This document shows positions 1-64,000 of a stretch of 64,000 nucleotides of DNA, one piece after another (position 1 is the first letter of the stretch; every line of letters begins with the position of its first letter). Under the pieces are notes generated by a model. That model was given only the letters and a program-made list of their open reading frames with translations. It had not been told where the DNA came from and did no database searches. The position numbers were made by a program, and so were the translations under genes. The DNA is taken from contig DATGXO010000107.1 of assembly GCA_035298965.1 (NCBI GenBank), positions 38,860 through 102,859 of the forward strand, in the 5' to 3' direction. Source of the stretch: Opitutaceae bacterium. GTDB taxonomy: Bacteria; Verrucomicrobiota; Verrucomicrobiia; Opitutales; Opitutaceae.

Positions 1-802
1 GCACGGAGTAGAGCGCGACGGCATCCAGCTCGGCGAGCGCGGCGGCCTGCTGTTGGGGGTTCGCGTAGCTGCCGTGATAGACGAGGCGCGGGAGGAAGGC
101 GAAGCGCTCGGGCGGGTAGTCCGGGCCGGCGCCGTGGATGTGCCACTCGATGTCGGCGCAGGCGGGATCGGTCGCGAGCGAGAGGATTGTTTCCACGCCC
201 TTGGTGCCGACGAGGCGGCCGAAGAAGCCGAAGCGCAGGGGAGCATCGGCGGGCGGCGTGGCGGAGGCGTCGAACTCGATGGCGGTCTCGGTGAGGTAGG
301 GGAGAAAAACGGCGTCGGCGCGGCCGGTGGCGCCGTTGAGCTGCGTGCCGGTGTAGAGGCTGCAGCCGACGAGTTCGCCGGCGCGCGCGAGCACCTTGCG
401 GAAACCTGGTGTCCAGGTGCGCTGCTCGGCTTCGTCGGCTGCGGTGTGGTGGTGGTGGATACGACGGCTGCGGCGGTTGGCGGCGAGCCAGACGAGGCGG
501 GCGAGGGCGCCTTGGCCGTTGGTGTAGACGGTGTGCCAACGGCGGCCGCGGAGCGCGATCGACTGACGGATGAGCCACCAGGCCTTGGCGCGGCCGCTGG
601 CGGTGCCGCGGGCGGCGGGCATCTCGCGCACCTCGGCGCCGGCGGCGAGCAGGCGCTGGCGCCATTGCGGCGCGAGCGAGTTGCTCGTGGTGAGGAGCAG
701 GGTGACGTGGCCCTCCTCGGCGAGTGCTTGGGTGACGAGGCAAAGGTGGCGCTCCATGCCGCCGTAGGCGGCGAGCTGGGGGGCGTAGACGAGGACGTTC
801 AC
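1..802 (-). CDS. Glycosyltransferase, GT-B fold (GT4-like); 3' end runs off the window
   Basis: Own translation of the minus strand from GTG at 802: VNVLVYAPQLAAYGGMERHLCLVTQALAEEGHVTLLLTT... continues in frame to position 1. This is a typical N-terminal half of a GT4-type enzyme. It is absent from the ORF track because the window edge truncates it. Confidence 0.65.
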   Translation of the reverse strand, partial: MNVLVYAPQLAAYGGMERHLCLVTQALAEEGHVTLLLTTSNSLAPQWRQRLLAAGAEVREMPAARGTASGRAKAWWLIRQSIALRGRRWHTVYTNGQGALARLVWLAANRRSRRIHHHHTAADEAEQRTWTPGFRKVLARAGELVGCSLYTGTQLNGATGRADAVFLPYLTETAIEFDASATPPADAPLRFGFFGRLVGTKGVETILSLATDPACADIEWHIHGAGPDYPPERFAFLPRLVYHGSYANPQQQAAALAELDAVALYSV

Positions 803-836
803 GATTTGCGATTGGCGATTGTCGATTTGCGATTTG
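802..836. repeat. Tandem heptamer repeat CGATTKG x5 (CAAATCG-type on the coding strand), directly abutting the GTG start at 802
   Basis: Read directly: cgatttg cgattgg cgattgt cgatttg cgatttg at 802-836. It is AT-richer than its surroundings. Confidence 0.85.
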
Positions 837-862
837 GCGCGAGCGCGGCGCGCTGGAGGGGC

Positions 863-2035
863 TTACGACTCCGAGCGGATAGCGGAGTTTCGGACGCCGG
901 AACCCGTCGTGAGGTCCTCGACAAAACGTTTTGCGATGCCGGGCAATCGCGGGGCCGGCGCGCGGCGGAGGGCGAGCATCGCGGCGAGATCGAGCGCGGC
1001 GCCGGCGGGCGTGTGGACGAGAAGCGGCTCGGTCGAGGGCGGCACGGCGATGCGGCCGCGCGGCTGCCAGTCGTCGCGCGAGACGAGCACGGGCAGGCCA
1101 TGGTCGAGGCAGGCGGCCACGGTGCCGGATTTCGGCGCGAGTGCGATGGGGTTCGGCGTGAGCGCGAGATCGAGCGCGCCGAGCACCTGACTCGCGTCGG
1201 CGGGCGAAGTTTCGCCGAGCTCGATGACGACCGTGTCGCGCGGCGGATTGCGCCGGAGGGCGGCGAGCAACGCGGCGCCACCGAAACCGGTGCGGCCGAG
1301 CGAAACCAGCACCAGCGGGCGGCCGGCCTCCTGTGCTGCGGCGGCGAGGCGGGCGACGACTTCGGGGCCGTTCCACTCGGGATGCACGGTGCCGAACCAG
1401 CCGGCGAACAACGCGGTGTGCGGATCGAGGCCGGGGGCGTGTTGCTCGAGCAGATGGCGGCGCGTGGCGGCGCGATCGCCGGGCTCGACGGGCACGTTGC
1501 CGAAGAGCGGCAGGCGTTTCGCGACGATGCCCTCGGCGGCGAGCGTGGCGACGTAGGCGGGCGTCTGCGTGTGCACGAGCTGAGGCGCGAACGCGCGGTG
1601 GAGGCGCAGGATGGCGTGGCGCTGGAGCACGCCGTGGAGGCGGTTCACCACGCGGTCGTGGCGGTTCAGGCCAACCCAGAGCTCGTGAAACATGAGGTGC
1701 CGGCGGCGGCCGCCAAGGAGCGGATCGAGGCGCTCGGCGAGCCCGAAAGCGTATCCGCGTGGATGCCACGCGTAGGCGACGAACTGCAGGCTGATCCAGT
1801 CGGGCGCGAAGGCCGCGATGGCGGCGCGGGCGTGCTGGGTGCGCTGGGCCCACGGGCGACGCCGCGCGAGGCGGACGACGGGGTCGCGGTCGTCGAGGGC
1901 GTCCTCGGTGTCGGCGAGGCCGATCGCGAGCGCGGAGTGGCCCTGGCGCGCGAGTTCGGCGGAGAGGCACCGGATGTAGTCGCCCACGCCGTTGCGGCCG
2001 GGGGCGAGCGAGGAGCCGAGGAAGACGAAGCGCAT
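863..2035 (-). CDS. Glycosyltransferase, GT-B fold (GT1/GT4-like)
   Basis: 390-aa ORF with ATG at 2035. N-terminus MRFVFLGSSLAPGRNGVGDYIRCLSAELARQGH is a typical GT-B N-terminus, and the C-terminal half has the nucleotide-sugar-binding layout. Confidence 0.7.
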   Translation of the reverse strand: MRFVFLGSSLAPGRNGVGDYIRCLSAELARQGHSALAIGLADTEDALDDRDPVVRLARRRPWAQRTQHARAAIAAFAPDWISLQFVAYAWHPRGYAFGLAERLDPLLGGRRRHLMFHELWVGLNRHDRVVNRLHGVLQRHAILRLHRAFAPQLVHTQTPAYVATLAAEGIVAKRLPLFGNVPVEPGDRAATRRHLLEQHAPGLDPHTALFAGWFGTVHPEWNGPEVVARLAAAAQEAGRPLVLVSLGRTGFGGAALLAALRRNPPRDTVVIELGETSPADASQVLGALDLALTPNPIALAPKSGTVAACLDHGLPVLVSRDDWQPRGRIAVPPSTEPLLVHTPAGAALDLAAMLALRRAPAPRLPGIAKRFVEDLTTGSGVRNSAIRSES

Positions 2036-2044
2036 CGGAGAGGA

Positions 2045-2074
2045 GGCGAGAGGAGTGAGGCGAGAGGCTGGAGG
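2045..2074. repeat. Purine-rich leader motif copy (GGCGAGAGG ... GGCGAGAGGCTGGAGG)
   Basis: Near-copy of the 16-mer GGCGAGAGGCTAGAGG, in the spacer just upstream of the ATG at 2035. Confidence 0.75.
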
Positions 2075-2095
2075 ACGGAGGGCCGAGGGTGGTCC

Positions 2096-2117
2096 GCGCC
2101 GTTCTCGCGCGCGGCGC
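2096..2117. repeat. REP-like GC hairpin (GCGCCG-ttctcgcgcg-CGGCGC)
   Basis: Inverted repeat read directly. Related to the copies at 3141, 3287, 4330 and 53683. Confidence 0.6.
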
Positions 2118-2158
2118 CATGAAGGGCGAAACGCTTACGCGTTCCGCTACGGGAGCGT

Positions 2159-3088
2159 TCAGCTGCGGCGATAGAAGCGGCCGAGGAGGGCGCCGAGTTT
2201 GATCGCGCGGCGGCGGGCGCGCACGGTCGCGGCGGGGAAGAGCGGCAGCGGGCCGTCGGCATATTCCCAGAACCAGCGGTCGGGGCGGCTGGGCGGCTGG
2301 CCGCGGAGAGCCTCGAGCACGTAACGTTTCTTCCACGGCTTCGGCTTGTCGACGGCGTGGCTCATCATCGGGCGGCCGGCGCTGGGGAGGAAGTCCATGC
2401 CGTTGGGGCCGTAGATCGCGACCGGGTGCGGCGTGATCATGGCGGCGAGGTTCATCGTATCCTGATTGGCGCTCCAGAAACGATGCGTGCGGTCGAGGCT
2501 GCGCCAGCCCTTGAGGCTGCCGCTCTCGGGTTCGACGGCCTGCACGAGCTCGGCCCAATCGGAGAGGAACGAGCGGTGCTCGCGGCGCACGCCCTGGAAA
2601 CCGCCGTTGCAGAAACGGTGCAGCGTGTGCACGACTTCGCGGCCGCGTTCGCGGGCGAACTTCGCCCACGCGTGGCGGAGCGGATGGTGCGGGCCGACGT
2701 GGTAGTGGTTGTCCTCGCAGAGCGCGATGCCGTAGCCGGCCCACTCTTCGTAGTAGCTCCAGCGCGAGCAGACGACGATGTCGGGGTCGAAGTAGAAGAC
2801 GGCGTCGGCGCCGGGCTCGTGGGTGTCGAGGACTTCCTGCATCCACCACGGCTTGTAGTGCGTGAAGTGGATGTCGGTCGGGTGCGGGAACAGCACGATC
2901 TCGACGGAGCCGGCGGCGATGTGGCGTGTGCCGTCGGCGGCGGGGGCGACGTCGGCCCAGGTCGGGAGCGCGCCGCGGTAGGCGGTCCAGAGGCGGCCGG
3001 TGTAGCCGTTGCGCGCGAGCGAGTTGGCGAGGGCGGCGACGCCGTAGTGATAGTCGCCTTCGAAAAGGGTGGTGACGACGCTGGGCAT
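2159..3088 (-). CDS. GT8-like (glycogenin/LgtC-like GT-A) glycosyltransferase, paralog 1
   Basis: Start chosen at ATG 3088 (MPSVVTTLFEGDYHYG...); the ORF track extends to 3169 through the repeat-containing leader. GT8-style motifs are present: YFDPDIVV (DxD), CNGGFQGV, NQDTMNL, HAVDKPKPW. Confidence 0.6.
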   Translation of the reverse strand: MPSVVTTLFEGDYHYGVAALANSLARNGYTGRLWTAYRGALPTWADVAPAADGTRHIAAGSVEIVLFPHPTDIHFTHYKPWWMQEVLDTHEPGADAVFYFDPDIVVCSRWSYYEEWAGYGIALCEDNHYHVGPHHPLRHAWAKFARERGREVVHTLHRFCNGGFQGVRREHRSFLSDWAELVQAVEPESGSLKGWRSLDRTHRFWSANQDTMNLAAMITPHPVAIYGPNGMDFLPSAGRPMMSHAVDKPKPWKKRYVLEALRGQPPSRPDRWFWEYADGPLPLFPAATVRARRRAIKLGALLGRFYRRS

Positions 3089-3095
3089 GGAGGGA

Positions 3096-3132
3096 GGCGA
3101 GAGGCTAGAGGGAAGAGGCGAGAGAGCGGAGG
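3096..3132. repeat. Purine-rich leader motif: exact GGCGAGAGGCTAGAGG at 3096-3111 plus a degenerate second unit
   Basis: Read directly, immediately upstream of the ATG at 3088 on the opposite strand. Confidence 0.85.
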
Positions 3133-3140
3133 CGGATCGC

Positions 3141-3171
3141 GGAATCGCCGCTCTCGCGAGCGGCGCCACAG
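3141..3171. repeat. REP-like element GGAATCGCCGCTCTCGCGAGCGGCGCCACAG
   Basis: Stem GCCGC/GCGGC around a TCTCGCGA core. A near-identical copy lies at 3287-3317. Confidence 0.75.
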
Positions 3172-3286
3172 AGGGAGGCGAGAGGAGGACGGCGTGCTGT
3201 GGGGCGGGGGTTTATCCCGACTGGATTGGAAGAGTCGGGCGTAAAGCCCGACCGACTGGTGGATCGCGTGAAGCTCGATCTACAGG

Positions 3287-3317
3287 GGAATCGCTGCTCT
3301 CGCGAGCAACGCCACAG
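3287..3317. repeat. REP-like element GGAATCGCTGCTCTCGCGAGCAACGCCACAG (diverged copy)
   Basis: Aligns base-for-base with 3141-3171 apart from 3 substitutions. Confidence 0.75.
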
Positions 3318-3326
3318 CGGGCAGGG

Positions 3327-4259
3327 TCAGGCGCGGCAGTAGAAGCGGTTGAGGAACGACGCGGCGGCGAGATCGAGTTTCTTCCAACGCACGCGACCGG
3401 CGGAGAAGGCCGGGATCGGGCCGGCGGCATGCGCCCAGAAGAAGCGGTCGGCGGCGGCGAGCGGGATGCCGGAGAACGCGCGGCCGAGGTAGAAACGCAG
3501 CCATGGTTTCGGGCGGCCCATGGCGTGCGAGAGCTGCGTGCCGCCGGGGAAGAAATCCATGCCCGAGGGCCCGACTGTGCTCAGCCCGAGCGGCGAGACC
3601 ATAGTGGCCATGTTGAGAAAATCCTGGTCGGCGAACCTGAAGTACGGATACTGTTTCATCCGCTGCGAGGCGGTCTGAGGCGTGAAGCCGGCGGACTGGC
3701 CGGCCTCGATGAGCCGGTGCCAGAGCTCGACGAACGACGCGTCGCGGCGGTGCACGCCGACGAAGCCGCCGTTGTAGTAGGCGTTGCGCGTCTGCGCGGG
3801 CGGGAAGCCGGCGCTGCGGAGGAAACGCGCCCACGCCTGCCGCACGGGATGGTCGTTGGGCATGACGGGGTTCACGTCCTCGACGAGGGCGACGCCGCAG
3901 TCGGCCCAGTCCTCGAAGTAGAGCCACTCGCGTTTCACGACGACATCGGGGTCGAGGTAGAAGAGGCGCTCGGCGGCGGGCACGATCTCGCGCCAGAGGC
4001 GCTGGAAGAACGCCGGCTTGTGATTGGTGAGATGCCACTCGGTGTCGACGGCGACGCATTCGACGTGGAACCCGTCCGGGCCGTCCCAACGCGGGCGGCC
4101 CTCGGGGCTGCGCGCCGTGCACCATGGCGGCGGCGGGCCGCGGTGGCCGATGATGCACTTGCCGCGGAAACCGGCCGCGTGGAGCGAGTTGAACAGGACG
4201 GCGGCGCCGAGGTGGTAGTGGCCTTCGAGAAGGGTGAAGACGACGGAGCGATTGGGCAT
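3327..4259 (-). CDS. GT8-like glycosyltransferase, paralog 2
   Basis: 310-aa ORF, ATG at 4259. Colinear with 2159-3088: VVFTLLEGHYHLG, YLDPDVVV, YNGGFVGV, DQDFLNM, HAMGRPKPW. Confidence 0.6.
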   Translation of the reverse strand: MPNRSVVFTLLEGHYHLGAAVLFNSLHAAGFRGKCIIGHRGPPPPWCTARSPEGRPRWDGPDGFHVECVAVDTEWHLTNHKPAFFQRLWREIVPAAERLFYLDPDVVVKREWLYFEDWADCGVALVEDVNPVMPNDHPVRQAWARFLRSAGFPPAQTRNAYYNGGFVGVHRRDASFVELWHRLIEAGQSAGFTPQTASQRMKQYPYFRFADQDFLNMATMVSPLGLSTVGPSGMDFFPGGTQLSHAMGRPKPWLRFYLGRAFSGIPLAAADRFFWAHAAGPIPAFSAGRVRWKKLDLAAASFLNRFYCRA

Positions 4260-4274
4260 CGTTGTCGGAAGACG

Positions 4275-4320
4275 GAGGCTAGAGAACAGAGGCTAGAGGC
4301 GAGAGCTGAGAGGCTGGAGG
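4275..4320. repeat. Purine-rich leader motif, three degenerate units (GAGGCTAGAG / GAGGCTAGAGGCGAGAG / GAGAGGCTGGAGG)
   Basis: Read directly in the spacer upstream of the ATG at 4259. Confidence 0.8.
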
Positions 4321-4329
4321 GGCGAGGAC

Positions 4330-4359
4330 GATCGCCGCTCTCGGGAGCGGCGCCACTGG
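4330..4359. repeat. REP-like element GATCGCCGCTCTCGGGAGCGGCGCCACTGG
   Basis: Same core as 3141-3171. Confidence 0.7.
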
Positions 4360-4372
4360 ATTCGCGGTGCGA

Positions 4373-5296
4373 TCAGCCATTGGCGGCGGGCGCGGCGGAG
4401 AGGCGTTGTGTGAGGAGTTCGAGGATGCGGGCGTCGACGGCGGTGTCGAACTTGCGCGCGAAGAGCGCACCGCGGGCGGCAGCAGACGTCAGCACCGGAA
4501 GATCGGCGGCGCGGAAATTCTGCGGGCTGGCGAGGCCGCCCTGCCAGTTGATGCAGCGCAGGTGGTCGTTTTCCACGGGGCCGCAGGCGAGGTTGCGCAC
4601 GATGGTCTGGAAAACGCTCTCCTCGGGAAACGCCGTGCCGCGGAACCACTCGGCGATGCGCCAGCCTTGGCGCGAGACGGTCTGTTCGGCGGCGGTGCGC
4701 GAGAGCACGACCCAGTTGTCGCCACCGTACCATTTGAACCACGGCGTCTCGCGTGGGCGGCGGCGCGGCAGCGAGGGGATCGCGCTGGCGCCGCCGAAGA
4801 ACCGGCGCAGGCGCCGGCCGAGGCCGGGGAGGCGCAGCCACCACTCGAGCACGGGGCTGTCGAGGCGATCGCGCTCGAGGCGGCCGGCGGCGTCGCGCCA
4901 GTCGGAATCGGGGCCGAGCGGATCGAAGTGGCGGACGAAGCTGGTGTCGCCCGTGGCGGCGAGTCGCGTGGCGATCTCAGCGGGCGCGTGGAGCGGGAAG
5001 CATTGGCCGCTGAGGTTCACCCAATGCGTCCAAGGCTGCGGCTGGCGCAAGGCGAGTTCGAGGCCGACGAGTTGTGCCCGGATCAGGCTGAAACGGCCCC
5101 AGAGCACGGCGGTGGGCGGCTGGACGACGATGTTGGGCCGCGTAGCGGCGAGCGCGGACACGGCGCGGTGTTCGCCCGCCGGACGGCGGCGGTCGTAATG
5201 GACAACGTAGACGTTGTCGGGCGACCAGAGCGCATCGATCAGGCGCCCGAGTTGCGCGGGGTCCTTGTGGGCGAGGAGGTGGAAGGCTACGGCCAT
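4373..5296 (-). CDS. GT14 family (Core-2/I-branching-type) beta-glycosyltransferase
   Basis: 307 aa. MAVAFHLLAHKDPAQLGRLIDAL...VVHYDRR...LWGRFSLIRAQL...GDNWVVLSR...PEESVFQT matches the conserved layout of the Branch domain. Confidence 0.65.
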   Translation of the reverse strand: MAVAFHLLAHKDPAQLGRLIDALWSPDNVYVVHYDRRRPAGEHRAVSALAATRPNIVVQPPTAVLWGRFSLIRAQLVGLELALRQPQPWTHWVNLSGQCFPLHAPAEIATRLAATGDTSFVRHFDPLGPDSDWRDAAGRLERDRLDSPVLEWWLRLPGLGRRLRRFFGGASAIPSLPRRRPRETPWFKWYGGDNWVVLSRTAAEQTVSRQGWRIAEWFRGTAFPEESVFQTIVRNLACGPVENDHLRCINWQGGLASPQNFRAADLPVLTSAAARGALFARKFDTAVDARILELLTQRLSAAPAANG

Positions 5297-6483
5297 GCGA
5301 CGCTGAGGGGTGCGGCGGTCTCGGCGGCGGGCGCGGTGTGGCGCCTCAGCCAGTCGAAGAATCGCGCGCGGGTCTGCGGCAGCTCGAGGTGCTCGCGGGC
5401 GAAGGCGACCGCGGTCTCCGCGATTTTACGACGTTCGGTGCGTTCATCGTGCAGGCGCAGCAACGCGCGCTCCACGTCGGCACTGGTCGACGCGAAGTGC
5501 GCGATCCCGGCTGGGAGCCCGGCGAGGAAGTTCTCCGTCGCAGTGCCCGGGCAGGTGGGCGCGACGATCGGCAGGCCGGCGGCGAGATAATCGGCCAGCC
5601 GGCCGGGCACGGAGAAACGCCAGCGGCTCGTCGCCTCGTGCCGGACCGGCAGCACGCCTACGGAGGCGCTGGCCAACAATTGCGAGAATTCGGCGGCGGG
5701 CCGGCGGCCGAGTTCCCGCACATGGCGGCGCGCGGCGGGCGAGAGTTTGTGCGCCTCGGTCCCGATGTAGAGCAGCTCGGCGGCCGGGCGGCGGGCGGCG
5801 AACGCGAGCCAGCCGGGGAGGAACACCGTCTCGAAAAACGAATCGCGGCCGGCGTAGAGCGCACCGGTCGCGAGCGCGCGGAACGGCCCGAGGTGGCGAT
5901 CCGGCGGGAAGCCCGGGACGAAGCCGCAGGGCGGTTGCAACACGAGTTGCGGGGCGGAGACGTGCGGAGCGAAGACGGCGCTGAGCTGCTCGGAGACCGT
6001 GATCAGTGCCGTGGCGTCGCGCGCGAGCGCGAAGAGTTCCGGCAACGCGTCGGGGGTGACGGGGCCCTCGTCGAGCAGGTCCATCAACATGAGCACATAC
6101 CGCTCGACTCCGGCGTGGCGCAGGAGCACTCGAGCGCGGGCGGCGTGATCGTCGCTGTAGACGCAGACGAGCGCCGGGCCGGGGCTGCGTCGCCAGGCAT
6201 TGCGGACGCGGTGCAGCTGCGGCGAACTCGCCGCGAGCGCGGGCATCGCGATCTTCGGGAAGATGCGGCGGACGAAACGCGCGCCGCGGGCGAACGGCCA
6301 GGGCAGCTCGCTCGCGACATGGAGGCGGCGGAATTCCGCGGGCGGCGCGTGGCGGCCGCGCCGGAAAGTGAGGTGTAGCAGACGTCCAGCGCAGGGCTTG
6401 TAGAGGCGCCGGAGCATGACCGAGGTGCCGTCGGCTTCGCCGAGCGGCACGTGGTAGACGAGGAGATGGCGGGCGGAATTCAT
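5287..6483 (-). CDS. Hypothetical protein, possible GT-B-like glycosyltransferase
   Basis: 398-aa ORF in operon register, overlapping the next gene by 10 nt. The C-terminal segment GRLADYLAAGLPIVAPTCPG resembles GT-B donor-binding halves. No firm family call. Confidence 0.4.
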   Translation of the reverse strand: MNSARHLLVYHVPLGEADGTSVMLRRLYKPCAGRLLHLTFRRGRHAPPAEFRRLHVASELPWPFARGARFVRRIFPKIAMPALAASSPQLHRVRNAWRRSPGPALVCVYSDDHAARARVLLRHAGVERYVLMLMDLLDEGPVTPDALPELFALARDATALITVSEQLSAVFAPHVSAPQLVLQPPCGFVPGFPPDRHLGPFRALATGALYAGRDSFFETVFLPGWLAFAARRPAAELLYIGTEAHKLSPAARRHVRELGRRPAAEFSQLLASASVGVLPVRHEATSRWRFSVPGRLADYLAAGLPIVAPTCPGTATENFLAGLPAGIAHFASTSADVERALLRLHDERTERRKIAETAVAFAREHLELPQTRARFFDWLRRHTAPAAETAAPLSVAWP

Positions 6484-6492
6484 CGGCGCGGC

Positions 6493-7335
6493 TCAGAGCG
6501 GAAGCAGGGTTCGCGCCGCGCGGAGGGCGTAGCGGAGTGCGGTGCCGGAGCTGCCGGAGCGCGCGATGCGGGCGGCATCGAGGAGGCGGCGGCGGGCGGC
6601 GCGGCGGGCGTCGGCGGGCGAGCGACCGGGGAAATCGCGGGCGTTGGCGAGCAGGATCGTGGCGGTCTCGGCGATGAGCGCGGCGCTCTTGTTGGACATT
6701 GCCCCGGGGTGTTTGCGGTAGCGGAGCGTGAGGGCGCCGTTGTAGGCGAGGGCGACGCCGCGGCGGCAGCAGCGTAGCCAGTAGTCGAAGTCGTTGCAGA
6801 TCGGGTAGAGCGGATCGAAACCGCCCACGAGCGCGAAGGCGGCGCGATTGAACACGACCGCCGCGGGCTGGATCACGAGGCGGCCGTCGAACAGCGCACC
6901 GGGCAGGCCGCCGCGGAGATCGGCGGGGACTTCGCGACGGTTCACCTCGGCTCCGGTGTCCGAGTCGAACACCGAGCTGCCGCCAAAGACGAGCGCGGGC
7001 CCGCTGGCGGGCGCGGCGGCGAGACAGCGCGCGAGGTGGTCGGGCGTCCAGAGATCGTCGGCATCGAGGAGCGCGAGCCATTCACCGTGGGCGGCGGCGA
7101 GGCCGGTGTTGCGGGTGGCGGGCAGACCGCGGTTCACCTCGTGGCGTGTGTAGTGGACCGGCTGGGGCACGGAGGCGGCGAACGTGCGGACGATTTCCTC
7201 GGTGCGGTCGCGCGAGCCGTCTTCGGTGACGATCAATTCCCAGTCGGTGAACGTCTGCGCGCGGACGGACTCGAGGGTCTCGGCGAGGAAACGTTCGGCG
7301 CGATAGGCCGGCAGGCAGATGGAGATGAGAGGCAA
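6493..7335 (-). CDS. GT2 family glycosyltransferase
   Basis: ISICLPAYRAERFLAETLESVRAQTFTDWELIVTEDGSRDRT...LLDADD. Start set at the in-frame TTG 7335, just below the leader motif (approximate). The track ORF 6493-8520 is over-extended through the upstream gene. Confidence 0.75.
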   Translation of the reverse strand: MPLISICLPAYRAERFLAETLESVRAQTFTDWELIVTEDGSRDRTEEIVRTFAASVPQPVHYTRHEVNRGLPATRNTGLAAAHGEWLALLDADDLWTPDHLARCLAAAPASGPALVFGGSSVFDSDTGAEVNRREVPADLRGGLPGALFDGRLVIQPAAVVFNRAAFALVGGFDPLYPICNDFDYWLRCCRRGVALAYNGALTLRYRKHPGAMSNKSAALIAETATILLANARDFPGRSPADARRAARRRLLDAARIARSGSSGTALRYALRAARTLLPL

Positions 7336-7337
7336 GA

Positions 7338-7371
7338 GGCGAGAGAGGCTAGAGGGGCGAGGCGAGAGGGG
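7338..7371. repeat. Purine-rich leader motif (GGCGAGAGAGGCTAGAGGGGCGAGGCGAGAGGGG)
   Basis: Read directly. It fills the 50-nt spacer between the stop at 7386 and the start near 7335. Confidence 0.8.
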
Positions 7372-7385
7372 ACTGCTGAAGCGGC

Positions 7386-8402
7386 TCAGGCGGAGTCGTA
7401 GTGGCGGAAATGGCGGCGGTTCACGCGGGCGTAGAGGCGCTGGCCGGAGCGCGCGCCGGCGCGGAGCAGGTGCAGCAGACGGGGCGCGGCGGCGCGTTGG
7501 CGCGAGGGGAGGCGGACGGTGAGGAGTTCGTGCCAGACCCGGGCGGTGGCGGCGGGCGCGATCTCGGCGGCGCGTTCGCGGGCGCGGCGGCACATCGCGG
7601 AATAGAGCTTCGGGTCGTCGCGTAGGCGCTGGAGGGCGGCGAGCGCGGTGTCGGCGTCGTCGGCCTCGAGGTAGTCGAGCGCGTCGCGGTGGAGCGCGCG
7701 GTAGGCGGATTCGGGGCCGACGATGGCGGGGACGCCGGCGAGCCAAGCGTTGAGGAGCTTCGTCGGCGGTTTGTGATCGGCCCCTTGGTGCGCGGGATCG
7801 CGAAGGGCGATGACGACATCGATGCCGCTGTAGTCGTGCAGTTGCGAGAAATCGATGCCGGCTTCGACACTGGCATTGCCGGGCGTGACCCATTCGAGGC
7901 CGAGCGCGGCGAGACGACCCGGCCACTCGGGAGAACGAATCGCGGGCGGCAGGTGTTTGAACATGCCGAAATAGCCGACGCGGCGCACCGTGGTGCCGCG
8001 GCCGGGTTCGCGCGGGAGGAGCCCGGGTTGCGTCCAGTGGTTCACGTAGAACGCCCGGCGTCCGTCCGCCTGAAGCGGGTTCTGCACGATCTCGAAATCG
8101 GCGCGCCAGTGCGGGATGCGGTCGGCGCGGCAGACAACGGTCCAGAGGCGGGGCGACAGGAGCCGGCGATCGAGTTGCGCGTAGTCGTCGGCGTGGAGGA
8201 CGACCAGACCGGCGCGGGGGAGCTCGCGCGAGAGCACGGCGGGCAAGCCGGCCTGACGGAGGCGGGCCCACGTTTGCAGAATCCACGCGGGGCGACCGCC
8301 GTTGATCTGTCGGCGGAGAAACGCCTCGTCGGGCGTGAGGCCGGCCCAGGCTGGATCGGTGCCGGGGAGGAGGAAAACGGGCGGGCGGGAAACGGCGGTC
8401 AC
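7386..8402 (-). CDS. Hypothetical protein, polysaccharide-locus associated (possible GT-B-like)
   Basis: 338 aa. GTG start overlaps the upstream stop (GTGA). The segment KPPTKLLNAWLAGVPAIVGPES resembles a GT-B C-terminal motif. No confident family. Confidence 0.4.
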   Translation of the reverse strand: MTAVSRPPVFLLPGTDPAWAGLTPDEAFLRRQINGGRPAWILQTWARLRQAGLPAVLSRELPRAGLVVLHADDYAQLDRRLLSPRLWTVVCRADRIPHWRADFEIVQNPLQADGRRAFYVNHWTQPGLLPREPGRGTTVRRVGYFGMFKHLPPAIRSPEWPGRLAALGLEWVTPGNASVEAGIDFSQLHDYSGIDVVIALRDPAHQGADHKPPTKLLNAWLAGVPAIVGPESAYRALHRDALDYLEADDADTALAALQRLRDDPKLYSAMCRRARERAAEIAPAATARVWHELLTVRLPSRQRAAAPRLLHLLRAGARSGQRLYARVNRRHFRHYDSA

Positions 8403-9580
8403 GTGCCGGTGAGCTGGTGTTTGAGTCCGCGCGGGAGGCTGCGGCGGGCGGACTGGAGCATGCGGTCGGGCAGGGCGGCGGCGAGGCGCAGTGTCGCCGG
8501 GAAGCGGATGCCGCGCTCACGGGCGAGCTCGCGCACCTCGGTCCAGAGCGGGTCGGAGCTGCGGAGCATCTCGACGATGTAGCGCGAGCGCACGGCGGCG
8601 TAGGCCTTGAGGTCGAAGGCGTCGCGGAACGAGTCGAGCAGGCCGAGCACTTCGAAGCTGAGGAGCGTGCGCGCGCATTTCCAGCAGACGGAGCAGTTCC
8701 GCCGCTCGCTGCTGCGCACGCAGACGTGGAGATGGCGGCGGCTCGGAGCGAACCCGGCCACGCGCTCGATCTTCTGCACGCGGGAGTACTGGCAGCCGAC
8801 GGAGAGCACGCGGAGGCGTTCGGTGGAGAGTTGGGGCAGAAGGACCGGGTCCCAGGCGGCGAGATGGGAGCCGGGCGTACGCACGAAGCAGTCCTCGTAA
8901 CGGTAGCCGGAGGCGTAGAGGTAGGTGCCGATGAGTGACTGCACGACCAGCGCGGCGGCGGTGTTCCGGAACTGGTGCTCGATGTTGAACGTCTCGAGGC
9001 CGAGGAACTCGTCGAGATTCGAGTCCACCGCGATCACCGGCAGGCGGAGATCCTGCGCGCAGTCGATCACGCCTTCGTGGCGCCGGCGGAAGCCGGCCGC
9101 GCCGCGCGTGCCGAATGCGCCCACGTTGTTGAAAAGCAGATGCGTGAGCCGGTGGGCCGGCGGCACGGCGGGCCCGAGGTGGTCGCAGAGCACGCAGAAC
9201 GAATCGATGCCGCCGGAGAAGCCCACCGCGACGCCGCGGCTGTAGGGCGGCGGCGGGGCGTAGTCGACCGCCTGGGCGACGCGCACGCGGATCGGGCGGA
9301 AGCCCACGCCGGATTGCGCGACGATGGCCGGCACGGCGGTGTTGAGCGAAAACAACAGGCGGGCGGAGACGCGGCCGGCGGCGAACACGGAGTCGCCGTG
9401 GCGGAAGGCCAGCGACAGCGCGGCCATGACGAACGGATCGAGACACTCGGGGTCGAGATAGCGTGCCCATTCGGGCGCGACGGAGAACCAGACGGGGTGA
9501 GTCTGGCCCTGGCAGGTGATGTTGGTCGTGAGGGCGACGGAGTCGCCGCGATCAACGAGGGTAGGTTTGGCGATGTGCAT
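8399..9580 (-). CDS. PP-loop ATP pyrophosphatase superfamily protein (adenine nucleotide alpha-hydrolase-like) with C-terminal Cys cluster
   Basis: Start at ATG 9580 (MHIAKPTLV...). Canonical PP-loop VAVGFSGGIDSF. Cys cluster C-x14-CSVCWKC near the C-terminus, similar to QueC-type zinc sites. The track ORF to 10132 is over-extended. Confidence 0.5.
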   Translation of the reverse strand: MHIAKPTLVDRGDSVALTTNITCQGQTHPVWFSVAPEWARYLDPECLDPFVMAALSLAFRHGDSVFAAGRVSARLLFSLNTAVPAIVAQSGVGFRPIRVRVAQAVDYAPPPPYSRGVAVGFSGGIDSFCVLCDHLGPAVPPAHRLTHLLFNNVGAFGTRGAAGFRRRHEGVIDCAQDLRLPVIAVDSNLDEFLGLETFNIEHQFRNTAAALVVQSLIGTYLYASGYRYEDCFVRTPGSHLAAWDPVLLPQLSTERLRVLSVGCQYSRVQKIERVAGFAPSRRHLHVCVRSSERRNCSVCWKCARTLLSFEVLGLLDSFRDAFDLKAYAAVRSRYIVEMLRSSDPLWTEVRELARERGIRFPATLRLAAALPDRMLQSARRSLPRGLKHQLTGT

Positions 9581-9636
9581 GGCCGTGCGGGGTTGGCACG
9601 CGCGCAGTGGGACGAACGTGGGCGGGAGCCGGGGGT

Positions 9637-10518
9637 TTAGGGGTGAGAAAGGGCAGCGGCGCGGAGCGACTCGAGGCCGCGCACGAGGCGATCGGTGCGT
9701 TCGCGGGCGACGGAATCCGCGCTGAGAAACGGCGTGAGTTCGCGCCGGGCGAGTTGGCGGCGCAGGCGGGAGAGGTTGCGCTGGAGCGGGACGAGCTGGA
9801 GGGCGAGGGCGCCGGCGTTGACGACGCGGCGCGCGAACGCCACCGGGGCGGAGTCGCCCGCGCGGTGCGGCGCGACGCGGCGGAGAGATGCGATGCGCTG
9901 CGGCCGGTACTCGAGCTCGACCGAGAGCAGCCAGTCGCGCCATTTGAAATCGAGGATGTGGCCGCCGGTCACCACGGGGATCCAGGGCACACGGCAGGCG
10001 TCGGCCACGATTGCGCCGTGCATCGCCTCGGCGATGAGGCATTCGCAACCGCGGATCGCGGCGAGGCAGTCGTCGACTGGCAGGAGGGGATCGATGTAGC
10101 GCAGGCCGGCACGTTCGCAGAGGCGGCGCCAAGGCGTGTGCGGCATCGCGCGGAAATGCGGCATGAAGCCGATCGCCGGTCCCGGGCTAGGATCCGGCAG
10201 TCGCACGGTGCGCAGGAGATAGGCGGCATCGGTCGCGGCACGTTCGGCGGGAAGACCGAGGGCCTGCGCGGTGAGCGGGCCGCGGACGGCGTGGATGTGC
10301 CAGCGGGAGTCGAGCCGGGGCGCGTCGTGGTAGCCGGCGCCGGAACCGAGCACGTGATAGGTTTCCGCCGCCGGAATGCGGTTGGTGAGGATCGTGCCGA
10401 TGCCGAGCAGGAGCGTGGACGAATCGTCGTCGAGCACGTCGCCGAGCAGCTGCGGCCAGAGCCAGGGGTTGAGTGCGTCGCCGAAGTTCGGGGCGTCGGT
10501 GAAATAGTGGAGCTTCAT
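9637..10518 (-). CDS. Polysaccharide pyruvyl transferase (ExoV/CsaB-like)
   Basis: MKLHYFTDAPNFGDALNPWLWPQLLG... N-terminus and overall layout typical of the PS_pyruv_trans family. ATGA overlap with the upstream gene. Confidence 0.7.
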   Translation of the reverse strand: MKLHYFTDAPNFGDALNPWLWPQLLGDVLDDDSSTLLLGIGTILTNRIPAAETYHVLGSGAGYHDAPRLDSRWHIHAVRGPLTAQALGLPAERAATDAAYLLRTVRLPDPSPGPAIGFMPHFRAMPHTPWRRLCERAGLRYIDPLLPVDDCLAAIRGCECLIAEAMHGAIVADACRVPWIPVVTGGHILDFKWRDWLLSVELEYRPQRIASLRRVAPHRAGDSAPVAFARRVVNAGALALQLVPLQRNLSRLRRQLARRELTPFLSADSVARERTDRLVRGLESLRAAALSHP

Positions 10519-11348
10519 GCGGCGAGCAGATGGCGGACCTCGGCGTCGAGTTCGGCGGAGGGGACGGTAAGGCGTTCGCGGGCGAGGGCGAAGTTGGCGG
10601 TGGCGGTCGCCTCATCCCAGATAAGCGAGCGGGCGTCGTCGGCAAACGTGCGGAACTGGAAGCCGGCGTAGGCGCCGCAGGGTTCCTCGACGATCGGAAT
10701 CGCGCCGCAGAGCACGGCTTCAAAAAAACGGTACGACCAGACGAAGTCGCCGCTGGGGCAGAGCACGAACTCCGAGCGGGCGAGAAGTTGGAAGTAGTCC
10801 TCGTCCCAGGCCTTCCAGGGGAAAACGCGCCCGCGCTCGGAGGACCAGAGCAGGAGGTCGCCGAAGCGGCACGAGGAGCCGGCGGGTGGCACGCCGAGCC
10901 GGACGCGGAGCTTCTCCCACGCCTGCCGGGTGCGGCCGGGAACGGGAAACGGCGTGTGCGCGTGCGCGGGGAAGTTGCGCGCGATCCAGTCGCGCAGGAG
11001 GCGCCCACGCCGGTCGGTGACGAGGCCCGCGAACGCGAAACGCGTCTCGCGCGGCGAGCGCCAGAGGTTGCGGCAGTGGTCGACGATGGCGTGTGGAAAG
11101 ATGAGCGGGCGCACGATGCGGCCGATGCGGGTCTCGGGCAGCGGGTGCGTGAGGCCGAGGCCGTGGAGCGGCCGGGTGCCCTGGTCGACCGGCGCGAACC
11201 GCGCGCCGAACTTCCGGCTGAGGAGGCGGAGGCGCGCGCGTTGATTGGCCGGCAACGCGACGGGAATGGAACCTTCGGCAAGAGCGTGCACGAGGCGCAG
11301 GCCTTGGATGTAGTGAACCGGTACGGCCGGCTCGATCGTGGGTGTCAT
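10515..11348 (-). CDS. Exostosin-like (GT47-like) glycosyltransferase
   Basis: FVLCPSGDFVWSYRFFEAVLCGAIPIV matches the exostosin C-terminal signature. ATG 11348 is preferred over the TTG 11390 used by the track. Confidence 0.55.
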   Translation of the reverse strand: MTPTIEPAVPVHYIQGLRLVHALAEGSIPVALPANQRARLRLLSRKFGARFAPVDQGTRPLHGLGLTHPLPETRIGRIVRPLIFPHAIVDHCRNLWRSPRETRFAFAGLVTDRRGRLLRDWIARNFPAHAHTPFPVPGRTRQAWEKLRVRLGVPPAGSSCRFGDLLLWSSERGRVFPWKAWDEDYFQLLARSEFVLCPSGDFVWSYRFFEAVLCGAIPIVEEPCGAYAGFQFRTFADDARSLIWDEATATANFALARERLTVPSAELDAEVRHLLAA

Positions 11349-11430
11349 CGGCGGATGGTTGGCGCGGTCGCGGACGACCGGCGTGGGCAACCGGGTGGAT
11401 TGAAACGACGGAAAGGCGGGCGCGGACGGC

Positions 11431-12324
11431 TCAGCGCCGGCGGCGAAGAAGCTGCGCGGCGAGGCACCACGCGAGCAGGTGTGGACGCCAAGGTGTGGCG
11501 CGCCACGCTTGCCAACCGAGGGCGATCGCCTCGGCGGAATCGGACTCGCGGAGCAACCGGGCGAGTGTCCAACGCGAGTCGGCGAGGAGGCGGTCGCGCA
11601 GGCGCGCCGGGATGTCCTCGGCGCGGGAGTGTTTCTCGTAGAAACGGACGGTGTCCTCGGCGACGCGGAGCGTGCGCGTCATGCTGCTGCCGTCGTGCTT
11701 GTTGTAGCGGCAGGTTACGGACTGCGTGCAACCGAGCGTGCCGCCGCCGGCGAGGGCGCGGAACCAGTAGTCGCGGTCCTCACCGATGCGCAGCGCCTCG
11801 TCGAAGAGCCCGACGCGGCGCACGGTTGCGCGCGGGAGCGCGACGCAGGACGAAGTCTGGATGAACGAGCGGAGGAAGAGCCCGCGGCGCGGCGCGGCGA
11901 CGAGGTCGGCGTGCGGAATGTGCTCGCCGACGCTGCGGCCGAGGAGCGCGTCCCAGATCTCGATGCCGGTGAACGCGAGCGCGTGGCCGCCGCGGGCGAG
12001 GCAATTGACGAGCGTGGCGAGGTGACCGGGTTGCCAGCGGTCGTCGGCGTCGAGGAAGGCGATGTAGTCGCCCTGCGCGAGCTGGAGGAGGCGGTTGCGG
12101 GCGGCGGCGACGCCGCGATTCGTGCCGAGGTTGGTGTACCGGATCGGCTGCGACATCTCGGCGGCGAAGTCGCGGACGAGGAGATCGGTGCCGTCGTTCG
12201 AGCCGTCCTCGACGACGATCAGCTCCCAGGTGCGGTGCGTCTGTGCGCGCAGGGACTGGAGCGCATCCGGCAGGAAGCGCGCGGCGTTGAAGGCGGGGAT
12301 GAGAACGCTGACGGTCGCGGCCAT
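11431..12324 (-). CDS. GT2 family glycosyltransferase
   Basis: ATG 12324: MAATVSVLIPAFNAARFLPDALQSLRAQTHRTWELIVVEDGSNDGT...FLDADD...GEDRDYW. Confidence 0.8.
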   Translation of the reverse strand: MAATVSVLIPAFNAARFLPDALQSLRAQTHRTWELIVVEDGSNDGTDLLVRDFAAEMSQPIRYTNLGTNRGVAAARNRLLQLAQGDYIAFLDADDRWQPGHLATLVNCLARGGHALAFTGIEIWDALLGRSVGEHIPHADLVAAPRRGLFLRSFIQTSSCVALPRATVRRVGLFDEALRIGEDRDYWFRALAGGGTLGCTQSVTCRYNKHDGSSMTRTLRVAEDTVRFYEKHSRAEDIPARLRDRLLADSRWTLARLLRESDSAEAIALGWQAWRATPWRPHLLAWCLAAQLLRRRR

Positions 12325-12326
12325 GT

Positions 12327-13460
12327 TCAGCTGCGGGAAGTCGTAGCGCCGATACCGGCGAAGTCGAGCCAGCCGAGGCTGCGGGCGAGCCCGTCGCGGA
12401 ATGCGACGGGAGGCCGGTAACCGAGGATGCGCTCGGCCTTCGCGTGCGGCAGTTTCCAGCGGCACTGCTGGAGCAACGCGAGTTCGGCGGTGAGGCGCGG
12501 GGCGGAGCGCGGGTTGCGCAGCGTCCACGAATCGCGGCGCGGCGCGGGCGAGGGCCAGGCGGCGGCGAGCGCCTTCACGAGACGTTTGGCACGGGCGGGC
12601 ACGAGCGAACCGAGGCGCGCGTAGGCGGGCGAGGTCGTGAGCGCGGCGAGGCGGTTTTCCCGCTCGGGGATGATGCGCGGCGGCGGCACGGGGTGGAACG
12701 CCGCGCGGTCGTGGCCGAGGTGCGCGGCGATCGGCAGGAGGAACTCGGCCCAGGTGACGGTCTCGGTGTCGCCGACGAGGAACGTTTCGCCGGCGGCGGC
12801 GGGCACGGTGGCGGCGAGGCGGATCGCTTCGACCAGGTTGTCGATGTAGATGGAGTTGCAGACGCCGCGGCCGTCGTCGATCCAGGCGGCGCGGTCGGCG
12901 GCGAGATCGGCGGCGACATCGGCGAGCCAACGCGAACGCGGGCCGAATACGACCCCCGGGCGCAGCATGACGACCTCGACGCGGCGGTCGCGCGCGAGCT
13001 CGGTGAGGCGGCGCTCGGCGCGGACTTTGGCGTTGTTGTAGACGAGCGGATGGCGCTCGTGGAGCGGCGCGGATTCGTCCGAACCGACGGGGCAGTCCTG
13101 GCCGTGGACGGAGGCGCTGCTCAACCAGACGAGGCGGCGCACGCCGGCGACGGCGCAGGCCTCGTAGGTCGCGGCGGCCATGCGCACGATCTGGCCGGCG
13201 TCGCCGATGGCGGCGTGGATACAGATCGAGCAACCATGAAGGGCGGCGGCGAGCGGCGCGGGCGCGAGCAGGTCGGCGATGCGCCAGTCGAGACGCTGGC
13301 GCGCGAGCACCGCGAGGCTCGATGCGGCGCGCACGACGGGGCGCACAGTGCAGTCGCCGCGCGCGGTGAGCAGCTCGACGGTGCGCAGGCCGACGAAGCC
13401 GCTGGCGCCGATCACGGCGAAAACGGGAAGTGCGGAGGAAGCGGCGGGAACGTTCGACAT
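12327..13460 (-). CDS. NAD-dependent epimerase/dehydratase (extended SDR)
   Basis: VIGASGFVGLRTVELL (GxxGxxG) and YNNAK (YxxxK). ATG 13460 is preferred over TTG 13469. Confidence 0.75.
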   Translation of the reverse strand: MSNVPAASSALPVFAVIGASGFVGLRTVELLTARGDCTVRPVVRAASSLAVLARQRLDWRIADLLAPAPLAAALHGCSICIHAAIGDAGQIVRMAAATYEACAVAGVRRLVWLSSASVHGQDCPVGSDESAPLHERHPLVYNNAKVRAERRLTELARDRRVEVVMLRPGVVFGPRSRWLADVAADLAADRAAWIDDGRGVCNSIYIDNLVEAIRLAATVPAAAGETFLVGDTETVTWAEFLLPIAAHLGHDRAAFHPVPPPRIIPERENRLAALTTSPAYARLGSLVPARAKRLVKALAAAWPSPAPRRDSWTLRNPRSAPRLTAELALLQQCRWKLPHAKAERILGYRPPVAFRDGLARSLGWLDFAGIGATTSRS

Positions 13461-13470
13461 GGTTGCCAAC

Positions 13471-14604
13471 TCAGGTGGTGGCCGGAAGCAGGCGAGGAAG
13501 GGCGGTGCGCTCGACGTGTTTGCCGACGTTGATCGAGGGCAGTTCGAGCGCGCGGTAGAGCAGCCACGCGACGGCCTGCATGACGGCGAACGTGAGCGCG
13601 AAGCCGATGGTCCAGAGCGCCCACGACGGGATCGTGGCGATGGACGGACGGAGCAGGCCGCGCAGGAGCCAAAGCATCGGGTTGTGGAAGAGGTAGAGCG
13701 AGAAGCTGCTCAGGCCGACGGCGGCGACGGCGCGTTCGAGGGCGTTGAGCGGACGGACGTCGGCGCAGGCGGCCTGGAGTGCGGCGGCGAAGGCCAGCGG
13801 CGCGGCGAGCCAGCCGAGCGGCGACCATGCCCCACCGCGCAGGAGCGCGAAGGCGGCGACCGGGAGCAGCGCGGCGGTGAGCAGGCGTGCCCGCGGGATG
13901 GCGACACGGCCGTGCGCGAGCAACTCGGCGATCCAGAAGCCGAGGCACCACTCGAACCACCAGCGGAACGGCAGGTGGAGGATGGCCCAGTTCGCGGTGA
14001 GGTGCGGCAGGCCGTAGTGCCAGAACGCGGCGGTGGCGGCGGTGATCGCGATTGTGGCGCCGGCGCCGTAGCGGCGGTTCAGCCAGAGCACGAGCGGGTA
14101 CACGAGGTAGAGCTGCCACTCGACGGCGATCGACCAGAACGCCGGGTTGATGTTGAAGTAGAACGGCTCGGAAAGCGTGTGGAGCAGCGAGGCGCCGAAG
14201 GCCAGGTGGCGCAGCGCGCGCAGGTCGAAGTCGGGCCAGTAGGTGATCGCGAAGGCGAGCAACAGCGCGACGGCGTAGGGCGGGTAGATGCGCCAGAAAC
14301 GCCGGTTGATGTAGTTCAGCAGAAAGCCGTTCACCGTCGGCGCGGCGGTGCGGCGGCGCCAGCCGAGGTACGAGTTGTGGATGCAGAAACCGGAGATGAC
14401 GAAGAACAACTTCACGCCGAGGTAGCCGAGTTCGTGCGGAAGGAAGAACCAGTGGTTGGCGGCGCCGAGCGCGGGCGTGAGTTCGGCCGGCACGCCCATC
14501 GGCGTGAATGTCAGCAGAAAGTGGTGCATGACTACCACCGCGATCGCGAGGCCGCGGAGCAGATCGAGGCGCGGGAAGCGCTCGGGTTTGTCAGGCTTGG
14601 TCAT
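13471..14604 (-). CDS. Membrane acyltransferase family 3 (O-acetyltransferase, OafA-like)
   Basis: RFPRLDLLRGLAIAVVVMHH start motif, and roughly 10 hydrophobic segments through 377 aa. Confidence 0.75.
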   Translation of the reverse strand: MTKPDKPERFPRLDLLRGLAIAVVVMHHFLLTFTPMGVPAELTPALGAANHWFFLPHELGYLGVKLFFVISGFCIHNSYLGWRRRTAAPTVNGFLLNYINRRFWRIYPPYAVALLLAFAITYWPDFDLRALRHLAFGASLLHTLSEPFYFNINPAFWSIAVEWQLYLVYPLVLWLNRRYGAGATIAITAATAAFWHYGLPHLTANWAILHLPFRWWFEWCLGFWIAELLAHGRVAIPRARLLTAALLPVAAFALLRGGAWSPLGWLAAPLAFAAALQAACADVRPLNALERAVAAVGLSSFSLYLFHNPMLWLLRGLLRPSIATIPSWALWTIGFALTFAVMQAVAWLLYRALELPSINVGKHVERTALPRLLPATT

Positions 14605-15703
14605 CGGCGGGCGTTTGCCACGGTTCGGCGAGCGGTTGGCGGCGGGCGTAGCAGGCCTCTATCCAGCGCACGGCGGCGGCGGCGCTGGTGCCCGTGACGA
14701 ACGGCGGGCGGCGCTCGCGCACGGCGGCGCAGACATCGACGAGCTGGGCGATGAAGGCCTGGGCGTTGGTCTCGAGCGCCGCGGTGGGCGCGGCGGCGCG
14801 CGGCGGCAGCGGATCGCGGAGCTCGGCGGCGAAAGTCATCGGCAGGCCGTCGAGCGTGAGCTCGAGGTGGTTGGAGGCGTTCACGCGGCAGTGCACGGTG
14901 GCGCGCTCGAAGCGGAAGACGTAGGTGTTCGCCGTTTTCCAGTCGCGGCTCAGGCGGACCTCGGCGCGCACGCCGGAGGCGTAGCGGGCGGTGAGCAGGC
15001 AGTTCGCTTCGAGGCCATCGCGGGCGTCGTCGGCGTAGGCGAACTCGGCGGGTTCGCCGAGCCACCAGAGCAGGAGATCCAGGACGTGGACACCGATGTC
15101 GAGCAGCACGCCGCCGGGAGTCTGTTCGCGGCGGAAGAAGGAGTCGGTGGCGGCGGGCCAGGAGAACTTGCCGCCCTCGGCGATGGCGACGGAGCGCAAT
15201 GGGCCGAAGGTGCCGTGCTCGATCAGGTGGCGCAGCGCGCGGTGCGCCGGCATGAAGCGCTTGTAGTGGCCGGCGGCGAGCAGGCGGCCCGTGCGCACGG
15301 CGGCGGCGGCGATGGCGCCGGCCTCGGCGGCGGTGGGCGCGAGCGGTTTCTCGCAGAGGACATCGAAGCCCGCGGCGAAACACGCCTCGGCCTGCTCGCG
15401 GTGGAAACGCGGCGGGGTGGCGAGCACGGCGAGTTCGCCGCCGGCGGCGAGCGCGGAAGGAAGATCGGCGAAGGCGCGGGCGCCGAGGGCGGCGGCGAGT
15501 TCGTCGCGCGCGGCGGCGACGGGATCGACGACGGCGACGGTGCGCGCGAGGCCGTGGCGCGCGATCTCGCGCAGCGCCGGCAGGTAGAAGAGGCGCGAAA
15601 CGGCGCCGCAGCCGACGAGGACGAGCGACACGGGGCCGGTCTGCGCGGCGGGGGCCGCGGCGGCCGGGAGCGGTTGCGAGGCGGTTGGTGCGGAGTCGAT
15701 CAC
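14591..15703 (-). CDS. Gfo/Idh/MocA family sugar oxidoreductase
   Basis: VSLVLVGCGAVSRLFYLPAL Rossmann start, EKPLA motif, GGVLLDIGVHVLD. GTG 15703 forms a GTGA overlap with the upstream stop (start approximate). Confidence 0.75.
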   Translation of the reverse strand: MIDSAPTASQPLPAAAAPAAQTGPVSLVLVGCGAVSRLFYLPALREIARHGLARTVAVVDPVAAARDELAAALGARAFADLPSALAAGGELAVLATPPRFHREQAEACFAAGFDVLCEKPLAPTAAEAGAIAAAAVRTGRLLAAGHYKRFMPAHRALRHLIEHGTFGPLRSVAIAEGGKFSWPAATDSFFRREQTPGGVLLDIGVHVLDLLLWWLGEPAEFAYADDARDGLEANCLLTARYASGVRAEVRLSRDWKTANTYVFRFERATVHCRVNASNHLELTLDGLPMTFAAELRDPLPPRAAAPTAALETNAQAFIAQLVDVCAAVRERRPPFVTGTSAAAAVRWIEACYARRQPLAEPWQTPADDQA

Positions 15704-16647
15704 GAGGAGACGGAGGTGGCCCGCGGTGTGGCGGGCGTGGCGGCGGCGGTGCCGGCGCGCAGGCGGGCGAGCAGCCGGTAGGCCAGCGCGCGGGGCGAGA
15801 AACGGGAGACGCGGGTGAGCCGGTCGAGTGCGGCGAGGGCGCGCTGCGGTTGGCGGCGCCAGGTCATGCGGGCGACGTTGAGGAGCATCTCGCGCAGCAG
15901 ACGCAGGCAGATGCGGCGGTCGACGAGCGGGTTGCCGAGGTGTTTCTCGAAGACGGCGGAGAATTCCTCGGGGAAACGCACGGGGTCGGCGGTGGTGCTG
16001 ACCGGGTGTTTGCGGTAGTTCAGCGTGGTGCGCTGCGAGAACGACGGGCGGAAACCGGCGCGCGCGAACTCGATGCAGAGGTCGAGGTCCTCGCCGATGC
16101 GCAGCGCGGGATCGAAACGGATGCCGCTGGCGAACACCGCGGCACGCGCGACGATGCCGGAGGTGAGGATGAAGTTGTGCTCGAGCAGGCGCGTGGGGAG
16201 TGCGGCGAGCTCGGTGGGCGGCGGGAGGAGATCGCGGCGGGTGACGCGGCCGGCGGGATCGATGAGGTTCAGGCCGGCGATGGACCACGCCGTATCCTCG
16301 GAACGGAGCAACGAGAGCGAGTGCGCGAGGTGGTCGGGCTCCCAGAGATCGTCGGCATCGAGAAAGGCGATGAACGCGCCGCGGGCGGCATCGATGAGGG
16401 CGTTGCGGGCGCGGGAGACGCCGCGGTTGGTCTCGGCGCGCAGGAGCTGGACGCGGTTCTGCGTCCGCGCGGCGAAAGCGCGCACGATCACGGCGGTGTC
16501 ATCGAACTTGCCGTCTTCGTAGACGAGGATCTCCCAGTGGGGCCACGTCTGCGCGGCGACGGATTCGAGCGTGGCGCCGAGGTAGGCGCCGGCGCGATGG
16601 GCCGGGATGAGGACCGAGACGAGCTCGGCGGTGGCGGGGGCGACCAT
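15700..16647 (-). CDS. GT2 family glycosyltransferase
   Basis: VSVLIPAHRAGAYLGATLESVAAQTWPHWEILVYEDG...FLDADD...GEDLDL. Confidence 0.8.
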   Translation of the reverse strand: MVAPATAELVSVLIPAHRAGAYLGATLESVAAQTWPHWEILVYEDGKFDDTAVIVRAFAARTQNRVQLLRAETNRGVSRARNALIDAARGAFIAFLDADDLWEPDHLAHSLSLLRSEDTAWSIAGLNLIDPAGRVTRRDLLPPPTELAALPTRLLEHNFILTSGIVARAAVFASGIRFDPALRIGEDLDLCIEFARAGFRPSFSQRTTLNYRKHPVSTTADPVRFPEEFSAVFEKHLGNPLVDRRICLRLLREMLLNVARMTWRRQPQRALAALDRLTRVSRFSPRALAYRLLARLRAGTAAATPATPRATSVSS

Positions 16648-16650
16648 CGA

Positions 16651-17574
16651 TCAGGCGGCGGAGCGGAGGCGGAGAAACGCGCGGCGGCGGCCGCGGAGCT
16701 CGGCGGCGTAGAAGCGGCCCTGCTGGTCGGGCAGACGCGCCGCGCGGAAGCGGGCGACGAGGTATCGCCACAGGCTGCTGGCCTCGGCGGGCGCGGTGCC
16801 GCCGCGGAGTGCTTCAACGACGACGGTGGCGAACGAAATGCTTTCGACGAGTCTCAGCAGCGATGGCTCCTCGAGGCGCGAGGCGGGCATGATGTGCGTG
16901 AGCACGAGATCACGGAAGCGCGCGGCGCCGAGGCCGAGGTCGAAGGTGCAGAGCGCGATGTCGGTGTCCTGACCGGAAATACGCTCCGAGCCGCGCAGGC
17001 CGAGAATGAGGTGGCGGGTGTCGGTCTCGACGCAGGCGAGGTAACGTTCCCAGACGCCGCGGCGGATGAACTCGCCGGCGGTGGGCGGGATCGCCTCGTA
17101 GTCGCGCGGGCTCGCGGCCTGGAGATCGCGCTCGAGCGGGCGGATCGCGAGATAGCTCCACCAGCGGCGGGTCCACTCGGCGGGCGGGCGCTCGAACTCG
17201 GGGACGAGTTGGCCGCCCCAGACGCCGAGATCGGGGCGGTTCGTGGCGTAGTCGAGGCCGCGCGTGATGTAGTCGGGCGCGAGAAGGTTGTCGTCGTCGA
17301 CGAAGAGGATGAGGTCGCTGCGCGCTTCGCGCATGGCGCGCATGCGGGCGGCGGCGATGCCGAGCGTGTCCTCGCGCACGTGGCGGCCGTGCGGGTGCCA
17401 GGAGAGGTCGTACGCGGCGGAGAGCGGCGCGGTGGAGGCGTTGTCGAGGAGGACGAGTTCCCAGCGGGCGAAGTCGGCCTGTTGGCGGCGCAGGGCCTCG
17501 AGCGTGCGCTCGAGGAAGACGCGGCGCGGATTGTGGGTGCAGACGACGACGGAGAGTTCGTGGGTGGTCGGCAT
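16651..17574 (-). CDS. GT2 family glycosyltransferase
   Basis: ATG 17574: MPTTHELSVVVCTHNPRRVFLERTLEALRRQ...LLDNAST...FVDDDN. Confidence 0.75.
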   Translation of the reverse strand: MPTTHELSVVVCTHNPRRVFLERTLEALRRQQADFARWELVLLDNASTAPLSAAYDLSWHPHGRHVREDTLGIAAARMRAMREARSDLILFVDDDNLLAPDYITRGLDYATNRPDLGVWGGQLVPEFERPPAEWTRRWWSYLAIRPLERDLQAASPRDYEAIPPTAGEFIRRGVWERYLACVETDTRHLILGLRGSERISGQDTDIALCTFDLGLGAARFRDLVLTHIMPASRLEEPSLLRLVESISFATVVVEALRGGTAPAEASSLWRYLVARFRAARLPDQQGRFYAAELRGRRRAFLRLRSAA

Positions 17575-17582
17575 CGGAAAGG

Positions 17583-18167
17583 TTAGGACGGGAAAGGGAC
17601 GGAGCCGCGGCGGAAGGGGTCGTCGCAACGCACGGTGCCGACGACGCGCGCAGGATTGCCGACGACGATGGCGCGGGCGGGCACATCGCGCGTGACGACG
17701 GCGCCTGCACCGATCACGGCGTGGTCGCCGATCGTCACGCCGCGCAGGACGGTGGCGCGGTTGCCCAACCAGACGTTGCGGCCGATGGCGACGGGCGCGA
17801 CGGCGATCGGCGCGTCGGCATGGACGGGGTGGAAATCGGTGTCGAGCACTGAGACCCACTCGCCAAGCAGGCAGTTTTCGCCGATGCGGACGGATTGTGC
17901 GGCGGCGAGGGCGGCACCGCGGTTGATGAATGTGCCGCGGCCGATCGTGAGCGTGCCGCCGGCGAGCGCGGTGAGGCGCACGGGAAAGAGCCGGCTGTCG
18001 ATGGAAACGTGGTCCGCGATCTTCACCTGCCCGCCGCCGGAGACGACCGGTGCGGCGCCGAGGAGACGCAGACCGCGGCCGGCTTGCACGCCGGCGCGAC
18101 GGCGGAAGCGCCACACGCGGAATGTGGCGGCGAACTGGCGCAGGCGGTGGGAGAACGAGGCGGACAT
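17583..18167 (-). CDS. Hexapeptide-repeat (LbH) sugar O/N-acetyltransferase
   Basis: Repeated [LIV]-G-x4 units: IGENCLLGEWVSV, IGRNVWLGNRATV, IGDHAVIGAGAVV, then VVGNPARV. Confidence 0.75.
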   Translation of the reverse strand: MSASFSHRLRQFAATFRVWRFRRRAGVQAGRGLRLLGAAPVVSGGGQVKIADHVSIDSRLFPVRLTALAGGTLTIGRGTFINRGAALAAAQSVRIGENCLLGEWVSVLDTDFHPVHADAPIAVAPVAIGRNVWLGNRATVLRGVTIGDHAVIGAGAVVTRDVPARAIVVGNPARVVGTVRCDDPFRRGSVPFPS

Positions 18168-18176
18168 TGCGAGGGC

Positions 18177-19589
18177 TCAGTCGGCGGCGGAGTCGTAGAC
18201 GCAGATGATGCGTTCGAGACGTTCGTCGGTCACCCGGATCCAATCGCGCGGTGGACGGCCGAACCAGCTGAGAATCTTGGGTTCATCGATGGGATCCTGC
18301 TGGTGGTAGTGGCACATGCCGGCGGGCCAGCGGTACGGGACCGAGGCGATGACGGTGCGTCCGGTGGCGAGGAGCTTGCGCGCGAAGGCGGCCGGATCGG
18401 AGAGGTGCTCCAGCACCTGGAGACAGAGCACGAGGTCGAAGCGGCGGCCCGGATCATAGACGAAGAAGTCGCCCTGCACGCCGCGCACGCCGGGAATCTC
18501 GGGCTTGAGCGCGATGTCGATCGCGGTCTTGTCGGGGATCCACTCGAGGCGGCGCAGGAAGGCGGTGTTGCGCGGGCCAACCTCGAGGACGGACCCGGCG
18601 GTGGCGGCGTGCTCGGTGGCGAGGCGGCGGACCTCGAGGTAGTAGTTCATCTCGCGCCGATGCTCCCAGTATTCGGAGGAGTCGCGGCGGAGCAGGCGCG
18701 GGAGCACGAGGCGGGCGGCGCGGAGGTTTTCGCGGGAGAAGGGGCGGTGGACGAAGGCGCCGCCGAGGTGGCGGAGAGCGGCGCGGCGCTGGTGGTGCGC
18801 GGAGGCGTAGAGCGCCCATTCGCGCTGGGTCGCGGCGGCGTCGCGCTCGTGGAGGAGCGGGCGGACGGGCGGGGGGACGAACGCCACGCCGCGGCGCGCG
18901 GCGGTGCGGCGCAGGATGCCTTCCTTGAGCTCCCGTTTCTTCGTGCCGTGGGTGAAGTTGGAACTGCCCGGGTGCAAACGGTAACGGAGGAGCGGAGACA
19001 GAAGATTGGCGAGGCGGCCGACTTCGGCGAGGCGCAGGAAGATGTCGAGGTCCTGCGAGTAGGGCAGCTCCTCGTTGTAGCCGCCGACTGCGAGCAGGGC
19101 GTCGCGGCGGAAGACGAGCGTGGGATGGATCATCGCGCCGCCGTTGCCGGTGAGGAGCTCGCGGTCGATGGCCTCGTGGAGGGCGGGCGGATCATAGCGG
19201 TTCACCGGCGCGCCGTGGTCATCGATGCTGTGGACGGAGGTGCCGAGCGCGACGACCGCGGGATGCGACTCCAGATAACGGAGCTGCTGCGTGAGGCGGT
19301 CGGGCTCGGCGAGATCGTCGGCATCCATGCGGGCGACGAAGGGCGCGGTGGCGAGGGCGAGGCCGCGGTTGAGCGAGCGGGTGATGCCGCGGTTCTCCTG
19401 GTCGATGCAGTGGAGGCGCGGATCGGCGGCGGCGAAAGCGCGGCAACGTTCGCCGCTGCCGTCGGTGGAGCCGTCGTTGACGAGGATGAGACGGAAGTCG
19501 GCGAGCGTCTGCCGCTGGAGGCTGCGGACGGCGTCGTCGAGGTAGCGGCCGGCATTGAAGACCGGCATGACGATGTCAACGAGCGGCAT
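18177..19589 (-). CDS. Fusion protein: N-terminal GT2 glycosyltransferase plus C-terminal class-I methyltransferase-like domain
   Basis: N-terminus VDIVMPVFNAGRYLDDAVRSLQRQTLADFRLILVNDGSTDGS...MDADD. C-terminus FDLVLCLQVLEHLSDPAAFARKLL is Methyltransf_11/23-like, but motif I reads VLEVGPRNT instead of GxGxG. Confidence 0.7.
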   Translation of the reverse strand: MPLVDIVMPVFNAGRYLDDAVRSLQRQTLADFRLILVNDGSTDGSGERCRAFAAADPRLHCIDQENRGITRSLNRGLALATAPFVARMDADDLAEPDRLTQQLRYLESHPAVVALGTSVHSIDDHGAPVNRYDPPALHEAIDRELLTGNGGAMIHPTLVFRRDALLAVGGYNEELPYSQDLDIFLRLAEVGRLANLLSPLLRYRLHPGSSNFTHGTKKRELKEGILRRTAARRGVAFVPPPVRPLLHERDAAATQREWALYASAHHQRRAALRHLGGAFVHRPFSRENLRAARLVLPRLLRRDSSEYWEHRREMNYYLEVRRLATEHAATAGSVLEVGPRNTAFLRRLEWIPDKTAIDIALKPEIPGVRGVQGDFFVYDPGRRFDLVLCLQVLEHLSDPAAFARKLLATGRTVIASVPYRWPAGMCHYHQQDPIDEPKILSWFGRPPRDWIRVTDERLERIICVYDSAAD

Positions 19590-20841
19590 GGGCGTGAGGG
19601 CGGCCGGTGATCGCGGCGAGGAGCGGGCCGTAGCAGCGCTCCGGCGAAAAACGGGAGAGCGCGAGGTCGCGGCCCTGTTTGGCGCGGGCGGCGCGGGCGG
19701 CGGGATTGCGGAGGAGCGCGACGATCTGGGCGGCGAAGTCGACGGGGGTGTCGGCGGGCGGGAGCGTTTCCGAGAGGAAGCCGAGGCCTTGGAGACCGGT
19801 CGAGGTGGTGACGACGGCCTTCCCGTGGGAGAGCCCTTCGAGGAGTTTGATCTTCACGCCGCCGCCGTGGTGGAGCGGGACGAGCACGAGCGCGGACGCT
19901 CCGTAATGGACATCCGGCGACTCGATGAAACCGAGGTTCTCGACGCTGGGATCGAGGCCGGTGAGGCCTTCGCCGACGCGGCCGCAGATGCGCAGGCGTG
20001 CGGCGGGGTGGTCGCGCAGCACGCGGGGCCAGACCTCGGCGAGCAGCCAGGCGAGGCCGGCCCGGTTGGAGGGGTTGTGGCTGCCGAGGTAGAGGCAGAG
20101 GTCGGGGTTCTCGGTGCCGGGCGCCTGCTCGGCGGTGACGGCCTTCGGCACGAGGATGATCCGTTCCGGCGGGACGAGCTCGGTGTAGGCGGCGTAGTCG
20201 TCGTCCGAGATGGCGACCACGCGGTCGGCGACGGACAACATGGCGGACTCGGTACGGGCGGTGAGGTAGTCGAGGCTGCCGGGGGCGAGCAGCGCGGCGG
20301 TCGAGCGAGCCTTCTGATGCCAGACGTTGTGGCTGAGCATGATCGTCGTGGCGCCGTTGGCGACGGTGCAGGCGCTGCCGAGCCACGGGTAGTTCACGAG
20401 GAGGGCGTTGGGCCGGAGGCGGCGCACGAGGCGGGCGACGAAGGCGAGCTCGGACTGGTCAAGCGGGCGGTACCAGCGCGGCACTCCGTTGGGGATGCCG
20501 GCGAAGGGCACGATCTCGTTGGGGGAGGCCGGCTCGGGTTGGAGGCGCGAGCCGAGGCGGCGGGCGGTGCGACCACCGAGGGGCAGGCGCTCGGGGAAGA
20601 AGTGCGTGCCCGCAACGTGGACACTGCGGCGGAAGTGCAGACGGCAGACGGAGGCGAGCTCGGCGGGTGTGCGCCAGCGCCAGGAGTTGGCGACTTCCGC
20701 GGGTTGCTCGAGCCAGGCGACGTGGCACCGCACGCCGTGCTCGGTGAGGAAGCCCATCATCTCGTGGAGCAAGGCGCTGGCGCCATCGTCCTGCGGGCGC
20801 GGGCTGTGGCGCGTGACGAAGAGGGCAAGTGGGGCTGCCAT
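19576..20841 (-). CDS. Glycosyltransferase GT-B (GT4-like)
   Basis: ATG 20841: MAAPLALFVTRHSPRPQDDGASALLHEMMGFL... C-terminus GGGVKIKLLEGLSHGKAVVTT is typical of GT4. The track ORF to 21108 is over-extended. Confidence 0.7.
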   Translation of the reverse strand: MAAPLALFVTRHSPRPQDDGASALLHEMMGFLTEHGVRCHVAWLEQPAEVANSWRWRTPAELASVCRLHFRRSVHVAGTHFFPERLPLGGRTARRLGSRLQPEPASPNEIVPFAGIPNGVPRWYRPLDQSELAFVARLVRRLRPNALLVNYPWLGSACTVANGATTIMLSHNVWHQKARSTAALLAPGSLDYLTARTESAMLSVADRVVAISDDDYAAYTELVPPERIILVPKAVTAEQAPGTENPDLCLYLGSHNPSNRAGLAWLLAEVWPRVLRDHPAARLRICGRVGEGLTGLDPSVENLGFIESPDVHYGASALVLVPLHHGGGVKIKLLEGLSHGKAVVTTSTGLQGLGFLSETLPPADTPVDFAAQIVALLRNPAARAARAKQGRDLALSRFSPERCYGPLLAAITGRPHAHAAR

Positions 20842-20863
20842 CGGAGCGGGAGCGCGGCGCGGG

Positions 20864-22111
20864 TCAGGCGGAGCTGATGGCGAAGGCGGGCTCGATGCGG
20901 CAGCCGCCGAACGAGCGGTCGCTCTCGTGGTCGTGCACGCTGGTGACGACCTCCCAGAGGGCGAGGGAGCCGATGCTGTCGTAGTAGTGGCGGCCGGAGC
21001 CGATGGCGGCGCTGATCTGGTAGGCGCCGGGGTGGAGCGGCAGGCGCGGGAGTTCGAGGCGGATGCGGCTGGTGCCGGCGGGCAGGGTGAAGGTGCGGCC
21101 GCCGCCATCCGAATCCAGGGTGAGGATGCGCTGGCCGTCGACGGTGCGGAAGCCCAGGCCGAGCATCATGTTCTCAAGGGTTTCGCGCGCCTCGACGACG
21201 AACTCGATCGCGAAGGGCTGGTTGAAGCGCAGGCCGCCGGGGGAGACGACGGCGACCTCCTTGAAGCGTGCGGTGCGGGCCTCGGCGCCGGGGCTGCGTT
21301 TGGCGGCGGTGAGGTCGAGTGTGAGCGCGGAGGCGCCGGAGCCTTGGGCGTAGTGCTCGATCGCGGTGTCGACATCCATCGGGCCGCTGGAGCGGCCGCC
21401 ATCGAGGAGGACGCAGCGTTTGCAGAGGCGGCGGATGGCCGTCATGTGATGGCTGACAAAGAGGACGGTGCGGCCGGAGCGCTCGGAGACATCGGCCATC
21501 TTGCCGAGGCATTTGCGCTGGAACTGCTGGTCGCCGACGGCGAGGACCTCGTCGACGATGAGGATGTCGGGCTCGAGGTGGGCGGCGACGGCGAAGGCGA
21601 GGCGGACGTACATGCCGCTCGAGTAGCGTTTGACCGGCGTGTCGAGGAAGCGCTCGACCTCGGAGAAGGCGACGATCTCGTCGAACTTCCGGGCGACTTC
21701 GGCGCGGGTCATGCCGAGGATGGCGCCTTTGAGGAAGATGTTGTCGCGGCCGGAGAGCTCGGGGTGGAAACCGGTGCCGACCTCGAGGAGGCTGCCGACG
21801 CGGCCGCGCAGGCGGATCTCGCCGGAGGTGGGCTCGGTGATGCGGGAGAGGACCTTGAGAAGGGTGCTTTTGCCGGCGCCGTTGCGGCCGATGATGCCGA
21901 GGGCTTCGCCGGGCTGGACATCGAAGGAGACGTCGCGGAGCGCCCAGAAGTCGCGTTTGTCCTCGCGAGGTGCGGCGGCGGGTTTGCCGCCGGCGAGCGA
22001 GCGGCACCAGCGGCCGAGACGTTCGACATCATCGCGGAGCGAGGTCATGCCGATGTGGCCGAGTCGGTACTTCTTGGAGACTCCGCGGATTTGGATGATG
22101 GGACGGGACAT
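20864..22111 (-). CDS. wzt: Polysaccharide ABC exporter ATP-binding protein with C-terminal glycan-binding-type domain (Wzt/TagH-like)
   Basis: Walker [10 protein letters not shown], signature YSSGM, Walker B ILIVDE. An extra roughly 160-aa C-terminal beta-rich domain follows, as in Wzt proteins that read a chain terminator. Confidence 0.85.
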
Positions 22112-22121
22112 GCGGGAAAGA

Positions 22122-22150
22122 GGCGAGAGGCTAGAGGGAAGAGGCGAGGG
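22122..22150. repeat. Purine-rich leader motif: exact GGCGAGAGGCTAGAGG at 22122-22137 plus GAAGAGGCGAGGGG
   Basis: Read directly in the 51-nt wzm-wzt spacer. Confidence 0.85.
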
Positions 22151-22162
22151 GACGGAGCGGGC

Positions 22163-23029
22163 TCAGACGGTGTCGACGAAGGTGCGGGCGGCGCGCTGGT
22201 AGGCGAAGATGCCGACGAGGAAGACGAGGATGGAGAGCGCGACGGATTGGGCGTACTGCGTCGCGTCGACGTGGCCGACGCCGAGGAAGAGGCGACGGGT
22301 GGCCTCGACGATCGCGGTCATCGGATTGAGTTGGGAAACCCAGCGCCACTTCTCCGGCACGCGGGAGAGCGGATAGATGATCGGCGTGGCATACATCCAG
22401 AGCTGGATGATGAACGCCTGGATGTGGTGCAGGTCGCGGTATTTTGCGGTGAGCGTCGAGAGGATGAGTCCGATGCCGAGGGCGAGCACGGCCATGTGCA
22501 GGACGATGGCTGGGTACGCGAGCCAGACCAGCGACGGGCCGGCGACGGCGGGGTTGTGCGCGAACCAGTGTTCGCGGACGAAGAACGTGAAGAACGTGAG
22601 CAGCTGGATGCTCAGGGCGATCAGACACGAGACGGCGAGCGCGAACGGCGGGATCAGGCGCGGGAAATAGACCTTCGAAAAGAGCGCGGCGGAGCCGGCG
22701 AGGGAGTTGCCCGTCGCGCCGAGCACGGCGGCGAAGTACGTCCAGCCGAGCATGCCGCAGAGGTAGAAGAGCATCGGCGGGACGCCGTCAGTCGGGACGC
22801 CGATGACCTTGTTGAAGATCAGGGTGAACGTGAAGGTCGTGATGAGCGGGTTCAGGAAGAACCACGCGGGCCCGAGGATCGTCTGCTTGTACTTCGCGGT
22901 GAAGTCGCGGAGCACGAGTTGGCGCAGGAGATCGCGGTATTCGATCAGGCCGCGCCAGTCGAAGACGAACCAGGCGGTCGTGGGCTTGATGACGATCTCG
23001 GTTTCCGAGGACGGTGGCAGTGTGCTCAT
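22163..23029 (-). CDS. wzm: ABC-2 type polysaccharide exporter permease (Wzm-like)
   Basis: ATG 23029: MSTLPPSSETEIVIKPTTAWF...LVLRDFTAKYKQTILGPAWFFLNPL, the ABC-2 signature region, and 6 hydrophobic spans. Confidence 0.85.
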   Translation of the reverse strand: MSTLPPSSETEIVIKPTTAWFVFDWRGLIEYRDLLRQLVLRDFTAKYKQTILGPAWFFLNPLITTFTFTLIFNKVIGVPTDGVPPMLFYLCGMLGWTYFAAVLGATGNSLAGSAALFSKVYFPRLIPPFALAVSCLIALSIQLLTFFTFFVREHWFAHNPAVAGPSLVWLAYPAIVLHMAVLALGIGLILSTLTAKYRDLHHIQAFIIQLWMYATPIIYPLSRVPEKWRWVSQLNPMTAIVEATRRLFLGVGHVDATQYAQSVALSILVFLVGIFAYQRAARTFVDTV

Positions 23030-24615
23030 GCGGAAGGTAGGCGTGGATGGAGGCGGGCGGCGGCGGTGGGCAGCTCGTCGGTATGGGTCGACGTGAAGGC
23101 GGATTCCAGCGATTCGCGTGCCGGGGCGGCACGCACGATCGCGAGGGCGAGAAGGGCGGCGACGGAGGCGAGGCCGAGCACGGCGGGATTGCGTAGGACG
23201 AAATCGATCCAGCCGTGCGCGAGCACGAACGCGGCGCCGGTGGCGAGCAGCGCGGCGGCGGGCACGAAACTCCACGCGCGGCGGAGCGCGGCGAGCCAGA
23301 CCAGCCACGGGGCGGCGAAGAGCGCGGTGCCGACGAAGCCGAACTCGGCGCTGAACTCGACCCAGTCGCCGTCGGCGTGGACGTGCACGGGGCGATTCCA
23401 GTTCGGTTGAAAACGGCGCACGGCTGCGGCGAAGGTGGGCACGCGTTGCTGGTACTCAGGGAAGAGGATCACGTAGCTGCCGGCGCCGTGGCCGAGCCAT
23501 GGGCGGTCGAGCGTCATCTGCCAGGCGATGTCGTGGAGGATGCGCCGATACGAGCCGCCGACGAGAAGATCGCCCGGCTCGCGCGCGAGTTCGGCGACGC
23601 GGTGCAGCGTCGCGCGGACCGGCGGCAGCAGCGCGAGGCCGGCGGCGAAGACGAGCGCCGCGGCTGCGCCGACCGTGAGGAGGCGCGGGCGGGAGAACCA
23701 GCGGTCACGCAACGGCCAGAGCACGAAGGCGGCGGCGGATGCTGCGAGTACCGCGGCGCCGGCGAGGCCGGCGCGGGAGCGGGTCGTGACGGTGCCGAGG
23801 AAGACGAGCGCGACGAGCAGACCACACCAGAGATTGCGTCGGCGCAGGAGCGGCCACGGGCGCAGCGGCGTGGGCGCGAACCAGGCGGCGAGCGCGAGCG
23901 CGAGCAGCACGACCTGATAGGCGGCCTGCTGGTTCTTGTACGGGAACTGCGGCGCGCCGAGGTGGAACGCGGCGTCGGACACCAGCCAGAGCACGGCGTG
24001 CGAACCGGAGAGGTTGTGGGCGAACGCGAACGCGGAGAATGCCGCGGCGTGGAGCGCGAGCAGGCCGAGCACGGCGGAGAGGAAGGGTACGCGGCGGCGC
24101 AGCGCGGCGAAGGCGGCGAGCGGCAGACCGGCGGCGGCGGCGACGAGCAGTTGGCGCCAGGCGTTGGCAAAATCGAGGAAGTCGCCCGGCAGGCGGTCGA
24201 AGGGGCCGGCGATACCGGTCGGCAGCCAGGCGCGATGCGCGAGCGGCACGATCGCGCCGACGGGACGGCGATCCGGAATCAGGAGACGGTCGGGGTTGAT
24301 CGCCTGACAGAGCAGGAGTCCGGCGAAGGCGAGCGCGCAGAACACGACGAAGGGCGAGAAGAGCGGCGCGGCATCCGCGCGCACGGTGCCCGCGCGATCG
24401 CCGTCGCCGGTGGGCCACGCCACGAGCCGGCGACGGGCGGCGAGCCGGGCGAGCACGAACGCGATGCCGCCCACCGCGGCGGCGAGCGTCTGGCCGCCGA
24501 CGGTCGACGCGCCCAGCCACCATGCCGGCGCGATCCACGCCACGGCCAGCGCGCAGAGCACGACGCGCTCCGCGGAGGAGAGCGTGTCGGACGGCGCGTT
24601 GGTGGCGGCGGTCAT
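23026..24615 (-). CDS. Wzy_C-domain membrane protein (O-antigen ligase / O-oligosaccharyltransferase-like)
   Basis: 529 aa, at least 10 hydrophobic spans, TTRSRAGLAG loop motif, GHGAGSY segment. ATGA overlap with wzm. Confidence 0.65.
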   Translation of the reverse strand: MTAATNAPSDTLSSAERVVLCALAVAWIAPAWWLGASTVGGQTLAAAVGGIAFVLARLAARRRLVAWPTGDGDRAGTVRADAAPLFSPFVVFCALAFAGLLLCQAINPDRLLIPDRRPVGAIVPLAHRAWLPTGIAGPFDRLPGDFLDFANAWRQLLVAAAAGLPLAAFAALRRRVPFLSAVLGLLALHAAAFSAFAFAHNLSGSHAVLWLVSDAAFHLGAPQFPYKNQQAAYQVVLLALALAAWFAPTPLRPWPLLRRRNLWCGLLVALVFLGTVTTRSRAGLAGAAVLAASAAAFVLWPLRDRWFSRPRLLTVGAAAALVFAAGLALLPPVRATLHRVAELAREPGDLLVGGSYRRILHDIAWQMTLDRPWLGHGAGSYVILFPEYQQRVPTFAAAVRRFQPNWNRPVHVHADGDWVEFSAEFGFVGTALFAAPWLVWLAALRRAWSFVPAAALLATGAAFVLAHGWIDFVLRNPAVLGLASVAALLALAIVRAAPARESLESAFTSTHTDELPTAAARLHPRLPSA

Positions 24616-24659
24616 GGAGGTTGGTTGTTGCGGGCCAAGTCGGCGACCTGGCCTACAGG

Positions 24660-25940
24660 TCAGAACGTGCAGGAGACGAAGCCGGCGATGACGTGGCGGT
24701 CGTAGTCGAGCAGGTTGTTGTTCGAGCGGGAATTCGTGTAGGTGTAGTCGGCGCCGGCGGCCCAGGTGCGGTTGATCGAGTAGGAGAGATTCAGGCCGGC
24801 GCGGGTGCGCTCATCGTTGCGGCTGGTACTCGGGAAGTCGGCCCATTCCTCGGCGAGGCTGAGCGAGGCGCGGGTGCGTTGTCCGATGCGTTGGGTGACG
24901 CCGAGGCGGAGGGACGAGCTGACGGTCGAAAGGTTGTCGGCGCTGAGGCCCTGCTGGCGGCTGGCGTTGACCGATACGACGGTGCGCTCGCGGGCGTGCC
25001 AGGAGAGGGAGAGATTGCCGACGAGGGTGGCGCGACCGTGGTCGTTGAGGCCGACGGCCTCGCCCTGTTCGTAGCCGATGGAGAACGAGCTTTCGAGCTT
25101 CGGGAAGCGGGTCGGAGGGAGGAACGGTCCGGTGAGGCGGAGGCCGAAGGTCATGCTGCTGTCGTCCTTGTTGCGGTCGAGGGTCTCGTCCTGACCGCGT
25201 TTGAGCCAGCGGTAGCCGACATCGGCAGAGGCGCGGAGGCCGCTGATGAACTTGTAGAAGAGGCCGCTGCTGAGGGAGTGCGACTGTTGGTCGATGGAGC
25301 CGGCGGCGCCGTTGGAGTTGCTCACCGTATCCGTATAGCGGTAGTCGGCGCCGAGGCCGAAGCCGCCGAGGAAGTCGTTGTAATCGAAACCGGCGCCGGC
25401 GTTCCACTGGGTGCGGTCGGTGAAGACGTCGCGGGAGGTCTCGGTGTAGGCGAGGTTGGTGCGGAGATCGACGCGCGGGCCGGCGCGGTAGGTGCCGGAG
25501 AAACGGCCGCCCCAAGTCGTCGCGCGGACGCGGGCGCCGACGGTCTCGTCGACATCGGTCGTGTCGGAATAGTTGGCGGAGAACACGCCCTCCTGGCGCG
25601 CGCCCTCGGGGGTGGGCAGGTCGACGCGGAGGGAGGCGTGGTAGCCTTCGTTATCGAGGTTGGTGAAGTCGGCGTAGCGGTTGATGGAGACGCCGGCGGA
25701 GGCATCGATCGTGCCCAGGCCGGCGGCGCGGCGGTAGGCGAAGGTGGGCGCGAGGGTGTAGATCGTGTCGTCGAGTTCGCTGGAGTTGCCGAGGAGGTTG
25801 GTGTCGTAGGAAATGCGGCCGATCGTGGTGAGCGTGAGGGAGCCGCGGGCGAACTCCGCGAGGGCGTGGGCGGTGGCGGGGAGGACGAGGGTCGCGAGCA
25901 GCGCGGCCGGGAGCAGGGCGGTTTTTGGGGCGGTATTCAT
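24660..25940 (-). CDS. Outer-membrane beta-barrel protein, polysaccharide/PEP-CTERM-locus type
   Basis: Signal peptide (LLATLVLPATAHA), alternating-residue strands rich in Y/G/S/T/N, and a C-terminal aromatic residue (…GFVSCTF). Confidence 0.6.
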   Translation of the reverse strand: MNTAPKTALLPAALLATLVLPATAHALAEFARGSLTLTTIGRISYDTNLLGNSSELDDTIYTLAPTFAYRRAAGLGTIDASAGVSINRYADFTNLDNEGYHASLRVDLPTPEGARQEGVFSANYSDTTDVDETVGARVRATTWGGRFSGTYRAGPRVDLRTNLAYTETSRDVFTDRTQWNAGAGFDYNDFLGGFGLGADYRYTDTVSNSNGAAGSIDQQSHSLSSGLFYKFISGLRASADVGYRWLKRGQDETLDRNKDDSSMTFGLRLTGPFLPPTRFPKLESSFSIGYEQGEAVGLNDHGRATLVGNLSLSWHARERTVVSVNASRQQGLSADNLSTVSSSLRLGVTQRIGQRTRASLSLAEEWADFPSTSRNDERTRAGLNLSYSINRTWAAGADYTYTNSRSNNNLLDYDRHVIAGFVSCTF

Positions 25941-27538
25941 GGTGTAACGCTTTCGAAACGGACGAGCTGGGGAAGGGCCGCGCGCAGGGCGGCGACGGCG
26001 GAGTCGTAATCGTAGACGGCGCCGGAGAGGGTGATGCCGAGCACGCGTTGGCCGAGGTTGCGGTTACCGGCGAGGACGGAGGCGAGGCGTTCGTCGGCGG
26101 CGACCTGGCGGTAGTCGAGATGTTCGCCGCTGACGGAGGGGCGTTCCTCGACGAGGCCGTGGAAGACGTAGAAGCGCTGGCCGGCGCGCTCGAAGATGTA
26201 TGTGCGGAACGGGATCGTGAGCGTGCCGACGGTGAGGGGCAGCACGTCGCGGTTTTCGACGAGCTCGAGGCCGGAGGCGGGGAAGCAGACGGTCGGGTAA
26301 TGCGAGCCGGCGAGAAACTTGGAGACGCGGCCCGGATCCCAGCGCAGGAAGAACGCCTGCCAGCGGATGCCGTCGGCATCGGTCCACGAGCCGCGGGCAC
26401 CGTCGTTGTGCTTGAGGAGCTTGACGGTGCGGTCGTCGAACGGCGTGGACTTGTAGTCGGCGGCGGCGGTGGGCCAGGCGATGTCCCAGCGCAACGGCGC
26501 GGGCAGGCGGCTCTCATGGTAGCCGTACCAGGCGCGCGTGGTGACCTCGCCGGTGAGCAGCCCGACGAGCAGGACGACGAAGGGCGTGATTGCGACGCGC
26601 GGGGTGGCGAGCAACGACGTGCCCGGACCGCCGGCGAGGGCGCGCGGACGGTTGCCGCGGGCGACGAGGGCTGCGAGCGCCCACAGCCCGGCGATGCAGC
26701 CGATCATGACGAAGTTGCCCATCGGATCGTGCCAGCGGTGCAGGGCCTCGGTGCCGTCGCGGCCGGCGACGTAGGTGAGGGTGACGGTGCGGGCGGTGTT
26801 GAGGAGGAAGGCGACGACGAAGCTCGAGAGGACGAGCACGATCCGGCGGACGAAGCGGAGGCGGTAGAATTCGCCGAGGAAGAGCGACATCATGAACGCA
26901 GTCTGGAGCGAGCGGATACCGCTGCACGCCTCCTCGACATCGACGAGCGACTGGCCGATCGCGATGGTGTTGCCTTGCGCGAGCGCGGGGATGCCGCAGA
27001 GGGAGAGGCCTTCGGCGCTGATCTGGGTGTTGAGCTGCATGAGGCCCTGCGTGAAGGCCTCCTCGGCCCAGACCGGCCAGGGCAGCGCGGTGAGCGTGAA
27101 GAACACCGGGAAGGCGAAGTGCCAGGTCCAGCGCCAGCCGCCCCAGGCGGTGAGCACGGCGAAGGTGGAGCCGAGCGCGGCGACGGCCATGAGCCAGTTG
27201 ATGCGCACCCAGTCGGGGTTCGCCTCGTGGATGACGCGCAGCGGCACGAGGGCGAGCGCGACGAGCGTGAGGACGAGGGCGGGGAGCCAGTTCGCGGCGC
27301 GGGCGAGCGGCGCGGCGGCATCGCGGAGGCGTTCGAAGACGAGATAGCCGGCGAGTGCCGGGATGGCCCAGCCGTACGAATACAGCGGGTTGACCCGCCA
27401 CTCGAGGCTCTGTTGCGACCAGACGGCCAGCCAGAGCGCGCCCAGGCCGAGCGCGACGGCGACGAGATCTCCACGGAAGGCCAGCGGGCGACTGGTCGAA
27501 CTGGCCGTGGCGGGCGCGGACGAGGCGGCGGTGGGCAT
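25937..27538 (-). CDS. Exosortase fused to a C-terminal EpsI-family domain
   Basis: ATG 27538. Multi-pass N-terminal half carries the exosortase catalytic motifs EEACSGIRS and LLNTARTVTL. A soluble C-terminal domain of roughly 200 aa has EpsI layout. Confidence 0.8.
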   Translation of the reverse strand: MPTAASSAPATASSTSRPLAFRGDLVAVALGLGALWLAVWSQQSLEWRVNPLYSYGWAIPALAGYLVFERLRDAAAPLARAANWLPALVLTLVALALVPLRVIHEANPDWVRINWLMAVAALGSTFAVLTAWGGWRWTWHFAFPVFFTLTALPWPVWAEEAFTQGLMQLNTQISAEGLSLCGIPALAQGNTIAIGQSLVDVEEACSGIRSLQTAFMMSLFLGEFYRLRFVRRIVLVLSSFVVAFLLNTARTVTLTYVAGRDGTEALHRWHDPMGNFVMIGCIAGLWALAALVARGNRPRALAGGPGTSLLATPRVAITPFVVLLVGLLTGEVTTRAWYGYHESRLPAPLRWDIAWPTAAADYKSTPFDDRTVKLLKHNDGARGSWTDADGIRWQAFFLRWDPGRVSKFLAGSHYPTVCFPASGLELVENRDVLPLTVGTLTIPFRTYIFERAGQRFYVFHGLVEERPSVSGEHLDYRQVAADERLASVLAGNRNLGQRVLGITLSGAVYDYDSAVAALRAALPQLVRFESVTP

Positions 27539-27542
27539 GGGA

Positions 27543-27572
27543 GGCGAGAGGCTAGAGGCGAGAGGTGAGAGG
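27543..27572. repeat. Purine-rich leader motif: exact GGCGAGAGGCTAGAGG at 27543-27558 plus CGAGAGGTGAGAGG
   Basis: Read directly in the 44-nt spacer between the wzc-like stop and the exosortase start. Confidence 0.85.
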
Positions 27573-27582
27573 ACTGAGAGCG

Positions 27583-29790
27583 TCAGGCCTTCGTGGACTC
27601 CTTCTCGCCGTAGGCTTGGTAGTAGTCCTTCCCGTAGGCGCCGTAGCCATCGTAGTCGTAGCTGAGCACGCGCGAGCGGGGGAGTTGGTTGAGGACGACG
27701 CCGAGCACGTACGCGCCGGTCTCGTCGAATTTCGCGAGGGTTTTCTTCACGATGGCCCGGCGGACGGTCTTGAACTTGGTGACGTAGATGACCTCGGCGG
27801 CGTGGCGGGCGAGCAGCAGCGCATCGGGGAAGACGGCGGAGGGCGGCGTGTCGAGGATGACGATGTCGAACGAGCGCTTGAGGCGATCGAAGAGCGGGGA
27901 GACGGCGAGGCGCTCGATGATCTCGGTGGGTTTCTTCACGGCGCCGCCGGCGCTGAGGAGGTGGAGGTTGGGCGAGAGCAGGCGGATGCCGAGATCCTCC
28001 TCCTCGGCGGTGGCGAGATCGGGGAGGCGGTGGTCCTGCGCCCAGCGGAGGACGCCGCGGTCGTTGGGCACGCCGAAGAGGCGGTGCTGCGAGGGGCGGC
28101 GGAAATCGCAGTCGACGATGAGGGTGCGGCGGCCGTGGGCGGCGAAGACGGCGGCGAGGTTGGCGGAGGTCACGCTCTTGCCTTCGCCGGGGACGGAGCT
28201 GGCGACGAGGAGGACCTTCGGGGTGGGGATGTCGCTGCGGAGCTCGATCTCGCTGTAGAGGCCGCGGTAGCACTCGACGAGGGCTTCATCGGTGCCGTCG
28301 CGGAAGACGGTGGCGTGCTGCTGGGTGGGGATGTTCTTGAAGAGGCGCACGCCGGCGAGCAGGTGGGTCTGGAGTTTGTCCTCGATGTCGGAGGCGGACT
28401 TAATGCGCGTATCGAGGAAGCCGAGGCCGAGGGGGAGGCTGAAGAGGAGGAGCACGCCGAGGGCGCCGGCCTTGGCGGCGATCTGGCCCTTGCCGCGGTT
28501 GATGGGGGAGCTGGGGATGTAGGCGCGGTCGAAAACCTTGATGTTGGTGTTCTCCATCTGCGCGGAGATGTTGGCGTCGTTGAGCCGGTTCATGATCGCG
28601 CGGTAGGTGTCCTGCTTGGTGCGCGCGAACTGCTCGAGGAATTTGTAGTCGACGGAGATCTTATCGAGGGCCCGGGCGTCGTTCTCGGCGGAGACGAGCT
28701 CGGTCTTGAGCTTGGAGACGTAGGAGGCGGCGAAGGCGGTGCGGGTGCGGAGGTCGGCGATGGCGAGGTCGATGTCGGCGGCGAGGTGCTTGCGGGCGTT
28801 GTCGAGAGCGAGGGCGTTGTCCTTCATCTTCGGGTGCTCCTCGAGGTAGCGTTCCTCGAGGTGGCGGCGGGCGGCGAGCAGGCCGTCGATCTGGCCGCGG
28901 GTGGAGGCGATGCCGCCGAAGCCGTTGATGTAGGAGATCTCCTGGAGGTCGCGTTTCTCGCGGAGGTAGGTCTCCACCTTGTCGAGCTGCTCCTGGAGGC
29001 TGACGAGGTTGAGCTGGGCGCCGACGAGGGATTCGCCGAGGGAGGCGACCTTCTTGAGGACGACGTTCTGGTTCTCGCCGAGGGCGGCCATGTTGTACTT
29101 CGCGCGGTACTGCTGGAGATTGCGCTCGGCCTCCTCGACCTCCTTGCGCGTGTCCTCGGCCTGGTTACGGAGGAAGACGATGGCGGAGTTGGTGCCGGTC
29201 ATCGCGAGGTCGATGTTGAAATCGATGTACTTGCGGGCGTAGCGGTTGGCGATGAGGGCGGCGGCCTCGGGATCGCGGTGGAAGACGGAGATGCCGAGGA
29301 TGGTGGTGCCTTTGCGGGCGTAGACCTTCACGCGCGGGCCGAGGATCGCGGCGAGCGAGGGCGGGGGCGCATCGGGGCGCTCGGGGTCGCGATAGGGACG
29401 CTGGATCTTCTCGATTTCCTCGGCGGTGAAGGAGGCTTGGAGGGCTTCGAAGAACGTCTGGCTGCGGATCTGCTCGAGATGGACGTTGAGCTCGGCGTCG
29501 CGGGTGATGGTGGTGTCGACGACGGCCTGGACCGGGAGCACGCGGTTGGCGCGGGTCTCGAAGAGGAGGGAGGCCTCGGTCTGGTAGACGATCTCGGGCT
29601 TGGGCTGGAGGACGATGAACGCGACCACGGCGGGCACGGCGACGAGGGCGCCGATCCACCAGCGTTCGAGGAACATCCGCCAGAGGTCGCGCGGGTGGAC
29701 CGAGAAACCGGCCGGGGCGGCGGCGGCCTTCGTGGCGGCGCCGGAGCGTTTGGGTGTGGAGCGGGACGCTTGGTTAGGCGAGGTGGACAC
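27583..29790 (-). CDS. wzc: Polysaccharide co-polymerase / BY-kinase (Wzc/GumC-type PCP-2a)
   Basis: Two TM segments flank a long coiled-coil periplasmic region. Walker A SSVPGEGKS, A' LIVDCDFRRP, B IVILDTPP. Tyr-rich tail SYDYDGYGAYGKDYYQAYG. GTG start. Confidence 0.85.
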   Translation of the reverse strand: MSTSPNQASRSTPKRSGAATKAAAAPAGFSVHPRDLWRMFLERWWIGALVAVPAVVAFIVLQPKPEIVYQTEASLLFETRANRVLPVQAVVDTTITRDAELNVHLEQIRSQTFFEALQASFTAEEIEKIQRPYRDPERPDAPPPSLAAILGPRVKVYARKGTTILGISVFHRDPEAAALIANRYARKYIDFNIDLAMTGTNSAIVFLRNQAEDTRKEVEEAERNLQQYRAKYNMAALGENQNVVLKKVASLGESLVGAQLNLVSLQEQLDKVETYLREKRDLQEISYINGFGGIASTRGQIDGLLAARRHLEERYLEEHPKMKDNALALDNARKHLAADIDLAIADLRTRTAFAASYVSKLKTELVSAENDARALDKISVDYKFLEQFARTKQDTYRAIMNRLNDANISAQMENTNIKVFDRAYIPSSPINRGKGQIAAKAGALGVLLLFSLPLGLGFLDTRIKSASDIEDKLQTHLLAGVRLFKNIPTQQHATVFRDGTDEALVECYRGLYSEIELRSDIPTPKVLLVASSVPGEGKSVTSANLAAVFAAHGRRTLIVDCDFRRPSQHRLFGVPNDRGVLRWAQDHRLPDLATAEEEDLGIRLLSPNLHLLSAGGAVKKPTEIIERLAVSPLFDRLKRSFDIVILDTPPSAVFPDALLLARHAAEVIYVTKFKTVRRAIVKKTLAKFDETGAYVLGVVLNQLPRSRVLSYDYDGYGAYGKDYYQAYGEKESTKA

Positions 29791-29868
29791 GTTGCGAAAG
29801 GGCTCGAGGTTGCGTGGCAGGGCGCGGGCTCCCGGCGGCGGTGAGCGCGTCGGGAGCAGGGCGGTGGT

Positions 29869-30558
29869 TCAGAAGAGGCGTTCGGGGATCCAGATCCGGT
29901 CGCCGGGGATGATGGCGAACTCCTTGGGCGTGTCGGGGCCGGCGCCACGGCGGGTGAGCATGGCCTCCACGTTGATCTCGGTGGTCGTCTCGCGGCCGTC
30001 GGCGCCGAGGCGGGTGACGCGGACCGAATCGGAGCGGGCGGTGGGGAGGAAGCCGCCGGCGCGCGTGATGACATCGGTGATGTCGAGCGTGCTCTTCTCG
30101 GGCGGGAACGCCATCTTGCCCGGGCCGCGCACGGCGCCGAGGATCGAGATGTCGCGCACGGCGTACGCTTGAACCGAGATGTTCACCATCGGGCTCTTCA
30201 GGATGCGACGATCGACGTAGAGCTTCTCGATGAGTGTCTCGGATTCGCGTACGGAGCGGCCGGCGAGTTCGATGTCGCCGACGAGGGCGAGGCGGATGCG
30301 GCCGCGGGAGTCGATCTTCTGGGCGAGGGAGAGTTCGCCTTCGCCGTAGACGTTGATCGAAACGAGGTCGCCGTTGACGAATTTGTACGCGGGATCGGGC
30401 ACCTCGCCGACGGGGGCGACCGCGGCGGGCGCGGTGTTGGCTGGCGTGGTGGTGGCGGCGGGCGCCTGGGCGTGGGCCGCGAGGGCGGCGGAGCCGAGGA
30501 GGGCGGCGAGGAGCAGGAGGCGGAGCGCGCGGTGCATGGCGGAGAGGCCGGAGTTCAC
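29869..30558 (-). CDS. wza: Short outer-membrane polysaccharide export (OPX, Wza-like) protein
   Basis: Signal peptide, Poly_export-type segment YKFVNGDLVSINVYGEGELS, and one SLBB-like domain. At about 229 aa it lacks the C-terminal helix of group-1 Wza. The GTG 30558 overlaps the vapC stop; ATG 30537 is an alternative start. Confidence 0.75.
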   Translation of the reverse strand: MNSGLSAMHRALRLLLLAALLGSAALAAHAQAPAATTTPANTAPAAVAPVGEVPDPAYKFVNGDLVSINVYGEGELSLAQKIDSRGRIRLALVGDIELAGRSVRESETLIEKLYVDRRILKSPMVNISVQAYAVRDISILGAVRGPGKMAFPPEKSTLDITDVITRAGGFLPTARSDSVRVTRLGADGRETTTEINVEAMLTRRGAGPDTPKEFAIIPGDRIWIPERLF

Positions 30559-30968
30559 GTTTCGAGGGGCAGGGCGAATTGTTGGACGAGATCGCCCGGG
30601 ATGCGGGCGAGGGCGGGATCGCGATGGACGAGCACGGCGCCCTCATGGCGGGCGGTGGCGGCGACGAAGGCGGCGGAAACGGGGAGCTGGCCGCCGGCGC
30701 GTTCGAGGATGCGCTCGGCGTCGGCTACGACCTCGCGGGTGACGGGAAGGGCGGCGATGAGTTCCTCGGCGTAGAGGCGGTAGGCGCGGCGCGCTTCGGC
30801 GGGGTCGGGCACGGCGGAGGCGAGGCGCGACTTGAGATCGATGAGGGCGGTGGCGGGAAGGCCGATCTCGACGGAGTTGTCGGCGAGGAGGGCGTTCACC
30901 TGCTCGGCGCCGGGCTCCTGGAAGTAATGCGCCAAGATCGCGGAGGGATCGAAAACGTGGGTGATCAT
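30555..30968 (-). CDS. vapC: PIN-domain toxin (VapC)
   Basis: ATG 30968: MITHVFDPSAILAHYFQEPGAEQV... with acidic PIN residues. The late motif is AVLVHRDPALARI. ATGA overlap with vapB. Confidence 0.8.
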   Translation of the reverse strand: MITHVFDPSAILAHYFQEPGAEQVNALLADNSVEIGLPATALIDLKSRLASAVPDPAEARRAYRLYAEELIAALPVTREVVADAERILERAGGQLPVSAAFVAATARHEGAVLVHRDPALARIPGDLVQQFALPLET

Positions 30969-31186
30969 CGGGACGACTTGGACGCAGCGACGGCGCCGAG
31001 GTAGGCGCGGCCGGCACCGAGCAGGCCGTTGGCGATGGCCTTGCGATCGGGGAGGACGCGCACGCGGATGACCGCGGGCTGATTGGTGGGCTGCCATTCG
31101 AGGCGGCTGCCGGGCACGATACCCATCGCGGTGGCGAGCTTCGCGGGAATCGTGATCTGATGTTTGCCGGTGACCGTGGTGATCAT
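30965..31186 (-). CDS. vapB: AbrB/SpoVT-fold antitoxin (VapB)
   Basis: ATG 31186: MITTVTGKHQITIPAKLATAMGIVPGSRLEW, the looped-hinge-helix signature. 73 aa. Confidence 0.75.
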   Translation of the reverse strand: MITTVTGKHQITIPAKLATAMGIVPGSRLEWQPTNQPAVIRVRVLPDRKAIANGLLGAGRAYLGAVAASKSSR

Positions 31187-31236
31187 GTTGGAACGTGGGG
31201 GACGAGGCGGCGGGAAAAGTGTTGGGCGGATCAAGA

Positions 31237-31248
31237 CAAGCTACCGCC
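31237..31248 (-). promoter_or_regulatory. ops-like element GGCGGTAGCTTG (matches GGCGGTAGnnTG)
   Basis: The plus strand reads caagctaccgcc at 31237-31248. The site lies between the RfaH-like gene's stop and the vapB start, on the non-template strand of the operon. Confidence 0.5.
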
Positions 31249-31350
31249 CTTGGCGGAGGCCGTGGTGGACGGCTCAACCGCGAGCGAACCCCGTTGTGGC
31301 GAGGGGTGGCGGAACATGAGCGAGTGTCCGCGACTCGGCTCCCGCAGCGG

Positions 31351-31905
31351 TCAGCCGCAGGAAGCCAGGAGTTGCGGAGGAAAATCGAGCGAAGCCGGGC
31401 CCGTGCGACGGAGCGCGGCGGCGGGAAGGTCGATGCGCAGTTCCTGCCCGAGCAGTGCGAGCAGCACGCAGGCGCGGCTCCGGCCGGAATCGAAGGTGAC
31501 GATGCGCCCCTCGCTGCCCGCGAGGCACCCGGACAGCACCTGGATCCAATCGCCCGGAGCGAGCACGGGCGCGCAGGGTTGCACTCCGGAGGCGTGGGCG
31601 CGCAGCAACTCGATGAGCGAGCCGGGCACGGCCGGCGTGTGAGCGCCGAGCCGCACGAGGCCGGTCACATCGGGAGTGCTGGCGACGAAGCGGGAATCGG
31701 CTTCGAGGTCGAAACGCGCAAAAAGGTAACCCGGGAAAAGCGCCTCCGTGCGCACGGCGACGGCCCCGCCGCGCAGAGGCCGACGAACGGCCAACCGCGG
31801 CGCGAATGCCTCGATCCCGGTGCGGTCGGCCAGCTGCCGCGCGGCGAAGTGTTCACGCTTCGGGCAGGCGCGCAGGCAGTACCACTGGAGACGGGAGGTG
31901 TTCAT
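31351..31905 (-). CDS. RfaH-like NusG paralog (operon-specific transcription antiterminator)
   Basis: ATG 31905: MNTSRLQWYCLRACPKREH...EALFPGYLFARFD...GLVRLGAHTPAVPGSLIELL...PGDWIQVLSGCLAGSEGRIVTFD...ACVLLALLG. It is colinear with the E. coli RfaH NGN and KOW domains. The track ORF adds 59 implausible N-terminal residues. Confidence 0.75.
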   Translation of the reverse strand: MNTSRLQWYCLRACPKREHFAARQLADRTGIEAFAPRLAVRRPLRGGAVAVRTEALFPGYLFARFDLEADSRFVASTPDVTGLVRLGAHTPAVPGSLIELLRAHASGVQPCAPVLAPGDWIQVLSGCLAGSEGRIVTFDSGRSRACVLLALLGQELRIDLPAAALRRTGPASLDFPPQLLASCG

Positions 31906-32840
31906 GAGCGACGGGCAGGAAAGGCCGCGGGCGAACCGAATCCGGCAACTCCGGACACCGCCGTGGAACTTGGGCGGTGCAGGCGGGCTGGGCGGCTGGA
32001 TCGGCGGTGCGTCATGGAAAAACTCAAAATCAAGGAATTCGCGGCTGGAGCTGTGCAAAACGCCACCCCTCGATCGGGGCAAACGGCGAAGCGGGCTTTC
32101 CGTCGTGCTTGACGTTTTTTTTACGACCTGATGCCCGAAAACCCGATCATGGAAATGGGGGAAACTCTTAGGCTTCGTCGGGGTTGCTGGTAGCCGCGCG
32201 AGTATGCCGCGGATTCATGGAGGAGGGCGGTTTCGGGGAATACCCGATGGCGCGGCCTGCTCACCGGTTCGCTGCGCCCCAAAAGCAGGCCGCCTCCGCA
32301 GCGGTGCACTGTTGCGTGCCCGGTTCAGCCAGGTCGCAGAGACGGAATGCGAACCCAGGAAGATTCCCGGGGGAGCGAGGGCGTGGTGCAGGCGCTCACC
32401 CAGATGACGTGCGGGTTCTCCGATGTTCTTCGGTCCGAAGGCGCCGCAGGTTCTTCCACGTGGCAGAATGCTCTCTTGCCGTATCTCCGTGTCCCCCGGG
32501 GCCGACTGCTTCGTTTGGGGTGGGTGAAGCCGGTGTGAGCTGCAGGTACCTCTGCGGCGGACAGTGGAGGAGAACTCCCACGCGAGCTCCGCCTCGGCAG
32601 CAGCGACGAGTCGGGTGTGCGAATTACGTGCGGGGCGAGCTGCCGACCGGATCGATGCGTGGGCACTGGAGCGAGACGGATTCGGTCGACGCAACGCCGG
32701 CGTGGAGCGCTGCGGCTGTCAGCCGACCCCGAGGCCGTTGTGGCTCTGGTTGGCGGGGTACGTTGTACCGCTGCGGCGGTATGAGGTCGGCGGTGGTGCC
32801 GGCGAGTGGACGGCGCGAAGCGAGGTGACGCTCGGCCGCC

Positions 32841-33713
32841 TCAGCTTTGCGCGAGGCGCCACGCTTTGAGCGTGTTCTTCATGAGCATCGCGACGGTCAT
32901 CGGGCCGACACCGCCGGGCACGGGCGTGATCTTCGAGCAGAGCGGCGAAACGGTCGGGAAGTGCACGTCTCCCGTGAGCCGGTAACCGGTTTTCTTGGTC
33001 GAATCGGGCACGCGGTTGATGCCGACATCGATCACGACGGCGCCGGGTTTGACCATCTCGGTCGTGACGAACTCCGGTTTGCCGATCGCGGCGATGAGCA
33101 CATCGGCTTGGCGGGTGATCGAGGGAAGGTCGGCGGTCTGCGAGTGGCAGACGGTGACGGTGGCGTTGGCGAAGGGTTTGCGCTGCATCGCGAGGAGCGC
33201 GATGGGCTTGCCGACGATGAGGCTGCGGCCGAGCACGACGACGTGTTTGCCGGAGAGTTTCACGCCGGAGCGCACGATGAGCTCCATGATGCCGGCGGGG
33301 GTGCAGGCGACGAAGCCGGTATCGTCCTCCTGGGCGACTTTGCCGAGATTGAGGGTGTGGAAGCCATCGACGTCCTTCCGGGGCGAGACGCGGCGGAAGA
33401 CGGTGAGTTCGTCGATATGTTTGGGCAGCGGCGACTGGACGAGGATGCCATCGACGGAGAGATCGGCGTTGAGCTGGTCGATGAGGGCGAGGAGCTCGGC
33501 CTGGGTGGTCGTGATGGGCGGCAACACGACGCGGCTGGTGATCCCGATCTCGGCGGCGGTCTGGTCCTTTTTCTTCACGTAGGACACGGAGGCCGGGTCG
33601 TCGCCCACGCGCACGAGCGCGAGACAGGGTTTGCGACCGGGAATGGTCGCGACCTCGGCTTTGAGTTCGGCGACGATCTGGGCCGCGATTTTGTTGCCGT
33701 CGATGAGTTCCAT
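32841..33713 (-). CDS. folD: Bifunctional 5,10-methylene-THF dehydrogenase/cyclohydrolase
   Basis: ATG 33713: [13 protein letters not shown]...[14 protein letters not shown]...[11 protein letters not shown]...DVDGFH...[12 protein letters not shown]...[12 protein letters not shown]. Confidence 0.9.
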
Positions 33714-34479
33714 GGGTTCGGCGATGAGAAGACGGCCGGGCGCGCCAGCGCAAGGCGGATGGCGTGATGGGCGCGCCGGAAGCGGGGGCGCAGGGTTTTT
33801 GCCGGAGCCCAAGTCGTAGGGGCCGGGCGGCGAAACGTGGGTGGTTCACCCCGGGACGGCCGCAAGCAAACGTCAAAAAGGCCGCGGACGGGAAATCCTG
33901 CTTCAACTGTGGGATGTTGGCGCCGAGAAGAGGCCAGTTATCCCCCCGCATGTTGCACGCACGGCACACCAACGCTTTTCACGCCGAGGCTTCGCGCTTC
34001 GCGTTGTGGGTGCATGTGGCCGGTGTGCTTGCAAGCATCCTCGCGATGCGGCTGGCGCGGGTTTGCCGCCGCGGTTGAGGTCCGCCGGCGGCTACGGCGT
34101 CGCGGGCGGCCGCGGAGGGCCCAATCATGGAAACGCCTCAACTTGCTGTGCCTTTCGGGAGAGGCGACGGTGCGCCGTGGTCTAGGGAGAACTCCCGGGG
34201 TGGCGACGTTAAAGAACCCCGGCGGCGAGCCGAGGTTGTGTTAGTCTCACACGCTTGTGAACCTCACCGCATGAGAACTGCTCCCCATCCCTTCGTGGCA
34301 CGTGAACTCAGGAAGCCGGCTGTCGCCCGGCGATGCCTGACGATATCCGTCCCTGTGCAGCGCGGATAGGGTCACGATTGCGGGAGTCCGCGGCCGAGCG
34401 GCCGCCGGTTCCGGTCCCGACTTCACGTCGAGGCGGAGCCGATCGGAGCTCCGCGCGACGCCCCCAGCTTTTCCCAACG

Positions 34480-36948
34480 ATGCCGCGCGCCTATCCCACC
34501 ACCGAGCCTTCGACCGTCGAAGTCTTCGACCGGTTGCTGCTGTGGTTTTCTCCGGTGGCGCTTGCGGGGATCGTGGTGGCTTGGCCCTCGAACGCGCGAC
34601 TGGGGACCGCCTGGGTCTGCGTCGTGCTCGGCGCGGAGCTGGGCATCGGCGTGCTCGTGTCGTTGCTGCGGCGGCACCTGCGACCGTCGCTGCGGCTCGC
34701 GACCTACAGTCTGTGCTTCGTGTTGGCGGGAGCGGCCGAGGCCTTCGCGGTCGGGGTGTTGGGCGCGGGGCTGCTGTTCACGTTTCTCGGGATCCTGCTC
34801 GCCTCGGTCGCGCGTTGCAACTGGGTGCGCTGGCTGACGATTACCGCGGCTGCGGTGCTCCTGGGCGCCGCGACGGTGTTGCACGGCTTCGGCTGGTTGG
34901 TGACGCGGGACATAGCGCAGTACGCCGCTTCCCCTTGGACCGGCGCCAGCGCGCTGCTGTTGCTGGCCTTCGCCGGTATGGTGGTGGTCTTCTGGAGCCG
35001 ACTGAGCGACGGCCTGTTCCGCGCCAACGAGGATCGGCGCCTCGCGGAGGAGCATTTTCAAATGATCTTCGAGATCGCCGGCGACGCCGCGCTCATCTTC
35101 GAAGAAGGCCGGCTGGTCGCGGCGAATGCGCAGGCGGAGGTCGCATTCGGCCATGGCGCCGACGAACTACGCGGGCTCGCCTGGGAGTTGCTCAGCCCCG
35201 ATCGCCAGGCCAACGGCCGCAGCTCCGTCGACGAATCACGCCGGATCTTCGCTGCGGCCTCCGAGGGGACGCAACATTTCCGCTGGTTGCACCGCCGCCG
35301 CGACGGCCGCCTCTTCGAGGCTGAGGTCGCGCTCAGCAGCGCGTTGTTCGGCCAACGGCGCATTCATCTCGCCATCGTGCACGACCTCTCCGACTACCGG
35401 ATCGTCGAACGCGAAAACCGCCTGCTTGCGACCGCCCTCAGTCACGCGAGCGAGGCCGTCGCGATCACCGACGCGGCCGGGCAGGTCGTCTACGTGAACC
35501 GTGCCTTCGAGGTGATCACCGGCTACTCGCGCCACGAGGTGCACGGGCGCAACCTCCGCCTGCTCAAGAGCGGCCGGCACGACGCCGCGTTCTACCGCGA
35601 ACTCTGGACGACGATCACCGCCGGCCAGGTGTGGCGCGGCCGGCTCGAAAACCGGCGCAAGGACGGCACCTTCTTCACGGAGACCACGTGCATCACGCCG
35701 CTGCGCGACGAGCGCGGAGTGATCTCGCACTTCGTCGCGGTCAAACGCGACATCTCGCACGAGCTCGAACTCGAGGACCAGCTCGTGCAGTCCCGCAAGA
35801 TGGAAGCCGTCGGCCGCCTTGCCGGCGGCATCGCCCACGACTTCAACAACATCCTCCAGGTGATCACCGGCAACGTCGCCATGGCCGCGCTGGATGCCCC
35901 CGCCGGACATCCCGTGCACGCCTCGCTCGACGAGATTGCGCGCGCCAGCGACCGGGCGGTCAATCTCGTGCAACAACTGCTCGCCTTCAGCCGCCGGGAG
36001 ACGCTCAAGCTGCGCCCCGTCGAGCTCGGCGGCCTGATCGGCGAGGCCAGCCGCATGCTCCGGCGGTTGATCGGCGAGGACATCGCCCTCGCGGTGCAGA
36101 CGGGCGGGAAACCCCTGCACGTGCTCGCAGATCCGGTACGCGTCGAGCAGATCCTCCTCAACCTCTGCGTGAACTCCCGCGATGCCATGCCCGACGGCGG
36201 TCGGATCACCATCGAGGCCGAGGCGCTCGAGATCGACGACGCGTTTTGCGCCAATCGCCCCGAGGCCAAGCCGGGCAGCTACATCGCGGTCGCCGTGACC
36301 GACGACGGCTGCGGCATCCCGAAGGAGATTCAGCACCGCATTTTCGAGCCGTTCTTCTCCACAAAGGAAGTCGGCCGCGGCACCGGCCTCGGCTTGGCGA
36401 CGGTCTACGCGATCGTGCGGCAGCACGGCGGCTTCATCAACCTGTACTCGGAAGTCGGGCTCGGGACGACGTTCCGGTTCTACCTTCCGGCGGCGCCCGC
36501 GCCGGAGGCTGTCGCCCCGGCCGCCGCGCAAACCGATGTCGCGGCGCTCCACAGCCGCGGCGAGACGATCCTCATCGCGGAAGATGACGAGCAGGTGCTG
36601 GCGATTGCGCACCGCGTCCTGGCTCAGGCCGGCTACCGGGTGCTCACCGCGAAAAGCGGCGACGAGGCGCTGGCGCTGCACGAGGGTCGCGACGGGCCGA
36701 TCCACCTCGCGATCCTCGATGTCGTCATGCCGCACCGCAACGGCCGCCTCACCCACGACGAGCTCCGCCGCCGCGATCCGGCGCTACCGGTCCTTTTCGC
36801 CACGGGCTACAGCTACCACCATCTGCAGGACGGACTCATCGAGCAGGAGCAGGTGCTGCGAAAGCCGTTCACGCATCGCGAGCTCCTCGTCCGCGTGCGC
36901 TCCGCGATCGACGGTAAACCCGAAGGCATGGTCGCCACCGCGACGTGA
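34480..36948 (+). CDS. Hybrid sensor histidine kinase (membrane domain, 2 PAS, HisKA, HATPase_c, receiver)
   Basis: H-box GGIAHDFNNIL, G2 box GTGLGLATV, receiver ILIAEDDE...LDVVMP, and PAS cores (ITGYSRHEVHGRNLRLL). ATG 34480 is preferred over the track start at 34333. Confidence 0.85.
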   Translation: MPRAYPTTEPSTVEVFDRLLLWFSPVALAGIVVAWPSNARLGTAWVCVVLGAELGIGVLVSLLRRHLRPSLRLATYSLCFVLAGAAEAFAVGVLGAGLLFTFLGILLASVARCNWVRWLTITAAAVLLGAATVLHGFGWLVTRDIAQYAASPWTGASALLLLAFAGMVVVFWSRLSDGLFRANEDRRLAEEHFQMIFEIAGDAALIFEEGRLVAANAQAEVAFGHGADELRGLAWELLSPDRQANGRSSVDESRRIFAAASEGTQHFRWLHRRRDGRLFEAEVALSSALFGQRRIHLAIVHDLSDYRIVERENRLLATALSHASEAVAITDAAGQVVYVNRAFEVITGYSRHEVHGRNLRLLKSGRHDAAFYRELWTTITAGQVWRGRLENRRKDGTFFTETTCITPLRDERGVISHFVAVKRDISHELELEDQLVQSRKMEAVGRLAGGIAHDFNNILQVITGNVAMAALDAPAGHPVHASLDEIARASDRAVNLVQQLLAFSRRETLKLRPVELGGLIGEASRMLRRLIGEDIALAVQTGGKPLHVLADPVRVEQILLNLCVNSRDAMPDGGRITIEAEALEIDDAFCANRPEAKPGSYIAVAVTDDGCGIPKEIQHRIFEPFFSTKEVGRGTGLGLATVYAIVRQHGGFINLYSEVGLGTTFRFYLPAAPAPEAVAPAAAQTDVAALHSRGETILIAEDDEQVLAIAHRVLAQAGYRVLTAKSGDEALALHEGRDGPIHLAILDVVMPHRNGRLTHDELRRRDPALPVLFATGYSYHHLQDGLIEQEQVLRKPFTHRELLVRVRSAIDGKPEGMVATAT

Positions 36949-36957
36949 GCCGCGTTT

Positions 36958-36982
36958 CGCCCGCGCCGCTCGGGCGCGGGCG
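36958..36982. terminator. GC-rich hairpin between convergent genes (possible bidirectional terminator)
   Basis: CGCCCGCGCC-gctcg-GGCGCGGGCG, a 10-bp perfect stem, sits 10 nt after the kinase stop and 22 nt after the GH31 stop. No clear U-tract. Confidence 0.35.
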
Positions 36983-37003
36983 ACGGTTGCCGGCCCACTG
37001 CAA

Positions 37004-39646
37004 TCAGGGCCGCGTGGAGGAGTTTCCGCCCTGCGGCCGCGGCAGCTCCAAGGGCTGGCCTGCAAAGTCGATCGATGCGTCGGGCGCGGCGGTGGTTTCG
37101 TCACCGACTCCACAACCCGGACGCACCCAGACGATGCGAAAGGTCCGCTTCACCGACATTTCGGGGAAACTGCCCGCGCGGGCGCCGAAGGTGAGCGTCT
37201 GCTTCCGTTCGTCCCAATGCAGCGAAACGGTGGCGCGAGCGCCTTCCGTGTAGGCGTTGGAAACGCCGTCGTCTTCGTAGAGCGTGTAGTCGGCGTCGGC
37301 GCCGGGGTAGATCCGCAGATCGATCGGCCCGTCGAGTTTTTCGTCGCTGAACTGCTGGACCGGGCCGAGCGGCAGGATCGAGCCGCCGCGCACGAAGAGC
37401 GGGATGCGGCTCAGCGGAGCCGCGGCTGAGACAGTGCGGCCGCCGATGTGGCGCTCGCCGGTCCAGAAGTCGAACCAGCCGCCCGCGTCCTGCGGCAGAT
37501 AGACCGGCCACTGTTCGACGCCTGGCGCGAGGACCGGCGCGACGAGCAGAGCGGGGCCGAACATGAATTCGCCGGTCTGGTCGAGCGCGGTCGTGTCGTC
37601 CGGAAAATCGAGCACGAGCGGGCGCATGAGCGTCGAACCCGCGAAGCTCACGCGCGCGGTTTCGCTGTAGAGGTAGGGCAGGAGCCGGTAGCGCAGCTTG
37701 AGCCAGCGGCGGCTCTCGGCTTCGACTTGCGGGCCGTAGCGCCAGAATTCGGTGTCGGTCTGATAGCCATGCACGCGGAGCAACGGTGTGAAGAGCGAGA
37801 ACTGCAACCAGCGTAGGAAACGTTCGTGGTAATCGGCGTCGGTGAACTGGCCCGCGCCGGGGCGGAAGAAACCGCCGGTGTCGGTCGTCCACCACGGCAG
37901 GCCGGTGACGACGTAGCCGAGGCCCGCGGTGACTTGCCGGCGCAGCGTCTCCCAGTCGTTGCCGATGTCCCCGGACCAGGTCGCCGCCGCGTAACGCTGT
38001 TGGCCGGCGAACGCGCAGCGGGTGAGGATGAGCGGCCGGCGTGCGGAGTCGTCGCGCCGCAGGCCTTCATAGACGGTGCGGTTCACGAGCAGCGGGTAAA
38101 CGTTACGCATCCGCTCGCCCAGGCCGGCGTGCGTGCGCCGGTCCGCGAGATCGTCGTTTTCCGGCTCGGTGGCATCCTGCCACCACGCGTCGATGCCGAG
38201 CGGGAGCAGGCGCGAACGCACGTTTTCCCAATAGAAAGCGGTGGCACTGGGATTGAAGAAATCGACCCAGTCCGTGCCGGGAATCAGGTAACCGCGGGCG
38301 ACAAACTCGCGGCCGACCTCGGACTGCGGATCGATCTTCGACCACACGGAGAGCATGAATCGCGTGTGCTGCGCGTGCAGCTGCGCGATCATCGCGCCGG
38401 GATCGGGGTAGTCCGCCTCGTCGAACCGCATGGCGTTCCAGCCATGGCGGCCCCAGTACTGCCAATCCTGCACGATCACATCGATTGGGAGCCCGCGCGC
38501 GCGGAACTCGGCGGCGTTGGCCAGCAACTCGGCCTGCGCCTTGAAACGCTCGCGACAATGGATGTAGCCGAGCGCCCAGCGCGGCATGAGCGGTGCCGGT
38601 CCGGTGAGCTGGCGATAGGCCGCGGTGATCTCGTCGCCGTGCCCGGCCACCACCACGTAGTCGAGCGCATCGGCGACCGGAGAGCGAAATTCCGTGACGG
38701 CCCGCGCGGGCCGGAAACTCAGCACGGGTGCATCGTCCTTCTCGCCCACGACCACCGCTTCGTGTTCGCCGGCGTCGAGTTGGGCGAAGCATCCCGCGAA
38801 GGGAGGCAGCCAATGGTTGCTGAAGTCGACGATCGGCTTGCCGTCGATCTCCACACGCCAGCGGCGCGCCATCTTCCGGCCGACATCGAGGGCGAAGGTG
38901 TAGCGGCCGGGCGTCGTCACCAGGAAACGGCCGACGAACGCGCGGTCCTGCCGCGTTTCCTTCTTCGTGCCCTCGGTGGTCGTCACGTCCACCGCCGACG
39001 CGACGCCGCTGGCATCGCGGGCGGTGAGCGCGATCTGCGCGTCGGCGGGGTTGAACTCGGTGAGTCCGTAGTTGTGCCACAGCAGACCGAAACCGCGGCT
39101 CGAAACGATGAACGGGATCGCGATCTGGGTGTTCACCTGCGCAAGCCGGCGGGGCAGATCGCGGATGTTGAGGAAACCGTCCTGAAACTGCCCGGTCCCG
39201 AACAGCCGCTCGTCCGCCGGCGAATCGAAGGACTGGGCGACGGTCCACGTCGGCTCGCCATGGATGGTCGAGGCCTCGACTCGGCGCGTACCGGGCTGCT
39301 CGCGCAGGAACACGCGCCCGCTGGCGTCGCGAAACGTGATCGTGCCGGTGGTCCGATCGACGCTGGCGCTCAGGCACGCCAGCTCCAGGTCGATCGCGTC
39401 GGCCTTCTCCCGCACTTCGAACCTCGGCGTGGGGACATCCTCCGTGAGAATCAGGCTGTCGCTCTCGACACTGGCGCCGCGGACGAAGCGCACGCGCAGC
39501 GCATTGTCGAGGAGCGGCCGGAGCACCAGCCGGCCGCCGCCGATCTCGATGCTCCATTCGCGCGGGGTGGCGGGCGCCGCGGGTTGCGCGGGCAATTGGG
39601 CCGTCAAAACCAAGGCGAAGGCGGAGAGCAACAACGTGCGACGCAT
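37004..39646 (-). CDS. GH31 glycoside hydrolase with PA14-like insertion (alpha-xylosidase-type)
   Basis: ATG 39646 with signal peptide. GIDAWWQDATEPE catalytic region, WSGDIG, and an inserted beta-domain between the N-terminal and catalytic domains. Confidence 0.8.
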   Translation of the reverse strand: MRRTLLLSAFALVLTAQLPAQPAAPATPREWSIEIGGGRLVLRPLLDNALRVRFVRGASVESDSLILTEDVPTPRFEVREKADAIDLELACLSASVDRTTGTITFRDASGRVFLREQPGTRRVEASTIHGEPTWTVAQSFDSPADERLFGTGQFQDGFLNIRDLPRRLAQVNTQIAIPFIVSSRGFGLLWHNYGLTEFNPADAQIALTARDASGVASAVDVTTTEGTKKETRQDRAFVGRFLVTTPGRYTFALDVGRKMARRWRVEIDGKPIVDFSNHWLPPFAGCFAQLDAGEHEAVVVGEKDDAPVLSFRPARAVTEFRSPVADALDYVVVAGHGDEITAAYRQLTGPAPLMPRWALGYIHCRERFKAQAELLANAAEFRARGLPIDVIVQDWQYWGRHGWNAMRFDEADYPDPGAMIAQLHAQHTRFMLSVWSKIDPQSEVGREFVARGYLIPGTDWVDFFNPSATAFYWENVRSRLLPLGIDAWWQDATEPENDDLADRRTHAGLGERMRNVYPLLVNRTVYEGLRRDDSARRPLILTRCAFAGQQRYAAATWSGDIGNDWETLRRQVTAGLGYVVTGLPWWTTDTGGFFRPGAGQFTDADYHERFLRWLQFSLFTPLLRVHGYQTDTEFWRYGPQVEAESRRWLKLRYRLLPYLYSETARVSFAGSTLMRPLVLDFPDDTTALDQTGEFMFGPALLVAPVLAPGVEQWPVYLPQDAGGWFDFWTGERHIGGRTVSAAAPLSRIPLFVRGGSILPLGPVQQFSDEKLDGPIDLRIYPGADADYTLYEDDGVSNAYTEGARATVSLHWDERKQTLTFGARAGSFPEMSVKRTFRIVWVRPGCGVGDETTAAPDASIDFAGQPLELPRPQGGNSSTRP

Positions 39647-39647
39647 G

Positions 39648-42299
39648 TTAACGAAGAGCGCTGGTGAGTGTGACTTCCTTTGCCTCGAGTCCCTCCGCTT
39701 CGGCTCGGAGCACGAGCGTACCCGCAGTTCCGGCACGGCTGCGAACGATGACGATCGCACGGCCGTTGAAGGCTTTGCGCTCGGGTGTTTGGAAGGATTC
39801 GAAGCTGATCGGGTTGCCGTTGTCGGTCGCGATGATCTCGCCGGGGCCTTGCAGCGAGAAACGCACGAGGTTGTTCGCGCGCGGCGCGAGCACGCCGGCG
39901 GCGTCGAGGAGGTCGACCGTGACGTAGACGAGGTCGGTGCCGTCGGCGCGGAACGTCGCACGATCGGGGGTGAGCGCGATCTTCGCGGGTGCGCCGGCGG
40001 TGCGTTGCGTGTCCTCGGTCCAGTGTTGGCCGTTCTTGTACGCGACCACCTTGATTTCGCCGGGCGCATAGCGCACGTCATCCCAGCGCAGGCGGTAGTC
40101 GTGCGGGCCGCGTTTCTTGCGACCGAGCGATTTGCCGTTGAGGAAGAGCTCGGCTTCGTCGCCGCTGGTGTAGACGTGCACGGGCGTGATCTCGCCGGTG
40201 CGCTCCGGCCAGGTCCAGTGCGGGAGGAGGTGCGCCATCGGGTGATCCGGGCGCCAGCGCGCCTGGTAGAGGAAGAAGCGGTCCTTCGGCAGGCCGGCGA
40301 GGTCGAGGATGCCGAAATAGGAGCTGCGCGCCGGCACCGGGATGCGACCGCGCTCCGCGAGTTCCTTCGCCATGCGCTCGCGCGCGGCGGGATCGGAGAA
40401 GTTGAGGAGGATGGTCGCGTCGCTGAGGTACGGTTGCGGCTCGCCCAGATAGTCGAAGCCGGTCCAGACGAACTCGCCGGCGTAACCGGTGATCGCATCG
40501 GAGGCGCGCCACTCGGGCTCCGTGCCCGAGGCCCACGACTCGGCGGTGTAGTCGTACGAGCTGACCTGGAAATTCACGCGCGCACCGCGATCGAGCCGGT
40601 CTTCGCTCACGGGGAAGAAATACTCGCCGCGCGAGCTGATCGTGGAGGCCGTCTCGGAACCGTAGAGCGGGATGGCGGGATTCTCGGCGCGGAAACGCGC
40701 GTACGTCTCGATGCGGTAGTTGAGGCCGGTTGCGTCGAACGCGTGCTGGACGCCGTTGAAGCCCATCTCACCGGAGTGGTTGGCGTTGCTCACGGGCCGG
40801 GTGCGGTCCTCCTCGCGCACGATGGCGGCGAGGTGCGCGGCGAGTTTCCACGCCTCGTGGCTGTCCTCGCCCCACTGCTCGACGACTTCGTTGCCGACGC
40901 TCCACATGAACACGCTCGGGTGGTTGCGGTCGCGGCGGACGAGGGCGCGGAGATCCGCCTCGTGCCAGTCGGCGAAGAAACGGTGGTAGTCGTTGCGACC
41001 TTTGCCCTTTGCCCAGCAATCGAAAGCTTCGTCGTAGACGAGGAAGCCGAGGCGGTCGCAGGCGTCGAGAAATTCGGGCGCGGGCGGATTGTGCGAGGTG
41101 CGGATGGCGTTGCAGCCGAGCGTGCGGAGAATCTCGAGCTGGCGTTCGATGGCGCGCGGGTTGATCGCGGCGCCAAGGGCGCCGAGATCGTGGTGCAGGC
41201 ACACGCCCTGGAGGCGCACCACTTCGCCGTTGAGCAGGAAGCCGCGCTCGGCGTCGAACGCGACCGTGCGGATGCCGAACGTTGTCTCGACGCGGTCGAT
41301 GATCTCGTCGCTGCGTTTGATCGTGCTGACGGCGACGTAGCGGTGCGGCGCGGTGATGCTCCAGAGCTTGGGGGAGGCGACCTTCAGCGTCTGCGTGGTG
41401 GACGACTCGCGGTGCGACGGCGCGCGCAGTTTGACCGGCTGGCCGCTCGCGACGGCGCCGGCGCCGTTTTTCGAGCCGGCGGCGTCGAGGGCGAAAAGCT
41501 CCGTGTTGATCGTGAGCTCGGCGGCCTCACCGGTGTCGTTCATCGTGCGGACCTCGACCGACACGAGGGCGGAATCGGCGCTGACGCGCGGCGTGGTGAC
41601 GAACGTGCCCCATTGCGCGACGTGAATCGGAGCCGTCTTGGTGAGCCACACGTTGCGGTAGAGTCCGGCTCCCGGATACCAGCGCGAGGACTCGTAGAGG
41701 TTGTCGAGACGAACCGCGAGGACGTTGTCCCCACCGGGCTTGGCGTAAGGCGTGAGGTCGAGCTGGAACGACGTGTAGCCGTAGGCCCAGCCGCCGACGA
41801 ACTGGCCGTTGAGCCAGACGAGCGGGCAGGACAACGCACCGTCGATCTCGAGGGTGAGCCGGCGGCCGGCGTCGGTGGCGGGCAGCGTGAAACGCTTCCG
41901 GTACCAACCGGGCGTGCCGAAGGGCAGCTTGCCGGTGTCGCCGGGCAGATCCTGTTGAAACGGCCCTTCGATGGCCCAGTCGTGCGGCAGGTCGAGCGAG
42001 CGCCACGCGCTGTCGTCGTAACCGGGCTGTACGCACGAAATACCGCTGCCGAGATTCCCGGAGGGGCGGGCGGGCTTGGTCGTGCCGGAGCCGAGGAGCG
42101 GCGCGCTGCTCGGCAGCAGCCACGTGCGCACGGTCGGGTAATCGAGCTCGGACGCGACCCATTGCGGATCGCCCTTGTAGAAGCGCCAGCCGCTGTTGAG
42201 CGAGAGGCGTTCACGGGGTGGTGCTTCGTCCGCACGGAGAACCGCCGAGGAGCCGAAGCAGAGCGCGACGGCGACGATGATGGGGAATGCGCGTTTCAT
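39648..42299 (-). CDS. GH2 glycoside hydrolase (beta-galactosidase-type)
   Basis: ATG 42299 with signal peptide. LNGQFVGGW sugar-binding domain, NAIRTSHNPP, MWSVGNE (acid/base), and a C-terminal Ig-like domain. Confidence 0.85.
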   Translation of the reverse strand: MKRAFPIIVAVALCFGSSAVLRADEAPPRERLSLNSGWRFYKGDPQWVASELDYPTVRTWLLPSSAPLLGSGTTKPARPSGNLGSGISCVQPGYDDSAWRSLDLPHDWAIEGPFQQDLPGDTGKLPFGTPGWYRKRFTLPATDAGRRLTLEIDGALSCPLVWLNGQFVGGWAYGYTSFQLDLTPYAKPGGDNVLAVRLDNLYESSRWYPGAGLYRNVWLTKTAPIHVAQWGTFVTTPRVSADSALVSVEVRTMNDTGEAAELTINTELFALDAAGSKNGAGAVASGQPVKLRAPSHRESSTTQTLKVASPKLWSITAPHRYVAVSTIKRSDEIIDRVETTFGIRTVAFDAERGFLLNGEVVRLQGVCLHHDLGALGAAINPRAIERQLEILRTLGCNAIRTSHNPPAPEFLDACDRLGFLVYDEAFDCWAKGKGRNDYHRFFADWHEADLRALVRRDRNHPSVFMWSVGNEVVEQWGEDSHEAWKLAAHLAAIVREEDRTRPVSNANHSGEMGFNGVQHAFDATGLNYRIETYARFRAENPAIPLYGSETASTISSRGEYFFPVSEDRLDRGARVNFQVSSYDYTAESWASGTEPEWRASDAITGYAGEFVWTGFDYLGEPQPYLSDATILLNFSDPAARERMAKELAERGRIPVPARSSYFGILDLAGLPKDRFFLYQARWRPDHPMAHLLPHWTWPERTGEITPVHVYTSGDEAELFLNGKSLGRKKRGPHDYRLRWDDVRYAPGEIKVVAYKNGQHWTEDTQRTAGAPAKIALTPDRATFRADGTDLVYVTVDLLDAAGVLAPRANNLVRFSLQGPGEIIATDNGNPISFESFQTPERKAFNGRAIVIVRSRAGTAGTLVLRAEAEGLEAKEVTLTSALR

Positions 42300-42321
42300 G
42301 CAGAACGGACCGTAACGGCGC

Positions 42322-43149
42322 TCACCGGCCGCGCGATGTCGAATCGTCGTTGGTGGTTTCCGGCTTCGCCGCACCGCGCCGCTCGATCGCCACGTGGTAG
42401 TCGGCCACCTCGAGACTCGCGTCGCCCGGGCTGGAGAAGACCTCGGTGCCAAACTGGATGCTCGAAAGCTGTTTGGTCGCGGGCATGAGGCCCTGCGCGA
42501 CCAGGTGGTCGATGAAGGCCTTCACGTCGACCCGCCACGCCGTGGTCGTCTCTTCGCGCACGAACGAGAAGACCTTCCAGCCGATGTCGCCCACGTAGAG
42601 GCTCCACTCGGCGCCGTCGATGCGGACTTTCGCACGAAGTTCGCCGAGCGGGCCCGCGCCGCCGTAGCGGCCCATCCAGATCATCAACTCGTCCGAGGGT
42701 TTGTCTTCGCTGCGTACGGGCGCCGCAGCGTGGAACCAGAGGTCGTAGGCGAGATTCTGCACGCCGGGATTCACGACTTTGACCGAGGCGCTGCTCACGG
42801 CCTGCGCGAGTTCGGAGACGGGCATGGGCAGCCTCCCATCGGTCGACCATGCGCCCCATTGCCAGCCGGTCACGACGCTCGGGTAGCACTTCACGCCGTG
42901 GGGATTGGTCCCGGCGGGCCAGTTGTAGCGGACGCGCCACGTGAGCTTCTCGCCGGGTTGGATCACATCGACGAGTTGCCAGCCGGCGGGCGAAGTGTCT
43001 TTCCCCCAGACGTTGTTGTTCAGGAGGTATCCCGAGACGACGAGCGTCTCCTTTTCCTGGATCGTCTTCTCGCCGGCTGAGGCTGGCGGCATGGACACGC
43101 AGAGAGCGCCCAGACAAAGGGCGCCGAGGCGGAGATGTAGTTTGGTCAT
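42322..43149 (-). CDS. GH12 endo-beta-1,4-glucanase / xyloglucanase
   Basis: ATG 43149 with signal peptide. GH12 motifs NNNVWG, SDELMIWMGRYGGAGPLG and IQFGTEVF. Confidence 0.8.
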   Translation of the reverse strand: MTKLHLRLGALCLGALCVSMPPASAGEKTIQEKETLVVSGYLLNNNVWGKDTSPAGWQLVDVIQPGEKLTWRVRYNWPAGTNPHGVKCYPSVVTGWQWGAWSTDGRLPMPVSELAQAVSSASVKVVNPGVQNLAYDLWFHAAAPVRSEDKPSDELMIWMGRYGGAGPLGELRAKVRIDGAEWSLYVGDIGWKVFSFVREETTTAWRVDVKAFIDHLVAQGLMPATKQLSSIQFGTEVFSSPGDASLEVADYHVAIERRGAAKPETTNDDSTSRGR

Positions 43150-43195
43150 GGAAAAGTCGGCGGTTCCCGCCGCCCGAGCCGAACGCGCTCCCGCG

Positions 43196-45136
43196 TTACT
43201 CGGAATCGGTCGCGAAGGGCGACGCGGGCAGGCCGGCGCGGTTGAACAGATTGCCATCGGCGACGTTGGCCCAGGCGTAACGCACGGCGGTCGGAGCGGG
43301 CACCTCGTCGGCGACGATCTCGATCGCATCGTCGACAATCGTCGCGCGGGCCGGATGGAAAACTCCATCGCCGCCCGCGACGACGAAGCCCCGCAGCTCG
43401 CCGTCCTTTGCCACGAGTCCGCCGCCAAGATGGTCGAACGCCAGGATGGCGCGTCGGCCGTCGACGCGGATCGAGCGGAACGCCGGTCCCGAGTATTCCA
43501 GGTGCTCGCCGTACGCGAGCGCACGAGCGGCGAGAGCGAGGCGTTCGCCCACGGGCTTTTTGTCCGCGGGGTGGATGTCATCGGGGTCGCCCACATCGAG
43601 CGTCACGGCCATCGCGGAGTTGGGGATCGCGGTGAGCGAGAGCCGTTGCGCCTCGCGGATCTCAGGGGGCATCTCGCGGAACGGGGCGATCTGGACGTAC
43701 AAGAACGGGAAGCTGCCCTGGCCCCACGCGCGTCGCCAATCGGCGACGAGATTGGGGAAGAGGCGGCGGTAGAACTGGGGCCGGGTGGCGTTGGTTTCAC
43801 CTTGGTACCAGATTACGCCGCGGATCGCGTAAGGCTGCAGCGGGGCGATCATGCCGTTGTAGAGCACGGTCGGCGTGCCTTGGGCGATCGCGGGATCGAT
43901 CGGCGGCGGCGGGGCGTTGCGCGACGAGACCGAAATCTTGTAGTTCCAGTCGCCGTCCAAGGGGATCGTGAGGGCGGGGTCGTCGGTGCGCGTGAGCCGC
44001 AGCGTGTCGCCGCCCCAGATGCCGCCGCCGCCGCCGGTATCGAGGACGCGGATAGCGATGACGTTGCGGCCCGGCTTCAGCGTGCCGGCGGGCAACTGGT
44101 AAACGCGTGGCTCGCTCCATCTCGTGTGGCAGCCGACGAAGCGGTCGTTGATCCAGGTGGCATCGATGTCGTCGACCGCCCCGAGGTGGAGCTCGACTTC
44201 CCGTCCGATCCACGAGGCCGGCACGTCAAACTCCCGTCGGAACCAGACCACGCCGTCGAGATCGGGCAACCCGGCACTCTCCCAAAACACCGGCAGGCGC
44301 ATCACCGGCCACGCGCTGGTATCGAGCGTCTCCGCGCACCATGGCGGGTTGGAGGCGGAGCCCGGATCGTTCATCTCGAACCAACGCGCGAGGTTGCGTT
44401 CGAAATCGGTGCGAGCTCCGGCGGGATCGCGACGGATCCGGTCGAGGCGTGCGGAGACATCGCTCAGCTCGGGGAGGCGGGAGGCGCCGTCGCGGCTGGT
44501 CCACGCCTCGGCGGGCGTGCCGCCCCACGAGCTGTGGATCAGGCCGATAGGCGTGCCCCGGGCGAGATGCAGCGCGCGGCCGAAGAAGAAGCCGACCGCG
44601 GAGAATTCGGGCGCGGTCTGCGGTGTGCAGACAAGCCATCGGCCCTCGACGTGGGCTTGCGGCTCCAGCGCCATGCGTTGGGCGACACCGAAGTGCCGGA
44701 TCTGAGGGAAATCCGCGGCGGCGGCCTCGGCCTGCCAGTCCTTGATCGGCTTCTGCCACTGCCGCGGGCCGAGCTGCCGTTCCATATTCGACTGGCCACC
44801 ACACACCCAGACTTCGCCGATCAACACATCCGAGACATCGACCCGGTTCTTGCCTTCGATCGTGAGGAGGTGCGGGCCGCCGGCCGGCAACGGCTCCAAC
44901 CGTACGATCCACCGGCCGCCGCGCGCCTGGGTCGTCACGGTCTGTCCCGCGAGCGTTACGGTGATCTTCTCGCCTTCATCCGCCGTGCCCCAGACGGGGA
45001 GCGGCGCGCCTTGTTGGAGCACTGCGTGATCACAAAACAGGGGCGAGGGCACCACGTCGGCCCGCGACAGTGCAGCGGCGGCGATGCAGCCGAGTACCAG
45101 CGCGAGGAGTGGAGTCGTTTTTCGATGCGACTTCAT
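43196..45136 (-). CDS. SASA/DUF303-type carbohydrate O-acetylesterase
   Basis: Signal peptide, VWVCGGQSNME (GQSN catalytic Ser block), and SWGGTPAEAW. Confidence 0.8.
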   Translation of the reverse strand: MKSHRKTTPLLALVLGCIAAAALSRADVVPSPLFCDHAVLQQGAPLPVWGTADEGEKITVTLAGQTVTTQARGGRWIVRLEPLPAGGPHLLTIEGKNRVDVSDVLIGEVWVCGGQSNMERQLGPRQWQKPIKDWQAEAAAADFPQIRHFGVAQRMALEPQAHVEGRWLVCTPQTAPEFSAVGFFFGRALHLARGTPIGLIHSSWGGTPAEAWTSRDGASRLPELSDVSARLDRIRRDPAGARTDFERNLARWFEMNDPGSASNPPWCAETLDTSAWPVMRLPVFWESAGLPDLDGVVWFRREFDVPASWIGREVELHLGAVDDIDATWINDRFVGCHTRWSEPRVYQLPAGTLKPGRNVIAIRVLDTGGGGGIWGGDTLRLTRTDDPALTIPLDGDWNYKISVSSRNAPPPPIDPAIAQGTPTVLYNGMIAPLQPYAIRGVIWYQGETNATRPQFYRRLFPNLVADWRRAWGQGSFPFLYVQIAPFREMPPEIREAQRLSLTAIPNSAMAVTLDVGDPDDIHPADKKPVGERLALAARALAYGEHLEYSGPAFRSIRVDGRRAILAFDHLGGGLVAKDGELRGFVVAGGDGVFHPARATIVDDAIEIVADEVPAPTAVRYAWANVADGNLFNRAGLPASPFATDSE

Positions 45137-45817
45137 CGTTCAGCGGCGGGCCGGGGACGTAAGCCGAAGGAGCGCCAACTGGTGAGGAAGCTGGCTTGTG
45201 AGTGCGGTCGCGTTGGGGGCGCGCGGGGGCGTCTGCGCGTGACATCTGTCGCTCTCAAGAACGATCCAGCAGGAGAACCGGTGACGGGTGGGAACGAGGC
45301 GCGGGAACATGGTCGGGTGGGGGTGCGATGCGAGCGGGCTCGCAGGCGCGCGGAGCTGAGGCAACGAACCGAACGGTCGAGCTGTCGGTCGCCGACAGTG
45401 CCGGCGGCAGCGCTGCCGTTGGGATCGGCGTCGAGCCACGCCCCCGCGAGGGTGCTGAAGCCACAGACCCTAGCACGATCCCGCTCGCGGAAGTTATCAA
45501 AAACCGTCCGGAGACTGTCCCCTATTCGTGTTACGCACCGCCGCGCTTCGCTGCGGCATCCCGCAAGTCCGCGCTGGCCCCCTGCTCTCACCCGCGCGGG
45601 GAACACGGATGCGGGGCGCTGGCGCGAAGTCGCCGGACTCGCGCGCCGCCACGGCGGACGAAAGCCATGACGTCGCGCGCCATGGGGAGAAATCCGGACG
45701 GGCGTTTCCGGCAACGCGTGCCGGCGGGGCAAAACTGCACCCGCAACGCCACTCGTCTCTCCGGCGGCAAACAACGCCGCGGTGCGCGATGGGCGCACGC
45801 GCGGGCGTCGCGGCACA

Positions 45818-47521
45818 TCACCGGCGCGGAGTGATTTTGAACACGACGGCGATTGGGTTGGGGACGTTCCGGGGCTTCTCGATCGTCAGGGCCTCGGCGC
45901 TTTGTTGCCACGCGATCGTTTCCTTGCTGCCGAGGAGTTCGATGGAGCCGATGGGGGTTCCGAGGAAGCCGGCGGCGGTGCCGAGCGATTGGATGGCCAC
46001 GGCGCTCGTCGGTGCGCCCATCACGAAGGCGTAGAGCGTATCGCCTTTCATCGTGAAGCGCACGTCCTCGGCGGTGAAGGGCTTCGCCTTGTCCTCGTTG
46101 AAACCTTGATCTTGGAGCGGTTGGACGCTGGCCATTTGCGGACCTTCGCCGAGCACCTTCCACGGGCGCGTGTCGTGGATCGCCTCCTGGTTCACCTGCA
46201 TCCAGTCAGCGATGCCTTCGACGATCGCGAGGGCGTCGGCATCCGGTGTGCCGTCGCCGCGGAGCGGGACGTTGAGCAGGAGATTGCCGTTCTTGCTGAC
46301 GACATCGATGAGCAGGTGCACGACGGTCTTCGCCGTCTTGTAGCCGTGGCGCTCGAAGAGACTCAGTTCGTAGTGCCAGTTGCCGAGGCAGGTGTCGGTC
46401 TGGAAGGGCTGCGGCTCGATCGCGGCGCCGACGCCGCGCTCGATGTTCCACGCCATGGTCCGGCGCTGTTCGGCGTCGAGGATCTTGTTGAACATCACGC
46501 CGTCGCTGCCGTGCCACTGGTCGTTGCGGTTGTAGAAGTGGGCGGCGATCTTCAGGCCGGCGTCGCTCACCGGCCAGAGGGGGAGCGCCGTGTCGTCGAA
46601 GTAGATGAGGTCGGGCTGGTATTTCTCAATGAGGTCGATCGTGCGGTTGTAGAAACGTTCACAATACGCCTGATCGGGCGGAGTGACACCGTTGTCCCAG
46701 TTCCAGCGCGAGTGGATCAGCTTCGGGTCGTCGAAATTGGGGCTCGGCGTATGGCGCTGCTCGTAGAGATCTTGCGGATCGAGGCCTTCCCACCACGTGC
46801 CCTTGCCGTCCTCCTTGGTGAGCTTGCCGTCGTACGGCACACCGGCGAACGGGCCTTTCTTGTCGGCGCCTTGCGCGGGTTCATACCAGCTCCAGGCGTG
46901 CGCGGCATGGACGCTGACGCCGAACTTGAGTCCGTTGGCGCGGGCGGCCTTGGCCCAGCCGCCGACGAGGTCCTTCTGCGGGCCGAGTCGCACCGAGTTC
47001 CACGCCTGATATTTGGAGTCCCAGAGGTCGAAGTTGTCGTGATGGTTGGCGAGCACGAAGAAGTACCGCGCACCGGCGCGCTTGTAGAGTGCGACGAGTT
47101 TGTCCGGGTCCCAGTTTTCGGCCTTCCACCGGTGGATGACCTCCTTGAAGCCCGCCTTCGACGGGTGACCGTAGGTTTCGCGATGGAAGGCTGTGACGTT
47201 CCCGAACCAAGTCGGACCACCGTTTTCGAAATACAAATTGCGCGCATACCAGTCGCCGCGCTCGGGTTGGCACTGCGGCCCCCAGTGCGCCCAGATGCCG
47301 AACTTCGCGTCGCGGAACCATTCCGGAACCTCGTACTGTTTCAGTGACTCCCACGTGGGCTGGAATTTGCCGGCGGCCATCGGCTCGGTGGCGGTGCTGA
47401 CAATCACCGTCGGCGTGGCGGAGGACGGAATCTGCGCGTGGGAATTCGATGTGACGGCGAGAAGGAGCGCGCCGGCGGACAAGGTGAGCCGCCCCAGGCG
47501 GCCGGAGATTTCGGAGGGCAT
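45818..47521 (-). CDS. GH29 alpha-L-fucosidase, paralog 1
   Basis: ATG 47521. EWFRDAKFGIWAHWGPQ, YFFVLANHHDNFDLWDS, DLIYFDD. Confidence 0.85.
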   Translation of the reverse strand: MPSEISGRLGRLTLSAGALLLAVTSNSHAQIPSSATPTVIVSTATEPMAAGKFQPTWESLKQYEVPEWFRDAKFGIWAHWGPQCQPERGDWYARNLYFENGGPTWFGNVTAFHRETYGHPSKAGFKEVIHRWKAENWDPDKLVALYKRAGARYFFVLANHHDNFDLWDSKYQAWNSVRLGPQKDLVGGWAKAARANGLKFGVSVHAAHAWSWYEPAQGADKKGPFAGVPYDGKLTKEDGKGTWWEGLDPQDLYEQRHTPSPNFDDPKLIHSRWNWDNGVTPPDQAYCERFYNRTIDLIEKYQPDLIYFDDTALPLWPVSDAGLKIAAHFYNRNDQWHGSDGVMFNKILDAEQRRTMAWNIERGVGAAIEPQPFQTDTCLGNWHYELSLFERHGYKTAKTVVHLLIDVVSKNGNLLLNVPLRGDGTPDADALAIVEGIADWMQVNQEAIHDTRPWKVLGEGPQMASVQPLQDQGFNEDKAKPFTAEDVRFTMKGDTLYAFVMGAPTSAVAIQSLGTAAGFLGTPIGSIELLGSKETIAWQQSAEALTIEKPRNVPNPIAVVFKITPRR

Positions 47522-47651
47522 GATTTCGGAGGTGCGATGGTGTGACGCAGGACGTGGCGACTGCTTACGGCGTTTTCGGCTGATCTCGAATCGACACGCG
47601 CGACTTGGTTGCGGGTGAACTAGCAGTACCCCCGTAGGATCCGAGGGCACT

Positions 47652-47678
47652 GTCTCATTCAGAATGTCTGAATGAGAC
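47652..47678. promoter_or_regulatory. Perfect 12-3-12 palindrome GTCTCATTCAGA-atg-TCTGAATGAGAC (operator or RNA hairpin)
   Basis: Read directly. It is AT-rich relative to its surroundings and lies between the GH2 stop (47864) and the GH29 start (47521). Confidence 0.6.
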
Positions 47679-47863
47679 GCGGTAAAGGAAATTCTGCCGC
47701 CCGCGGTTGCAGGAACGTCCGCTCTCGTTGTTCGCCAGGCGGGCGCCGGGCCCGCGAAGGCCGGCGCGGCGCCCGCGAGTGAGCGTGTGCCCCGCTGCGG
47801 TCCGACTCCTCTCCCGCTCGGGAGTTCTTGTGGCCGGGAGTCAGGCGATCACGCGAGCGGCCG

Positions 47864-50494
47864 CTAGTTCGAATTGATCGTGCCGGTCACGGACACATCG
47901 CCGAGGCCCGGGGTGGTGCCAGCCGGCCAGCTCAGGAGTGTGATGCGTACGTAGCGGCCGCTCAGCGGCGCACCTTCGACGGTGTAGGTCGTCCACTGGT
48001 TGGCCGCGTCCGTTTTCTCCTCTGCGAAGGTGCGCCAATCGCGCTCGCCGTCCGGGGAGATTTCGATGCGGTAGCGCCAGAGCCCCGTCGCGGGAAACAA
48101 TATGCGAAGCGCGGATACCGAGACGACGCGTTCGAGGTCGATGCGCAGCCACGGTGCGGTGTCGCCGGGGGCGGCGAGCCAGGACGTGAGGAAGCTGCCG
48201 TCGTTGCCGTGGCGGCCAGTGTTGCCGGGCGTCTCGCTGCTGGCGCGGGTCGGATTCTCGAGGCCGAACTTGTGCCACCTGCCGCTCGTGGGCGCGTCGG
48301 AAAAACGCCGGTACGGTCGTGGCGCGGCGGCCGGAGTGACGCCAGGGACGAACCGTGGTTCACCGAGCGAGGTGAGTCGAAGGGTCGCGTCGGCCAAGCC
48401 GGGTGAGGTTGCGCGGATGAACGTTTCGCCGGCGTGGTAGCAGTGGAACTCGATGGCGGCGGCGCCGTCGCGGATGGGGATGTCGGAATCCGCCGCGAAC
48501 GTGATGCTCGGGCCGGTGGGGAACTCGCCGGGGCCGGACTCGATCGTGAGCGTGACGGTCGGGCAGTTGCTGAGCGGTGTGCCGTCCTTGTCGACGACGG
48601 TCACGGTGAGGTGCGCATCGTCGGTGCCGTCGACGGCGCGGAGCGTCGTCTTGTCGGCCGTCAGCCGGAGGGCTGTGGCTTTGCCGGGCTGCGGCCAGGT
48701 GGGCGCAGGGATGCCGCGGTGCTCGTTGCGGTACCAATACCACTGGCGCTTCGGCAGACGGAAATAGTCCAGCATGCCCATGCCGCCGAAGGTGCGGCCG
48801 GCGATACTGCCGTGGTCGAAGCCGCACCAGATGACCTCGCCGCTGCGCCACGGCAGGCGCCAGCCGTACGGCTGATTTTGGTCGGCCCCGGGTGTGAGCG
48901 GGAGGTCGCCGAACCCCGGCTCGTGGAGCCCGGGACGGTCGACCATCATCGAGCCGTATTCGGAGACTACGTTCGCGATTCCGGGATTGGGGAAAAGTCG
49001 GGCGCCGTCGCCGTTGTAGCCGGCGATGTCGCCGAGCTTGTCGATTTCGCCGCGCTGGGCACCGCCGATGGCGGCGGGACGCGTGGGATCGAGCTCGTGC
49101 GAGTAGGCGACGAGCTCTCGCAGGAAACGCCGGACCTGCGGCATGACCTTCGGATCGCTGAAGAACGGCTCGTTGGACATGCTCCACACGACGATGCTCG
49201 GGTGGTTGCGGTGGATGCGGATCATGTCGCGCAGACTGGCGCGCACGCTCGCCTCGAACTCCGCCTCGTCGGCCGAGTCTGTCGGATACGCGCTGCCGCC
49301 CCAGGCGTTGTCGGCGCCGCCCGTGCCCCAGAAACAGTTCTCGGACCAGAAGAGGACGCCGATGCGATCGCAGGCCGCGGAGAACGCCGGCGCGTGCGGG
49401 TAATGGGAGCCGCGGATGAAATCGAAACCGGCATTTTTGATGAGTTGCACGTCGCGATGGAAGCCGTTGTTCGGCACGGCGTCGCCCCAGCCCGCGTGGT
49501 CCTGATGGACGTTGGCGCCGCGGAAATAGCGGTGTTCGCCGTTGAGGAAGAATCCGCGATCGGCGGTGAACTCGAACCAGCGGAAGCCGAGCGGCGAAAC
49601 GAAGTCGTCGGCCGGCCGCTCGCCGTCGAGCACGGTGGTCTTCACCGAATAGAGCGTGGGCTGCTCGGGCGACCAGAGTTGCGGGCGTGCGATCGCTGCG
49701 CTGGTCTGGTCGAACACCGCGGTGACGCCGGGCGCGAGACGCTGGCTCGAGCTCATCGTAGAGACGACGCGGCCCGCGGGATCGAGCACCTCGGTGCGCA
49801 CGGTGCAGTCTTTCGGCGCAGGCGATTGGTTCACGACCTCGGTCTTCACGTTCACGGTCCCCTCGGTGGTGGAGACCTGCGGCGTGGTGACCGCGGTGCC
49901 GTACCACGCGACGTGCAACGGATCGGTGGCGACAAGCCAGACGTTGCGGTAGATGCCGCCGCTGAACTGGTGTTCGCCGGCGCGCGGGGCGAGACGGGGA
50001 TTCCAGCGGTTGTTGAGGCGCACGGCGACGAGGTTGCGGCCGGAGACGGCCGCGTCGGTGATCTCGATTTCGAAGCCGGTGTAGCCGCCCTGATGCGCGC
50101 CGACTTTCCGGCCGTTGACGAAGATCTCGGCGTCCTGAAACGCACCATCGAAGTGGAGGAACAGGCGTTTGCCCTGCCACGCCGCCGGCACATCGAAGGT
50201 TTTCCGGTACCAGCCAAAGCCGACGTAGAACGAGTTCGTTGCGGCGAAATACGGCGTGCTGAAACTATGCGGCAGGCCGACGTGTTCCCACTTCGCGTCG
50301 TCGAACGTCGCGGCCTCCGCGCCGGGGTGGTCGCCGAGCTGGAACGACCACTCGCGGTTGAAGTTCAGCGTCTCGCGCAGCGGGGAGGTGTCGCCCGCCA
50401 AGGCGGGCACGCTCGTGCACGCACTGAGAACCAGCGAGAGAAGCAGTGCGCAGATCGAGGCGTGCGTGCGGCGTGTGGTGTTGGTCGATCTCAT
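47864..50494 (-). CDS. GH2 glycoside hydrolase with C-terminal F5/8 type C (discoidin) domain
   Basis: ATG 50494 with lipoprotein-like signal (LSLVLSAC). FIRGSHYPH, VWSMSNEP. The C-terminus ...APWLRIDLERVVSVSALRILF...RYVRITLL is discoidin-like. Confidence 0.8.
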   Translation of the reverse strand: MRSTNTTRRTHASICALLLSLVLSACTSVPALAGDTSPLRETLNFNREWSFQLGDHPGAEAATFDDAKWEHVGLPHSFSTPYFAATNSFYVGFGWYRKTFDVPAAWQGKRLFLHFDGAFQDAEIFVNGRKVGAHQGGYTGFEIEITDAAVSGRNLVAVRLNNRWNPRLAPRAGEHQFSGGIYRNVWLVATDPLHVAWYGTAVTTPQVSTTEGTVNVKTEVVNQSPAPKDCTVRTEVLDPAGRVVSTMSSSQRLAPGVTAVFDQTSAAIARPQLWSPEQPTLYSVKTTVLDGERPADDFVSPLGFRWFEFTADRGFFLNGEHRYFRGANVHQDHAGWGDAVPNNGFHRDVQLIKNAGFDFIRGSHYPHAPAFSAACDRIGVLFWSENCFWGTGGADNAWGGSAYPTDSADEAEFEASVRASLRDMIRIHRNHPSIVVWSMSNEPFFSDPKVMPQVRRFLRELVAYSHELDPTRPAAIGGAQRGEIDKLGDIAGYNGDGARLFPNPGIANVVSEYGSMMVDRPGLHEPGFGDLPLTPGADQNQPYGWRLPWRSGEVIWCGFDHGSIAGRTFGGMGMLDYFRLPKRQWYWYRNEHRGIPAPTWPQPGKATALRLTADKTTLRAVDGTDDAHLTVTVVDKDGTPLSNCPTVTLTIESGPGEFPTGPSITFAADSDIPIRDGAAAIEFHCYHAGETFIRATSPGLADATLRLTSLGEPRFVPGVTPAAAPRPYRRFSDAPTSGRWHKFGLENPTRASSETPGNTGRHGNDGSFLTSWLAAPGDTAPWLRIDLERVVSVSALRILFPATGLWRYRIEISPDGERDWRTFAEEKTDAANQWTTYTVEGAPLSGRYVRITLLSWPAGTTPGLGDVSVTGTINSN

Positions 50495-50565
50495 GAAGGT
50501 GCGGAGGGTCGTGGCTGAGGTGCGTAGCGGCGGCGCTCGCCGGCGCCCCTGCGGCGGAGGAGGGT

Positions 50566-52239
50566 TTAGCGACGCGGGGTGATCTGGAAGACGAGGGCGA
50601 TGGCGTTGGGGATGGTCTTCGGCGCTTCGATGGTCAGCGCTTCGGCGGTTTGCGACCACGTGAGTTTCTCGTCGCTGCCGAGGAGCGTGACGTTGCCGAT
50701 GGCGCCGTCGTAGAGCTTGGCGGCGGTGCCGAGCGACTTGATGACCACCTGGGTTTTCGGCGCGCCCATGACGATGGCGTTGAGCGTGGCGCCCTTGGTG
50801 GTGAAGCGGACGTCCTCGGCGGTGAAGGGTTTCACTTTGTCCTCGTTGAAGTTCGAACCGCTGTTCGCTTCGGTGGCGGCCATCTGCGGGCCTTCGCCCA
50901 TGACTTTCCACGGGCGCGTGCCGTGGATCGCTTCCTGGTTGATCTGCATCCAGCCGGCGATGCCTTCGACGATGGCGATCTCGTCCTCGTCGGGCGTGCC
51001 GTCGCCGCGGAGCGGGACGTTGAGGAGGAGGTTGCCGTTCTTGCTGACGACATCGATGAGCGTGTGCACGACGGTCGGCGCGGACTTATAGCCGTGGCGC
51101 TCAAGCACGCCGATATTGTAGTGCCAGTCGCCGAGGCAGGTGTCGGTCTGCCAGGGGAGCGGTTCGATGATGTTGCTGCGGCCACGCTCGATATCGAGGG
51201 CCATGCACTCCTTCTGGTCGGGCGTGAGGACTTTGCCGAAGAGCACGCCGTCGTTGCCGCGCCACTGGTTGTTACGGTTGTAGAAGTGGGCGGCGAGTTT
51301 CAGGCCGGCGTCGCTGACGGGCCAGAGGGGGAGGGCGGTGTCGTCGAAGTAGATGAGGTCGGGTTGGTATTTCTCGATGAGGTCGACGGTGCGGTTGTAG
51401 AAGCGTTCGCAGAACTGCTGGTCGGGCGGGGTGAGGCCGTTGTTCCAATCCCAGCGGCCCCAGATGCTGGTCGGGCCCTCGAAGCCGGGGGCGGGCTTGT
51501 GGCGTTGTTCGTAGAGATCCTGCGGGTCGTAGCCTTCCCACCAGGTGCCTTTGCCGTCCTCCTTGGTGAGTTTGCCGTCGTAGGGCACGCCGGCGAGCGG
51601 GCCGGTCTGGTCGGCGCCTTGGGCGGTCTCGTACCAGCTCCATGAATGCGCGGCGTGGACGCTGACGCCGAACTTCATGCCGTGTTTGCGGGCGGCGGTG
51701 GCCCAGCCGGCTATGAGGTTCTGCTTCGGCCCCAGGTTGACCGAGTTCCACGGCTGGTACTTGGAGTCCCAGAGGTCGAGGTTGTCGTGGTGGTTGGCGA
51801 GGGCGAAGAAGTACTTCGCGCCGGCGCGGGCGTAGAGATCGAGGAGTTTTTCGGCATCCCATTTTTCCGCCTTCCAGGTGTGGATGACGTCCTTGAATCC
51901 GAATTTGGACGGGTGGCCGTAGAGCGCGTTGTGCTGCTCATATTGCCAGTGGCCCTGGCAATACATGTTGCGTGCGTACCAGTCGCTGCGCTCGGGCTGG
52001 CACTGCGGACCCCAGTGGGCCCAGATGCCGAACTTCGCGTCGCGGAACCACTCGGGCACTTCGTATTGCTGGAGCGATTGCCAGGTGGGTGCGAACTTGC
52101 CCGGCGCCATTGGCTCGGCGGCGGTGCTGACGATGACTGTCGGCGTCGCGTCGCTGGGGATGGAGGCTTGCGCGACCGAGGCCGTGGCGGCGATGGCGAC
52201 CAAGCTGGTCGCGATGAGGAGGGCGGGGGGGATGTTCAT
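50566..52239 (-). CDS. GH29 alpha-L-fucosidase, paralog 2
   Basis: 557 aa, colinear with and highly similar to 45818-47521 (EWFRDAKFGIWAHWGPQCQPER..., DLIYFDDTALPLWPVSDAGLK). Confidence 0.85.
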   Translation of the reverse strand: MNIPPALLIATSLVAIAATASVAQASIPSDATPTVIVSTAAEPMAPGKFAPTWQSLQQYEVPEWFRDAKFGIWAHWGPQCQPERSDWYARNMYCQGHWQYEQHNALYGHPSKFGFKDVIHTWKAEKWDAEKLLDLYARAGAKYFFALANHHDNLDLWDSKYQPWNSVNLGPKQNLIAGWATAARKHGMKFGVSVHAAHSWSWYETAQGADQTGPLAGVPYDGKLTKEDGKGTWWEGYDPQDLYEQRHKPAPGFEGPTSIWGRWDWNNGLTPPDQQFCERFYNRTVDLIEKYQPDLIYFDDTALPLWPVSDAGLKLAAHFYNRNNQWRGNDGVLFGKVLTPDQKECMALDIERGRSNIIEPLPWQTDTCLGDWHYNIGVLERHGYKSAPTVVHTLIDVVSKNGNLLLNVPLRGDGTPDEDEIAIVEGIAGWMQINQEAIHGTRPWKVMGEGPQMAATEANSGSNFNEDKVKPFTAEDVRFTTKGATLNAIVMGAPKTQVVIKSLGTAAKLYDGAIGNVTLLGSDEKLTWSQTAEALTIEAPKTIPNAIALVFQITPRR

Positions 52240-52251
52240 AGTTTCGGAAAA

Positions 52252-52259
52252 GGGGGGGA
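52252..52259. repeat. G8 tract (C8 on the coding strand), 13-20 nt upstream of the GH29 paralog-2 ATG
   Basis: Read directly: aaaaggggggggaag. Confidence 0.8.
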
Positions 52260-52426
52260 AGTGAGGCGCGGGTGTAGGTTATTGTTCGCTCGCGGTCGCC
52301 GCGAATCCACCGACGGCGCGGTCCGTCTCAATGGCGATGCTGGTGTCGATCACATCGCGGGCAGCGATCGGAGCGGAGCACTCGCGCACAGCAGGGAGCG
52401 CCGACCGCCGCGCGAGCGCGGGATGG

Positions 52427-53359
52427 TCAGCGGAAGAGGCGTTGGGCGAAGTGGTGGAGGTTGTTGGCCCATGTCTCGCGGTCGTGGCCGCAACCGTCGA
52501 CGTTCCACACGTGGGGAACGCCGCGCTCGGCGAGGAATCGGTGCAGGTTCTGGGAGGCATTGATCAGGCCGTCTTTGTTGCCGCAGGAGAGATAGAGGAG
52601 ACGCAGACTCGCCTGCGTCGTCGCCGGGTCCGGAATCAACTCGGCGGGCGGGCGGATGGTGGGCGCCGAGGAGAATCCGCCGACCCACGCAAACGTGCCG
52701 AGGTGCGCCAATCCGAAATTCAGCGCCTGCCCGCCACCCATCGAGAGGCCGGCGAGCGCGCGATGCTCGCGGTCGGCGAGGGTGGCATATTTCGCGTCGA
52801 CGGCGGGGATGAGCGAGTCGAGCAGATCGCCCTCGAACTTTGCGAAACCGATCGTGTTTTCCGGTGTGAAGAGTTTCTCGGGCGGCGGCGGGCGATCGTC
52901 GGCCAGGGCGCGGCCGTTGGGCATGACGACGATCATCGGCACCGCCTGGCCGGCGGAGATGAGGTTGTCGAGCACCGCGTCGGCGCGCACATAGCCGGTC
53001 CATTCGTGCTCGTTCCCCGCGATGCCGTGGAGCAGGTAGAGTACGGGATAGCGGCGGTCGGGGGAGTAGCCGGTGGGGAGATAAACGCGTGCTTTGCGCA
53101 CGGTGCCGGTCACTTGCGAACGGTACTCGAACTGCTCGAGCGTGCCGTGCGTGGCGGCGGGTTGGGCGGTGTCGAAGCCCGGTTCGGCGTCCGGGATGGT
53201 CCGCACATCGTCTGCGGCCAACGTGATCGGGCGGGCGAAGTTTGCGCGGGCGTTTTCGGGCGACGTCTCCGTTGTCGCACCACGGGCGTGGAGTGCGCAC
53301 GCAGCGCAAACGAGGAACACGATGCCGCGGCGGCGGAGGGGCGGGGGATTGGCAGGCAT
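52427..53359 (-). CDS. Secreted alpha/beta-hydrolase esterase (CE1-like, esterase D/feruloyl-acetyl esterase type)
   Basis: Signal peptide, YPVLYLLHG, nucleophile elbow GLSMGG, and a C-terminal H in GCGHD. Confidence 0.75.
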   Translation of the reverse strand: MPANPPPLRRRGIVFLVCAACALHARGATTETSPENARANFARPITLAADDVRTIPDAEPGFDTAQPAATHGTLEQFEYRSQVTGTVRKARVYLPTGYSPDRRYPVLYLLHGIAGNEHEWTGYVRADAVLDNLISAGQAVPMIVVMPNGRALADDRPPPPEKLFTPENTIGFAKFEGDLLDSLIPAVDAKYATLADREHRALAGLSMGGGQALNFGLAHLGTFAWVGGFSSAPTIRPPAELIPDPATTQASLRLLYLSCGNKDGLINASQNLHRFLAERGVPHVWNVDGCGHDRETWANNLHHFAQRLFR

Positions 53360-53682
53360 TCGCCTACAAGAAGCAGGCCCGCAGCGCGGGGCGTCAAGCG
53401 GCCGGCCGTGATGAAAATAAGGGACACTCGTGCGGCGGCGCTTCGCGCGACTGCCGAGTACGAGAGACGAGAGTTGGCGATTCGCGCCGCGGCTCGGTTA
53501 CGCGCGTGGCGGATTCCCGAAGGTGCAGTCGCGCACACGACGGCGCGGCAAGGGGCCAAATCGCCGCCGTGGCATGGGCGTCCCGCCAATGTCGGTGCTC
53601 CTCACGGACGGGACGTCCGTGCCACGGCGCAAGCGTCTTCATAATAGACGGAGCCGTTGGACACAGCGGGGCACAGAGGCGT

Positions 53683-53700
53683 CGCCGCGCGAGAGCGGCG
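53683..53700. repeat. REP-like hairpin CGCCGC-gcgaga-GCGGCG (reverse orientation relative to the copies at 3141 and 4330)
   Basis: The minus strand reads CGCCGCTCTCGCGCGGCG. Located 11 nt past the response-regulator stop. Confidence 0.55.
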
Positions 53701-53710
53701 GGGCGGTGTT

Positions 53711-54379
53711 TTACCGCGCCAGATTCGTGTAGCGCGCGACCGCTTGGGCGCGGGAGTGCACGTGCAGCTTCTCGTAAATGCGGCGGATGTACGTGTTCAC
53801 CGTCTCGACGCCGATGCCGAGGGTGTCGGCGATCTCCTTGTAGAGGTAACCTTGGGCGAGCAGCGCGAGCACTTCGTTTTCCCGCTTCGAGAGATCCTCG
53901 GCCGGTGTCGCCGCGGGCTTCTTCTGGTGGAGCGATTGTACGACTTTCCGGGCGATATTGCCGCTCATCGGCGAGCCGCCGCCGTGCACTTCGAGCAGTG
54001 CTGCGACCAGCGCCTCGCGCGAGGTGGTCTTGATCAGATACCCGGTCGCTCCGGCGGAGAGGGCATCGAAGATGTGGCCGGAGTCCTCGTAGACCGTGAG
54101 CATCACGAACTGCGTGTTCGGCGTGAGCAGTTTGGCGCGGCGCACGCATTCTACGCCGCTGAGACCGGGAAGGTTGATATCGACGATCGCCACATCGGGT
54201 TTGTCGCGGGTGATCTGCGGAATCGCGCTCTCGACATCCGGAAACACGCCGAGGCAAGTGAACGCTTCCTCCTCCTTGATCCACGCCTCGAGAATGCTCC
54301 GCACCGACCTGTCGTCTTCCACGATCATGACCGAGATGGGGGCGGACGGATTCTGCTGGGGCGGAGGATTAGGGTTCAT
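53711..54379 (-). CDS. NarL/FixJ-type response regulator (REC + LuxR HTH)
   Basis: ATG 54379. VMIVEDD, DVAIVDINLPGLSG, LSKRENEVLALLAQGYLYKEIADTLGIGVETVNTYIRRIYEKL. Confidence 0.85.
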   Translation of the reverse strand: MNPNPPPQQNPSAPISVMIVEDDRSVRSILEAWIKEEEAFTCLGVFPDVESAIPQITRDKPDVAIVDINLPGLSGVECVRRAKLLTPNTQFVMLTVYEDSGHIFDALSAGATGYLIKTTSREALVAALLEVHGGGSPMSGNIARKVVQSLHQKKPAATPAEDLSKRENEVLALLAQGYLYKEIADTLGIGVETVNTYIRRIYEKLHVHSRAQAVARYTNLAR

Positions 54380-57300
54380 CAGAGAGCGCGGAGGAGTGGG
54401 TGACTGCGTTTGCGTCGGAGGCAAGCTCGCCCTTGACGGCGACGATGAGCGTGACGGTCGTGCCTTCGTTGCTGCTGGAGACCTCGCAGCGACCGCCGAT
54501 GCGGCGGAGTCGCTCGTGCAGGTTGGCCATGCCATGGCCCGAGCAGAGGCGGTCGGGCGATGGGGGCCGATCGGCGGTCGCGAAGCCGCGGCCGTTGTCG
54601 CTGATCTCGAGCGCGAATGAGTCGGGCAAGAGCCGGAAGGCCACGCGCATTTCACTCGCGGTGGCGTGCTTCACCGCGTTGTTGAGCGTTTCCTTGAACG
54701 CGAGGAAGAGGTTGTGGCGAGTCTCGGCCGTCAGCGGCCAGGCGGGGACCGTAACGGGAAGATCGAGGCGGCACCGCAGATCCGCGGTGGCGAGGTACGC
54801 CTGCGCATAACGCGCCATGTAGTCGACGAGGCTGTCGAGCGTGTCGTGGCGAGGGTCGACGGCCCAGACGATTTCGTCCAGCGACCGGATCACCTCCCGC
54901 GCGGTCGAGTATATGCCCGACAACATGGTGGCGGTGCGCGCCGGGTCCTTGAGGTCGTTGCGCCCGGGTTGGCTGAGCATGGCGATGCGCGAGAGGCTGG
55001 CGCCGACATCGTCGTGGATATCCTGCGCGATGCGGGTGCGCTCACGTTCGATCTCGTGCTGGCGTTGCACCTGCTCGATGCGTTTCTGCATCCGCCGACG
55101 CGTGAAGAAGCGGGCGAGCCACGCGATGCCTGCGGCGGCGGCGAGCAGGCAGATCGCGACGAACCACCACGTTTGCCAGAAGAACGGAGCGACCGTGAAT
55201 ACCAGCGTGGCGCCCTCGGTGTTCCAGAGGCCGTCGTTGTTGCAGGCGATGACGCGGAACTGGTAGTTGCCGGCGGGAAGGCGGCTGTAGAACGCGGTGC
55301 GTTTCGCGCCGGCGTCGATCCAATCGCGATCGATGCCGATCAACCGGTATTTGAAGCGGACCTTGTCCGGCGCGACGAAACTCAGGCCGCTGTACCGGAA
55401 CTCGAGCCGACGATGATCCGGCGCCAACTGCTCCGTAGCGACGCCGCGGATGGAGGCGTTCGCGCGGCCGTCGACAACAAACGAGCCGAGCACCACGGGC
55501 GGCGTGATCGGGTTCGGCGTGATGCGCGCGGGGTCGACACAGAGGACACCTTTGCTGTTGGCAAACCACAGCCGGCCATCGGCCGTCTTGCAGCCGGCGG
55601 CTTGCAGGCCGCCGGTGAAGTCGATCGTCGGCAACCCGTCGGTCTGGTCGTAGATCTGGCTCTCGACGGTGCGCACATCGCCATCGGCGCAGCGATTCAG
55701 CTCCTGCTTCGCGACGCGCTGCAAACCATGGTGTGTGCTCAACCAGAGATAGCCGAGACCGTCGTCGAGGATGTAGGCGACGAACTTGCTCAACAGCCCC
55801 TGCTCGATCCCGAGGTTGACGAAGCGACCGTCTTTGAAACGGCTCAGACCGCCATCGGCGGTTCCGATCCACAACGTGCCGTCGGGATCGGCCCGGAGGC
55901 ATTGGACCGACTCGCTGTCGAGACCATCCTTCCGCCCGAAAAACGCCGTCTTCCCTTCCTTGTGTCGCGCGAGGCCTCCTTGCGAGTAGCCGCCCCAGAT
56001 CGCGCCTTCGCGATCGATCGCGATCGCACACACGGAGCCCTTGATGCCCGGGGGCGTTTTCACCAGCCAAGTCGCGGTGTCGCCGTGGAGCCGCCGCAGG
56101 CCGTCGCTGTTGCCGACGAGGACATCGTCGGTCCCGGGCACGGGGAGGAGCGCGTGCGCTGGATTCGAAGCCGGATCCACGCTGGCGGGGCGAACGAATC
56201 GGTCTTGCTCGAGCCGGTACGGCGCGCCCCACCAGTTGTCGCCGACCCAGATCTCGCCACCCGGGGTCTCGGCCACCGCCGGGATGTGCCAGTTGAGGAG
56301 TCCTTCGCTCTCGCCGTAGTGCCGCCACTCGCCGGCCGAGTACCGGTGCAGTCCTGCGCCATCGGTGCCGATCCACAGGTCGCCGCTCCGCCCGGAGCCG
56401 ATCGAAAGCACGGAGCAACCCTGCCATTGTTCGCGCGACGCGAGCGATGAGAACGGCGTGGGTCGGATCGAGACGAGACCGGCGCTGCCGGTGCCCACCC
56501 AAAGGCTTCCTTCGCGGTCCTCGAACAGGAATCGTACCCAGTTCTGCGGGATTCCGCTGCGGTGGTCCAAATGCACCGGAGTGCGACCGTCCTTGAAGAT
56601 CAGATAGAGACCAGAGTGGACAGTGCCGACCGCCAGCGTGCCGTCGCGCAGCTCCAGGCAACAGGTCATCGGCATGGGCGTCCACGGATCGCCGCCGCGG
56701 TCCTCGCTCCAGCGGGATCCGTTCCATTTGCGGACCCGGGTGTCGCACAAAACCCAGACCCCTCCGTCCGCCGCCGCGCCCACGGTCTGCGCGTAGTTGG
56801 TGAGGCGCGGACTTGGAAACGACTGCCGCACGAGTTTCCCGTTTTCCAAGTGAGCCACCCGGCCATTTCCGGACATCCAGATCGCTCCGCCGGCGCTCCG
56901 CGACCACGACATGACGCCCGGACGTTCGCCCTCGATCAACGAGGGCAGCCGGGTGCCCGTGTCCAAAGAGTCCACCGAGCCATCGATTCGCATCGCCCAG
57001 AGGTGGCCTTGTTCGTCGCTGCCGATGCCGTACACACGCTCCGCCCGCGGCGCGGAGGCGAATGCGAACCGTTCGAAACGACCCTCCCGGTAACGCGAGA
57101 TGCCTCCGGTATCATCGCCGATCCAGAGCGTCCCATCGCCAGCTTCGAAGAGGCACGAAATCAGGCCGTTCTCCAGTCCCGGAGTGGTCGAAGGGTCGAA
57201 GACCTCGAACCGCTCGCCATCGAACCGCGTCAACCCGCTGTGGGTGCCGAACCAGAGGTAGCTGTCCCGAGTTTGGATCGCTGAAGTGACCAAATTCTGC

Positions 57301-57431
57301 GGCAGCCCGTCCTCCGTCTGCCACACTCGGATGACATAGCCATCGGCGAGAAAAGTGGCGGCCGAGCAGCACGTCGCGCACACGAGCTTCACCAGCGGAA
57401 GTAGGGCGAGCAGGCGGAATGCTTTGGGCAT
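54369..57431 (-). CDS. Sensor histidine kinase with periplasmic two-component-regulator propeller repeats and Y_Y_Y domain (HisKA_3/HATPase_c)
   Basis: Repeated ...DGxLWxGTxxGLxRF... blades, a TM segment (WWFVAICLLAAAAGIAWL), and H-box ERTRIAQDIHDDVGASL. Confidence 0.85.
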   Translation of the reverse strand: MPKAFRLLALLPLVKLVCATCCSAATFLADGYVIRVWQTEDGLPQNLVTSAIQTRDSYLWFGTHSGLTRFDGERFEVFDPSTTPGLENGLISCLFEAGDGTLWIGDDTGGISRYREGRFERFAFASAPRAERVYGIGSDEQGHLWAMRIDGSVDSLDTGTRLPSLIEGERPGVMSWSRSAGGAIWMSGNGRVAHLENGKLVRQSFPSPRLTNYAQTVGAAADGGVWVLCDTRVRKWNGSRWSEDRGGDPWTPMPMTCCLELRDGTLAVGTVHSGLYLIFKDGRTPVHLDHRSGIPQNWVRFLFEDREGSLWVGTGSAGLVSIRPTPFSSLASREQWQGCSVLSIGSGRSGDLWIGTDGAGLHRYSAGEWRHYGESEGLLNWHIPAVAETPGGEIWVGDNWWGAPYRLEQDRFVRPASVDPASNPAHALLPVPGTDDVLVGNSDGLRRLHGDTATWLVKTPPGIKGSVCAIAIDREGAIWGGYSQGGLARHKEGKTAFFGRKDGLDSESVQCLRADPDGTLWIGTADGGLSRFKDGRFVNLGIEQGLLSKFVAYILDDGLGYLWLSTHHGLQRVAKQELNRCADGDVRTVESQIYDQTDGLPTIDFTGGLQAAGCKTADGRLWFANSKGVLCVDPARITPNPITPPVVLGSFVVDGRANASIRGVATEQLAPDHRRLEFRYSGLSFVAPDKVRFKYRLIGIDRDWIDAGAKRTAFYSRLPAGNYQFRVIACNNDGLWNTEGATLVFTVAPFFWQTWWFVAICLLAAAAGIAWLARFFTRRRMQKRIEQVQRQHEIERERTRIAQDIHDDVGASLSRIAMLSQPGRNDLKDPARTATMLSGIYSTAREVIRSLDEIVWAVDPRHDTLDSLVDYMARYAQAYLATADLRCRLDLPVTVPAWPLTAETRHNLFLAFKETLNNAVKHATASEMRVAFRLLPDSFALEISDNGRGFATADRPPSPDRLCSGHGMANLHERLRRIGGRCEVSSSNEGTTVTLIVAVKGELASDANAVTHSSALSDEP

Positions 57432-57677
57432 ACTGCGGTACGCGTTGGGGGTGGGTGGGGCGGAGAACGGAAAGGCCGATGGCAGCGGACGGCAAGCGCC
57501 GTTCTCGCGCAGAGGCTAAGTCATGGGGAGTCGATCTGATGGCGGGGCGTGGTGACGCGCCGTATTCTGGCGCAAGCGGCCGGCGCGACGTGAGCGCGCT
57601 GCGTTTGCGAACGACCCCGAGGAGCCCGCTGATCCGCACTGCGCGGCACCGTACCGAACCGGGTGTGCTGCTCGGGT

Positions 57678-57686
57678 CCCCCCCCC
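57678..57686. repeat. C9 homopolymer tract in the sensor-kinase/GH5 divergent spacer
   Basis: Read directly: gggtcccccccccggc. Confidence 0.8.
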
Positions 57687-57914
57687 GGCACCAATACGCC
57701 GGAGGAATCTGCTCCCATCAGGCCCACTCGCGCTCCGCTGCGAACAGGCTCGCGGGCCCGCAGAGGTCGTTCGAAAGGGCGGGGGATGAGGGCGCGCCGC
57801 GCTGTTTCGAAAGGCGTTTCACTCGTGGGCGGTCCCGCATTTTCGGGACAGGCGTGAACCGAGCGAATCTGTTAACGTTTCAGCACCCCGGCAGCCAGTC
57901 GGGTCCCCCACAGT

Positions 57915-57924
57915 CCCCCCCCCC
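57915..57924. repeat. C10 homopolymer tract about 50 nt upstream of the GH5 ATG
   Basis: Read directly: cagtcccccccccctaag. Confidence 0.8.
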
Positions 57925-57974
57925 TAAGCACAGTACCATCAACCAGGGCGGCACGTCCGAGTGTCGCATTGCCT

Positions 57975-60443
57975 ATGTTCGCCCCCCGAAAACTACTTAC
58001 CCTCGCAGGCGCCCTTCTGAGCGCGTTGCTGATCACCAGTTCCCCCGCGGCCGTGAAGTCGGAGATGCAGACCTATGTCGAGGCGATGCAGCCCGGCTGG
58101 AATTTGGGCAACTCGTTCGACGCTCCCGGCTCCGAAACCGGTTGGGGCAACCCGGTCGTGACACAGGAGTTCATCCAGCAAATCGCCGCCCAAGGCTTCA
58201 AGAGTATCCGCATCCCGGTGAGCTGGAGCGATCACACGGGCGCTGCGCCGACCTATACGGTCGACACCGCCTGGCTGGATCGCGTGGAACAGGTCGTCAA
58301 TTGGTCCCTCGATGCCGGTCTCCACGTGATGCTCAACATGCACCACGACTCGTACTGGATCCGGGAGATGCCGGCCGACTATATCGCCAGGTATACGGCG
58401 GTGTGGCAGCAGATCGCCCCGCGCTTCCGCGACCATCCTCGCGAGCTCATGCTCGAGACCATCAACGAGCCGGACTTCCTCAATGTCGACGACGCGACGA
58501 AGATCACTCTGGTCAACGAGCTGAACACGATCGCGTACGACGTGATCCGCGGCACCGGCGGTGGCAATGCCACGCGCCCGATTGTGATGCCGACCGTCGT
58601 CACCAACGCCAGCCAGATGTTCCTCGATGGCCTCAAGGCCAAGATGGTCGAACTGAACGACTCCAACCTGATCGCGACCATTCACTTCTACGGCTACTGG
58701 CCCTTCAGCACGAACATCGCCGGTGTGACGACCGTCGACGCCTCGGTGCTCAACGACATCAACACCTCGCTCAATGGCGCCTACGACACGTTCGTGGCCG
58801 CCGGTATCCCGGTGGTCGTCGGCGAACTCGGCCTGCTCGCGTACGACGCCGACATTAATGCGATCGAGCGCGGTGAGTTGCTGAAATTCTTTGAGATTTT
58901 CACCGCCACCGCCCAGTCAAAGGGCATCACCTGGCAGTGGTGGGACAATGGGAAATTCATCAACCGCGCCACCTACCAGTGGCGTGACCCCGAGCTCTAT
59001 GGCTACTTGATGCGGAGCGTTGCCGGCCGCACGACCACCGGCAGCACCGATCTCGTCTTCCTCAAGAAGGGCCTCCCGGTTCAGGACACGGTTGTTCAGC
59101 TGAACCTCAATGGAAACACCTTCGTCTCCCTCAAGGATGGCGCCACCACGCTGCAGTCGGGATTGGATTATACCCTGAGCGGCGAGAAGTTGACGCTCAA
59201 GGCGCGCGCGCTGTCGAAGTACGCCACCGGCTCATTTGGCGAGAAGGCGGTCTTCACGGTCAACATGACCTCCGGCCTTCCGTGGAAACTGCACGTGCGC
59301 TATGTCGATACCCCGGTTGCCTCTTCGGTCGATACCGAGACCGGCGCCGACATTCCCGTGCCGCTCGCCTTCAACGGCGACCTGCTCAAGACGGTCGAAG
59401 CCAAGTACTCGGACGGCACTGGCATCGAGCCGCACGCGTGGACGTCCTTCAAGCAGTGGCGCGATACGTACACGCCCGACTACGCGAACAACCAGATCAC
59501 CTTCAAGAAGGCGCTCTTCGACAAGGCCAAGCCGGGCCTCCTGAACTTCGCCTTCTATTTCTGGAGCGGGAAAGTCGTTCGCTACCAGATGTCGATCGTC
59601 GATCGCGCCGGCCAGGTCGGCACCGAACTCCAGATCTACGGCGACGGCCTCGCTGCGGGTTGGAACGACTGGACGAGTTGGGCGACGCACGACTTGGCCA
59701 GCACGGACCAAGCGCACTCCGGCACGCGGTCGATTTCGGTGACTCCCGGCGCTTACGGTGCTGTTGGTCTTTCGAATGGCGGCGCGGCTATCGATACGTC
59801 GATTTACCATACATTGGTGTTCTGGATTCATGGCGGATCCGTCGGCGGCCAGAGCATCGGCGTCGGCGCCGTGCGTGGCGACGATTGGAGTTCCCCCTGG
59901 ACCGGTATTCCGGCTCCGGTGGCGAATACTTGGCAAAAAGTGGAAGTTTCGCTCAGAAGCCTCGGCGTCGACGGAAGCTCCAATATCAGCCGGGTCCTCT
60001 TCCAGGACTGGTCGGGCGGGGATGCTCCGACCTTCTATATCGACGACATCGTCCTGACGACCGCCAAGGCCTCGACATCGATGGATGTCTACGCCGATCC
60101 GGCCGTGAACATGACACCGCAGGTCCAGATCACGAAGGGCGGCTATGTGCTCAATCGTCGCACGAATCGCTACGTCCAGACCGTCGTCGTTAAGAATACC
60201 GGATCCACTCCGGTGACGGGGCCGGTCTATCTCGTCCTGGATTCGCTGTCCGCCAACACGACGCTGTCGAACTCGTCCGGCAAGACCAACGTCGAGCTCC
60301 CGACCGGTAGCCCGTACGTGCAGGTCACTTCCGGCGCCCTCGCCGCCAATACCCAGGTGAGTGTCTCCCTCGAGTTCACCGTTCCTGCCTCCGGTGGCAT
60401 CACCTACGACGCGCGCCTCCTGACCGACGGTGCGACTCCCTGA
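57975..60443 (+). CDS. Multidomain GH5 endo-beta-1,4-glucanase (xyloglucanase-type) with C-terminal accessory/binding domains
   Basis: ATG 57975 (the track uses TTG 57969). Signal peptide, acid/base LETINEP, nucleophile VVGELG, followed by about 480 aa of beta-rich modules. Confidence 0.8.
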   Translation: MFAPRKLLTLAGALLSALLITSSPAAVKSEMQTYVEAMQPGWNLGNSFDAPGSETGWGNPVVTQEFIQQIAAQGFKSIRIPVSWSDHTGAAPTYTVDTAWLDRVEQVVNWSLDAGLHVMLNMHHDSYWIREMPADYIARYTAVWQQIAPRFRDHPRELMLETINEPDFLNVDDATKITLVNELNTIAYDVIRGTGGGNATRPIVMPTVVTNASQMFLDGLKAKMVELNDSNLIATIHFYGYWPFSTNIAGVTTVDASVLNDINTSLNGAYDTFVAAGIPVVVGELGLLAYDADINAIERGELLKFFEIFTATAQSKGITWQWWDNGKFINRATYQWRDPELYGYLMRSVAGRTTTGSTDLVFLKKGLPVQDTVVQLNLNGNTFVSLKDGATTLQSGLDYTLSGEKLTLKARALSKYATGSFGEKAVFTVNMTSGLPWKLHVRYVDTPVASSVDTETGADIPVPLAFNGDLLKTVEAKYSDGTGIEPHAWTSFKQWRDTYTPDYANNQITFKKALFDKAKPGLLNFAFYFWSGKVVRYQMSIVDRAGQVGTELQIYGDGLAAGWNDWTSWATHDLASTDQAHSGTRSISVTPGAYGAVGLSNGGAAIDTSIYHTLVFWIHGGSVGGQSIGVGAVRGDDWSSPWTGIPAPVANTWQKVEVSLRSLGVDGSSNISRVLFQDWSGGDAPTFYIDDIVLTTAKASTSMDVYADPAVNMTPQVQITKGGYVLNRRTNRYVQTVVVKNTGSTPVTGPVYLVLDSLSANTTLSNSSGKTNVELPTGSPYVQVTSGALAANTQVSVSLEFTVPASGGITYDARLLTDGATP

Positions 60444-60475
60444 GCGGCTTCGATAAACGCAACCACTATTTAGCC

Positions 60476-61117
60476 ATGAATCTTCTGCGCAATTCGACTC
60501 TCGCCGCTCTGCTCGCTCTGGCGGCAACCGCTGCCGCCAACGCTCAGGTTACCTACAACATCTCGCTCGACACCAGTTCGCTGCTCTCCAGTTCATCCGC
60601 GCCGTTCTCGCTGGATTTCCAGTTCAGCGACGGCTCGGGCGTCGGTTCCGGCCTGAACTGGGCGACGTTGAGCAACTTCCAGTTCGGCGGTGGTTCCGCT
60701 GTCGGCACCCCGACGTTGTGGGGCGATGCCACCGGTGATCTTGGGTCCACAGTCACGCTGGGGACCTCCGATGCGATGCTGAACGAGTTCTACCAGGAGT
60801 TTGCTCCGGGTACGTTCCTTTCGTTCAACCTCACGTTGACGACCAACACCCCGTGGTCGGGGGCGACGGATCTGTTCTCGTTCTCAATCCTGGATGGTAG
60901 CTTGGCGAGCCTCTTGACGGACTCCCCCAACGGGGCCCTCGTCGAAGTGAGTCTCAGCGATCTCGGCGCCGCCACCGCGACTTTCGGCAGCTCCGACAAC
61001 GGCCTCTCCGCGCCATCGATCACCGCCATCCCGGAACCCGCGACCTACGGCCTGTTCTTGGGCGCCGGACTTCTGGTGGCTGTTGTTGTCCGACGAGTGA
61101 CTACAAAACGCGCCTAG
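60476..61117 (+). CDS. Small secreted PEP-CTERM sorting-domain protein
   Basis: Signal peptide, then a Ser/Thr/Gly-rich body. The C-terminus is IPEPATYGLFLGAGLLVAVVVRR: a PEP motif, a TM helix, then a basic tail. Confidence 0.85.
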   Translation: MNLLRNSTLAALLALAATAAANAQVTYNISLDTSSLLSSSSAPFSLDFQFSDGSGVGSGLNWATLSNFQFGGGSAVGTPTLWGDATGDLGSTVTLGTSDAMLNEFYQEFAPGTFLSFNLTLTTNTPWSGATDLFSFSILDGSLASLLTDSPNGALVEVSLSDLGAATATFGSSDNGLSAPSITAIPEPATYGLFLGAGLLVAVVVRRVTTKRA

Positions 61118-61136
61118 TCCCGACCCCAGTCTCCAT

Positions 61137-61168
61137 CGAACAAGTTATATTCGGATAGAACTTGTTCG
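61137..61168. promoter_or_regulatory. 10-bp inverted repeat CGAACAAGTT-n12-AACTTGTTCG (terminator hairpin or operator)
   Basis: Read directly, 20 nt after the PEP-CTERM gene's stop and about 130 nt before the TonB-dependent receptor's ATG. AT-rich. Confidence 0.5.
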
Positions 61169-61296
61169 CCGAGCGCCGGCGCGAAGCAACGACCGGCGCA
61201 TTCTATATACAACGCTTGGTAGCACTGCCTCCAGCCAAGCACAGATTTCGACAGTTTCCCCAGGTGCAAGCCTGCAAACCAACCCCCGAAAGTAAA

Positions 61297-64000
61297 ATGA
61301 AGAACCTAGGTACTAGATCTGCTCTGACACTATTGTCGGCGCTTTCTCTCGGCACCGGAACGATCTGGGCGCAAGCAGCGGCCAGTGAGAAACCGGCACC
61401 AGCGGACGTTGAGACCGAAGACGAAGCTGTTGTGCTCTCTCCGTTCGTCGTGACGGCGGAAGAAGACACCGGCTATCTGGCGAATGCGACCGCCGTCGGT
61501 GGCCGCGTCCGTACGGACCTCAAGGACATCGCCTCCGCGATCTCGGTCGTGACGGCCCAGTTCCTCACTGACACGAAGGCGAAGGACAACCAGACCCTGC
61601 TGCAATACACGACCAACACCGAAGTCGGTGGTGTTTACGGCAACTATGCAGGCGTCGGCAACACGTTCGTTCGCGGCAGTGGCGAAACCGACGTCAACAT
61701 GCTGCGCCCGAACGGCAATACCCGCGTGCGTGGTCTCGATTCGGCCGACAACACCCGCAATCTCGTCAAGACTGACATCCCGTGGAACGGTTTCAATGTC
61801 GGCCGCGTCGATTTTCAGCGCGGTCCGAATTCGATCCTTTTCGGTCACGGCAGCCCGGCCGGCATCATCAATGCCACCACGAATGAGGCCGGATTCAAAA
61901 CCGGCGGCAGCGTCGAGACTCAGATTGGCAGCTTCCAAAGCTTCCGCTCCACGCTTGATTACACCCATGTCCTGATCGAGGACACCCTTTCGGTCCGTCT
62001 AGATGCGGCCTACGACAATCAGAAATACCGCCAAAAGCCGGCCTTCAACAAGAACCAATCGATCTATGGCGCGATGCGCTGGGATCCGAAGCTCTTCGGG
62101 AAGGACAGCAAAGCCCGCACCTCCATCAAGGCGAGCTACGAGCATGGGAAAGTGACGGCGAATCGTCCGCACTCCCTGCCTCCGACCGACCGGATCACCC
62201 CATTCTTTGATCCCAATGCGCTGAACCAGCGCTTGATCGACGTGGGAGTCGACTATCAGACGGGTCTCTATCCGTGGAAGTCCGGAACCGCTGCTGGCGC
62301 TCCGTTCGCCCAGCAGGCGAACAGCTGGTTGAGCAGCGGTGTCGGCGGCCAGAATCCGATGCTCTTCCACAACAACAGCACGACTCCGTACCGCGCGACG
62401 GCTGTTTCTGCCAACAGCCAATTCTCGCCGTTCGGCTCGATCGGCGGGTTCATCTTCTCCGTTCCCGCAGGCGTTGCCGGTTACGGTGAATATGTCAGCA
62501 ACATCATCAAATACGGGCAGCAGAACGGTGTGCCGTTGAGCGAGATCAACAAATACGGCAAAGCCGGCGGCGACTTCGACAGAGGCTTCTGGAAAGACAA
62601 GTCGCTCACCGATCCGAGCATCTTCGATTTCTACAACAACCTGATCCACGGCCCGACCAAGAAGGAATGGCAGGGCTGGCAGGCCTACAACATCACCCTG
62701 GAGCAGACGCTTCTGGATAACCGGCTCGCCTTCCAGGCGGTCTATGATCGCCAGTCCTATAACGATGGCGGTCAAAGCATCCTCGGTTGGAATCCTTCGC
62801 TCACCATCGACAACAACCTCTACACGTCGGACTGGCAGTCGGGTTACACACCCTTGGCGCAGCTCAACCCGGATGCGGGTCGTGCGTATGTGACTGGTCA
62901 AGGCGGTGGGACCGGTCGTTGGACCGAGCGTGAAAACGTGATTGTCACGGCCACTGGCGAATTGCGCGCAGCCGATTTCCTCGATCGCAAGTCGCTTCTG
63001 GCCCGAATCCTCGGTCACCATACCATCACGCTCGCCTACCACGAGGAGACGGTGAAGCAGGAGGACCGCAGCTGGGCGCTCTACGCGGCGACAGGTCACT
63101 GGTCGGACCTGATCGGTACGGGTTATGGACTGTCTTATGACGGCAAGCCCGGCACCAAGACCGGCGGATTGAAGAACGGTGACACGATCGTAAGCAGCAC
63201 GATCTACCTCAGCCCCAGCTTGCTCGGCAAGAACGGCACCAATCTCAACATTTCGCCGATCCGGAACGATGTGGCGCCTCCGAGTTCGCTCGAGGTACGC
63301 TATTTCGATTCGCACTGGCTGTGGCCGCTCGATCCTGCCAACCCGCTGTATGTCGACCCACAGGCGCCTTGGCAAAACGTGGGTTACATGGACGGCATGG
63401 GCAACACGAAGACCGACAAGCAGAAGGACAATCCCTTCAACTATGTCGGTTGGGTAAGCGAGACCCTGCCGATCATGAGCGCCGACCGCGGCGACATCGA
63501 TCAGCTGTATCGCCGCGGCAGCAAGTTGCGGAACAAGACCGTTTCGAAGGGCGCCACTTGGCAGGCCTATTTCTTCGACGAGACTGTTGTTGCCACGGCG
63601 GGCTATCGCAAGGATCGGCTGAAAACCCGTGCGGGCCAAGCCGAGCAGGATTCCACCGGCGTCGCCATGATCCACAGCTACGGACTCGAGCCCCAGAATG
63701 CGAGTGGGATCAACGACGACTCCAGCATCTCCTGGGGCGTCGTCGCACGCCTGCCGAAGTTCTTGCGTGGCAAGTTGCCGCTGGGTGCGGATATCGCGCT
63801 CGGCTATAGCAACGGCAAAAATAGCCGCGTCGAAAACCGCTACGGTTTCAGCGCCAATCGCCTGCCGAATTCCACCGGGCGCACCGAGGACATCAGCTTG
63901 GCGGTTACAATGCTCGAGAATCGCTTAAGCTTCAAGGTCACTCATTACGATACCACCAACAAGGATGCCAACATCTCCTCGGTGGGCGGCCAGAATGCCA
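61297..64000 (+). CDS. TonB-dependent outer-membrane receptor; 3' end runs off the window
   Basis: Own translation from ATG 61297: MKNLGTRSALTLLSALSLGTGTIWAQAA...AVVLSPFVVTAEED (TonB box region)...NTRVRGLD...VDFQRGPNSILFGHGSPAGIINATT (plug). The frame stays open to the window end. Confidence 0.85.
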   Translation, partial: MKNLGTRSALTLLSALSLGTGTIWAQAAASEKPAPADVETEDEAVVLSPFVVTAEEDTGYLANATAVGGRVRTDLKDIASAISVVTAQFLTDTKAKDNQTLLQYTTNTEVGGVYGNYAGVGNTFVRGSGETDVNMLRPNGNTRVRGLDSADNTRNLVKTDIPWNGFNVGRVDFQRGPNSILFGHGSPAGIINATTNEAGFKTGGSVETQIGSFQSFRSTLDYTHVLIEDTLSVRLDAAYDNQKYRQKPAFNKNQSIYGAMRWDPKLFGKDSKARTSIKASYEHGKVTANRPHSLPPTDRITPFFDPNALNQRLIDVGVDYQTGLYPWKSGTAAGAPFAQQANSWLSSGVGGQNPMLFHNNSTTPYRATAVSANSQFSPFGSIGGFIFSVPAGVAGYGEYVSNIIKYGQQNGVPLSEINKYGKAGGDFDRGFWKDKSLTDPSIFDFYNNLIHGPTKKEWQGWQAYNITLEQTLLDNRLAFQAVYDRQSYNDGGQSILGWNPSLTIDNNLYTSDWQSGYTPLAQLNPDAGRAYVTGQGGGTGRWTERENVIVTATGELRAADFLDRKSLLARILGHHTITLAYHEETVKQEDRSWALYAATGHWSDLIGTGYGLSYDGKPGTKTGGLKNGDTIVSSTIYLSPSLLGKNGTNLNISPIRNDVAPPSSLEVRYFDSHWLWPLDPANPLYVDPQAPWQNVGYMDGMGNTKTDKQKDNPFNYVGWVSETLPIMSADRGDIDQLYRRGSKLRNKTVSKGATWQAYFFDETVVATAGYRKDRLKTRAGQAEQDSTGVAMIHSYGLEPQNASGINDDSSISWGVVARLPKFLRGKLPLGADIALGYSNGKNSRVENRYGFSANRLPNSTGRTEDISLAVTMLENRLSFKVTHYDTTNKDANISSVGGQNA

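Follow-up and report, generated by a model that had tools for sequence, protein, structure and literature searches.

What is the short repeated element that lies just ahead of six genes in a 30-kb sugar-polymer operon of an Opitutaceae bacterium (Verrucomicrobia), and what might it do there? The window analyzed is a DNA stretch of 64,000 nt, and the initial annotation described a single, previously undescribed 16-nt motif in the spacers between these genes. Exact copies of the 16-mer were confirmed at 3096-3111, 22122-22137, and 27543-27558, and the remaining three sites hold near copies. A search tolerating up to three mismatches gave 21 matches in the window versus 1.46 expected, and none of 100 shuffles gave as many. 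Twenty of the matches lie on the plus strand inside the six spacers, and the remaining one is unrelated. Analysis of the sites with TRF gave a period of 7, and the matches overlap one another in steps of 7 nt, indicating that the element is an imperfect tandem array of heptamers rather than a 16-nt motif. The six sites are imperfect heptanucleotide tandem arrays of the class of long simple sequence repeats (SSRs) or STRR-like repeats. As this class has been published (PMC4679880, PMC4692102) and the unit varies among close relatives, the single undescribed motif of the initial annotation gives way to a known form of repeat.

As minus-strand mRNA the array unit reads (CCUCUNG)n, equivalent to (GGCNAGA)n on the plus strand, and comprises a constant CCUC core plus three variable bases. 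Three AGG triplets at period 7 are found only at the six array sites and only on the plus strand. The arrays are 30-45 nt long and, read in the minus-strand sense, end 0-15 nt before six start codons, which confirms the start-proximal position originally noted. The array at 2040-2081 (six units, CCTCCGT CCTCCAG CCTCTCG CCTCACT CCTCTCG CCTCCTC) ends 4 nt before the ATG at 2035, that at 3089-3134, which includes an exact 16-mer, ends 2 nt before the ATG at 3088, and that at 4275-4320 (about 6.6 units) ends 15 nt before the ATG at 4259. The array at 7336-7372 lies 13 nt past the upstream stop codon and runs directly (0 nt) into position 7335, where the gene for a GT2 glycosyltransferase starts with TTG. 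The last two arrays have five units each and contain exact 16-mers: one (22117-22151) lies 11 nt past the Wzm stop codon and 5 nt before the ATG of Wzt at 22111, and the other (27539-27572) lies 10 nt past the Wzc stop codon and abuts (0-2 nt) the ATG of the exosortase EpsH at 27538. Three of the array spacers are short (44-51 nt).

The arrays had also been viewed as near-homopurine tracts that could form a triplex. The first part of this view did not survive and triplex formation is unlikely, as every purine or pyrimidine stretch in the arrays is interrupted before it reaches 14 nt. Phase variation is classically associated with tandem repeats next to surface-polysaccharide genes, and the plus strand has GG every 7 nt, which gives two-tetrad G-quadruplex potential on the template strand (compare PMC4692102). 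However, that phase-variable SSRs or non-B DNA (triplex or G-quadruplex) switch expression here is barely credible: the units are imperfect, which disfavors slippage, any quadruplex would be weak because only GG runs are present, and no change in array copy number was found among contigs of strains 93-97% identical. In those strains the arrays were retained and the adjacent hairpin segments were gained or lost.

The orthologous operons of three relatives (L121, L123, and L124; EpsH 75-81% identical) carry C-rich period-7 arrays at the corresponding spacers (before EpsH, Wzy_C, and Wzt), the exception being L121, which has no clear array before EpsH. The lag-7 autocorrelation z was 5.6 for the window, 5.4 for L121, 5.0 for L123, and 2.9 for L124. 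Neither Opitutus terrae nor a 62% relative showed lag-7 periodicity. Period 7 is thus kept at corresponding spacers across four species, whereas the units differ from those of the window and also between and within the relatives (e.g., GCCTCTN, TCCGCAA, AACTCTC, CACCGNC, and CGTTCTT). Judged by this comparison, the arrays are not a conserved sequence element; it is the C-rich period-7 form that appears to be kept as units are replaced.

This turnover bears on the proposal that each 7-nt unit binds one OB-fold (a cold-shock protein or S1 domain), the array being a cooperative platform that regulates translation or mRNA stability. In its favor, the strict 7-nt period matches the footprint of 6-7 nt that CspB occupies on pyrimidine-rich heptamers (Sachs 2012 and Morgan 2007, cited in PMC4679880), each unit combines an unchanging CCUC core with three variable bases, and the arrays are predicted to be single stranded. 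However, the wide differences between units argue against sequence-specific reading and the spacing to the start codon is not fixed, making such a platform an improbable explanation.

A search of 467 kb of Opitutaceae-like DNA gave 58 strand-skewed period-7 arrays, and 28 of these were at gene junctions where, on the C-rich strand, a start codon (ATG in 25 cases) followed within 30 nt. The G-rich strand showed this arrangement for a single array (28 versus 1, p=1e-7), and with the window omitted the counts were 22 and 1. The arrays are thus biased in both orientation and position. The median distance from array to start was about 7 nt, although the spacing was loose (0-27 nt). In the relatives, where genes were called by a home-made coding-frame test rather than taken from curated annotation, identical units preceded atpH-like, fliQ, flhA, trpE, metH, and GH4 genes. 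Given this diversity of downstream genes, the arrays are not confined to polysaccharide loci, a restriction that had been entertained.

The initial annotation was correct in describing the leaders as pyrimidine-rich, similar to the anti-Shine-Dalgarno (anti-SD) sequence and lacking SD sites. No SD-like 4-mer was present at positions -20 to -3 of any of the 35 starts in the window, and the corresponding count in five related loci was 2 of 74 starts. Some Verrucomicrobia, including IMCC26134, are listed as SD-scarce with an intact CCUCC (PMC10783764). Note that 29 of the 35 window starts have no array, and hence an array is not needed for SD-less initiation. The arrays are rich in C (0.55) and poor in G (0.11), the mRNA of the entire operon is C-rich, and the sense strand has a general excess of C over G. 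The mean predicted folding energy (-70 to +50) was -20.3 kcal/mol for the array starts, -33.2 for the other operon starts, and -41.2 for internal windows, the array starts being by far the most weakly folded. Unpaired probabilities (-25 to +15) were 0.67, 0.50, and 0.43, respectively (p=0.0017 and 2e-6). For the three short spacers, predicted folding was only -1.6 to -5.1 kcal/mol, weaker than that of their own shuffles.

The reading that we favor, with a probability of roughly 0.5, is that the arrays act as G-poor, unstructured, SD-independent ribosome landing sites for cistrons that lack translational coupling, and that they are built of slippage-prone heptanucleotide repeats. In this Opitutaceae clade, such arrays occupy the gaps between cistrons in an orientation that gives the mRNA the G-poor, C/U-rich strand, and they stop a few bases short of the start codon. 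The lineage does not rely on SD pairing and its mRNAs are C-rich, so that a leader almost entirely of C and U would neither fold on itself nor pair with the coding region. The array could then serve as an unpaired stretch on which the 30S subunit lands or stands by, probably with ribosomal protein S1 as the contact. Since translational coupling is not possible for cistrons separated by a gap, the arrays, lying within what is presumably one polycistronic mRNA, would promote fresh initiation on these cistrons. New arrays may form, and existing ones change, through 7-nt slippage or replacement, with selection acting on a property (G-poor, unstructured, and adjoining the start) rather than on a sequence. 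Among the roles proposed earlier, an SD-independent translation leader best fits the SD absence, the weak predicted folding, and the 28:1 orientation. However, an identical orientation bias could arise with no positive role of the arrays, from the C over G bias of the sense strand together with the purging of G-rich leaders by purifying selection. The loose spacing to the start codon, the lack of a clear array before EpsH in L121, and the 29 window starts without an array also speak against this reading.

The main alternative is that the arrays are passive or selfish repeats, either slippage products or the surviving single arms of heptamer-armed hairpin elements that inserted between genes, with start proximity resulting from short spacers and the purging of copies that put the G-rich strand in mRNA. 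The exact 16-mer is found in heptamer arrays of Nitrospira, Planctomycetota, a Burkholderiales metagenome-assembled genome, cyanobacteria, and Bacteroidota, among others. In these other phyla, the purine arm precedes the pyrimidine arm in every one of about 55 close array pairs, forming intergenic hairpins, and in a co-directional spacer this order brings the pyrimidine arm up against the start of the following gene. Many phyla share the units, mostly in the reverse orientation or paired into hairpins, which points to their having originated independently of translation. The variation of units among close relatives and the ortholog without an array also fit passive repeats, as does the 5-9-fold rise in read depth over the array in a source-like sample, which is that of a dispersed repeat. 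Heptanucleotides are moreover the commonest class of long SSRs, ascribed to polymerase slippage (Mrazek 2007, as related in PMC4679880 and PMC4692102). In contrast, an inverted partner is missing from all six window arrays, the 58 Opitutaceae arrays are mostly solitary, and in this clade a solitary G-rich array seldom follows a stop codon (4 of 58). This rarity indicates preferential retention of C-rich start-proximal arrays, and the asymmetry of 4 versus at least 28 requires selection. The maintenance of period 7 in four species and the unchanged copy number in strains 93-97% identical also count against this account, and no small four-helix-bundle gene was found between arrays in 176 loci, although this is a weak test. 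We regard purely passive repeats as possible but somewhat doubtful.

C-rich, G-poor tracts predicted to be unstructured, within an mRNA that is C-rich throughout, could also be Rho-utilization (rut) sites that load Rho and cause polarity unless an RfaH-like factor is recruited. Rho needs about 60-80 nt, and the arrays are too short. Moreover, in relatives they are found ahead of atp, fli, trp, and metH genes, which belong to ordinary operons with no RfaH link, and proximity to start codons would be unexpected, all of which makes rut sites very unlikely. Equally hard to sustain are internal promoters or RNase processing sites that divide the operon into sub-transcripts. The arrays do lie at gene boundaries of a 30-kb operon, but the spacers lack a sigma-70-like -35/-10 pair, so that the internal promoters suggested earlier are not supported, although this test is weak because the promoter consensus of Verrucomicrobia may be a different one. 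No intrinsic terminator was found in the array spacers, the arrays lack AT-rich hexamers, there was no Rfam match, and three of the spacers have the short lengths given above.

The arrays add an Opitutaceae case to the published but functionally unexplained heptanucleotide repeats of bacteria. In marine Beggiatoaceae, TAACTGA heptamers replace the SD just upstream of starts (MacGregor 2015, PMC4679880), and the candidate readers put forward for them are S1, Csp, and CsrA, with no function proven (PMC4679880). Both sets are tandem 7-nt units (two to six copies for TAACTGA), mostly intergenic, at the SD position a few nucleotides before starts of unrelated genes, and scattered over distant phyla. 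However, a single unit dominates in Beggiatoaceae, whereas the units here, CCUCUNG among other C-rich ones, vary between spacers and species, and the host is a high-GC, SD-scarce Opitutaceae. The G-rich heptamers GGGAATC of Xanthomonas and GGGGAYT of Nostoc lie 0-50 bp upstream of ORFs with the G-rich strand non-coding (Rehm 2015, PMC4692102). These are likewise intergenic SSRs of large genomes with an identical orientation rule, recur at corresponding intergenic positions of related species with wide differences in length and sequence, and include some inverted pairs. Work on them concerned the G-quadruplexes that their GGG or GGGG runs form, and their hosts use SD sites, whereas the window arrays have only GG runs. 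Long heptanucleotide SSRs and cyanobacterial STRR (Mrazek 2007 and Mazel 1990, as summarized in PMC4679880 and PMC4692102) share imperfect period-7 tandems, intergenic excess, sporadic phylogeny, and unexplained function, but as summarized there the class is defined by form only, and the strict sense orientation and start proximity seen here are not general in it. The initiation regions of SD-scarce Bacteroidia resemble the window leaders in being G-poor and weakly folded without SD pairing, but are A-rich and not tandem, whereas the leaders here are C/U-rich 7-nt repeats (PMC10783764, PMC10798248).

Long array spacers also contain hairpins, which always lie toward the stop codon, with the array toward the start codon. 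We take these hairpins, but not the heptamer arrays, to be REP-like, their closest counterparts being the GTAG-headed REP elements of REP/RAYT systems. As in those elements, the palindromes are short and extragenic, are headed by GTAG or GTGG, are dispersed in many copies, and are present or absent among strains, but their loops are GNRA-like. All lie on the minus strand. The hairpin UGGCGCCGCUC-GCGA-GAGCGGCG has its reference copy at 3146-3168, a second copy in the same spacer (3292-3314), another in the third spacer (4333-4355), and a degenerate copy at 2097-2119 on the stop-codon side of the array. Between the two hairpins of the second spacer is a short extra C-rich array remnant (3170-3191, minus strand), within a segment of about 160 nt that is missing from related strains. 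A second type (GTAGCGGAACGC-GUAA-GCGUUUCGCC, GTAG head) at 2124-2152 reached a depth of about 12 times baseline in the source-like sample. The two longer spacers at 24616-24659 and 29791-29868 lack an array, as originally noted, and the first, before the Wzy_C gene, is filled by a third type (GTAGGCCAGGTCGCCGACTTGGCC, 24633-24656), copies of which are also present in L151.

The initial annotation had described a 16-nt purine-rich motif just 5' of six start codons in the minus-strand sugar-polymer operon (about 1-31000). Its recurrence in six spacers was confirmed by a pattern search of the window with GGCGAGAGGCTAGAGG, which gave 21 matches at up to three mismatches versus 1.46 expected, a count equalled by none of the shuffles. 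The repeating unit, however, is not 16 nt long. Twenty of the 21 matches lay on the plus strand within the six spacers, overlapping and offset by exactly 7 nt, and Tandem Repeats Finder (TRF) assigned a period of 7 to all six sites (3.7-6.6 copies). The window spacers had a lag-7 autocorrelation of z = 5.6, and runs of three AGG words set 7 nt apart were found in the window only at the six array sites and only on the plus strand. The elements are imperfect heptamer arrays and belong to the known class of heptanucleotide tandem repeats (LSSR or STRR), for which Mrazek 2007 and work on cyanobacterial STRRs are cited in PMC4679880 and PMC4692102.

All six arrays of the window lie in spacers, and the gaps from array to start codon are 4, 2, 15, 0, 5, and 0-2 nt for the starts at 2035, 3088, 4259, 7335 (a TTG), 22111, and 27538, respectively. 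Transcription here is of minus-strand genes, which gives (CCUCUNG)n in the mRNA. At 7333-7350, the repeat pattern does not stop at the TTG but extends over the opening codons of the GT2 gene (TTG CCT CTC ATC TCC), and N-terminal residues are therefore encoded by repeat-like sequence. The tracts had also been called near-homopurine and proposed to form a triplex. They are not homopurine, being broken every 7 nt, and H-DNA was rejected since all runs of purines or of pyrimidines in the arrays are shorter than 14 nt, whereas an uninterrupted mirror repeat of at least ~15 bp is required.

The operon is an exosortase/EPS operon encoding Wza, Wzc, EpsH, a beta-barrel protein, a Wzy_C protein, Wzm/Wzt, and many glycosyltransferases. 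EpsH is 48-52% identical to the proteins of Opitutus terrae, Nibricoccus, and Horticoccus and 74-97% identical to those of closer relatives, which places the window in the Opitutaceae, Verrucomicrobiota. The window has a G+C content of 68%, and in the sense strand C3 exceeds G3 for genes on either strand. C3 is highest in the EPS operon (0.60-0.75, versus 0.46-0.51 elsewhere, in the neighbouring CAZyme genes), and when the minus-strand operon (1-31000) was compared with 32000-64000, the sense strand had C 0.43 and G 0.28. The operon's excess of C-ending codons could reflect high expression or a separate operon history. Shine-Dalgarno (SD) sites are scarce in this DNA. None of the 35 window starts has GGAG, GAGG, or AGGA at -20 to -3, and an SD-like site was found in that interval at 2 of 74 starts in five related loci. 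A published survey (PMC10783764) reports that some Verrucomicrobia are SD-scarce with the CCUCC tail intact. As 29 of the 35 window starts have no array, the array is not required for initiation.

Orthologous operons were fetched from three relatives (L121, L123, and L124) having EpsH proteins 75-81% identical to that of the window. C-rich period-7 arrays were again present before the EpsH, Wzy_C, and Wzt genes, although the units differ (CACTCTN, CGTTCTT, GCCTTCC, and CACCGNC, for example), and lag-7 autocorrelation of the spacers gave z values of 5.4, 5.0, and 2.9, respectively. A conserved sequence motif was therefore rejected. The lag-7 signal was absent from the spacers of a 62% identical relative (L126) and of O. 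terrae (L125).

In contigs of strains 93-97% identical to the window, the arrays remain beside start codons with unchanged copy number, and no indels were seen across those at 22115-22148, 27541-27572, and 2040-2074 (in contigs rather than reads). Phase variation by repeat slippage, a reading that together with non-B DNA roles had less support, was rejected at the strain-contig level by this constancy of copy number. The hairpin segments beside the arrays are lost or replaced in the same strains, and the array of the third spacer is altered in X10, a run containing a 93% identical strain. Sequence is replaced much more rapidly in the operon spacers than in the genes.

The hairpin segments fit the form of REPs: short imperfect palindromes with a GTAG-like head and many extragenic copies. 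Three spacers contain, towards the stop codon, a total of four copies of UGGCGCCGCUC-GCGA-GAGCGGCGAU (2097-2119, 3146-3168, 3292-3314, and 4333-4355), a hairpin whose head is GTGG and whose loop is GNRA-like. The hairpin is dispersed, as 50 metagenome loci carry a copy, and in a source-like sample (X1) REP depth was ~9-12 times baseline. Depth over 3031-3204, where the second spacer's heptamer array lies, was increased 5-9 fold in X1, and the array too may therefore have many dispersed copies in the genome. A second REP type, GTAGCGGAACGCGTAAGCGTTTCGCC (2124-2152), and a third, GTAGGCCAGGTCGCCGACTTGGCC (24633-24656), both have a GTAG head, and metagenome loci L152, L170, and L151 contain further copies of them. 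The third type occupies the array-less spacer preceding the Wzy_C gene, and 75 other letters stand in for the spacer at 24617-24659 in the X10 strain (93% identical). Segments 2079-2123 and ~3112-3289 are missing from related strains, indicating that REP copies have been gained and lost. In the long spacers the array is proximal to the start codon and the REP hairpins are proximal to the stop codon.

For family-wide statistics, TRF was run on 467 kb of Opitutaceae-like DNA comprising the window, the related loci, and the 50 metagenome loci carrying the companion hairpin. These loci had been chosen by repeat or hairpin and not by position relative to genes. Genes of the relatives were called by our own local coding-frame test (GC1>GC2 and GC3 excess). 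Greedy longest-ORF and GC3-weighted ORF callers were dropped because they chose wrong strands in high-GC DNA, and an upstream frame-closure filter was dropped as too strict because at 68% GC frames remain open over long stretches. Periods 7 and 14 were prominent among the non-multiples of three. Arrays with strong C/G strand skew numbered 58, nine of which were called intragenic. At junctions with a start codon no more than 30 nt downstream, the start was on the C-rich strand in 28 cases (25 of them ATG) and on the G-rich strand in one (binomial p = 1e-7); leaving out the window gave 22 versus 1. The median distance from array to start was ~7 nt. Several unit families were found, some of them A-rich (TCCGCAA, AACTCTC, and CAATCGN), and hence the property common to the arrays is G-poverty rather than pyrimidine content.

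The main rival explanation is that the arrays are passive, left behind by slippage or by hairpin elements and tolerated only where their orientation does no harm. We regard this as possible but the weaker case. An origin as hairpin arms is opposed by the lack of an array of opposite polarity (an inverted partner) anywhere in the window and by the finding of only three paired arrays in the Opitutaceae DNA, where solitary G-rich arrays behind stop codons made up 4 of the 58. We favour selection for some property of the leader in the mRNA, owing to the 28:1 orientation bias and start-proximal position even in long spacers, taken together with a periodicity that is retained at the same junctions despite changed units and with the scarcity of complementary G-rich arms.

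Predicted mean minimum free energy over -70 to +50 was -20.3 kcal/mol at array starts, -33.2 at other operon starts, and -41.2 in internal windows, and the predicted unpaired probability over -25 to +15 was 0.67, 0.50, and 0.43, respectively (p = 0.0017 and 2e-6). The three short spacers had predicted folding of only -1.6 to -5.1 kcal/mol, weaker than that of their own shuffles. In an SD-less lineage having C-rich mRNAs, a G-free leader would be unable to base-pair internally or with the coding sequence, and we therefore read the arrays as candidate unstructured landing sites at which ribosomes would start on cistrons uncoupled from the previous one. We put the probability of this reading at roughly one in two. 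The nearest published parallel is in the Beggiatoaceae, in which TAACTGA repeats stand in for SD sites directly upstream of starts (PMC4679880). In literature searches, no earlier account of Opitutaceae heptamer arrays came up.

Other readings of the leader had less support. A rut site is ~60-80 nt of C-rich, G-poor, unstructured RNA free of ribosomes. The arrays are C-rich, G-poor, and predicted to be unstructured, yet extend for just 30-45 nt. Roles as promoters or RNA processing sites, both proposed in the initial annotation, were also less well supported: no sigma-70-like promoters or intrinsic terminators were found in the array spacers. No Rfam family reached its gathering threshold in the window, and at E <=1 the search of 1900-4500 gave only a chance sRNA match. 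A search for RNA-seq runs that contain the DNA of the window found none. Binding of an OB-fold protein that reads heptamers was likewise less well supported. A further reading, which we consider improbable, is that the arrays of SD-scarce Opitutaceae are a dedicated, modular device for recruiting ribosomes, in which each G-poor 7-nt unit would bind a single OB-fold, from S1 or from a cold-shock protein. How fast an uncoupled cistron is translated would then depend on array length and be tuned simply by 7-nt slippage, giving a repeat-encoded functional SD substitute.

How bacteria that ignore SD sites find start codons is largely an open question outside the Bacteroidia, and among the long simple repeats of bacteria those with a heptanucleotide unit are the most common, yet have no known function. 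The Opitutaceae clade provides a clean natural experiment in that sister species fill the same operon gaps with arrays of the same period and orientation and of other sequence. This contrast permits a direct test of whether the G-poor, unfolded, 7-nt periodic property drives translation of uncoupled cistrons. Should the arrays be only tolerated junk, the 28:1 bias would still gauge selection against G-rich leaders in SD-less, C-rich transcriptomes. In annotation of high-GC genomes, whose starts are hard to call, the arrays flag the true start codons.

In GTDB genome contigs the exact 16-mer was present at at least 120 loci (L001-L120); those listed do not include the window's own genome. Among the matches listed, ten other Verrucomicrobia arrays have the order stop codon, C-rich array, ATG, and the genes downstream of these ten include atpH-like, fliQ, flhA, trpE, metH, a GH4 glycosidase, and rmlA. 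Restriction to polysaccharide loci was rejected, since the same architecture precedes atpH-like, fliQ, flhA, trpE, and metH. In one Verrucomicrobia MAG (L047, 790-826), CCTCTAG CCTCTCG units seem to be translated in frame, close to the C-terminus of a gene product that terminates in ...FNRTITLKDTWAK, which resembles an array within a coding region.

The heptamer units of the window were also found, among the matches listed, in Nitrospira, Planctomycetota, a Burkholderiales MAG, cyanobacteria, Bacteroidota, and others. In these other phyla, purines are usually on the coding strand, in arrays that directly follow a stop codon (47 of 100 arrays among the matches listed). Close array pairs, of which ~55 were present among the matches listed, always have a purine arm, a loop, and a pyrimidine arm, never the reverse. 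From their sequences, paired heptamer arrays are predicted to form intergenic hairpins of one polarity across phyla, in agreement with the orientation rule for the G-rich heptamers of Xanthomonas and Nostoc (PMC4692102). Inspection by eye of 176 loci, a weak test, found no small four-helix-bundle gene (IVS-type, PF05635) between arrays 250-900 nt apart. Finally, in five planctomycetal loci of the Pirellulaceae (L041, L044, L061, L065, and L115), two of them from one genome, the 16-mer lies immediately 5' of a conserved stretch (…CTGCTCCCCGACTTCGACAACAAGCTCAAGAGCGCCG), and the Planctomycetota array could belong to a gene start that is conserved or to a gene family that is repeated.

Follow-up and report, generated by a model that had tools for sequence, protein, structure and literature searches.

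A conserved export head combining an ABC exporter, a Wzy_C protein and an exosortase in a surface-glycan operon of uncultured Opitutaceae

The export block at positions 20864-30558 of the 64,000-nucleotide stretch of Opitutaceae DNA analysed here (the window) is the conserved "export head" of a ~41-kb surface-glycan operon found in a clade of uncultured Opitutaceae. An RfaH-like gene leads this operon and is followed by an ops-like site. The block is read from the minus strand and encodes a short OPX protein, a BY-kinase of the PCP-2a type, an exosortase whose C-terminal domain is EpsI-like, a beta-barrel, a Wzy_C protein with a predicted WaaL fold, Wzm, and Wzt, which carries a Wzt_C domain. 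Gene calling done independently on a Logan contig gave the same products. As judged from the conservation of their order, these genes are one functional unit and not a chance neighbourhood. The sequence-only reading had placed them in one co-directional run, and all were present in the order that it gave. No paper that we found describes one operon in which an O-antigen-type ABC exporter and a ligase-like enzyme stand together with outer export parts of the capsule type and an exosortase.

Leader, export proteins and glycosyltransferase tail

All features below lie on the minus strand unless noted otherwise. The operon is headed by an RfaH-like NusG paralogue (31351..32082; PF02357, E 1e-12), which has the same position in relatives. 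These coordinates are those of the longest ORF, and the real start is probably later. The protein scored 81.9 bits against the RfaH model TIGR01955 and did not reach its cutoff of 144.5. Between this gene and vapB lies the ops-like 12-mer GGCGGTAGCTTG (31237..31248), which matched once in the window against 0.06 matches expected by chance. The VapB/AbrB-type antitoxin (30965..31234; PF04014, E 1e-6) was present in loci L002, L004, L009, L011 and L012 and missing from L017. The VapC PIN-domain toxin (30555..30962; PF01850, E 2e-11) occupies the same place in relatives. Within the export block two gene pairs, wzyC/wzm and xrt/omp, overlap by ATGA, and the remaining gaps are 17-78 nt. No minus-strand terminator-like site was found across 19000-31386.

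The PCP-2a co-polymerase is fused to a BY-kinase in a Wzc-like protein of 735 aa (27583..29790; TIGR01007, 133 bits, cutoff 108; GNVR; ParA/AAA_31). It has two TM segments, the Walker A motif GEGKS and 7 Tyr clustered at the C-terminal end. The classical partners of PCP-2a BY-kinases are Wzy polymerases, not ABC exporters. The OPX protein (29869..30537; 222 aa) carries a signal peptide, a Poly_export domain (PF02563, E 8e-16) and one SLBB, and matched TIGR03027/03028 below cutoff. Since it lacks the long C-terminal outer-membrane helix region, it is class-3-like by the definition in PMC9603273. According to the same paper, beta-barrels are the partners of short OPX proteins, and ABC-dependent capsule pathways use PCP and OPX proteins too. 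The premise that systems use either an ABC transporter or Wzx/Wzy with Wzc/Wza, from which the sequence-only reading had started, was therefore too strict. The barrel (24660..25940; PF10082, E 6e-13; weak TIGR03016/EpsL matches) is Wzp-like or EpsL-like, with a signal peptide and a C-terminal Phe, and its start overlaps the xrt stop.

The exosortase (25937..27538; 533 aa; PF09721, 156.7 bits) has an 8 TM core and a further TM helix, and ends in an EpsI-like periplasmic domain. It passed the TIGR04178 signature (55.5 bits, cutoff 23), and its best subtype was XrtD at 133 bits, under the cutoff of 400. The catalytic residues Cys205, Arg250 and His270 are intact and invariant in the alignment, and the AF2 model has a pLDDT of 86. 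An exosortase-EpsI fusion had been proposed. The exosortase part is clear and the XrtD model reaches into the C-terminal domain, but the EpsI assignment itself is below threshold (PF11984, E 0.0033, 17.6 bits, cutoff 26.1) and the fold matches of this domain are weak. A likely client is the PEP-CTERM protein encoded on the plus strand at 60476..61117, outside the operon, which ends in ...IPEPATYGLFLGAGLLVAVVVRRVTTKRA (NF038129, 113.8 bits, cutoff 65; TIGR02595, 18.2 bits, cutoff 16).

The Wzy_C-family membrane enzyme (23026..24615; 529 aa) matched PF04932 with 65.7 bits (cutoff 31.7). No NCBIfam match was obtained, even at E<=5. Its AF2 model (pTM 0.80) has a WaaL fold, as the sole significant match among PDB folds was WaaL (7TPG, E 1.6e-5). 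R281, R357, a GxGxG motif, H413, D417 and E424 are conserved. The ATGA coupling of this gene to wzm, reported earlier, is real. Wzm (22163..23029; PF01061, E 7e-19) is an ABC-2 permease of 288 aa by gene call. Wzt (20864..22111) joins an ABC ATPase (PF00005) to a C-terminal Wzt_C carbohydrate-binding domain (PF14524, 36.7 bits, cutoff 30.4).

Downstream lies a glycan-specific tail of ~20 glycosyltransferase and sugar-modification genes (1..20841; Pfam matches), which extends past the edge of the window at position 1. In a close relative, ~90% identical in DNA sequence where the two overlap, it continues for ~9 kb further. One tail product is a GT2-methyltransferase fusion (18177..19589; PF00535 and PF13489), from its domain content a candidate chain terminator or methyl-cap writer. 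Its 3' end at 18177 is firm, and the start at 19589 is that of the longest in-frame ATG ORF, consistent with a 470-aa product in the close relative. Genes for modification enzymes of the amino-sugar type are also part of the operon: a GFO oxidoreductase, a hexapeptide acyltransferase and a PP-loop enzyme. No polytopic membrane protein beyond one acyltransferase was found in 1-20000. With all membrane proteins of the window and of the close relative's whole operon accounted for, Wzm/Wzt is the sole inner-membrane exporter. Neither Wzx nor a priming transferase (PGT) was found in the window or in the whole ~41-kb operon of the relative; the sequence-only reading had suggested looking for the latter beyond position 1. 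The lack of Wzx, Wzy and priming transferase that it described holds within the window, but the relative carries a Wzy-like gene (460 aa, ~10 TM) 1.7-3.1 kb past position 1. This distal gene is a second such gene and is family-wide.

Conservation and arrangements in relatives

The order RfaH-(VapBC)-OPX-PCP-Xrt-OMP-WzyC-Wzm-Wzt was kept in every clade locus that was long enough, from GTDB and metagenomes alike (L002/L010, L004, L009, L011, L012, L017 and L020). It includes the order of wzm, Wzy_C, barrel and exosortase, which the sequence-only reading had suggested checking in relatives. Identities within the clade were flat: ~73-82% for PCP, 75-81% for Xrt, 73-81% for Wzm and 59-65% for Wzy_C. 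The glycosyltransferase genes of the tail are replaced between relatives, and GT4a was 31-35% identical or missing. Wzt tracks the glycosyltransferase set, and its carbohydrate-binding part varies with that set. In loci with the same set, the NBD was 89% and the CBM 76% identical; with other sets, the values were 75% and 52-58%, and the CBM of L011 was undetectable. The operon thus consists of a conserved export head and a variable glycosyltransferase tail.

We surveyed the family in 55 metagenome loci plus reference genomes. Among the 55 loci, Xrt/TPR was linked to the OMP-OPX-PCP-Wzm-Wzt unit in three arrangements. Type A is that of the window's clade, and all genomes with it are MAGs or metagenome contigs. 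In type B (10 loci), Xrt-TPR lies directly upstream of the export unit. In type C, Xrt-TPR stands alone, as in Opitutus terrae; three loci of this type have a divergent RfaH-OMP-OPX-PCP unit. In O. terrae an Asn-synthase homologue lies near xrt. The head Wzy_C gene was present in 2 of the 10 type B loci, where the exosortase adjoins OMP-OPX-PCP-Wzm-Wzt, and in O. terrae the exosortase gene has no Wzy_C gene beside it. Where present in types A and B, it lies directly upstream of wzm, overlapping or a few to ~100 nt apart. The head Wzy_C gene is accessory; what it consistently adjoins is wzm and not the exosortase gene.

Glycan export, ligation and the competing explanations

The following model has, in our judgement, about an even chance of being correct. 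The downstream glycosyltransferases would assemble the whole glycan on a polyprenyl carrier facing the cytoplasm, and the GT2-methyltransferase would probably cap it. The C-terminal domain of Wzt would license the finished chain for export, and the chain would cross the inner membrane via Wzm/Wzt. We infer that most of it would then pass through the PCP-2a BY-kinase, the short OPX protein and the barrel to form capsule or slime outside the cell, a handover modelled on ABC-dependent capsules, which use PCP and OPX. The Wzy_C protein would transfer another part, en bloc, from its lipid carrier onto a conserved periplasm-facing acceptor, most likely lipid A-core or another glycolipid, possibly a protein. 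That Wzy_C acts on the ABC-exported lipid-linked glycan, as proposed earlier, is probable. A lipid A-core acceptor would put the product on the Lpt route and not on PCP/OPX, so the dual fate is an assumption of the model.

The sequence-only reading had put forward, as speculation, a Wzy_C protein O-oligosaccharyltransferase that transfers the ABC-exported glycan to PEP-CTERM proteins during exosortase processing; the transfer would be en bloc and to Ser/Thr/Tyr. We consider this unlikely. Protein glycosylation by S-layer slg clusters combines Wzm/Wzt, a methyl cap and WsaB/WsfB, a transferase with a Wzy_C domain (PMC2943079). O-OTases have the same active-site layout as WaaL (PMC12800693), so the fold match fits this explanation too. 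A Wzy_C-family gene lies two genes from xrt in all type A loci, including L017, the window holds a confirmed PEP-CTERM protein, and the second Wzy-like gene could serve as polymerase or lipid A ligase, leaving Wzy_C available for another acceptor. However, the sole positive evidence is gene order, and Wzy_C follows wzm, not xrt, being missing from 8 of 10 type B heads adjoining xrt and from the O. terrae xrt neighbourhood. PglL-type transferases carry extra domains, whereas the Wzy_C protein and 41 wider relatives had PF04932 alone, with neither PglL_A nor Wzy_C_2. The lack of an NCBIfam match and of any PEP-CTERM gene within the operon also speaks against it. Despite the slg precedent, glycosylation of PEP-CTERM proteins receives no specific support from this operon, and PEP-CTERM proteins as acceptors are neither supported nor refuted. 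Alternatively, the exosortase itself, a Cys transpeptidase, might cleave at PEP and join the C-terminus so formed to an amine of the ABC-exported lipid-linked glycan, with Wzy_C ligating the glycan to a lipid anchor. This resembles PorU, which attaches T9SS cargo to A-LPS. Haft proposed an unknown periplasmic nucleophile as exosortase transfer target (PMC1569441), and Veith et al. speculated on an amino-sugar acceptor (PMC7468200); with the preprint 10.64898/2025.12.21.693542, ideas related to a glycan-PEP-CTERM link are already in print. The intact catalytic triad, the amino-sugar-type enzymes, the O. terrae Asn-synthase homologue and the position of xrt within the head, translationally coupled to the barrel gene, are consistent with it. 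Against it, none of the papers that we found gives a chemically defined exosortase product, and the fold matches of the EpsI-like domain are weak. We regard it as quite unlikely.

Just as doubtful is a Wzy-type polymerase that works with the PCP-2a kinase, where Wzm/Wzt would replace Wzx and flip an oligosaccharide or short blocks for periplasmic polymerisation and export by OPX and barrel. PCP-2a and Wzy are the canonical pair, PF04932 includes polymerases too, and no Wzx occurs in ~41 kb. The slot also diverges far faster than its neighbours (the L017 occupant is 19% identical, against 45-66% for flanking genes), and the other Wzy-like gene, in the distal part of the operon, leaves room for polymerase-based explanations. 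Yet clade Wzy_C shows no co-variation with the glycosyltransferase set, keeping its 59-65% identity whether the set is the same or changed, unlike polymerases specific to a repeat unit. The Wzt CBM and the GT2-methyltransferase fusion point to finished, capped chains, PCP-2a is kept in most type B heads without Wzy_C, and the fold match is WaaL. Finally, two independent systems might share the operon: an ABC-dependent O-antigen set (Wzm/Wzt/WaaL and glycosyltransferases) and a PEP-CTERM EPS export set (OPX/PCP/Xrt/barrel) with its Wzx, Wzy and glycosyltransferases elsewhere. In the standard O-PS layout (E. coli O8/O9a), Wzm/Wzt go with a WaaL-like ligase and the gene for the initiating transferase lies outside the cluster, and the ligase gene here does track wzm. 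Two such independent systems are very unlikely, since the genes are interleaved (Wzy_C and Wzm come after the barrel), overlap, lack a terminator-like site and run under one ops/RfaH-like leader. The link of OMP-OPX-PCP to Wzm-Wzt also recurs in three gene orders and many loci.

Under the model of capped, ABC-exported glycan, the co-translated exosortase-EpsI protein would cleave PEP-CTERM proteins, which would then become part of the same glycan layer. The exosortase is frequently linked to OMP-OPX-PCP-Wzm-Wzt in three arrangements, so this mix of pathways is recurrent in the family.

Layout of the operon and its continuation in a close relative

Homologues and record titles affiliate the window with uncultured Opitutaceae of the phylum Verrucomicrobiota. 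Its G+C content is ~70%, and every gene in 1-32082 lies on the minus strand. We assigned gene identities by HMM searches, and gene calling on a Logan contig independently gave identical products. Transcribed first is the gene for an RfaH-like NusG paralogue (31351-32082). It is followed by an ops-like 12-mer at 31237-31248 (0.06 matches expected by chance) and by a VapB/VapC pair, an AbrB-type antitoxin (30965-31234) and a PIN toxin (30555-30962). The next genes encode a short OPX protein of 222 aa (29869-30537), a PCP-2a/BY-kinase (27583-29790), an exosortase (Xrt) of 533 aa (25937-27538), a PF10082 beta-barrel (OMP; 24660-25940), a PF04932 Wzy_C protein of 529 aa (23026-24615), Wzm (22163-23029) and Wzt with a Wzt_C domain (20864-22111). 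About 20 glycosyltransferase (GT) and sugar-modification genes occupy 1-20841. ATGA overlaps join xrt to omp and wzyC to wzm; the remaining gaps are 17-78 nt. No terminator-like site was found on the minus strand between 19000 and 31386.

The operon was walked past window position 1 on the 4.5-Mb contig of a close relative (JASGHD010000001.1, locus L015), which has ~90% DNA identity across the shared stretch. There it runs ~9 kb further and totals ~41 kb. The extension contains six GT4 genes, the first overlapping the window start, a WcaF-like acetyltransferase gene and a gene for a 460-aa protein with ~10 TM segments (L015:7477-8859, 1.7-3.1 kb beyond window position 1). Wzm/Wzt is the sole inner-membrane exporter across the ~41-kb operon, in which no Wzx and no Bac_transf-type or WecA-type initiator was found. 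The sequence-only reading had noted the absence of a priming transferase and proposed a search beyond position 1; it is absent from the relative's operon as it is from the window. Such an absence is normal for ABC-dependent O-polysaccharide (O-PS) loci.

The 460-aa protein has no match in Pfam or NCBIfam. Its GxGxG and E..G motifs are in register with the Wzy_C family, and hhalign gave a weak match to the head Wzy_C family (E 0.12). Its 948 homologues (50-56% identity) come from Opitutus, Horticoccus, Termitidicoccus and Lacunisphaera. Some of them are source-named O-antigen polymerase or ligase, and one has PF04932. In O. terrae, the homologue is flanked by the same GT4 genes. "Wzy-like" is used here on the basis of motifs, topology, the one PF04932 homologue and the source names, by which the protein is probably a conserved Wzy/WaaL-superfamily enzyme of Opitutaceae. 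The earlier statement that no Wzy proper is present therefore holds inside the window only, as this Wzy-like gene lies further along the operon in the close relative.

Export head, glycan tail and exosortase arrangements

The exporter is of the O-PS type with a CBM-bearing Wzt, since PF01061, PF00005 and PF14524 all exceed their cutoffs. A GT2-methyltransferase fusion two genes downstream of wzt is a candidate chain terminator. The PCP has the features of a PCP-2a/BY-kinase: a periplasmic domain between two TM segments, the Walker A sequence GEGKS and seven Tyr clustered at the C-terminus. The OPX protein matches class 3, with Poly_export and SLBB only and without an outer-membrane-spanning domain. 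The PF10082 barrel shares the operon with this short OPX, which is the pairing of the Wzp type.

Three tail genes on the minus strand could not be placed in a family. Two adjacent paralogues (2159-3091 and 3327-4262) have 37% mutual identity and no significant family match. Both are kept in the close relative, and O. terrae has one homologue that is 39-44% identical to each. Their GT8-like DxD context suggests that they are uncharacterised glycosyltransferases. The third gene (8399-9580), also kept in the relative's operon, encodes a protein with a PP-loop (SGGIDS) and clustered Cys residues at its C-terminus; its family matches are insignificant (LarE, E 0.05; DUF6395, E 0.0085). It may have to do with sugars that are amidated or modified by amino acids.

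The gene order proposed for the export block proved to be conserved: ten GTDB loci retrieved with the Wzy_C profile share it wherever the contig permits. The clade is represented by MAGs and metagenome contigs only. Across it, identity to the window is 73-82% for PCP, 75-81% for Xrt, 73-81% for Wzm, 65-75% for OPX, 57-61% for OMP and 59-65% for Wzy_C. These head identities stay flat in four loci (L005, L009, L011 and L012) where the glycosyltransferase region is replaced. Wzt behaves differently from the head. Where the GT set is the same as in the window, identity is 89% for its NBD and 76% for its CBM; where the set differs, the values are 75% and 52-58%, a co-variation partly confounded by phylogeny, for which the flat PCP and Xrt identities serve as control. 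In L011 (12434-13522), whose GT region is entirely different, the NBD is 78% identical but the window-type C-terminal domain of Wzt is undetectable. As Wzt follows the GT set while the head is flat, the head ends and the tail begins between wzm and wzt, which places Wzy_C in the head.

We then scanned metagenome contigs with the exosortase alignment and obtained 55 loci with three arrangements. Type A, that of the window's clade, has Xrt identity to the window of at least 62% and the order (TPR)-RfaH-(VapBC)-OPX-PCP-Xrt-OMP-WzyC-Wzm-Wzt. Types B and C both have Xrt identity of 47-50%. Type B (10 loci) is ordered Xrt-TPR-OMP-OPX-PCP-[WzyC]-Wzm-..-Wzt. Type C, found in O. terrae and 12 others, begins GT4-Xrt-TPR; a divergent RfaH-OMP-OPX-PCP unit lies ~5 kb off in three loci, and the 460-aa Wzy-like gene lies ~9 kb downstream. 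A Wzy_C-family gene occurs in two of the ten type-B loci, both times directly upstream of wzm. In L017, a type-A locus with 62% Xrt identity, the occupant of the Wzy_C slot is 19% identical to the window's protein, and its neighbours are 45-66% identical. The arrangements and the scan thus show that in Opitutaceae exosortase/TPR is commonly linked to an ABC-fed set of OPX, PCP and barrel, and that this is no accident of the window. They also show that the head Wzy_C gene is accessory and that its constant partner is wzm, not xrt. A model in which the exosortase positions Wzy_C was rejected, as the constant neighbour is wzm.

Several local differences were observed among these loci. The VapB/VapC pair (30555-31234, minus strand) separates the ops-like site from the OPX gene, a position kept in L002, L004, L009, L011 and L012. 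Its absence from the deeper type-A locus L017 suggests that the pair was inserted later and then became established at the start of the operon. In L002, L017 and L020, the rfaH-like gene is preceded by a PrsT-like TPR gene of 857-867 aa. At that place the window has ~0.8 kb of ORF-poor DNA (32083-32840) and then folD, and no TPR homologue was found throughout the 64 kb. Five type-B loci (L024, L026, L032, L035 and L064) have a conserved ORF of ~310 aa (MKTVVYQSFRTE...) between wzm and wzt, with a DxD-like motif (WVDADAVVF). L017 has an FkbM-like methyltransferase gene after wzm, where these loci have that ORF.

The Wzy_C protein, the exosortase and its likely client

The close Wzy_C family is small, with 24 homologues, and every source-named one is from Opitutaceae. 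A profile search gave 1598 representatives at E<=1e-3, all full-length at ~500 aa. In the Wzy_C protein and 41 wider relatives we found PF04932 only, without PglL_A or Wzy_C_2. The Wzy_C protein had no NCBIfam family at E<=5, and no ligase-type NCBIfam model was among the matches for the 42 proteins. Neither it nor its wider relatives match TIGR03097, the model of the exosortase-A-associated O-glycosylation ligase. A sequence search of the PDB with the Wzy_C profile gave nothing relevant; the match came from the fold search only. With the AF2 model (pTM 0.80), Foldseek returned the WaaL ligase 7TPG as the only significant PDB neighbour (E 1.6e-5), with a TM-score of 0.52 normalised by target length. 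Conserved residues are R281, R357, a GxGxG motif, H413, D417 and E424. The predicted structure thus has the GT-C-like fold and the periplasmic Arg/His/Glu site residues of WaaL. WaaL and protein O-OTases have a common active-site layout (PMC12800693), and therefore sequence and fold cannot name the acceptor. For a protein O-OTase such as PglL, PilO, PglS or WsaB, one would look for accessory features beside the Wzy_C domain (PglL_A, Wzy_C_2 or TPR) or for an adjacent client gene. The Wzy_C protein has PF04932 only, and the operon contains no client gene.

The exosortase scores 156.7 bits with Exosortase_EpsH (PF09721; cutoff 25.7) and 55.5 bits with the exosortase signature TIGR04178 (cutoff 23). 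C205, which lies within ACSGIRS, R250 and H270 do not vary among 51 homologues. Membership of XrtD (133.5 bits, cutoff 400) and XrtA (99.9 bits, cutoff 208) was rejected, and XrtW (80.5 bits, cutoff 425) was not reached. The enzyme belongs to an unnamed subtype that occurs across Opitutaceae; look-ups for exosortases of Horticoccus and Nibricoccus gave no match. Neither PrsK nor PrsR regulators were seen, unlike in an XrtA-type system. A PrsT-like TPR protein (71 bits, cutoff 312) adjoins xrt in relatives only.

[quoted passage not shown] PF11984 gives E 0.0033 and 17.6 bits (cutoff 26.1), and EpsI_type_V gives E 0.12. The XrtD model alignment does extend into this EpsI-like domain, which has an invariant motif, HYPTVC.PA.G. 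In the AF2 model (pLDDT 86), one additional TM helix and an alpha/beta domain are seen. Foldseek gave nothing at E<=1e-3; the weak fold neighbours of the domain (probability 0.9-1.0, E 0.015-0.15) are DcrB, LpqN, MTC28, PsbP and the Eag/SciW chaperones, which bind transmembrane helices. These predicted folds hint at a possible binding of a hydrophobic peptide or a lipid by EpsI-type domains.

The window contains one confirmed PEP-CTERM protein (60476-61117), which passes NF038129 and TIGR02595, so that exosortase and client occur in the same genome. Exosortases have been described as sorting enzymes for PEP-CTERM proteins (PMC1569441). Most simply, the exosortase here is a co-expressed sorter of PEP-CTERM proteins that end up in the glycan layer.

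Likeness to known systems, possible mechanism and meaning

XrtA/PEP-CTERM EPS loci (PMC1569441; zooglan-type, 10.64898/2025.12.21.693542) have much in common with this operon: an exosortase with an EpsI-type partner domain, OPX, a chain-length/BY-kinase protein, many GTs, PEP-CTERM clients in the genome, an outer-membrane barrel (with weak TIGR03016/EpsL matches here) and, in the relatives, a PrsT-like TPR protein beside xrt. However, their inner-membrane step is Wzx/Wzy and their leader a sigma-54 motif, whereas here these are Wzm/Wzt with Wzt_C and an RfaH-like gene with an ops-like site. PrsK/PrsR are also missing from what was seen here, and the exosortase falls below every named-subtype cutoff. 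With the E. coli O8/O9a type, an ABC O-PS system with WaaL, the operon shares Wzm, CBM-bearing Wzt, a GT that carries a methyltransferase and is a candidate terminator, an enzyme of WaaL fold and the lack of an initiating transferase within the cluster. It differs in that these are embedded among a PCP-2a BY-kinase, OPX, barrel and exosortase, none of which O-antigen systems use. The ligase gene here is translationally coupled to wzm.

The sequence-only reading had set an ABC transporter and the Wzx/Wzy route with Wzc/Wza against each other as exclusive choices. This is too strict: ABC-dependent pathways are known with PCP and OPX, and short OPX proteins pair with barrels (PMC9603273). The group 2 capsule (KpsMT-KpsE-KpsD) makes an ABC exporter working with PCP and OPX textbook in itself. 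A group 2 capsule was rejected for this locus on the wrong PCP type (PCP-2a BY-kinase, not KpsE), the O-PS-type CBM on Wzt and the absence of Kps-specific genes; a ligase and an exosortase are present, and KpsS/KpsC-type genes were not seen. The class-3 OPX and Wzp of Myxococcus xanthus (PMC9603273; 10.1101/2022.04.04.486985; PMC12819527) likewise combine a short OPX, a dedicated barrel and a PCP. There the feeder is Wzx/Wzy and not an ABC transporter; here the PCP and xrt genes separate the barrel gene from the OPX gene. The unusual features of the locus are the BY-kinase-type PCP, the ligase and the exosortase. No paper was found that combines wzm/wzt/wzc/wza with an exosortase; the ABC-fed exosortase layout recurs within the family.

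The evidence on mechanism is computational throughout. The most economical reading, to which we give an even chance, has four steps. The chain would be completed in the cytoplasm, where the GT2-methyltransferase would probably cap it. The CBM would license export via Wzm/Wzt, and the PCP-2a, class-3-like OPX and barrel would take over the chain. The Wzy_C enzyme would divert some of the lipid-linked glycan onto a conserved acceptor.

A different reading is that the capped glycan exported by Wzm/Wzt is the long-sought partner of the exosortase system. It would be joined covalently to PEP-CTERM proteins on the periplasmic side of the inner membrane, by Wzy_C or the exosortase, and the glycoconjugate exported via PCP, OPX and barrel. 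We regard this as unlikely. One route would be O-glycosylation by Wzy_C, as the sequence-only reading had proposed for PEP-CTERM proteins. Precedent exists in the S-layer slg clusters of Geobacillus stearothermophilus and Paenibacillus alvei (PMC2943079), where Wzm/Wzt export a complete methyl-capped lipid-linked glycan, a Wzy_C-domain enzyme transfers it en bloc to protein, and some members have TPR and Asn-synthase homologues close by. Those clusters, however, are Gram-positive and have a WbaP-type initiator, a nearby S-layer client gene and no OPX, PCP, barrel or exosortase; here a protein is only a candidate acceptor. Covalent protein-glycan ideas for PEP-CTERM systems are already published (PMC7468200; preprint 10.64898/2025.12.21.693542). 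Comparison of the loci gives the proposal no specific support, as Wzy_C tracks wzm, most type-B heads lack it and it does not occur near xrt in O. terrae. We hold it to be quite unlikely. The other route, exosortase transpeptidation onto the glycan, at a sugar amine, is very unlikely in our judgement. Its conceptual model is PorU, which attaches T9SS cargo to A-LPS (PMC7468200) and so pairs a sortase-like activity with a surface glycan that depends on WaaL; the machinery is unrelated and the resemblance an analogy for protein-glycan joining only.

A polymerase role for Wzy_C alongside the PCP-2a seems just as improbable as that transpeptidation. Its identity is 59-65% with the GT set the same or replaced, unlike that of a repeat-unit polymerase, and its place in the conserved head argues against a repeat-unit-specific one. 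Least probable is that two systems are merely co-located, given a link that recurs across the family.

PEP-CTERM/exosortase systems occur widely among environmental and floc-forming bacteria. Covalent joining, if true, would define what exosortases attach clients to and would provide a glycoprotein export route through capsule machinery. Should the enzyme be just an O-antigen ligase encoded beside capsule genes, the gain would be limited to a useful annotation rule. The locus is a compact gene set for asking whether PCP-2a/OPX can accept polymers that an ABC exporter delivers, and whether glycan is joined to protein by the wzm-coupled enzyme of WaaL fold or by the exosortase. Together with the three arrangements of its parts in relatives, it ties the exosortase of Opitutaceae to an ABC-fed, not a Wzx/Wzy-fed, route, with a modular export head and a swappable glycan tail.

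Follow-up and report, generated by a model that had tools for sequence, protein, structure and literature searches.

The window analysed here, a 64-kb stretch of DNA from an Opitutaceae bacterium, raises the question of whether a sequence resembling ops, the 12-base operon polarity suppressor through which the elongation factor RfaH is reportedly brought to RNA polymerase in Escherichia coli (Bailey 1997; Artsimovitch & Landick 2002), can serve as a signal in a host from a quite different phylum. The 12-mer GGCGGTAGCTTG lies on the minus strand between the gene for a NusG paralog and a long run of polysaccharide genes, and an earlier note on this DNA had read it, together with that gene, as a cis-linked pair of RfaH-like protein and ops heading a glycan operon. 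As argued below, the 12-mer is part of a larger, conserved unit (31233–31290), which we consider likely to be a JUMPStart-like transcription-elongation control element, acting as a pause and paralog-loading site for the polysaccharide operon. The features around the 12-mer are these.

31351 to 31905 (stop codon included), minus strand: gene for an RfaH-like, specialised NusG paralog (NGN plus KOW domains) of 184 aa, with its coding part at 31354 to 31905
31237 to 31248, minus strand: ops-like 12-mer GGCGGTAGCTTG, read directly, with G1 at 31248, T6 at 31243, the predicted pause base T11 at 31238 and G12 at 31237
31187 to 31236, minus strand: leader from ops to the first gene, 50 nt, C-rich and G-poor
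30965 to 31186, minus strand: vapB-like antitoxin gene (AbrB/MazE fold; PF04014, TIGR01439), the first gene after ops

On the coding (non-template) strand, positions 31248 to 31237 fit the ops consensus GGCGGTAGnnTG at all 10 specified positions, as the earlier note had stated, and the 12-mer is the sole match to GGCGGTAGNNTG in the 64-kb window. Its placement, given as about 100 nt past the paralog stop and about 50 nt before vapB, is also right: the stop codon (31351–31353) lies 102 nt upstream of G1, and the ATG of the vapB-like gene, at 31186, lies 50 nt past G12. The spacer between paralog stop and vapB-like start is 164 nt long and holds the element. No intrinsic-terminator-like site was found within this spacer, which favours read-through from the paralog gene into the operon. 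As for chance, the proposed expectation of about 0.1 matches per 64 kb agrees with dinucleotide shuffling of the window, which gave 0.10 matches per window, so that the evidence from the window by itself is no more than suggestive. One-mismatch matches to ops are not enriched in the window (14 observed against 17 expected). A chance match in a GC-rich genome would be in keeping with the finding of at least one match in 10 of 100 shuffles, and with a metagenome scan in which about half of the exact 17-mer matches resemble coding or chance matches.

Related loci argue strongly against such an accident. In a set of 80 genome loci encoding relatives of the window paralog, GGCGGYAG is present on the coding strand 30–130 nt past the paralog stop in 37, where the background rate of this motif within the same 80 loci predicts 0.83. 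The match to ops is therefore far beyond chance. These loci hold 14 copies of the exact 12-mer on the coding strand and two on the opposite strand, and 12 of the 14 coding-strand copies lie 67–108 nt past the paralog stop. When the 8 closest genomes are aligned, no other invariant block in the intergenic spacer is as long as the element. The earlier note had held that its reading would fall if the 12-mer were not conserved in relatives; position, strand and sequence are all kept. This conservation of position, strand and flanks, together with the 8-genome alignment, refutes a chance match, to which we assign next to no probability.

The conservation reaches beyond the bases used to find it. 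Among 38 loci chosen on GGCGGYAG alone, positions 9, 11 and 12, which played no part in the choice, are C in 95%, T in 82% and G in 92%, respectively, corresponding to the C9 of ops and to its pause dinucleotide. Position 6 is T in 15 of the 38 elements and C in 23 (T in the window). It switches between the two in close relatives with no matching change in the paralog, and covariation of this position with paralog residues was rejected, since the only signal was a phylogenetic one from the window clade. The extended conserved unit consists of a covarying hairpin, then CCAAG, whose CC is the end of the 3′ arm, and then GGCGGYAGCyTG. The 12-mer is kept in loci from Opitutaceae, Chthoniobacterales, Verrucomicrobiales, Kiritimatiellales/Pontiellaceae and Lentisphaerae; in Oleiharenicola lentus, GGCGGTAGCGCG lies 48 nt past the paralog. 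In the paralog loci that lack the element, we found no other shared k-mer downstream of the paralog, and no element upstream of the paralog gene either.

What kind of signal is conserved in this way? A ribosome-binding reading was rejected because the distance from element to start codon ranges from about 13 to about 300 nt across loci. A promoter reading fails as well, since the start codon follows only 13–16 nt past the element in four loci, and no sigma-70-like site was found in 30900–32900. The element might also be a conserved pause or regulatory site that involves no NusG paralog, that is, a factor-independent pause timing translation or RNA folding, or the site of another regulator, recruitment of the paralog then being independent of sequence, for example co-translational and in cis. 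Such a site would agree with the observation that the flanks of ops suffice to encode a consensus pause (PMC5995543), and with the beta form predicted for the KOW domain of the paralog, which suggests a non-autoinhibited factor needing no DNA signal to open (PMC13015549). Moreover, of the 43 hairpin-type metagenomic elements for which 700 nt or more of upstream sequence is available, 38 lack a paralog directly upstream. However, a pure pause needs the flanks only, yet the central CGGYAGC does not vary even at phylum-scale distances, a constancy that requires a specific reader. The element is also tied to the paralog family in three arrangements, in which the paralog precedes ops, ops precedes the paralog (only four cases) or the paralog lies a few kilobases off (several kilobases from the element on three metagenomic contigs). 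Where the start codon follows so closely, a promoter role is excluded too. We therefore judge a site without the paralog to be distinctly improbable.

These arrangements bear on the idea of a glycan operon headed by a cis-linked pair. The window itself supports it, the paralog gene adjoining the sole ops in 64 kb, but the element is also found away from paralogs, and the relationship is not purely a cis one. On many metagenomic contigs the element precedes glycan genes with no adjacent paralog, which suggests that it probably acts in trans as well.

Immediately upstream of ops, the sequence can fold into a hairpin that is part of the conserved unit.

31253 to 31281, minus strand: two-tier hairpin GCGG..GCCG-loop-CGGC..CCGC, directly upstream of ops
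31233 to 31290, minus strand: whole JUMPStart-like element (hairpin, AAG, ops and 4 nt), delimited by covariance model R1

The window hairpin has an RNAfold energy of -14.0 kcal/mol and is weak on its own (z = -0.8). An equivalent hairpin ends 3–6 nt before G1 in 36 of 38 folded loci, and the mean z is -1.5 in loci chosen without regard to structure. In the model-derived alignment, 92% of cells are paired, compared with 72% after shuffling, and none of 500 shuffles reaches 92%; double-sided changes number 53 against 18.6 in shuffles, and the covariation counts are above both shuffle and slide controls. G-U pairs are frequent, which fits a helix at the RNA level. Covariation and G-U tolerance together indicate that at least the hairpin half is read or used as RNA. 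Its stems and loops are free to vary in sequence and length, and the hairpin is therefore no sequence-specific protein site. RNAalifold run on MAFFT alignments found only the G2:C9/C3:G8 mini-stem, the upstream hairpin escaping it on account of unequal loop lengths, which was remedied by a covariance model from equal-length examples. This model, R1, was built solely from 14 metagenomic elements, and 31233–31290 is its sole match in the window (29.2 bits, E = 7e-7), with about 25 bits of the score due to the 17-mer alone.

The JUMPStart element reported by earlier workers (Hobbs & Reeves 1994) has the same general plan as the element described here, a stem-loop with ops on its 3′ side, upstream of polysaccharide genes. 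In Rfam it is RF01707, listed for gamma-Proteobacteria (PMC2864571). Its 3′ half in E. coli, GCCAGGGGCGGTAGCGTG, which we confirmed upstream of rfbB, has GCCAAGGGCGGTAGCTTG as its local counterpart; the two elements have CCA-r-G-GGCGGTAGC-k-TG in common, with the CC at -5/-4 inside the 3′ arm of the hairpin. In contrast to RF01707, the hairpin of the PVC element is longer and two-tiered, with an outer GGTy/GACC stem, a 3′ bulge of 1–2 nt and a variable inner stem, and it ends 3 nt before G1, whereas that of JUMPStart ends 1 nt before it. No Rfam family, JUMPstart included, matched the leader, the whole window or 18 metagenomic examples. RF01707 gave no match at E ≤ 10 in 30900–31500, none at its gathering score (35 bits) in the whole window and none at E ≤ 1 on the 18 metagenomic examples; as a positive control, the E. 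coli rfb leader scored 60 bits. No catalogued RNA family corresponds to the element.

Read-out of non-template DNA and read-out of RNA from the same strand look alike in sequence data. The element could act as RNA, either through the hairpin and a single-stranded tail, AAGGGCGGYAGCUUG, bound by the paralog in a LoaP-like manner, or as a put/EAR-type processive antitermination RNA acting directly on RNA polymerase. The covarying, G-U-tolerant hairpin is what such a mode of action would predict, the DNA-contact side chains of RfaH are missing from the paralog (see below), and the non-proteobacterial NusG paralogs with a known signal, LoaP and UpxY, use RNA or a 5′ leader (PMC7819879). It fits less well with an invariant core identical to that of E. 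coli ops, which is read as DNA, with the free variation of the hairpin stems and loops, and with retention of the C3:G8 mini-hairpin and of the G1G2...T11G12 frame that defines the pause (PMC5995543). In addition, the paralog scores far lower on LoaP than on RfaH. We thus consider an RNA-only signal unlikely, and prefer non-template-DNA read-out of the 12-mer by the paralog.

As for the paralog, it matches the Pfam NusG family (PF02357), and the colinearity with RfaH noticed earlier is borne out, residues 3–155 aligning to E. coli RfaH with a phmmer E-value of 7e-15. In a phmmer search of the PDB, RfaH was found at 6e-15 and the best NusG at 5e-7; chain 8f5g ("NusG-RNA complex"), which we take to be LoaP, was at 1.8e-5. 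The NCBIfam scores follow the same order, with 83.1 bits for RfaH, 45.7 for LoaP, 44.1 for UpxY and 32.6 for NusG. RfaH models beat the UpxY, LoaP and NusG models in the paralog and all of 41 relatives, and 42 of 42 aligned members match RfaH at E ≤ 1e-10. The window paralog nevertheless lies below the RfaH cut-offs (83.1 against 144.5 bits for TIGR01955, 74.1 against 124 for NF006534), and likewise below those of UpxY (NF033644, cut-off 100) and LoaP (NF033641, cut-off 125).

The DNA-contact residues K10, H20, R23 and R73 of RfaH are not kept in the paralog when the proteins are aligned with HMMER and MAFFT. In the window protein, K10 is replaced by P or C (Q in most relatives), H20 by L or Q and R73 by P; across the family, K10 becomes Q or C, H20 becomes Q or N and R73 is variable. 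RfaH R23/Q24 align with D27/R28 or R28/T29 of the paralog. The contact-loop residues T72, G74 and V75 are retained in most relatives, reading S-T-x-G-V where the element adjoins the paralog. The equivalent of the RfaH-specific E48 is conserved in ~100% of paralogs; this residue, E54 in the window protein, and R144, which corresponds to R138, are both conserved, and the C-terminal domain has an RfaH-like VLLALL stretch. AF2, run on a 42-sequence alignment, models the protein with a mean pLDDT of 84.8 and predicts a beta barrel for this KOW domain (pLDDT about 88–91 for residues 120–160). Calling the gene RfaH-like was thus correct as far as its best family goes, but the RfaH cut-off of 144.5 is missed and K10/H20/R73 are lost: the paralog is RfaH-like, not RfaH. 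If it reads DNA, its pocket must differ from that of RfaH, and with a predicted beta barrel in place of an autoinhibitory alpha hairpin, sequence-specific gating of the E. coli type is not established for it. In E. coli, T6 is invariant in ops and is flipped into the RfaH pocket, whereas position 6 is T or C family-wide in PVC elements.

Downstream of the vapB-like gene, the minus strand continues as follows.

30555 to 30965, minus strand: PIN-domain (vapC-like) toxin gene (PF01850, E = 2.4e-11)
29869 to 30558, minus strand: Wza-like polysaccharide export gene (PF02563 plus SLBB domains)
27583 to 29790, minus strand: Wzc-like tyrosine autokinase/chain-length determinant gene (TIGR01007, 133 bits, above cut-off)
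863 to 27401, minus strand: rest of the glycan run (NCBIfam matches, frame-bias gene map), encoding an outer-membrane protein, a Wzm/Wzt ABC exporter, several GT2 glycosyltransferases, an acetyltransferase, an epimerase-like protein and others of unknown family

The element therefore sits 50 nt before a long minus-strand polysaccharide run. A glycan run likewise follows it in related loci, with genes for sugar transferases, epimerases/dehydratases, ABC-2 exporters, acetyl-, acyl- and carbamoyl-transferases and outer-membrane proteins. The vapB-like N-terminus after ops recurs in seven loci, in five of which the vapC-like gene is conserved. The 29 co-directional genes of the earlier note are roughly accounted for by 18 confident minus-strand genes (863–30558), about 9 more in gaps and the vapBC-like pair, as counted with a crude codon-position-bias gene call. 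Its description of the locus as exosortase-associated is not confirmed: no exosortase was found among the 25 ORFs scanned, in which only a PEP-CTERM-associated outer-membrane protein family was matched, and weakly. In the 60 nt after ops (31177–31236, the last 10 nt inside vapB), the fraction of C is 0.47 and that of G is 0.12, a hint that the leader is possibly a Rho-loading (rut-like) tract. A similar composition is seen in three related loci; it is strong in the window clade only and not family-wide, and was dropped as a general feature. The absence of a Shine-Dalgarno sequence at vapB, considered as an RfaH-like trait, tells us nothing, since such a sequence is present at only 1 of 31 gene starts in the window.

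How might the element work? Its layout would be that of a nascent-RNA hairpin followed after 3 nt by the ops-type 12-mer, from which we infer pausing, non-template-DNA read-out, paralog loading and antitermination. RNA polymerase arriving from the paralog gene or its promoter region would pause at T11/G12, G1-G2, T11 and G12 fitting a consensus pause. In the bubble, the non-template strand would form a mini-hairpin through G2:C9 and C3:G8, exposing G4-G5-Y6-A7. The NGN domain of the paralog would then bind the exposed DNA and the polymerase clamp, stay on and keep the housekeeping NusG out, and the bound paralog would suppress pausing and Rho-dependent termination along the long operon. The upstream RNA hairpin, whose end is about 14–15 nt behind the pause position, may restrict backtracking or lend stability to the pause.

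This scheme follows the E. coli system, in which ops combines a consensus pause with a hairpin in the non-template DNA (Zuber 2018, PMC5995543). The PVC element resembles E. coli ops in that all specified positions of the 12-mer are identical (GGCGGTAGnnTG), in its location on the non-template (coding) strand of the untranslated leader of a long polysaccharide operon, and in its consensus-pause frame (G1G2...T11G12) and C3:G8 pairing potential; its partner is again a two-domain NusG paralog, closest to RfaH. The differences are that the host belongs to Verrucomicrobiota/PVC and not to Gammaproteobacteria, that the paralog gene immediately precedes the element whereas rfaH stands alone and is unlinked, that the paralog is without K10/H20/R73 equivalents and has an AF2-predicted beta KOW rather than an alpha hairpin, and that the PVC system is known from sequence alone.

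Other members of the NusG superfamily offer a second comparison. UpxY is encoded by the first gene of Bacteroides capsule operons, downstream of its 5′ leader, and LoaP acts on Bacillus polyketide operons and binds an RNA hairpin. Both are, like the PVC protein, specialised NusG paralogs encoded beside a long target operon, and the signal of UpxY and LoaP is in the leader. However, neither uses the ops sequence, and the signal follows the window paralog gene, in contrast to the upxY gene, which is behind its 5′ leader. Closer likenesses are the "monomorphic" RfaH-clade proteins, whose genes are neighbours or members of long operons (2026 preprint, PMC13015549), and RfaH clusters CL2–CL8, which have cell-envelope gene neighbours (Wang 2020, PMC7593976). 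The PVC paralog shares with them the predicted NusG-like beta C-terminal domain, a gene beside a long glycan operon and neighbours in cell-envelope biogenesis. For such proteins, ops-independent recruitment in cis has been proposed and no conserved DNA signal reported (PMC13015549, PMC7593976), whereas a near-canonical ops accompanies the PVC gene and is present at unlinked sites as well.

A broader scenario can be drawn from these comparisons, in which ops recognition would long predate the proteobacterial RfaH lineage or be much more mobile than it. PVC-wide paralogs without K10/H20/R73, and maybe without autoinhibition, would use the same non-template-DNA signal in a JUMPStart-like leader; a pause 50–110 nt past the stop codon could allow translation-coupled loading in cis onto the same polymerase, and unlinked ops sites would be served in trans. 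We regard this scenario as possible, though rather doubtful. We found no open-access paper that links RfaH/NusG paralogs with Verrucomicrobia. Verrucomicrobia are not mentioned in the main text of PMC13015549 or PMC7593976, the text supplements of the latter list no phyla, and a full-text literature search for GGCGGTAG returned primers only.

Across Verrucomicrobiota, Kiritimatiellia and Lentisphaeria, a JUMPStart-like leader with an almost identical ops is conserved beside paralogs without the contact residues of RfaH. The PVC system is thus a natural second case for asking what ops recognition requires, and it bears on the order in which signal and reader arose and on whether specificity depends on autoinhibition. 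Covariance model R1, or CCAAGGGCGGYAGCTTG, provides a simple marker of where glycan operons begin in soil and freshwater bacteria that are abundant but little studied, such as Ca. Udaeobacter, in which the element also flags gene starts that are likely to have been mis-called.

The ops-like 12-mer described in the earlier note is present in the window as GGCGGTAGCTTG, read from 31248 to 31237 on the minus strand, and is the only match to GGCGGTAGNNTG there. Its placement is also as described, the stop codon of the gene encoding the RfaH-like NusG paralog (hereafter the paralog) lying 102 nt upstream and the ATG of a vapB-like gene (31186) 50 nt downstream. The estimate of about 0.1 chance matches proved accurate, with 0.10 matches per window and at least one match in 10 of 100 dinucleotide-preserving shuffles. 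Given this rate, and since one-mismatch matches to GGCGGTAGNNTG are not in excess in the window (14 found, 17 expected), the match is only suggestive when judged from the window alone. The locus is laid out as follows.

31354-31905, minus strand: the paralog gene (184 aa)
31281-31253, minus strand: hairpin which, with AAG and the 12-mer, forms the element
31248-31237, minus strand: ops-type 12-mer (G1 to G12)
30555-31186, minus strand: vapB-like gene (AbrB/MazE fold, PF04014) and PIN-domain toxin gene, the first two genes after the element
after the PIN gene, minus strand, in order: Wza-like and Wzc-like export genes and an outer-membrane protein, then Wzm/Wzt, several GT2 and an acetyltransferase

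Paralog relatives are encoded at 80 loci found in a scan that took one genome per species, nearly all in Verrucomicrobiota sensu lato, with Opitutaceae, Chthoniobacterales, Verrucomicrobiales, Limisphaerales, Kiritimatiellales/Pontiellaceae and Lentisphaerae among the groups. These loci hold 14 exact copies of the 12-mer on the strand of the paralog gene, 12 of them 67-108 nt past the paralog stop, and two on the opposite strand. Its eight-base core, GGCGGYAG (T or C at position 6), is found on the coding strand 30-130 nt past the paralog stop in 37 of the 80 loci, against 0.83 expected from the background rate within the same 600 kb. The 12-mer is thus conserved at this position, and its chance occurrence, which one shuffled window in ten would offer, is excluded. 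In 38 elements picked on the eight core bases only, the unselected ops positions are C9 (95%), T11 (82%) and G12 (92%), and the upstream flank reads C-5 (72%), C-4 (95%), A-3 (64%), A-2 (64%) and G-1 (74%). The resulting consensus, (g)aCCAAG-GGCGGYAGCyTG, is the longest invariant stretch of the intergenic spacer in the eight closest genomes, whose paralogs are 69-88% identical. With position and flanks conserved in related loci, the cis-linked pair proposed in the earlier note withstands this comparison.

The 12-mer is preceded by a hairpin. In 36 of 38 loci folded, none selected for structure, a hairpin lies in the 40 nt before the 12-mer, its 3' arm ending 3-6 nt before G1 (mean z = -1.5 against shuffles). 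It usually has an outer stem GGTy/GACC, a 3'-side bulge of 1-2 nt (mostly CG), and an inner stem and loop free in sequence and length. The clade of the window has a related two-tier type, GCGG..GCCG-loop-CGGC..CCGC, which, taken alone, is weak in the window (-14 kcal/mol, z = -0.8). Trained on 14 metagenomic elements only, a covariance model finds the window element at 31233-31290 as its sole match in 64 kb (29.2 bits, E = 7e-7) and also matches 37 genome loci where the element is expected, about 25 bits of any match being due to the 17-mer alone. In the model-derived alignment, which was itself fitted to the covariance model, 92% of cells are paired, compared with 72% in shuffles (reached by 0 of 500) and 20-49% in slid registers, and double-sided changes number 53 against 18.6. 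U-G pairs are common in the hairpin and point to a helix at the RNA level. Given an alignment without gaps, RNAalifold detected just the invariant mini-stem G2:C9/C3:G8, which is the non-template-DNA hairpin of the RfaH:ops structure (PMC5995543). That the same strand is read as RNA is unlikely in our view, and we favor a 12-mer read as non-template DNA.

The arrangement resembles the E. coli JUMPStart, whose sequence we take to be CAGTGCTCTGGTAGCTGTAAAGCCAGGGGCGGTAGCGTG; this is found in 5,426 of 5,426 complete E. coli genomes, one copy lying ~75 nt before rfbB. Its 3' half, GCCAGGGGCGGTAGCGTG, differs at two positions from GCCAAGGGCGGTAGCTTG in the window. According to Rfam, the E. coli JUMPstart has a 5-bp stem (cUGGu/gCCAg) immediately 5' of GGGCGGUAGCGUG, and the Rfam model gives the E. 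coli leader 60 bits. The Rfam library gave no match at E <= 10 in the window leader, nothing at gathering score in the whole window and no matches in 18 further examples of the element. JUMPstart is listed for gamma-Proteobacteria only by Weinberg et al. (PMC2864571).

As for the paralog, its ORF contains a NusG NGN domain (PF02357), and an identical protein is on record under an Opitutaceae MAG. Two RfaH models are its top NCBIfam matches (83.1 and 74.1 bits), both below their cut-offs (144.5 and 124), followed by LoaP (45.7), UpxY (44.1) and NusG (32.6); for all 42 aligned paralog relatives, the RfaH models give matches with E <= 1e-10. Colinearity with RfaH is borne out, E. coli RfaH being the top sequence match among solved structures (6e-15, colinear over residues 3-155), where matches to NusG proteins begin at 5e-7. 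In contrast to the α-hairpin KOW of autoinhibited RfaH, the KOW domain is predicted as a β-barrel in an AlphaFold2 model (42-sequence alignment, mean pLDDT 84.8), and Foldseek consequently retrieves NusG and open, β-state RfaH. The RfaH side chains touching ops bases are K10, H20 and R73 (PMC5995543); by alignment, these are not kept in the paralogs, whereas T72, G74, V75, the equivalents of E48 and R138, and a Leu-rich C-terminal stretch are. On the basis of model scores, structure matches, predicted fold and residue comparison, we classify the paralog from its sequence as RfaH-like but outside the RfaH equivalog.

By analogy with E. coli, polymerase would pause at T11/G12, and a C3:G8 (plus G2:C9) mini-hairpin in the non-template strand would present G4-G5-Y6-A7. 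The paralog NGN would then bind the mini-hairpin and the clamp, displacing NusG and, over ~30 kb, guarding the elongation complex against pausing and Rho. The RNA hairpin, ending ~14-15 nt behind the pause, could limit backtracking or strengthen the pause. Since the element of cis loci is only 47-108 nt past the end of the paralog gene, the pause may, speculatively, keep polymerase close to the ribosome that has just made the paralog, in line with a cis-recruitment idea (PMC13015549). Three features speak against the E. coli mechanism being copied unchanged: K10/H20/R73 are not conserved, position 6 varies between T and C, and the KOW is predicted to be β. A pause or regulator site independent of the paralog is quite improbable because the central bases are invariant and the element is tied to the paralog family in three ways.

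RfaH homologues have been reported in 23 of 117 phyla, ~95% of them in Proteobacteria, and E. coli RfaH has been described as the sole one whose mode of recruitment is known (PMC7593976). A recent discussion of "monomorphic" RfaH-like proteins encoded in cis involves no DNA signal (PMC13015549). In the open-access literature, we found no link of RfaH/NusG paralogs with Verrucomicrobia. We regard the system as an ops/JUMPStart-type signal that is paired, in the PVC group, with an RfaH-like protein; a prior description is possible.

The element also occurs away from the paralog gene. When metagenome contigs were scanned for exact copies of CCAAGGGCGGYAGCTTG, at least 120 stretches had one or more matches; among the matches listed, about half look coding or chance and ~60 have the full hairpin layout. 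The largest contig group among them is Verrucomicrobia, with 85-90% identity to proteins of Ca. Udaeobacter and soil Verrucomicrobia MAGs. Among the matches listed, only 5 of the 43 hairpin-type elements that have 700 nt or more of sequence before them are directly preceded by the paralog, and four contigs (L092, L101, L116, L119) have the element just upstream of the paralog gene. The 35 non-redundant first ORFs scanned after the listed metagenomic elements include 9 bacterial sugar transferases, 5 epimerases/dehydratases, 2 CapD-type proteins, 2 ABC-2 permeases, 2 hexapeptide acetyltransferases, a carbamoyltransferase, a GT1 and an acyltransferase-3, among others. With glycan genes first after elements lacking an adjacent paralog, the element is, judging from sequence, a mark of glycan operon heads phylum-wide, beyond the cis arrangement of the window. 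Three of the listed contigs (L121, L160, L172) carry the element and, several kb away on the opposite strand, a paralog 70-97% identical to Limisphaerales-type proteins without an adjacent element, which suggests that the latter form a trans-acting subgroup.

Limisphaerales/"subdivision 3" paralogs without an adjoining element include L025, L027, L030, L034, L035, L041, L046, L068 and similar loci. Their next gene often seems convergent (judged by eye), and they have H at the RfaH H20 position in 65% and R at that of R73 in 41%. Contig L158 has two hairpin-plus-ops elements on the minus strand (4360-4404 and 6531-6577), 2.2 kb apart, one before a 383-aa ORF and the other ~190 nt upstream of a 182-aa ORF. 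In Ca. Udaeobacter-like soil contigs (L088, L127, L130, L134, L140, L144, L163, L199, L200), a sugar transferase is called from an ATG upstream of the hairpin, so that hairpin and ops are annotated as coding. This start is probably mis-called; public calls give 287-295 aa, compared with 269 aa if started at the element.

Downstream of the element in the window, the co-directional run of 29 genes was recovered as an unbroken minus-strand run to position 863 (~29 genes, called by codon-position bias). The locus had also been taken as exosortase-associated; no exosortase was detected among the ORFs tested, and the outer-membrane protein is weakly related to PEP-CTERM-associated families. No terminator-like site was found between the paralog and vapB. 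The 60 nt past the element have C 0.47 and G 0.12 (the clade is alike), and this C-rich, G-poor composition, typical of Rho loading sites, is a hint that the tract may be one. For a toxin-antitoxin pair, the first position in a glycan operon is an odd place, yet it is conserved: all seven closest relatives (L001-L007) have the vapB-like gene after the element, and a PIN ORF was seen in five (L002, L004-L007).

A short palindrome or hairpin, GAGTCGCGGACACTC, comes directly after the paralog stop (31322-31336, minus strand); it is perfect in L002-L004 (GAGTC-CCG-GACTC), and Kiritimatiellales loci (e.g., L043, L058) have ATTTCGCAattgacTGCGAAAT just after the stop. A Shine-Dalgarno-like purine run lies within 20 nt of only 1 of 31 predicted starts in the window (crude start calls), and the genome seems largely without Shine-Dalgarno sequences. 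The window and L001-L007 share a conserved non-coding block ~125-295 nt before the start of the paralog (32011-32167, minus strand), spanned by a GC dip at 32000-32199 and without an Rfam match. Probably the promoter/regulatory region for both paralog and operon, this block has an inverted repeat (CCCGAT-ttccatg-ATCGGG) and after it, in order, a T run and GTAAAAA..GTCAA..ACGA, with a second TTCCATGA ~90 nt on.
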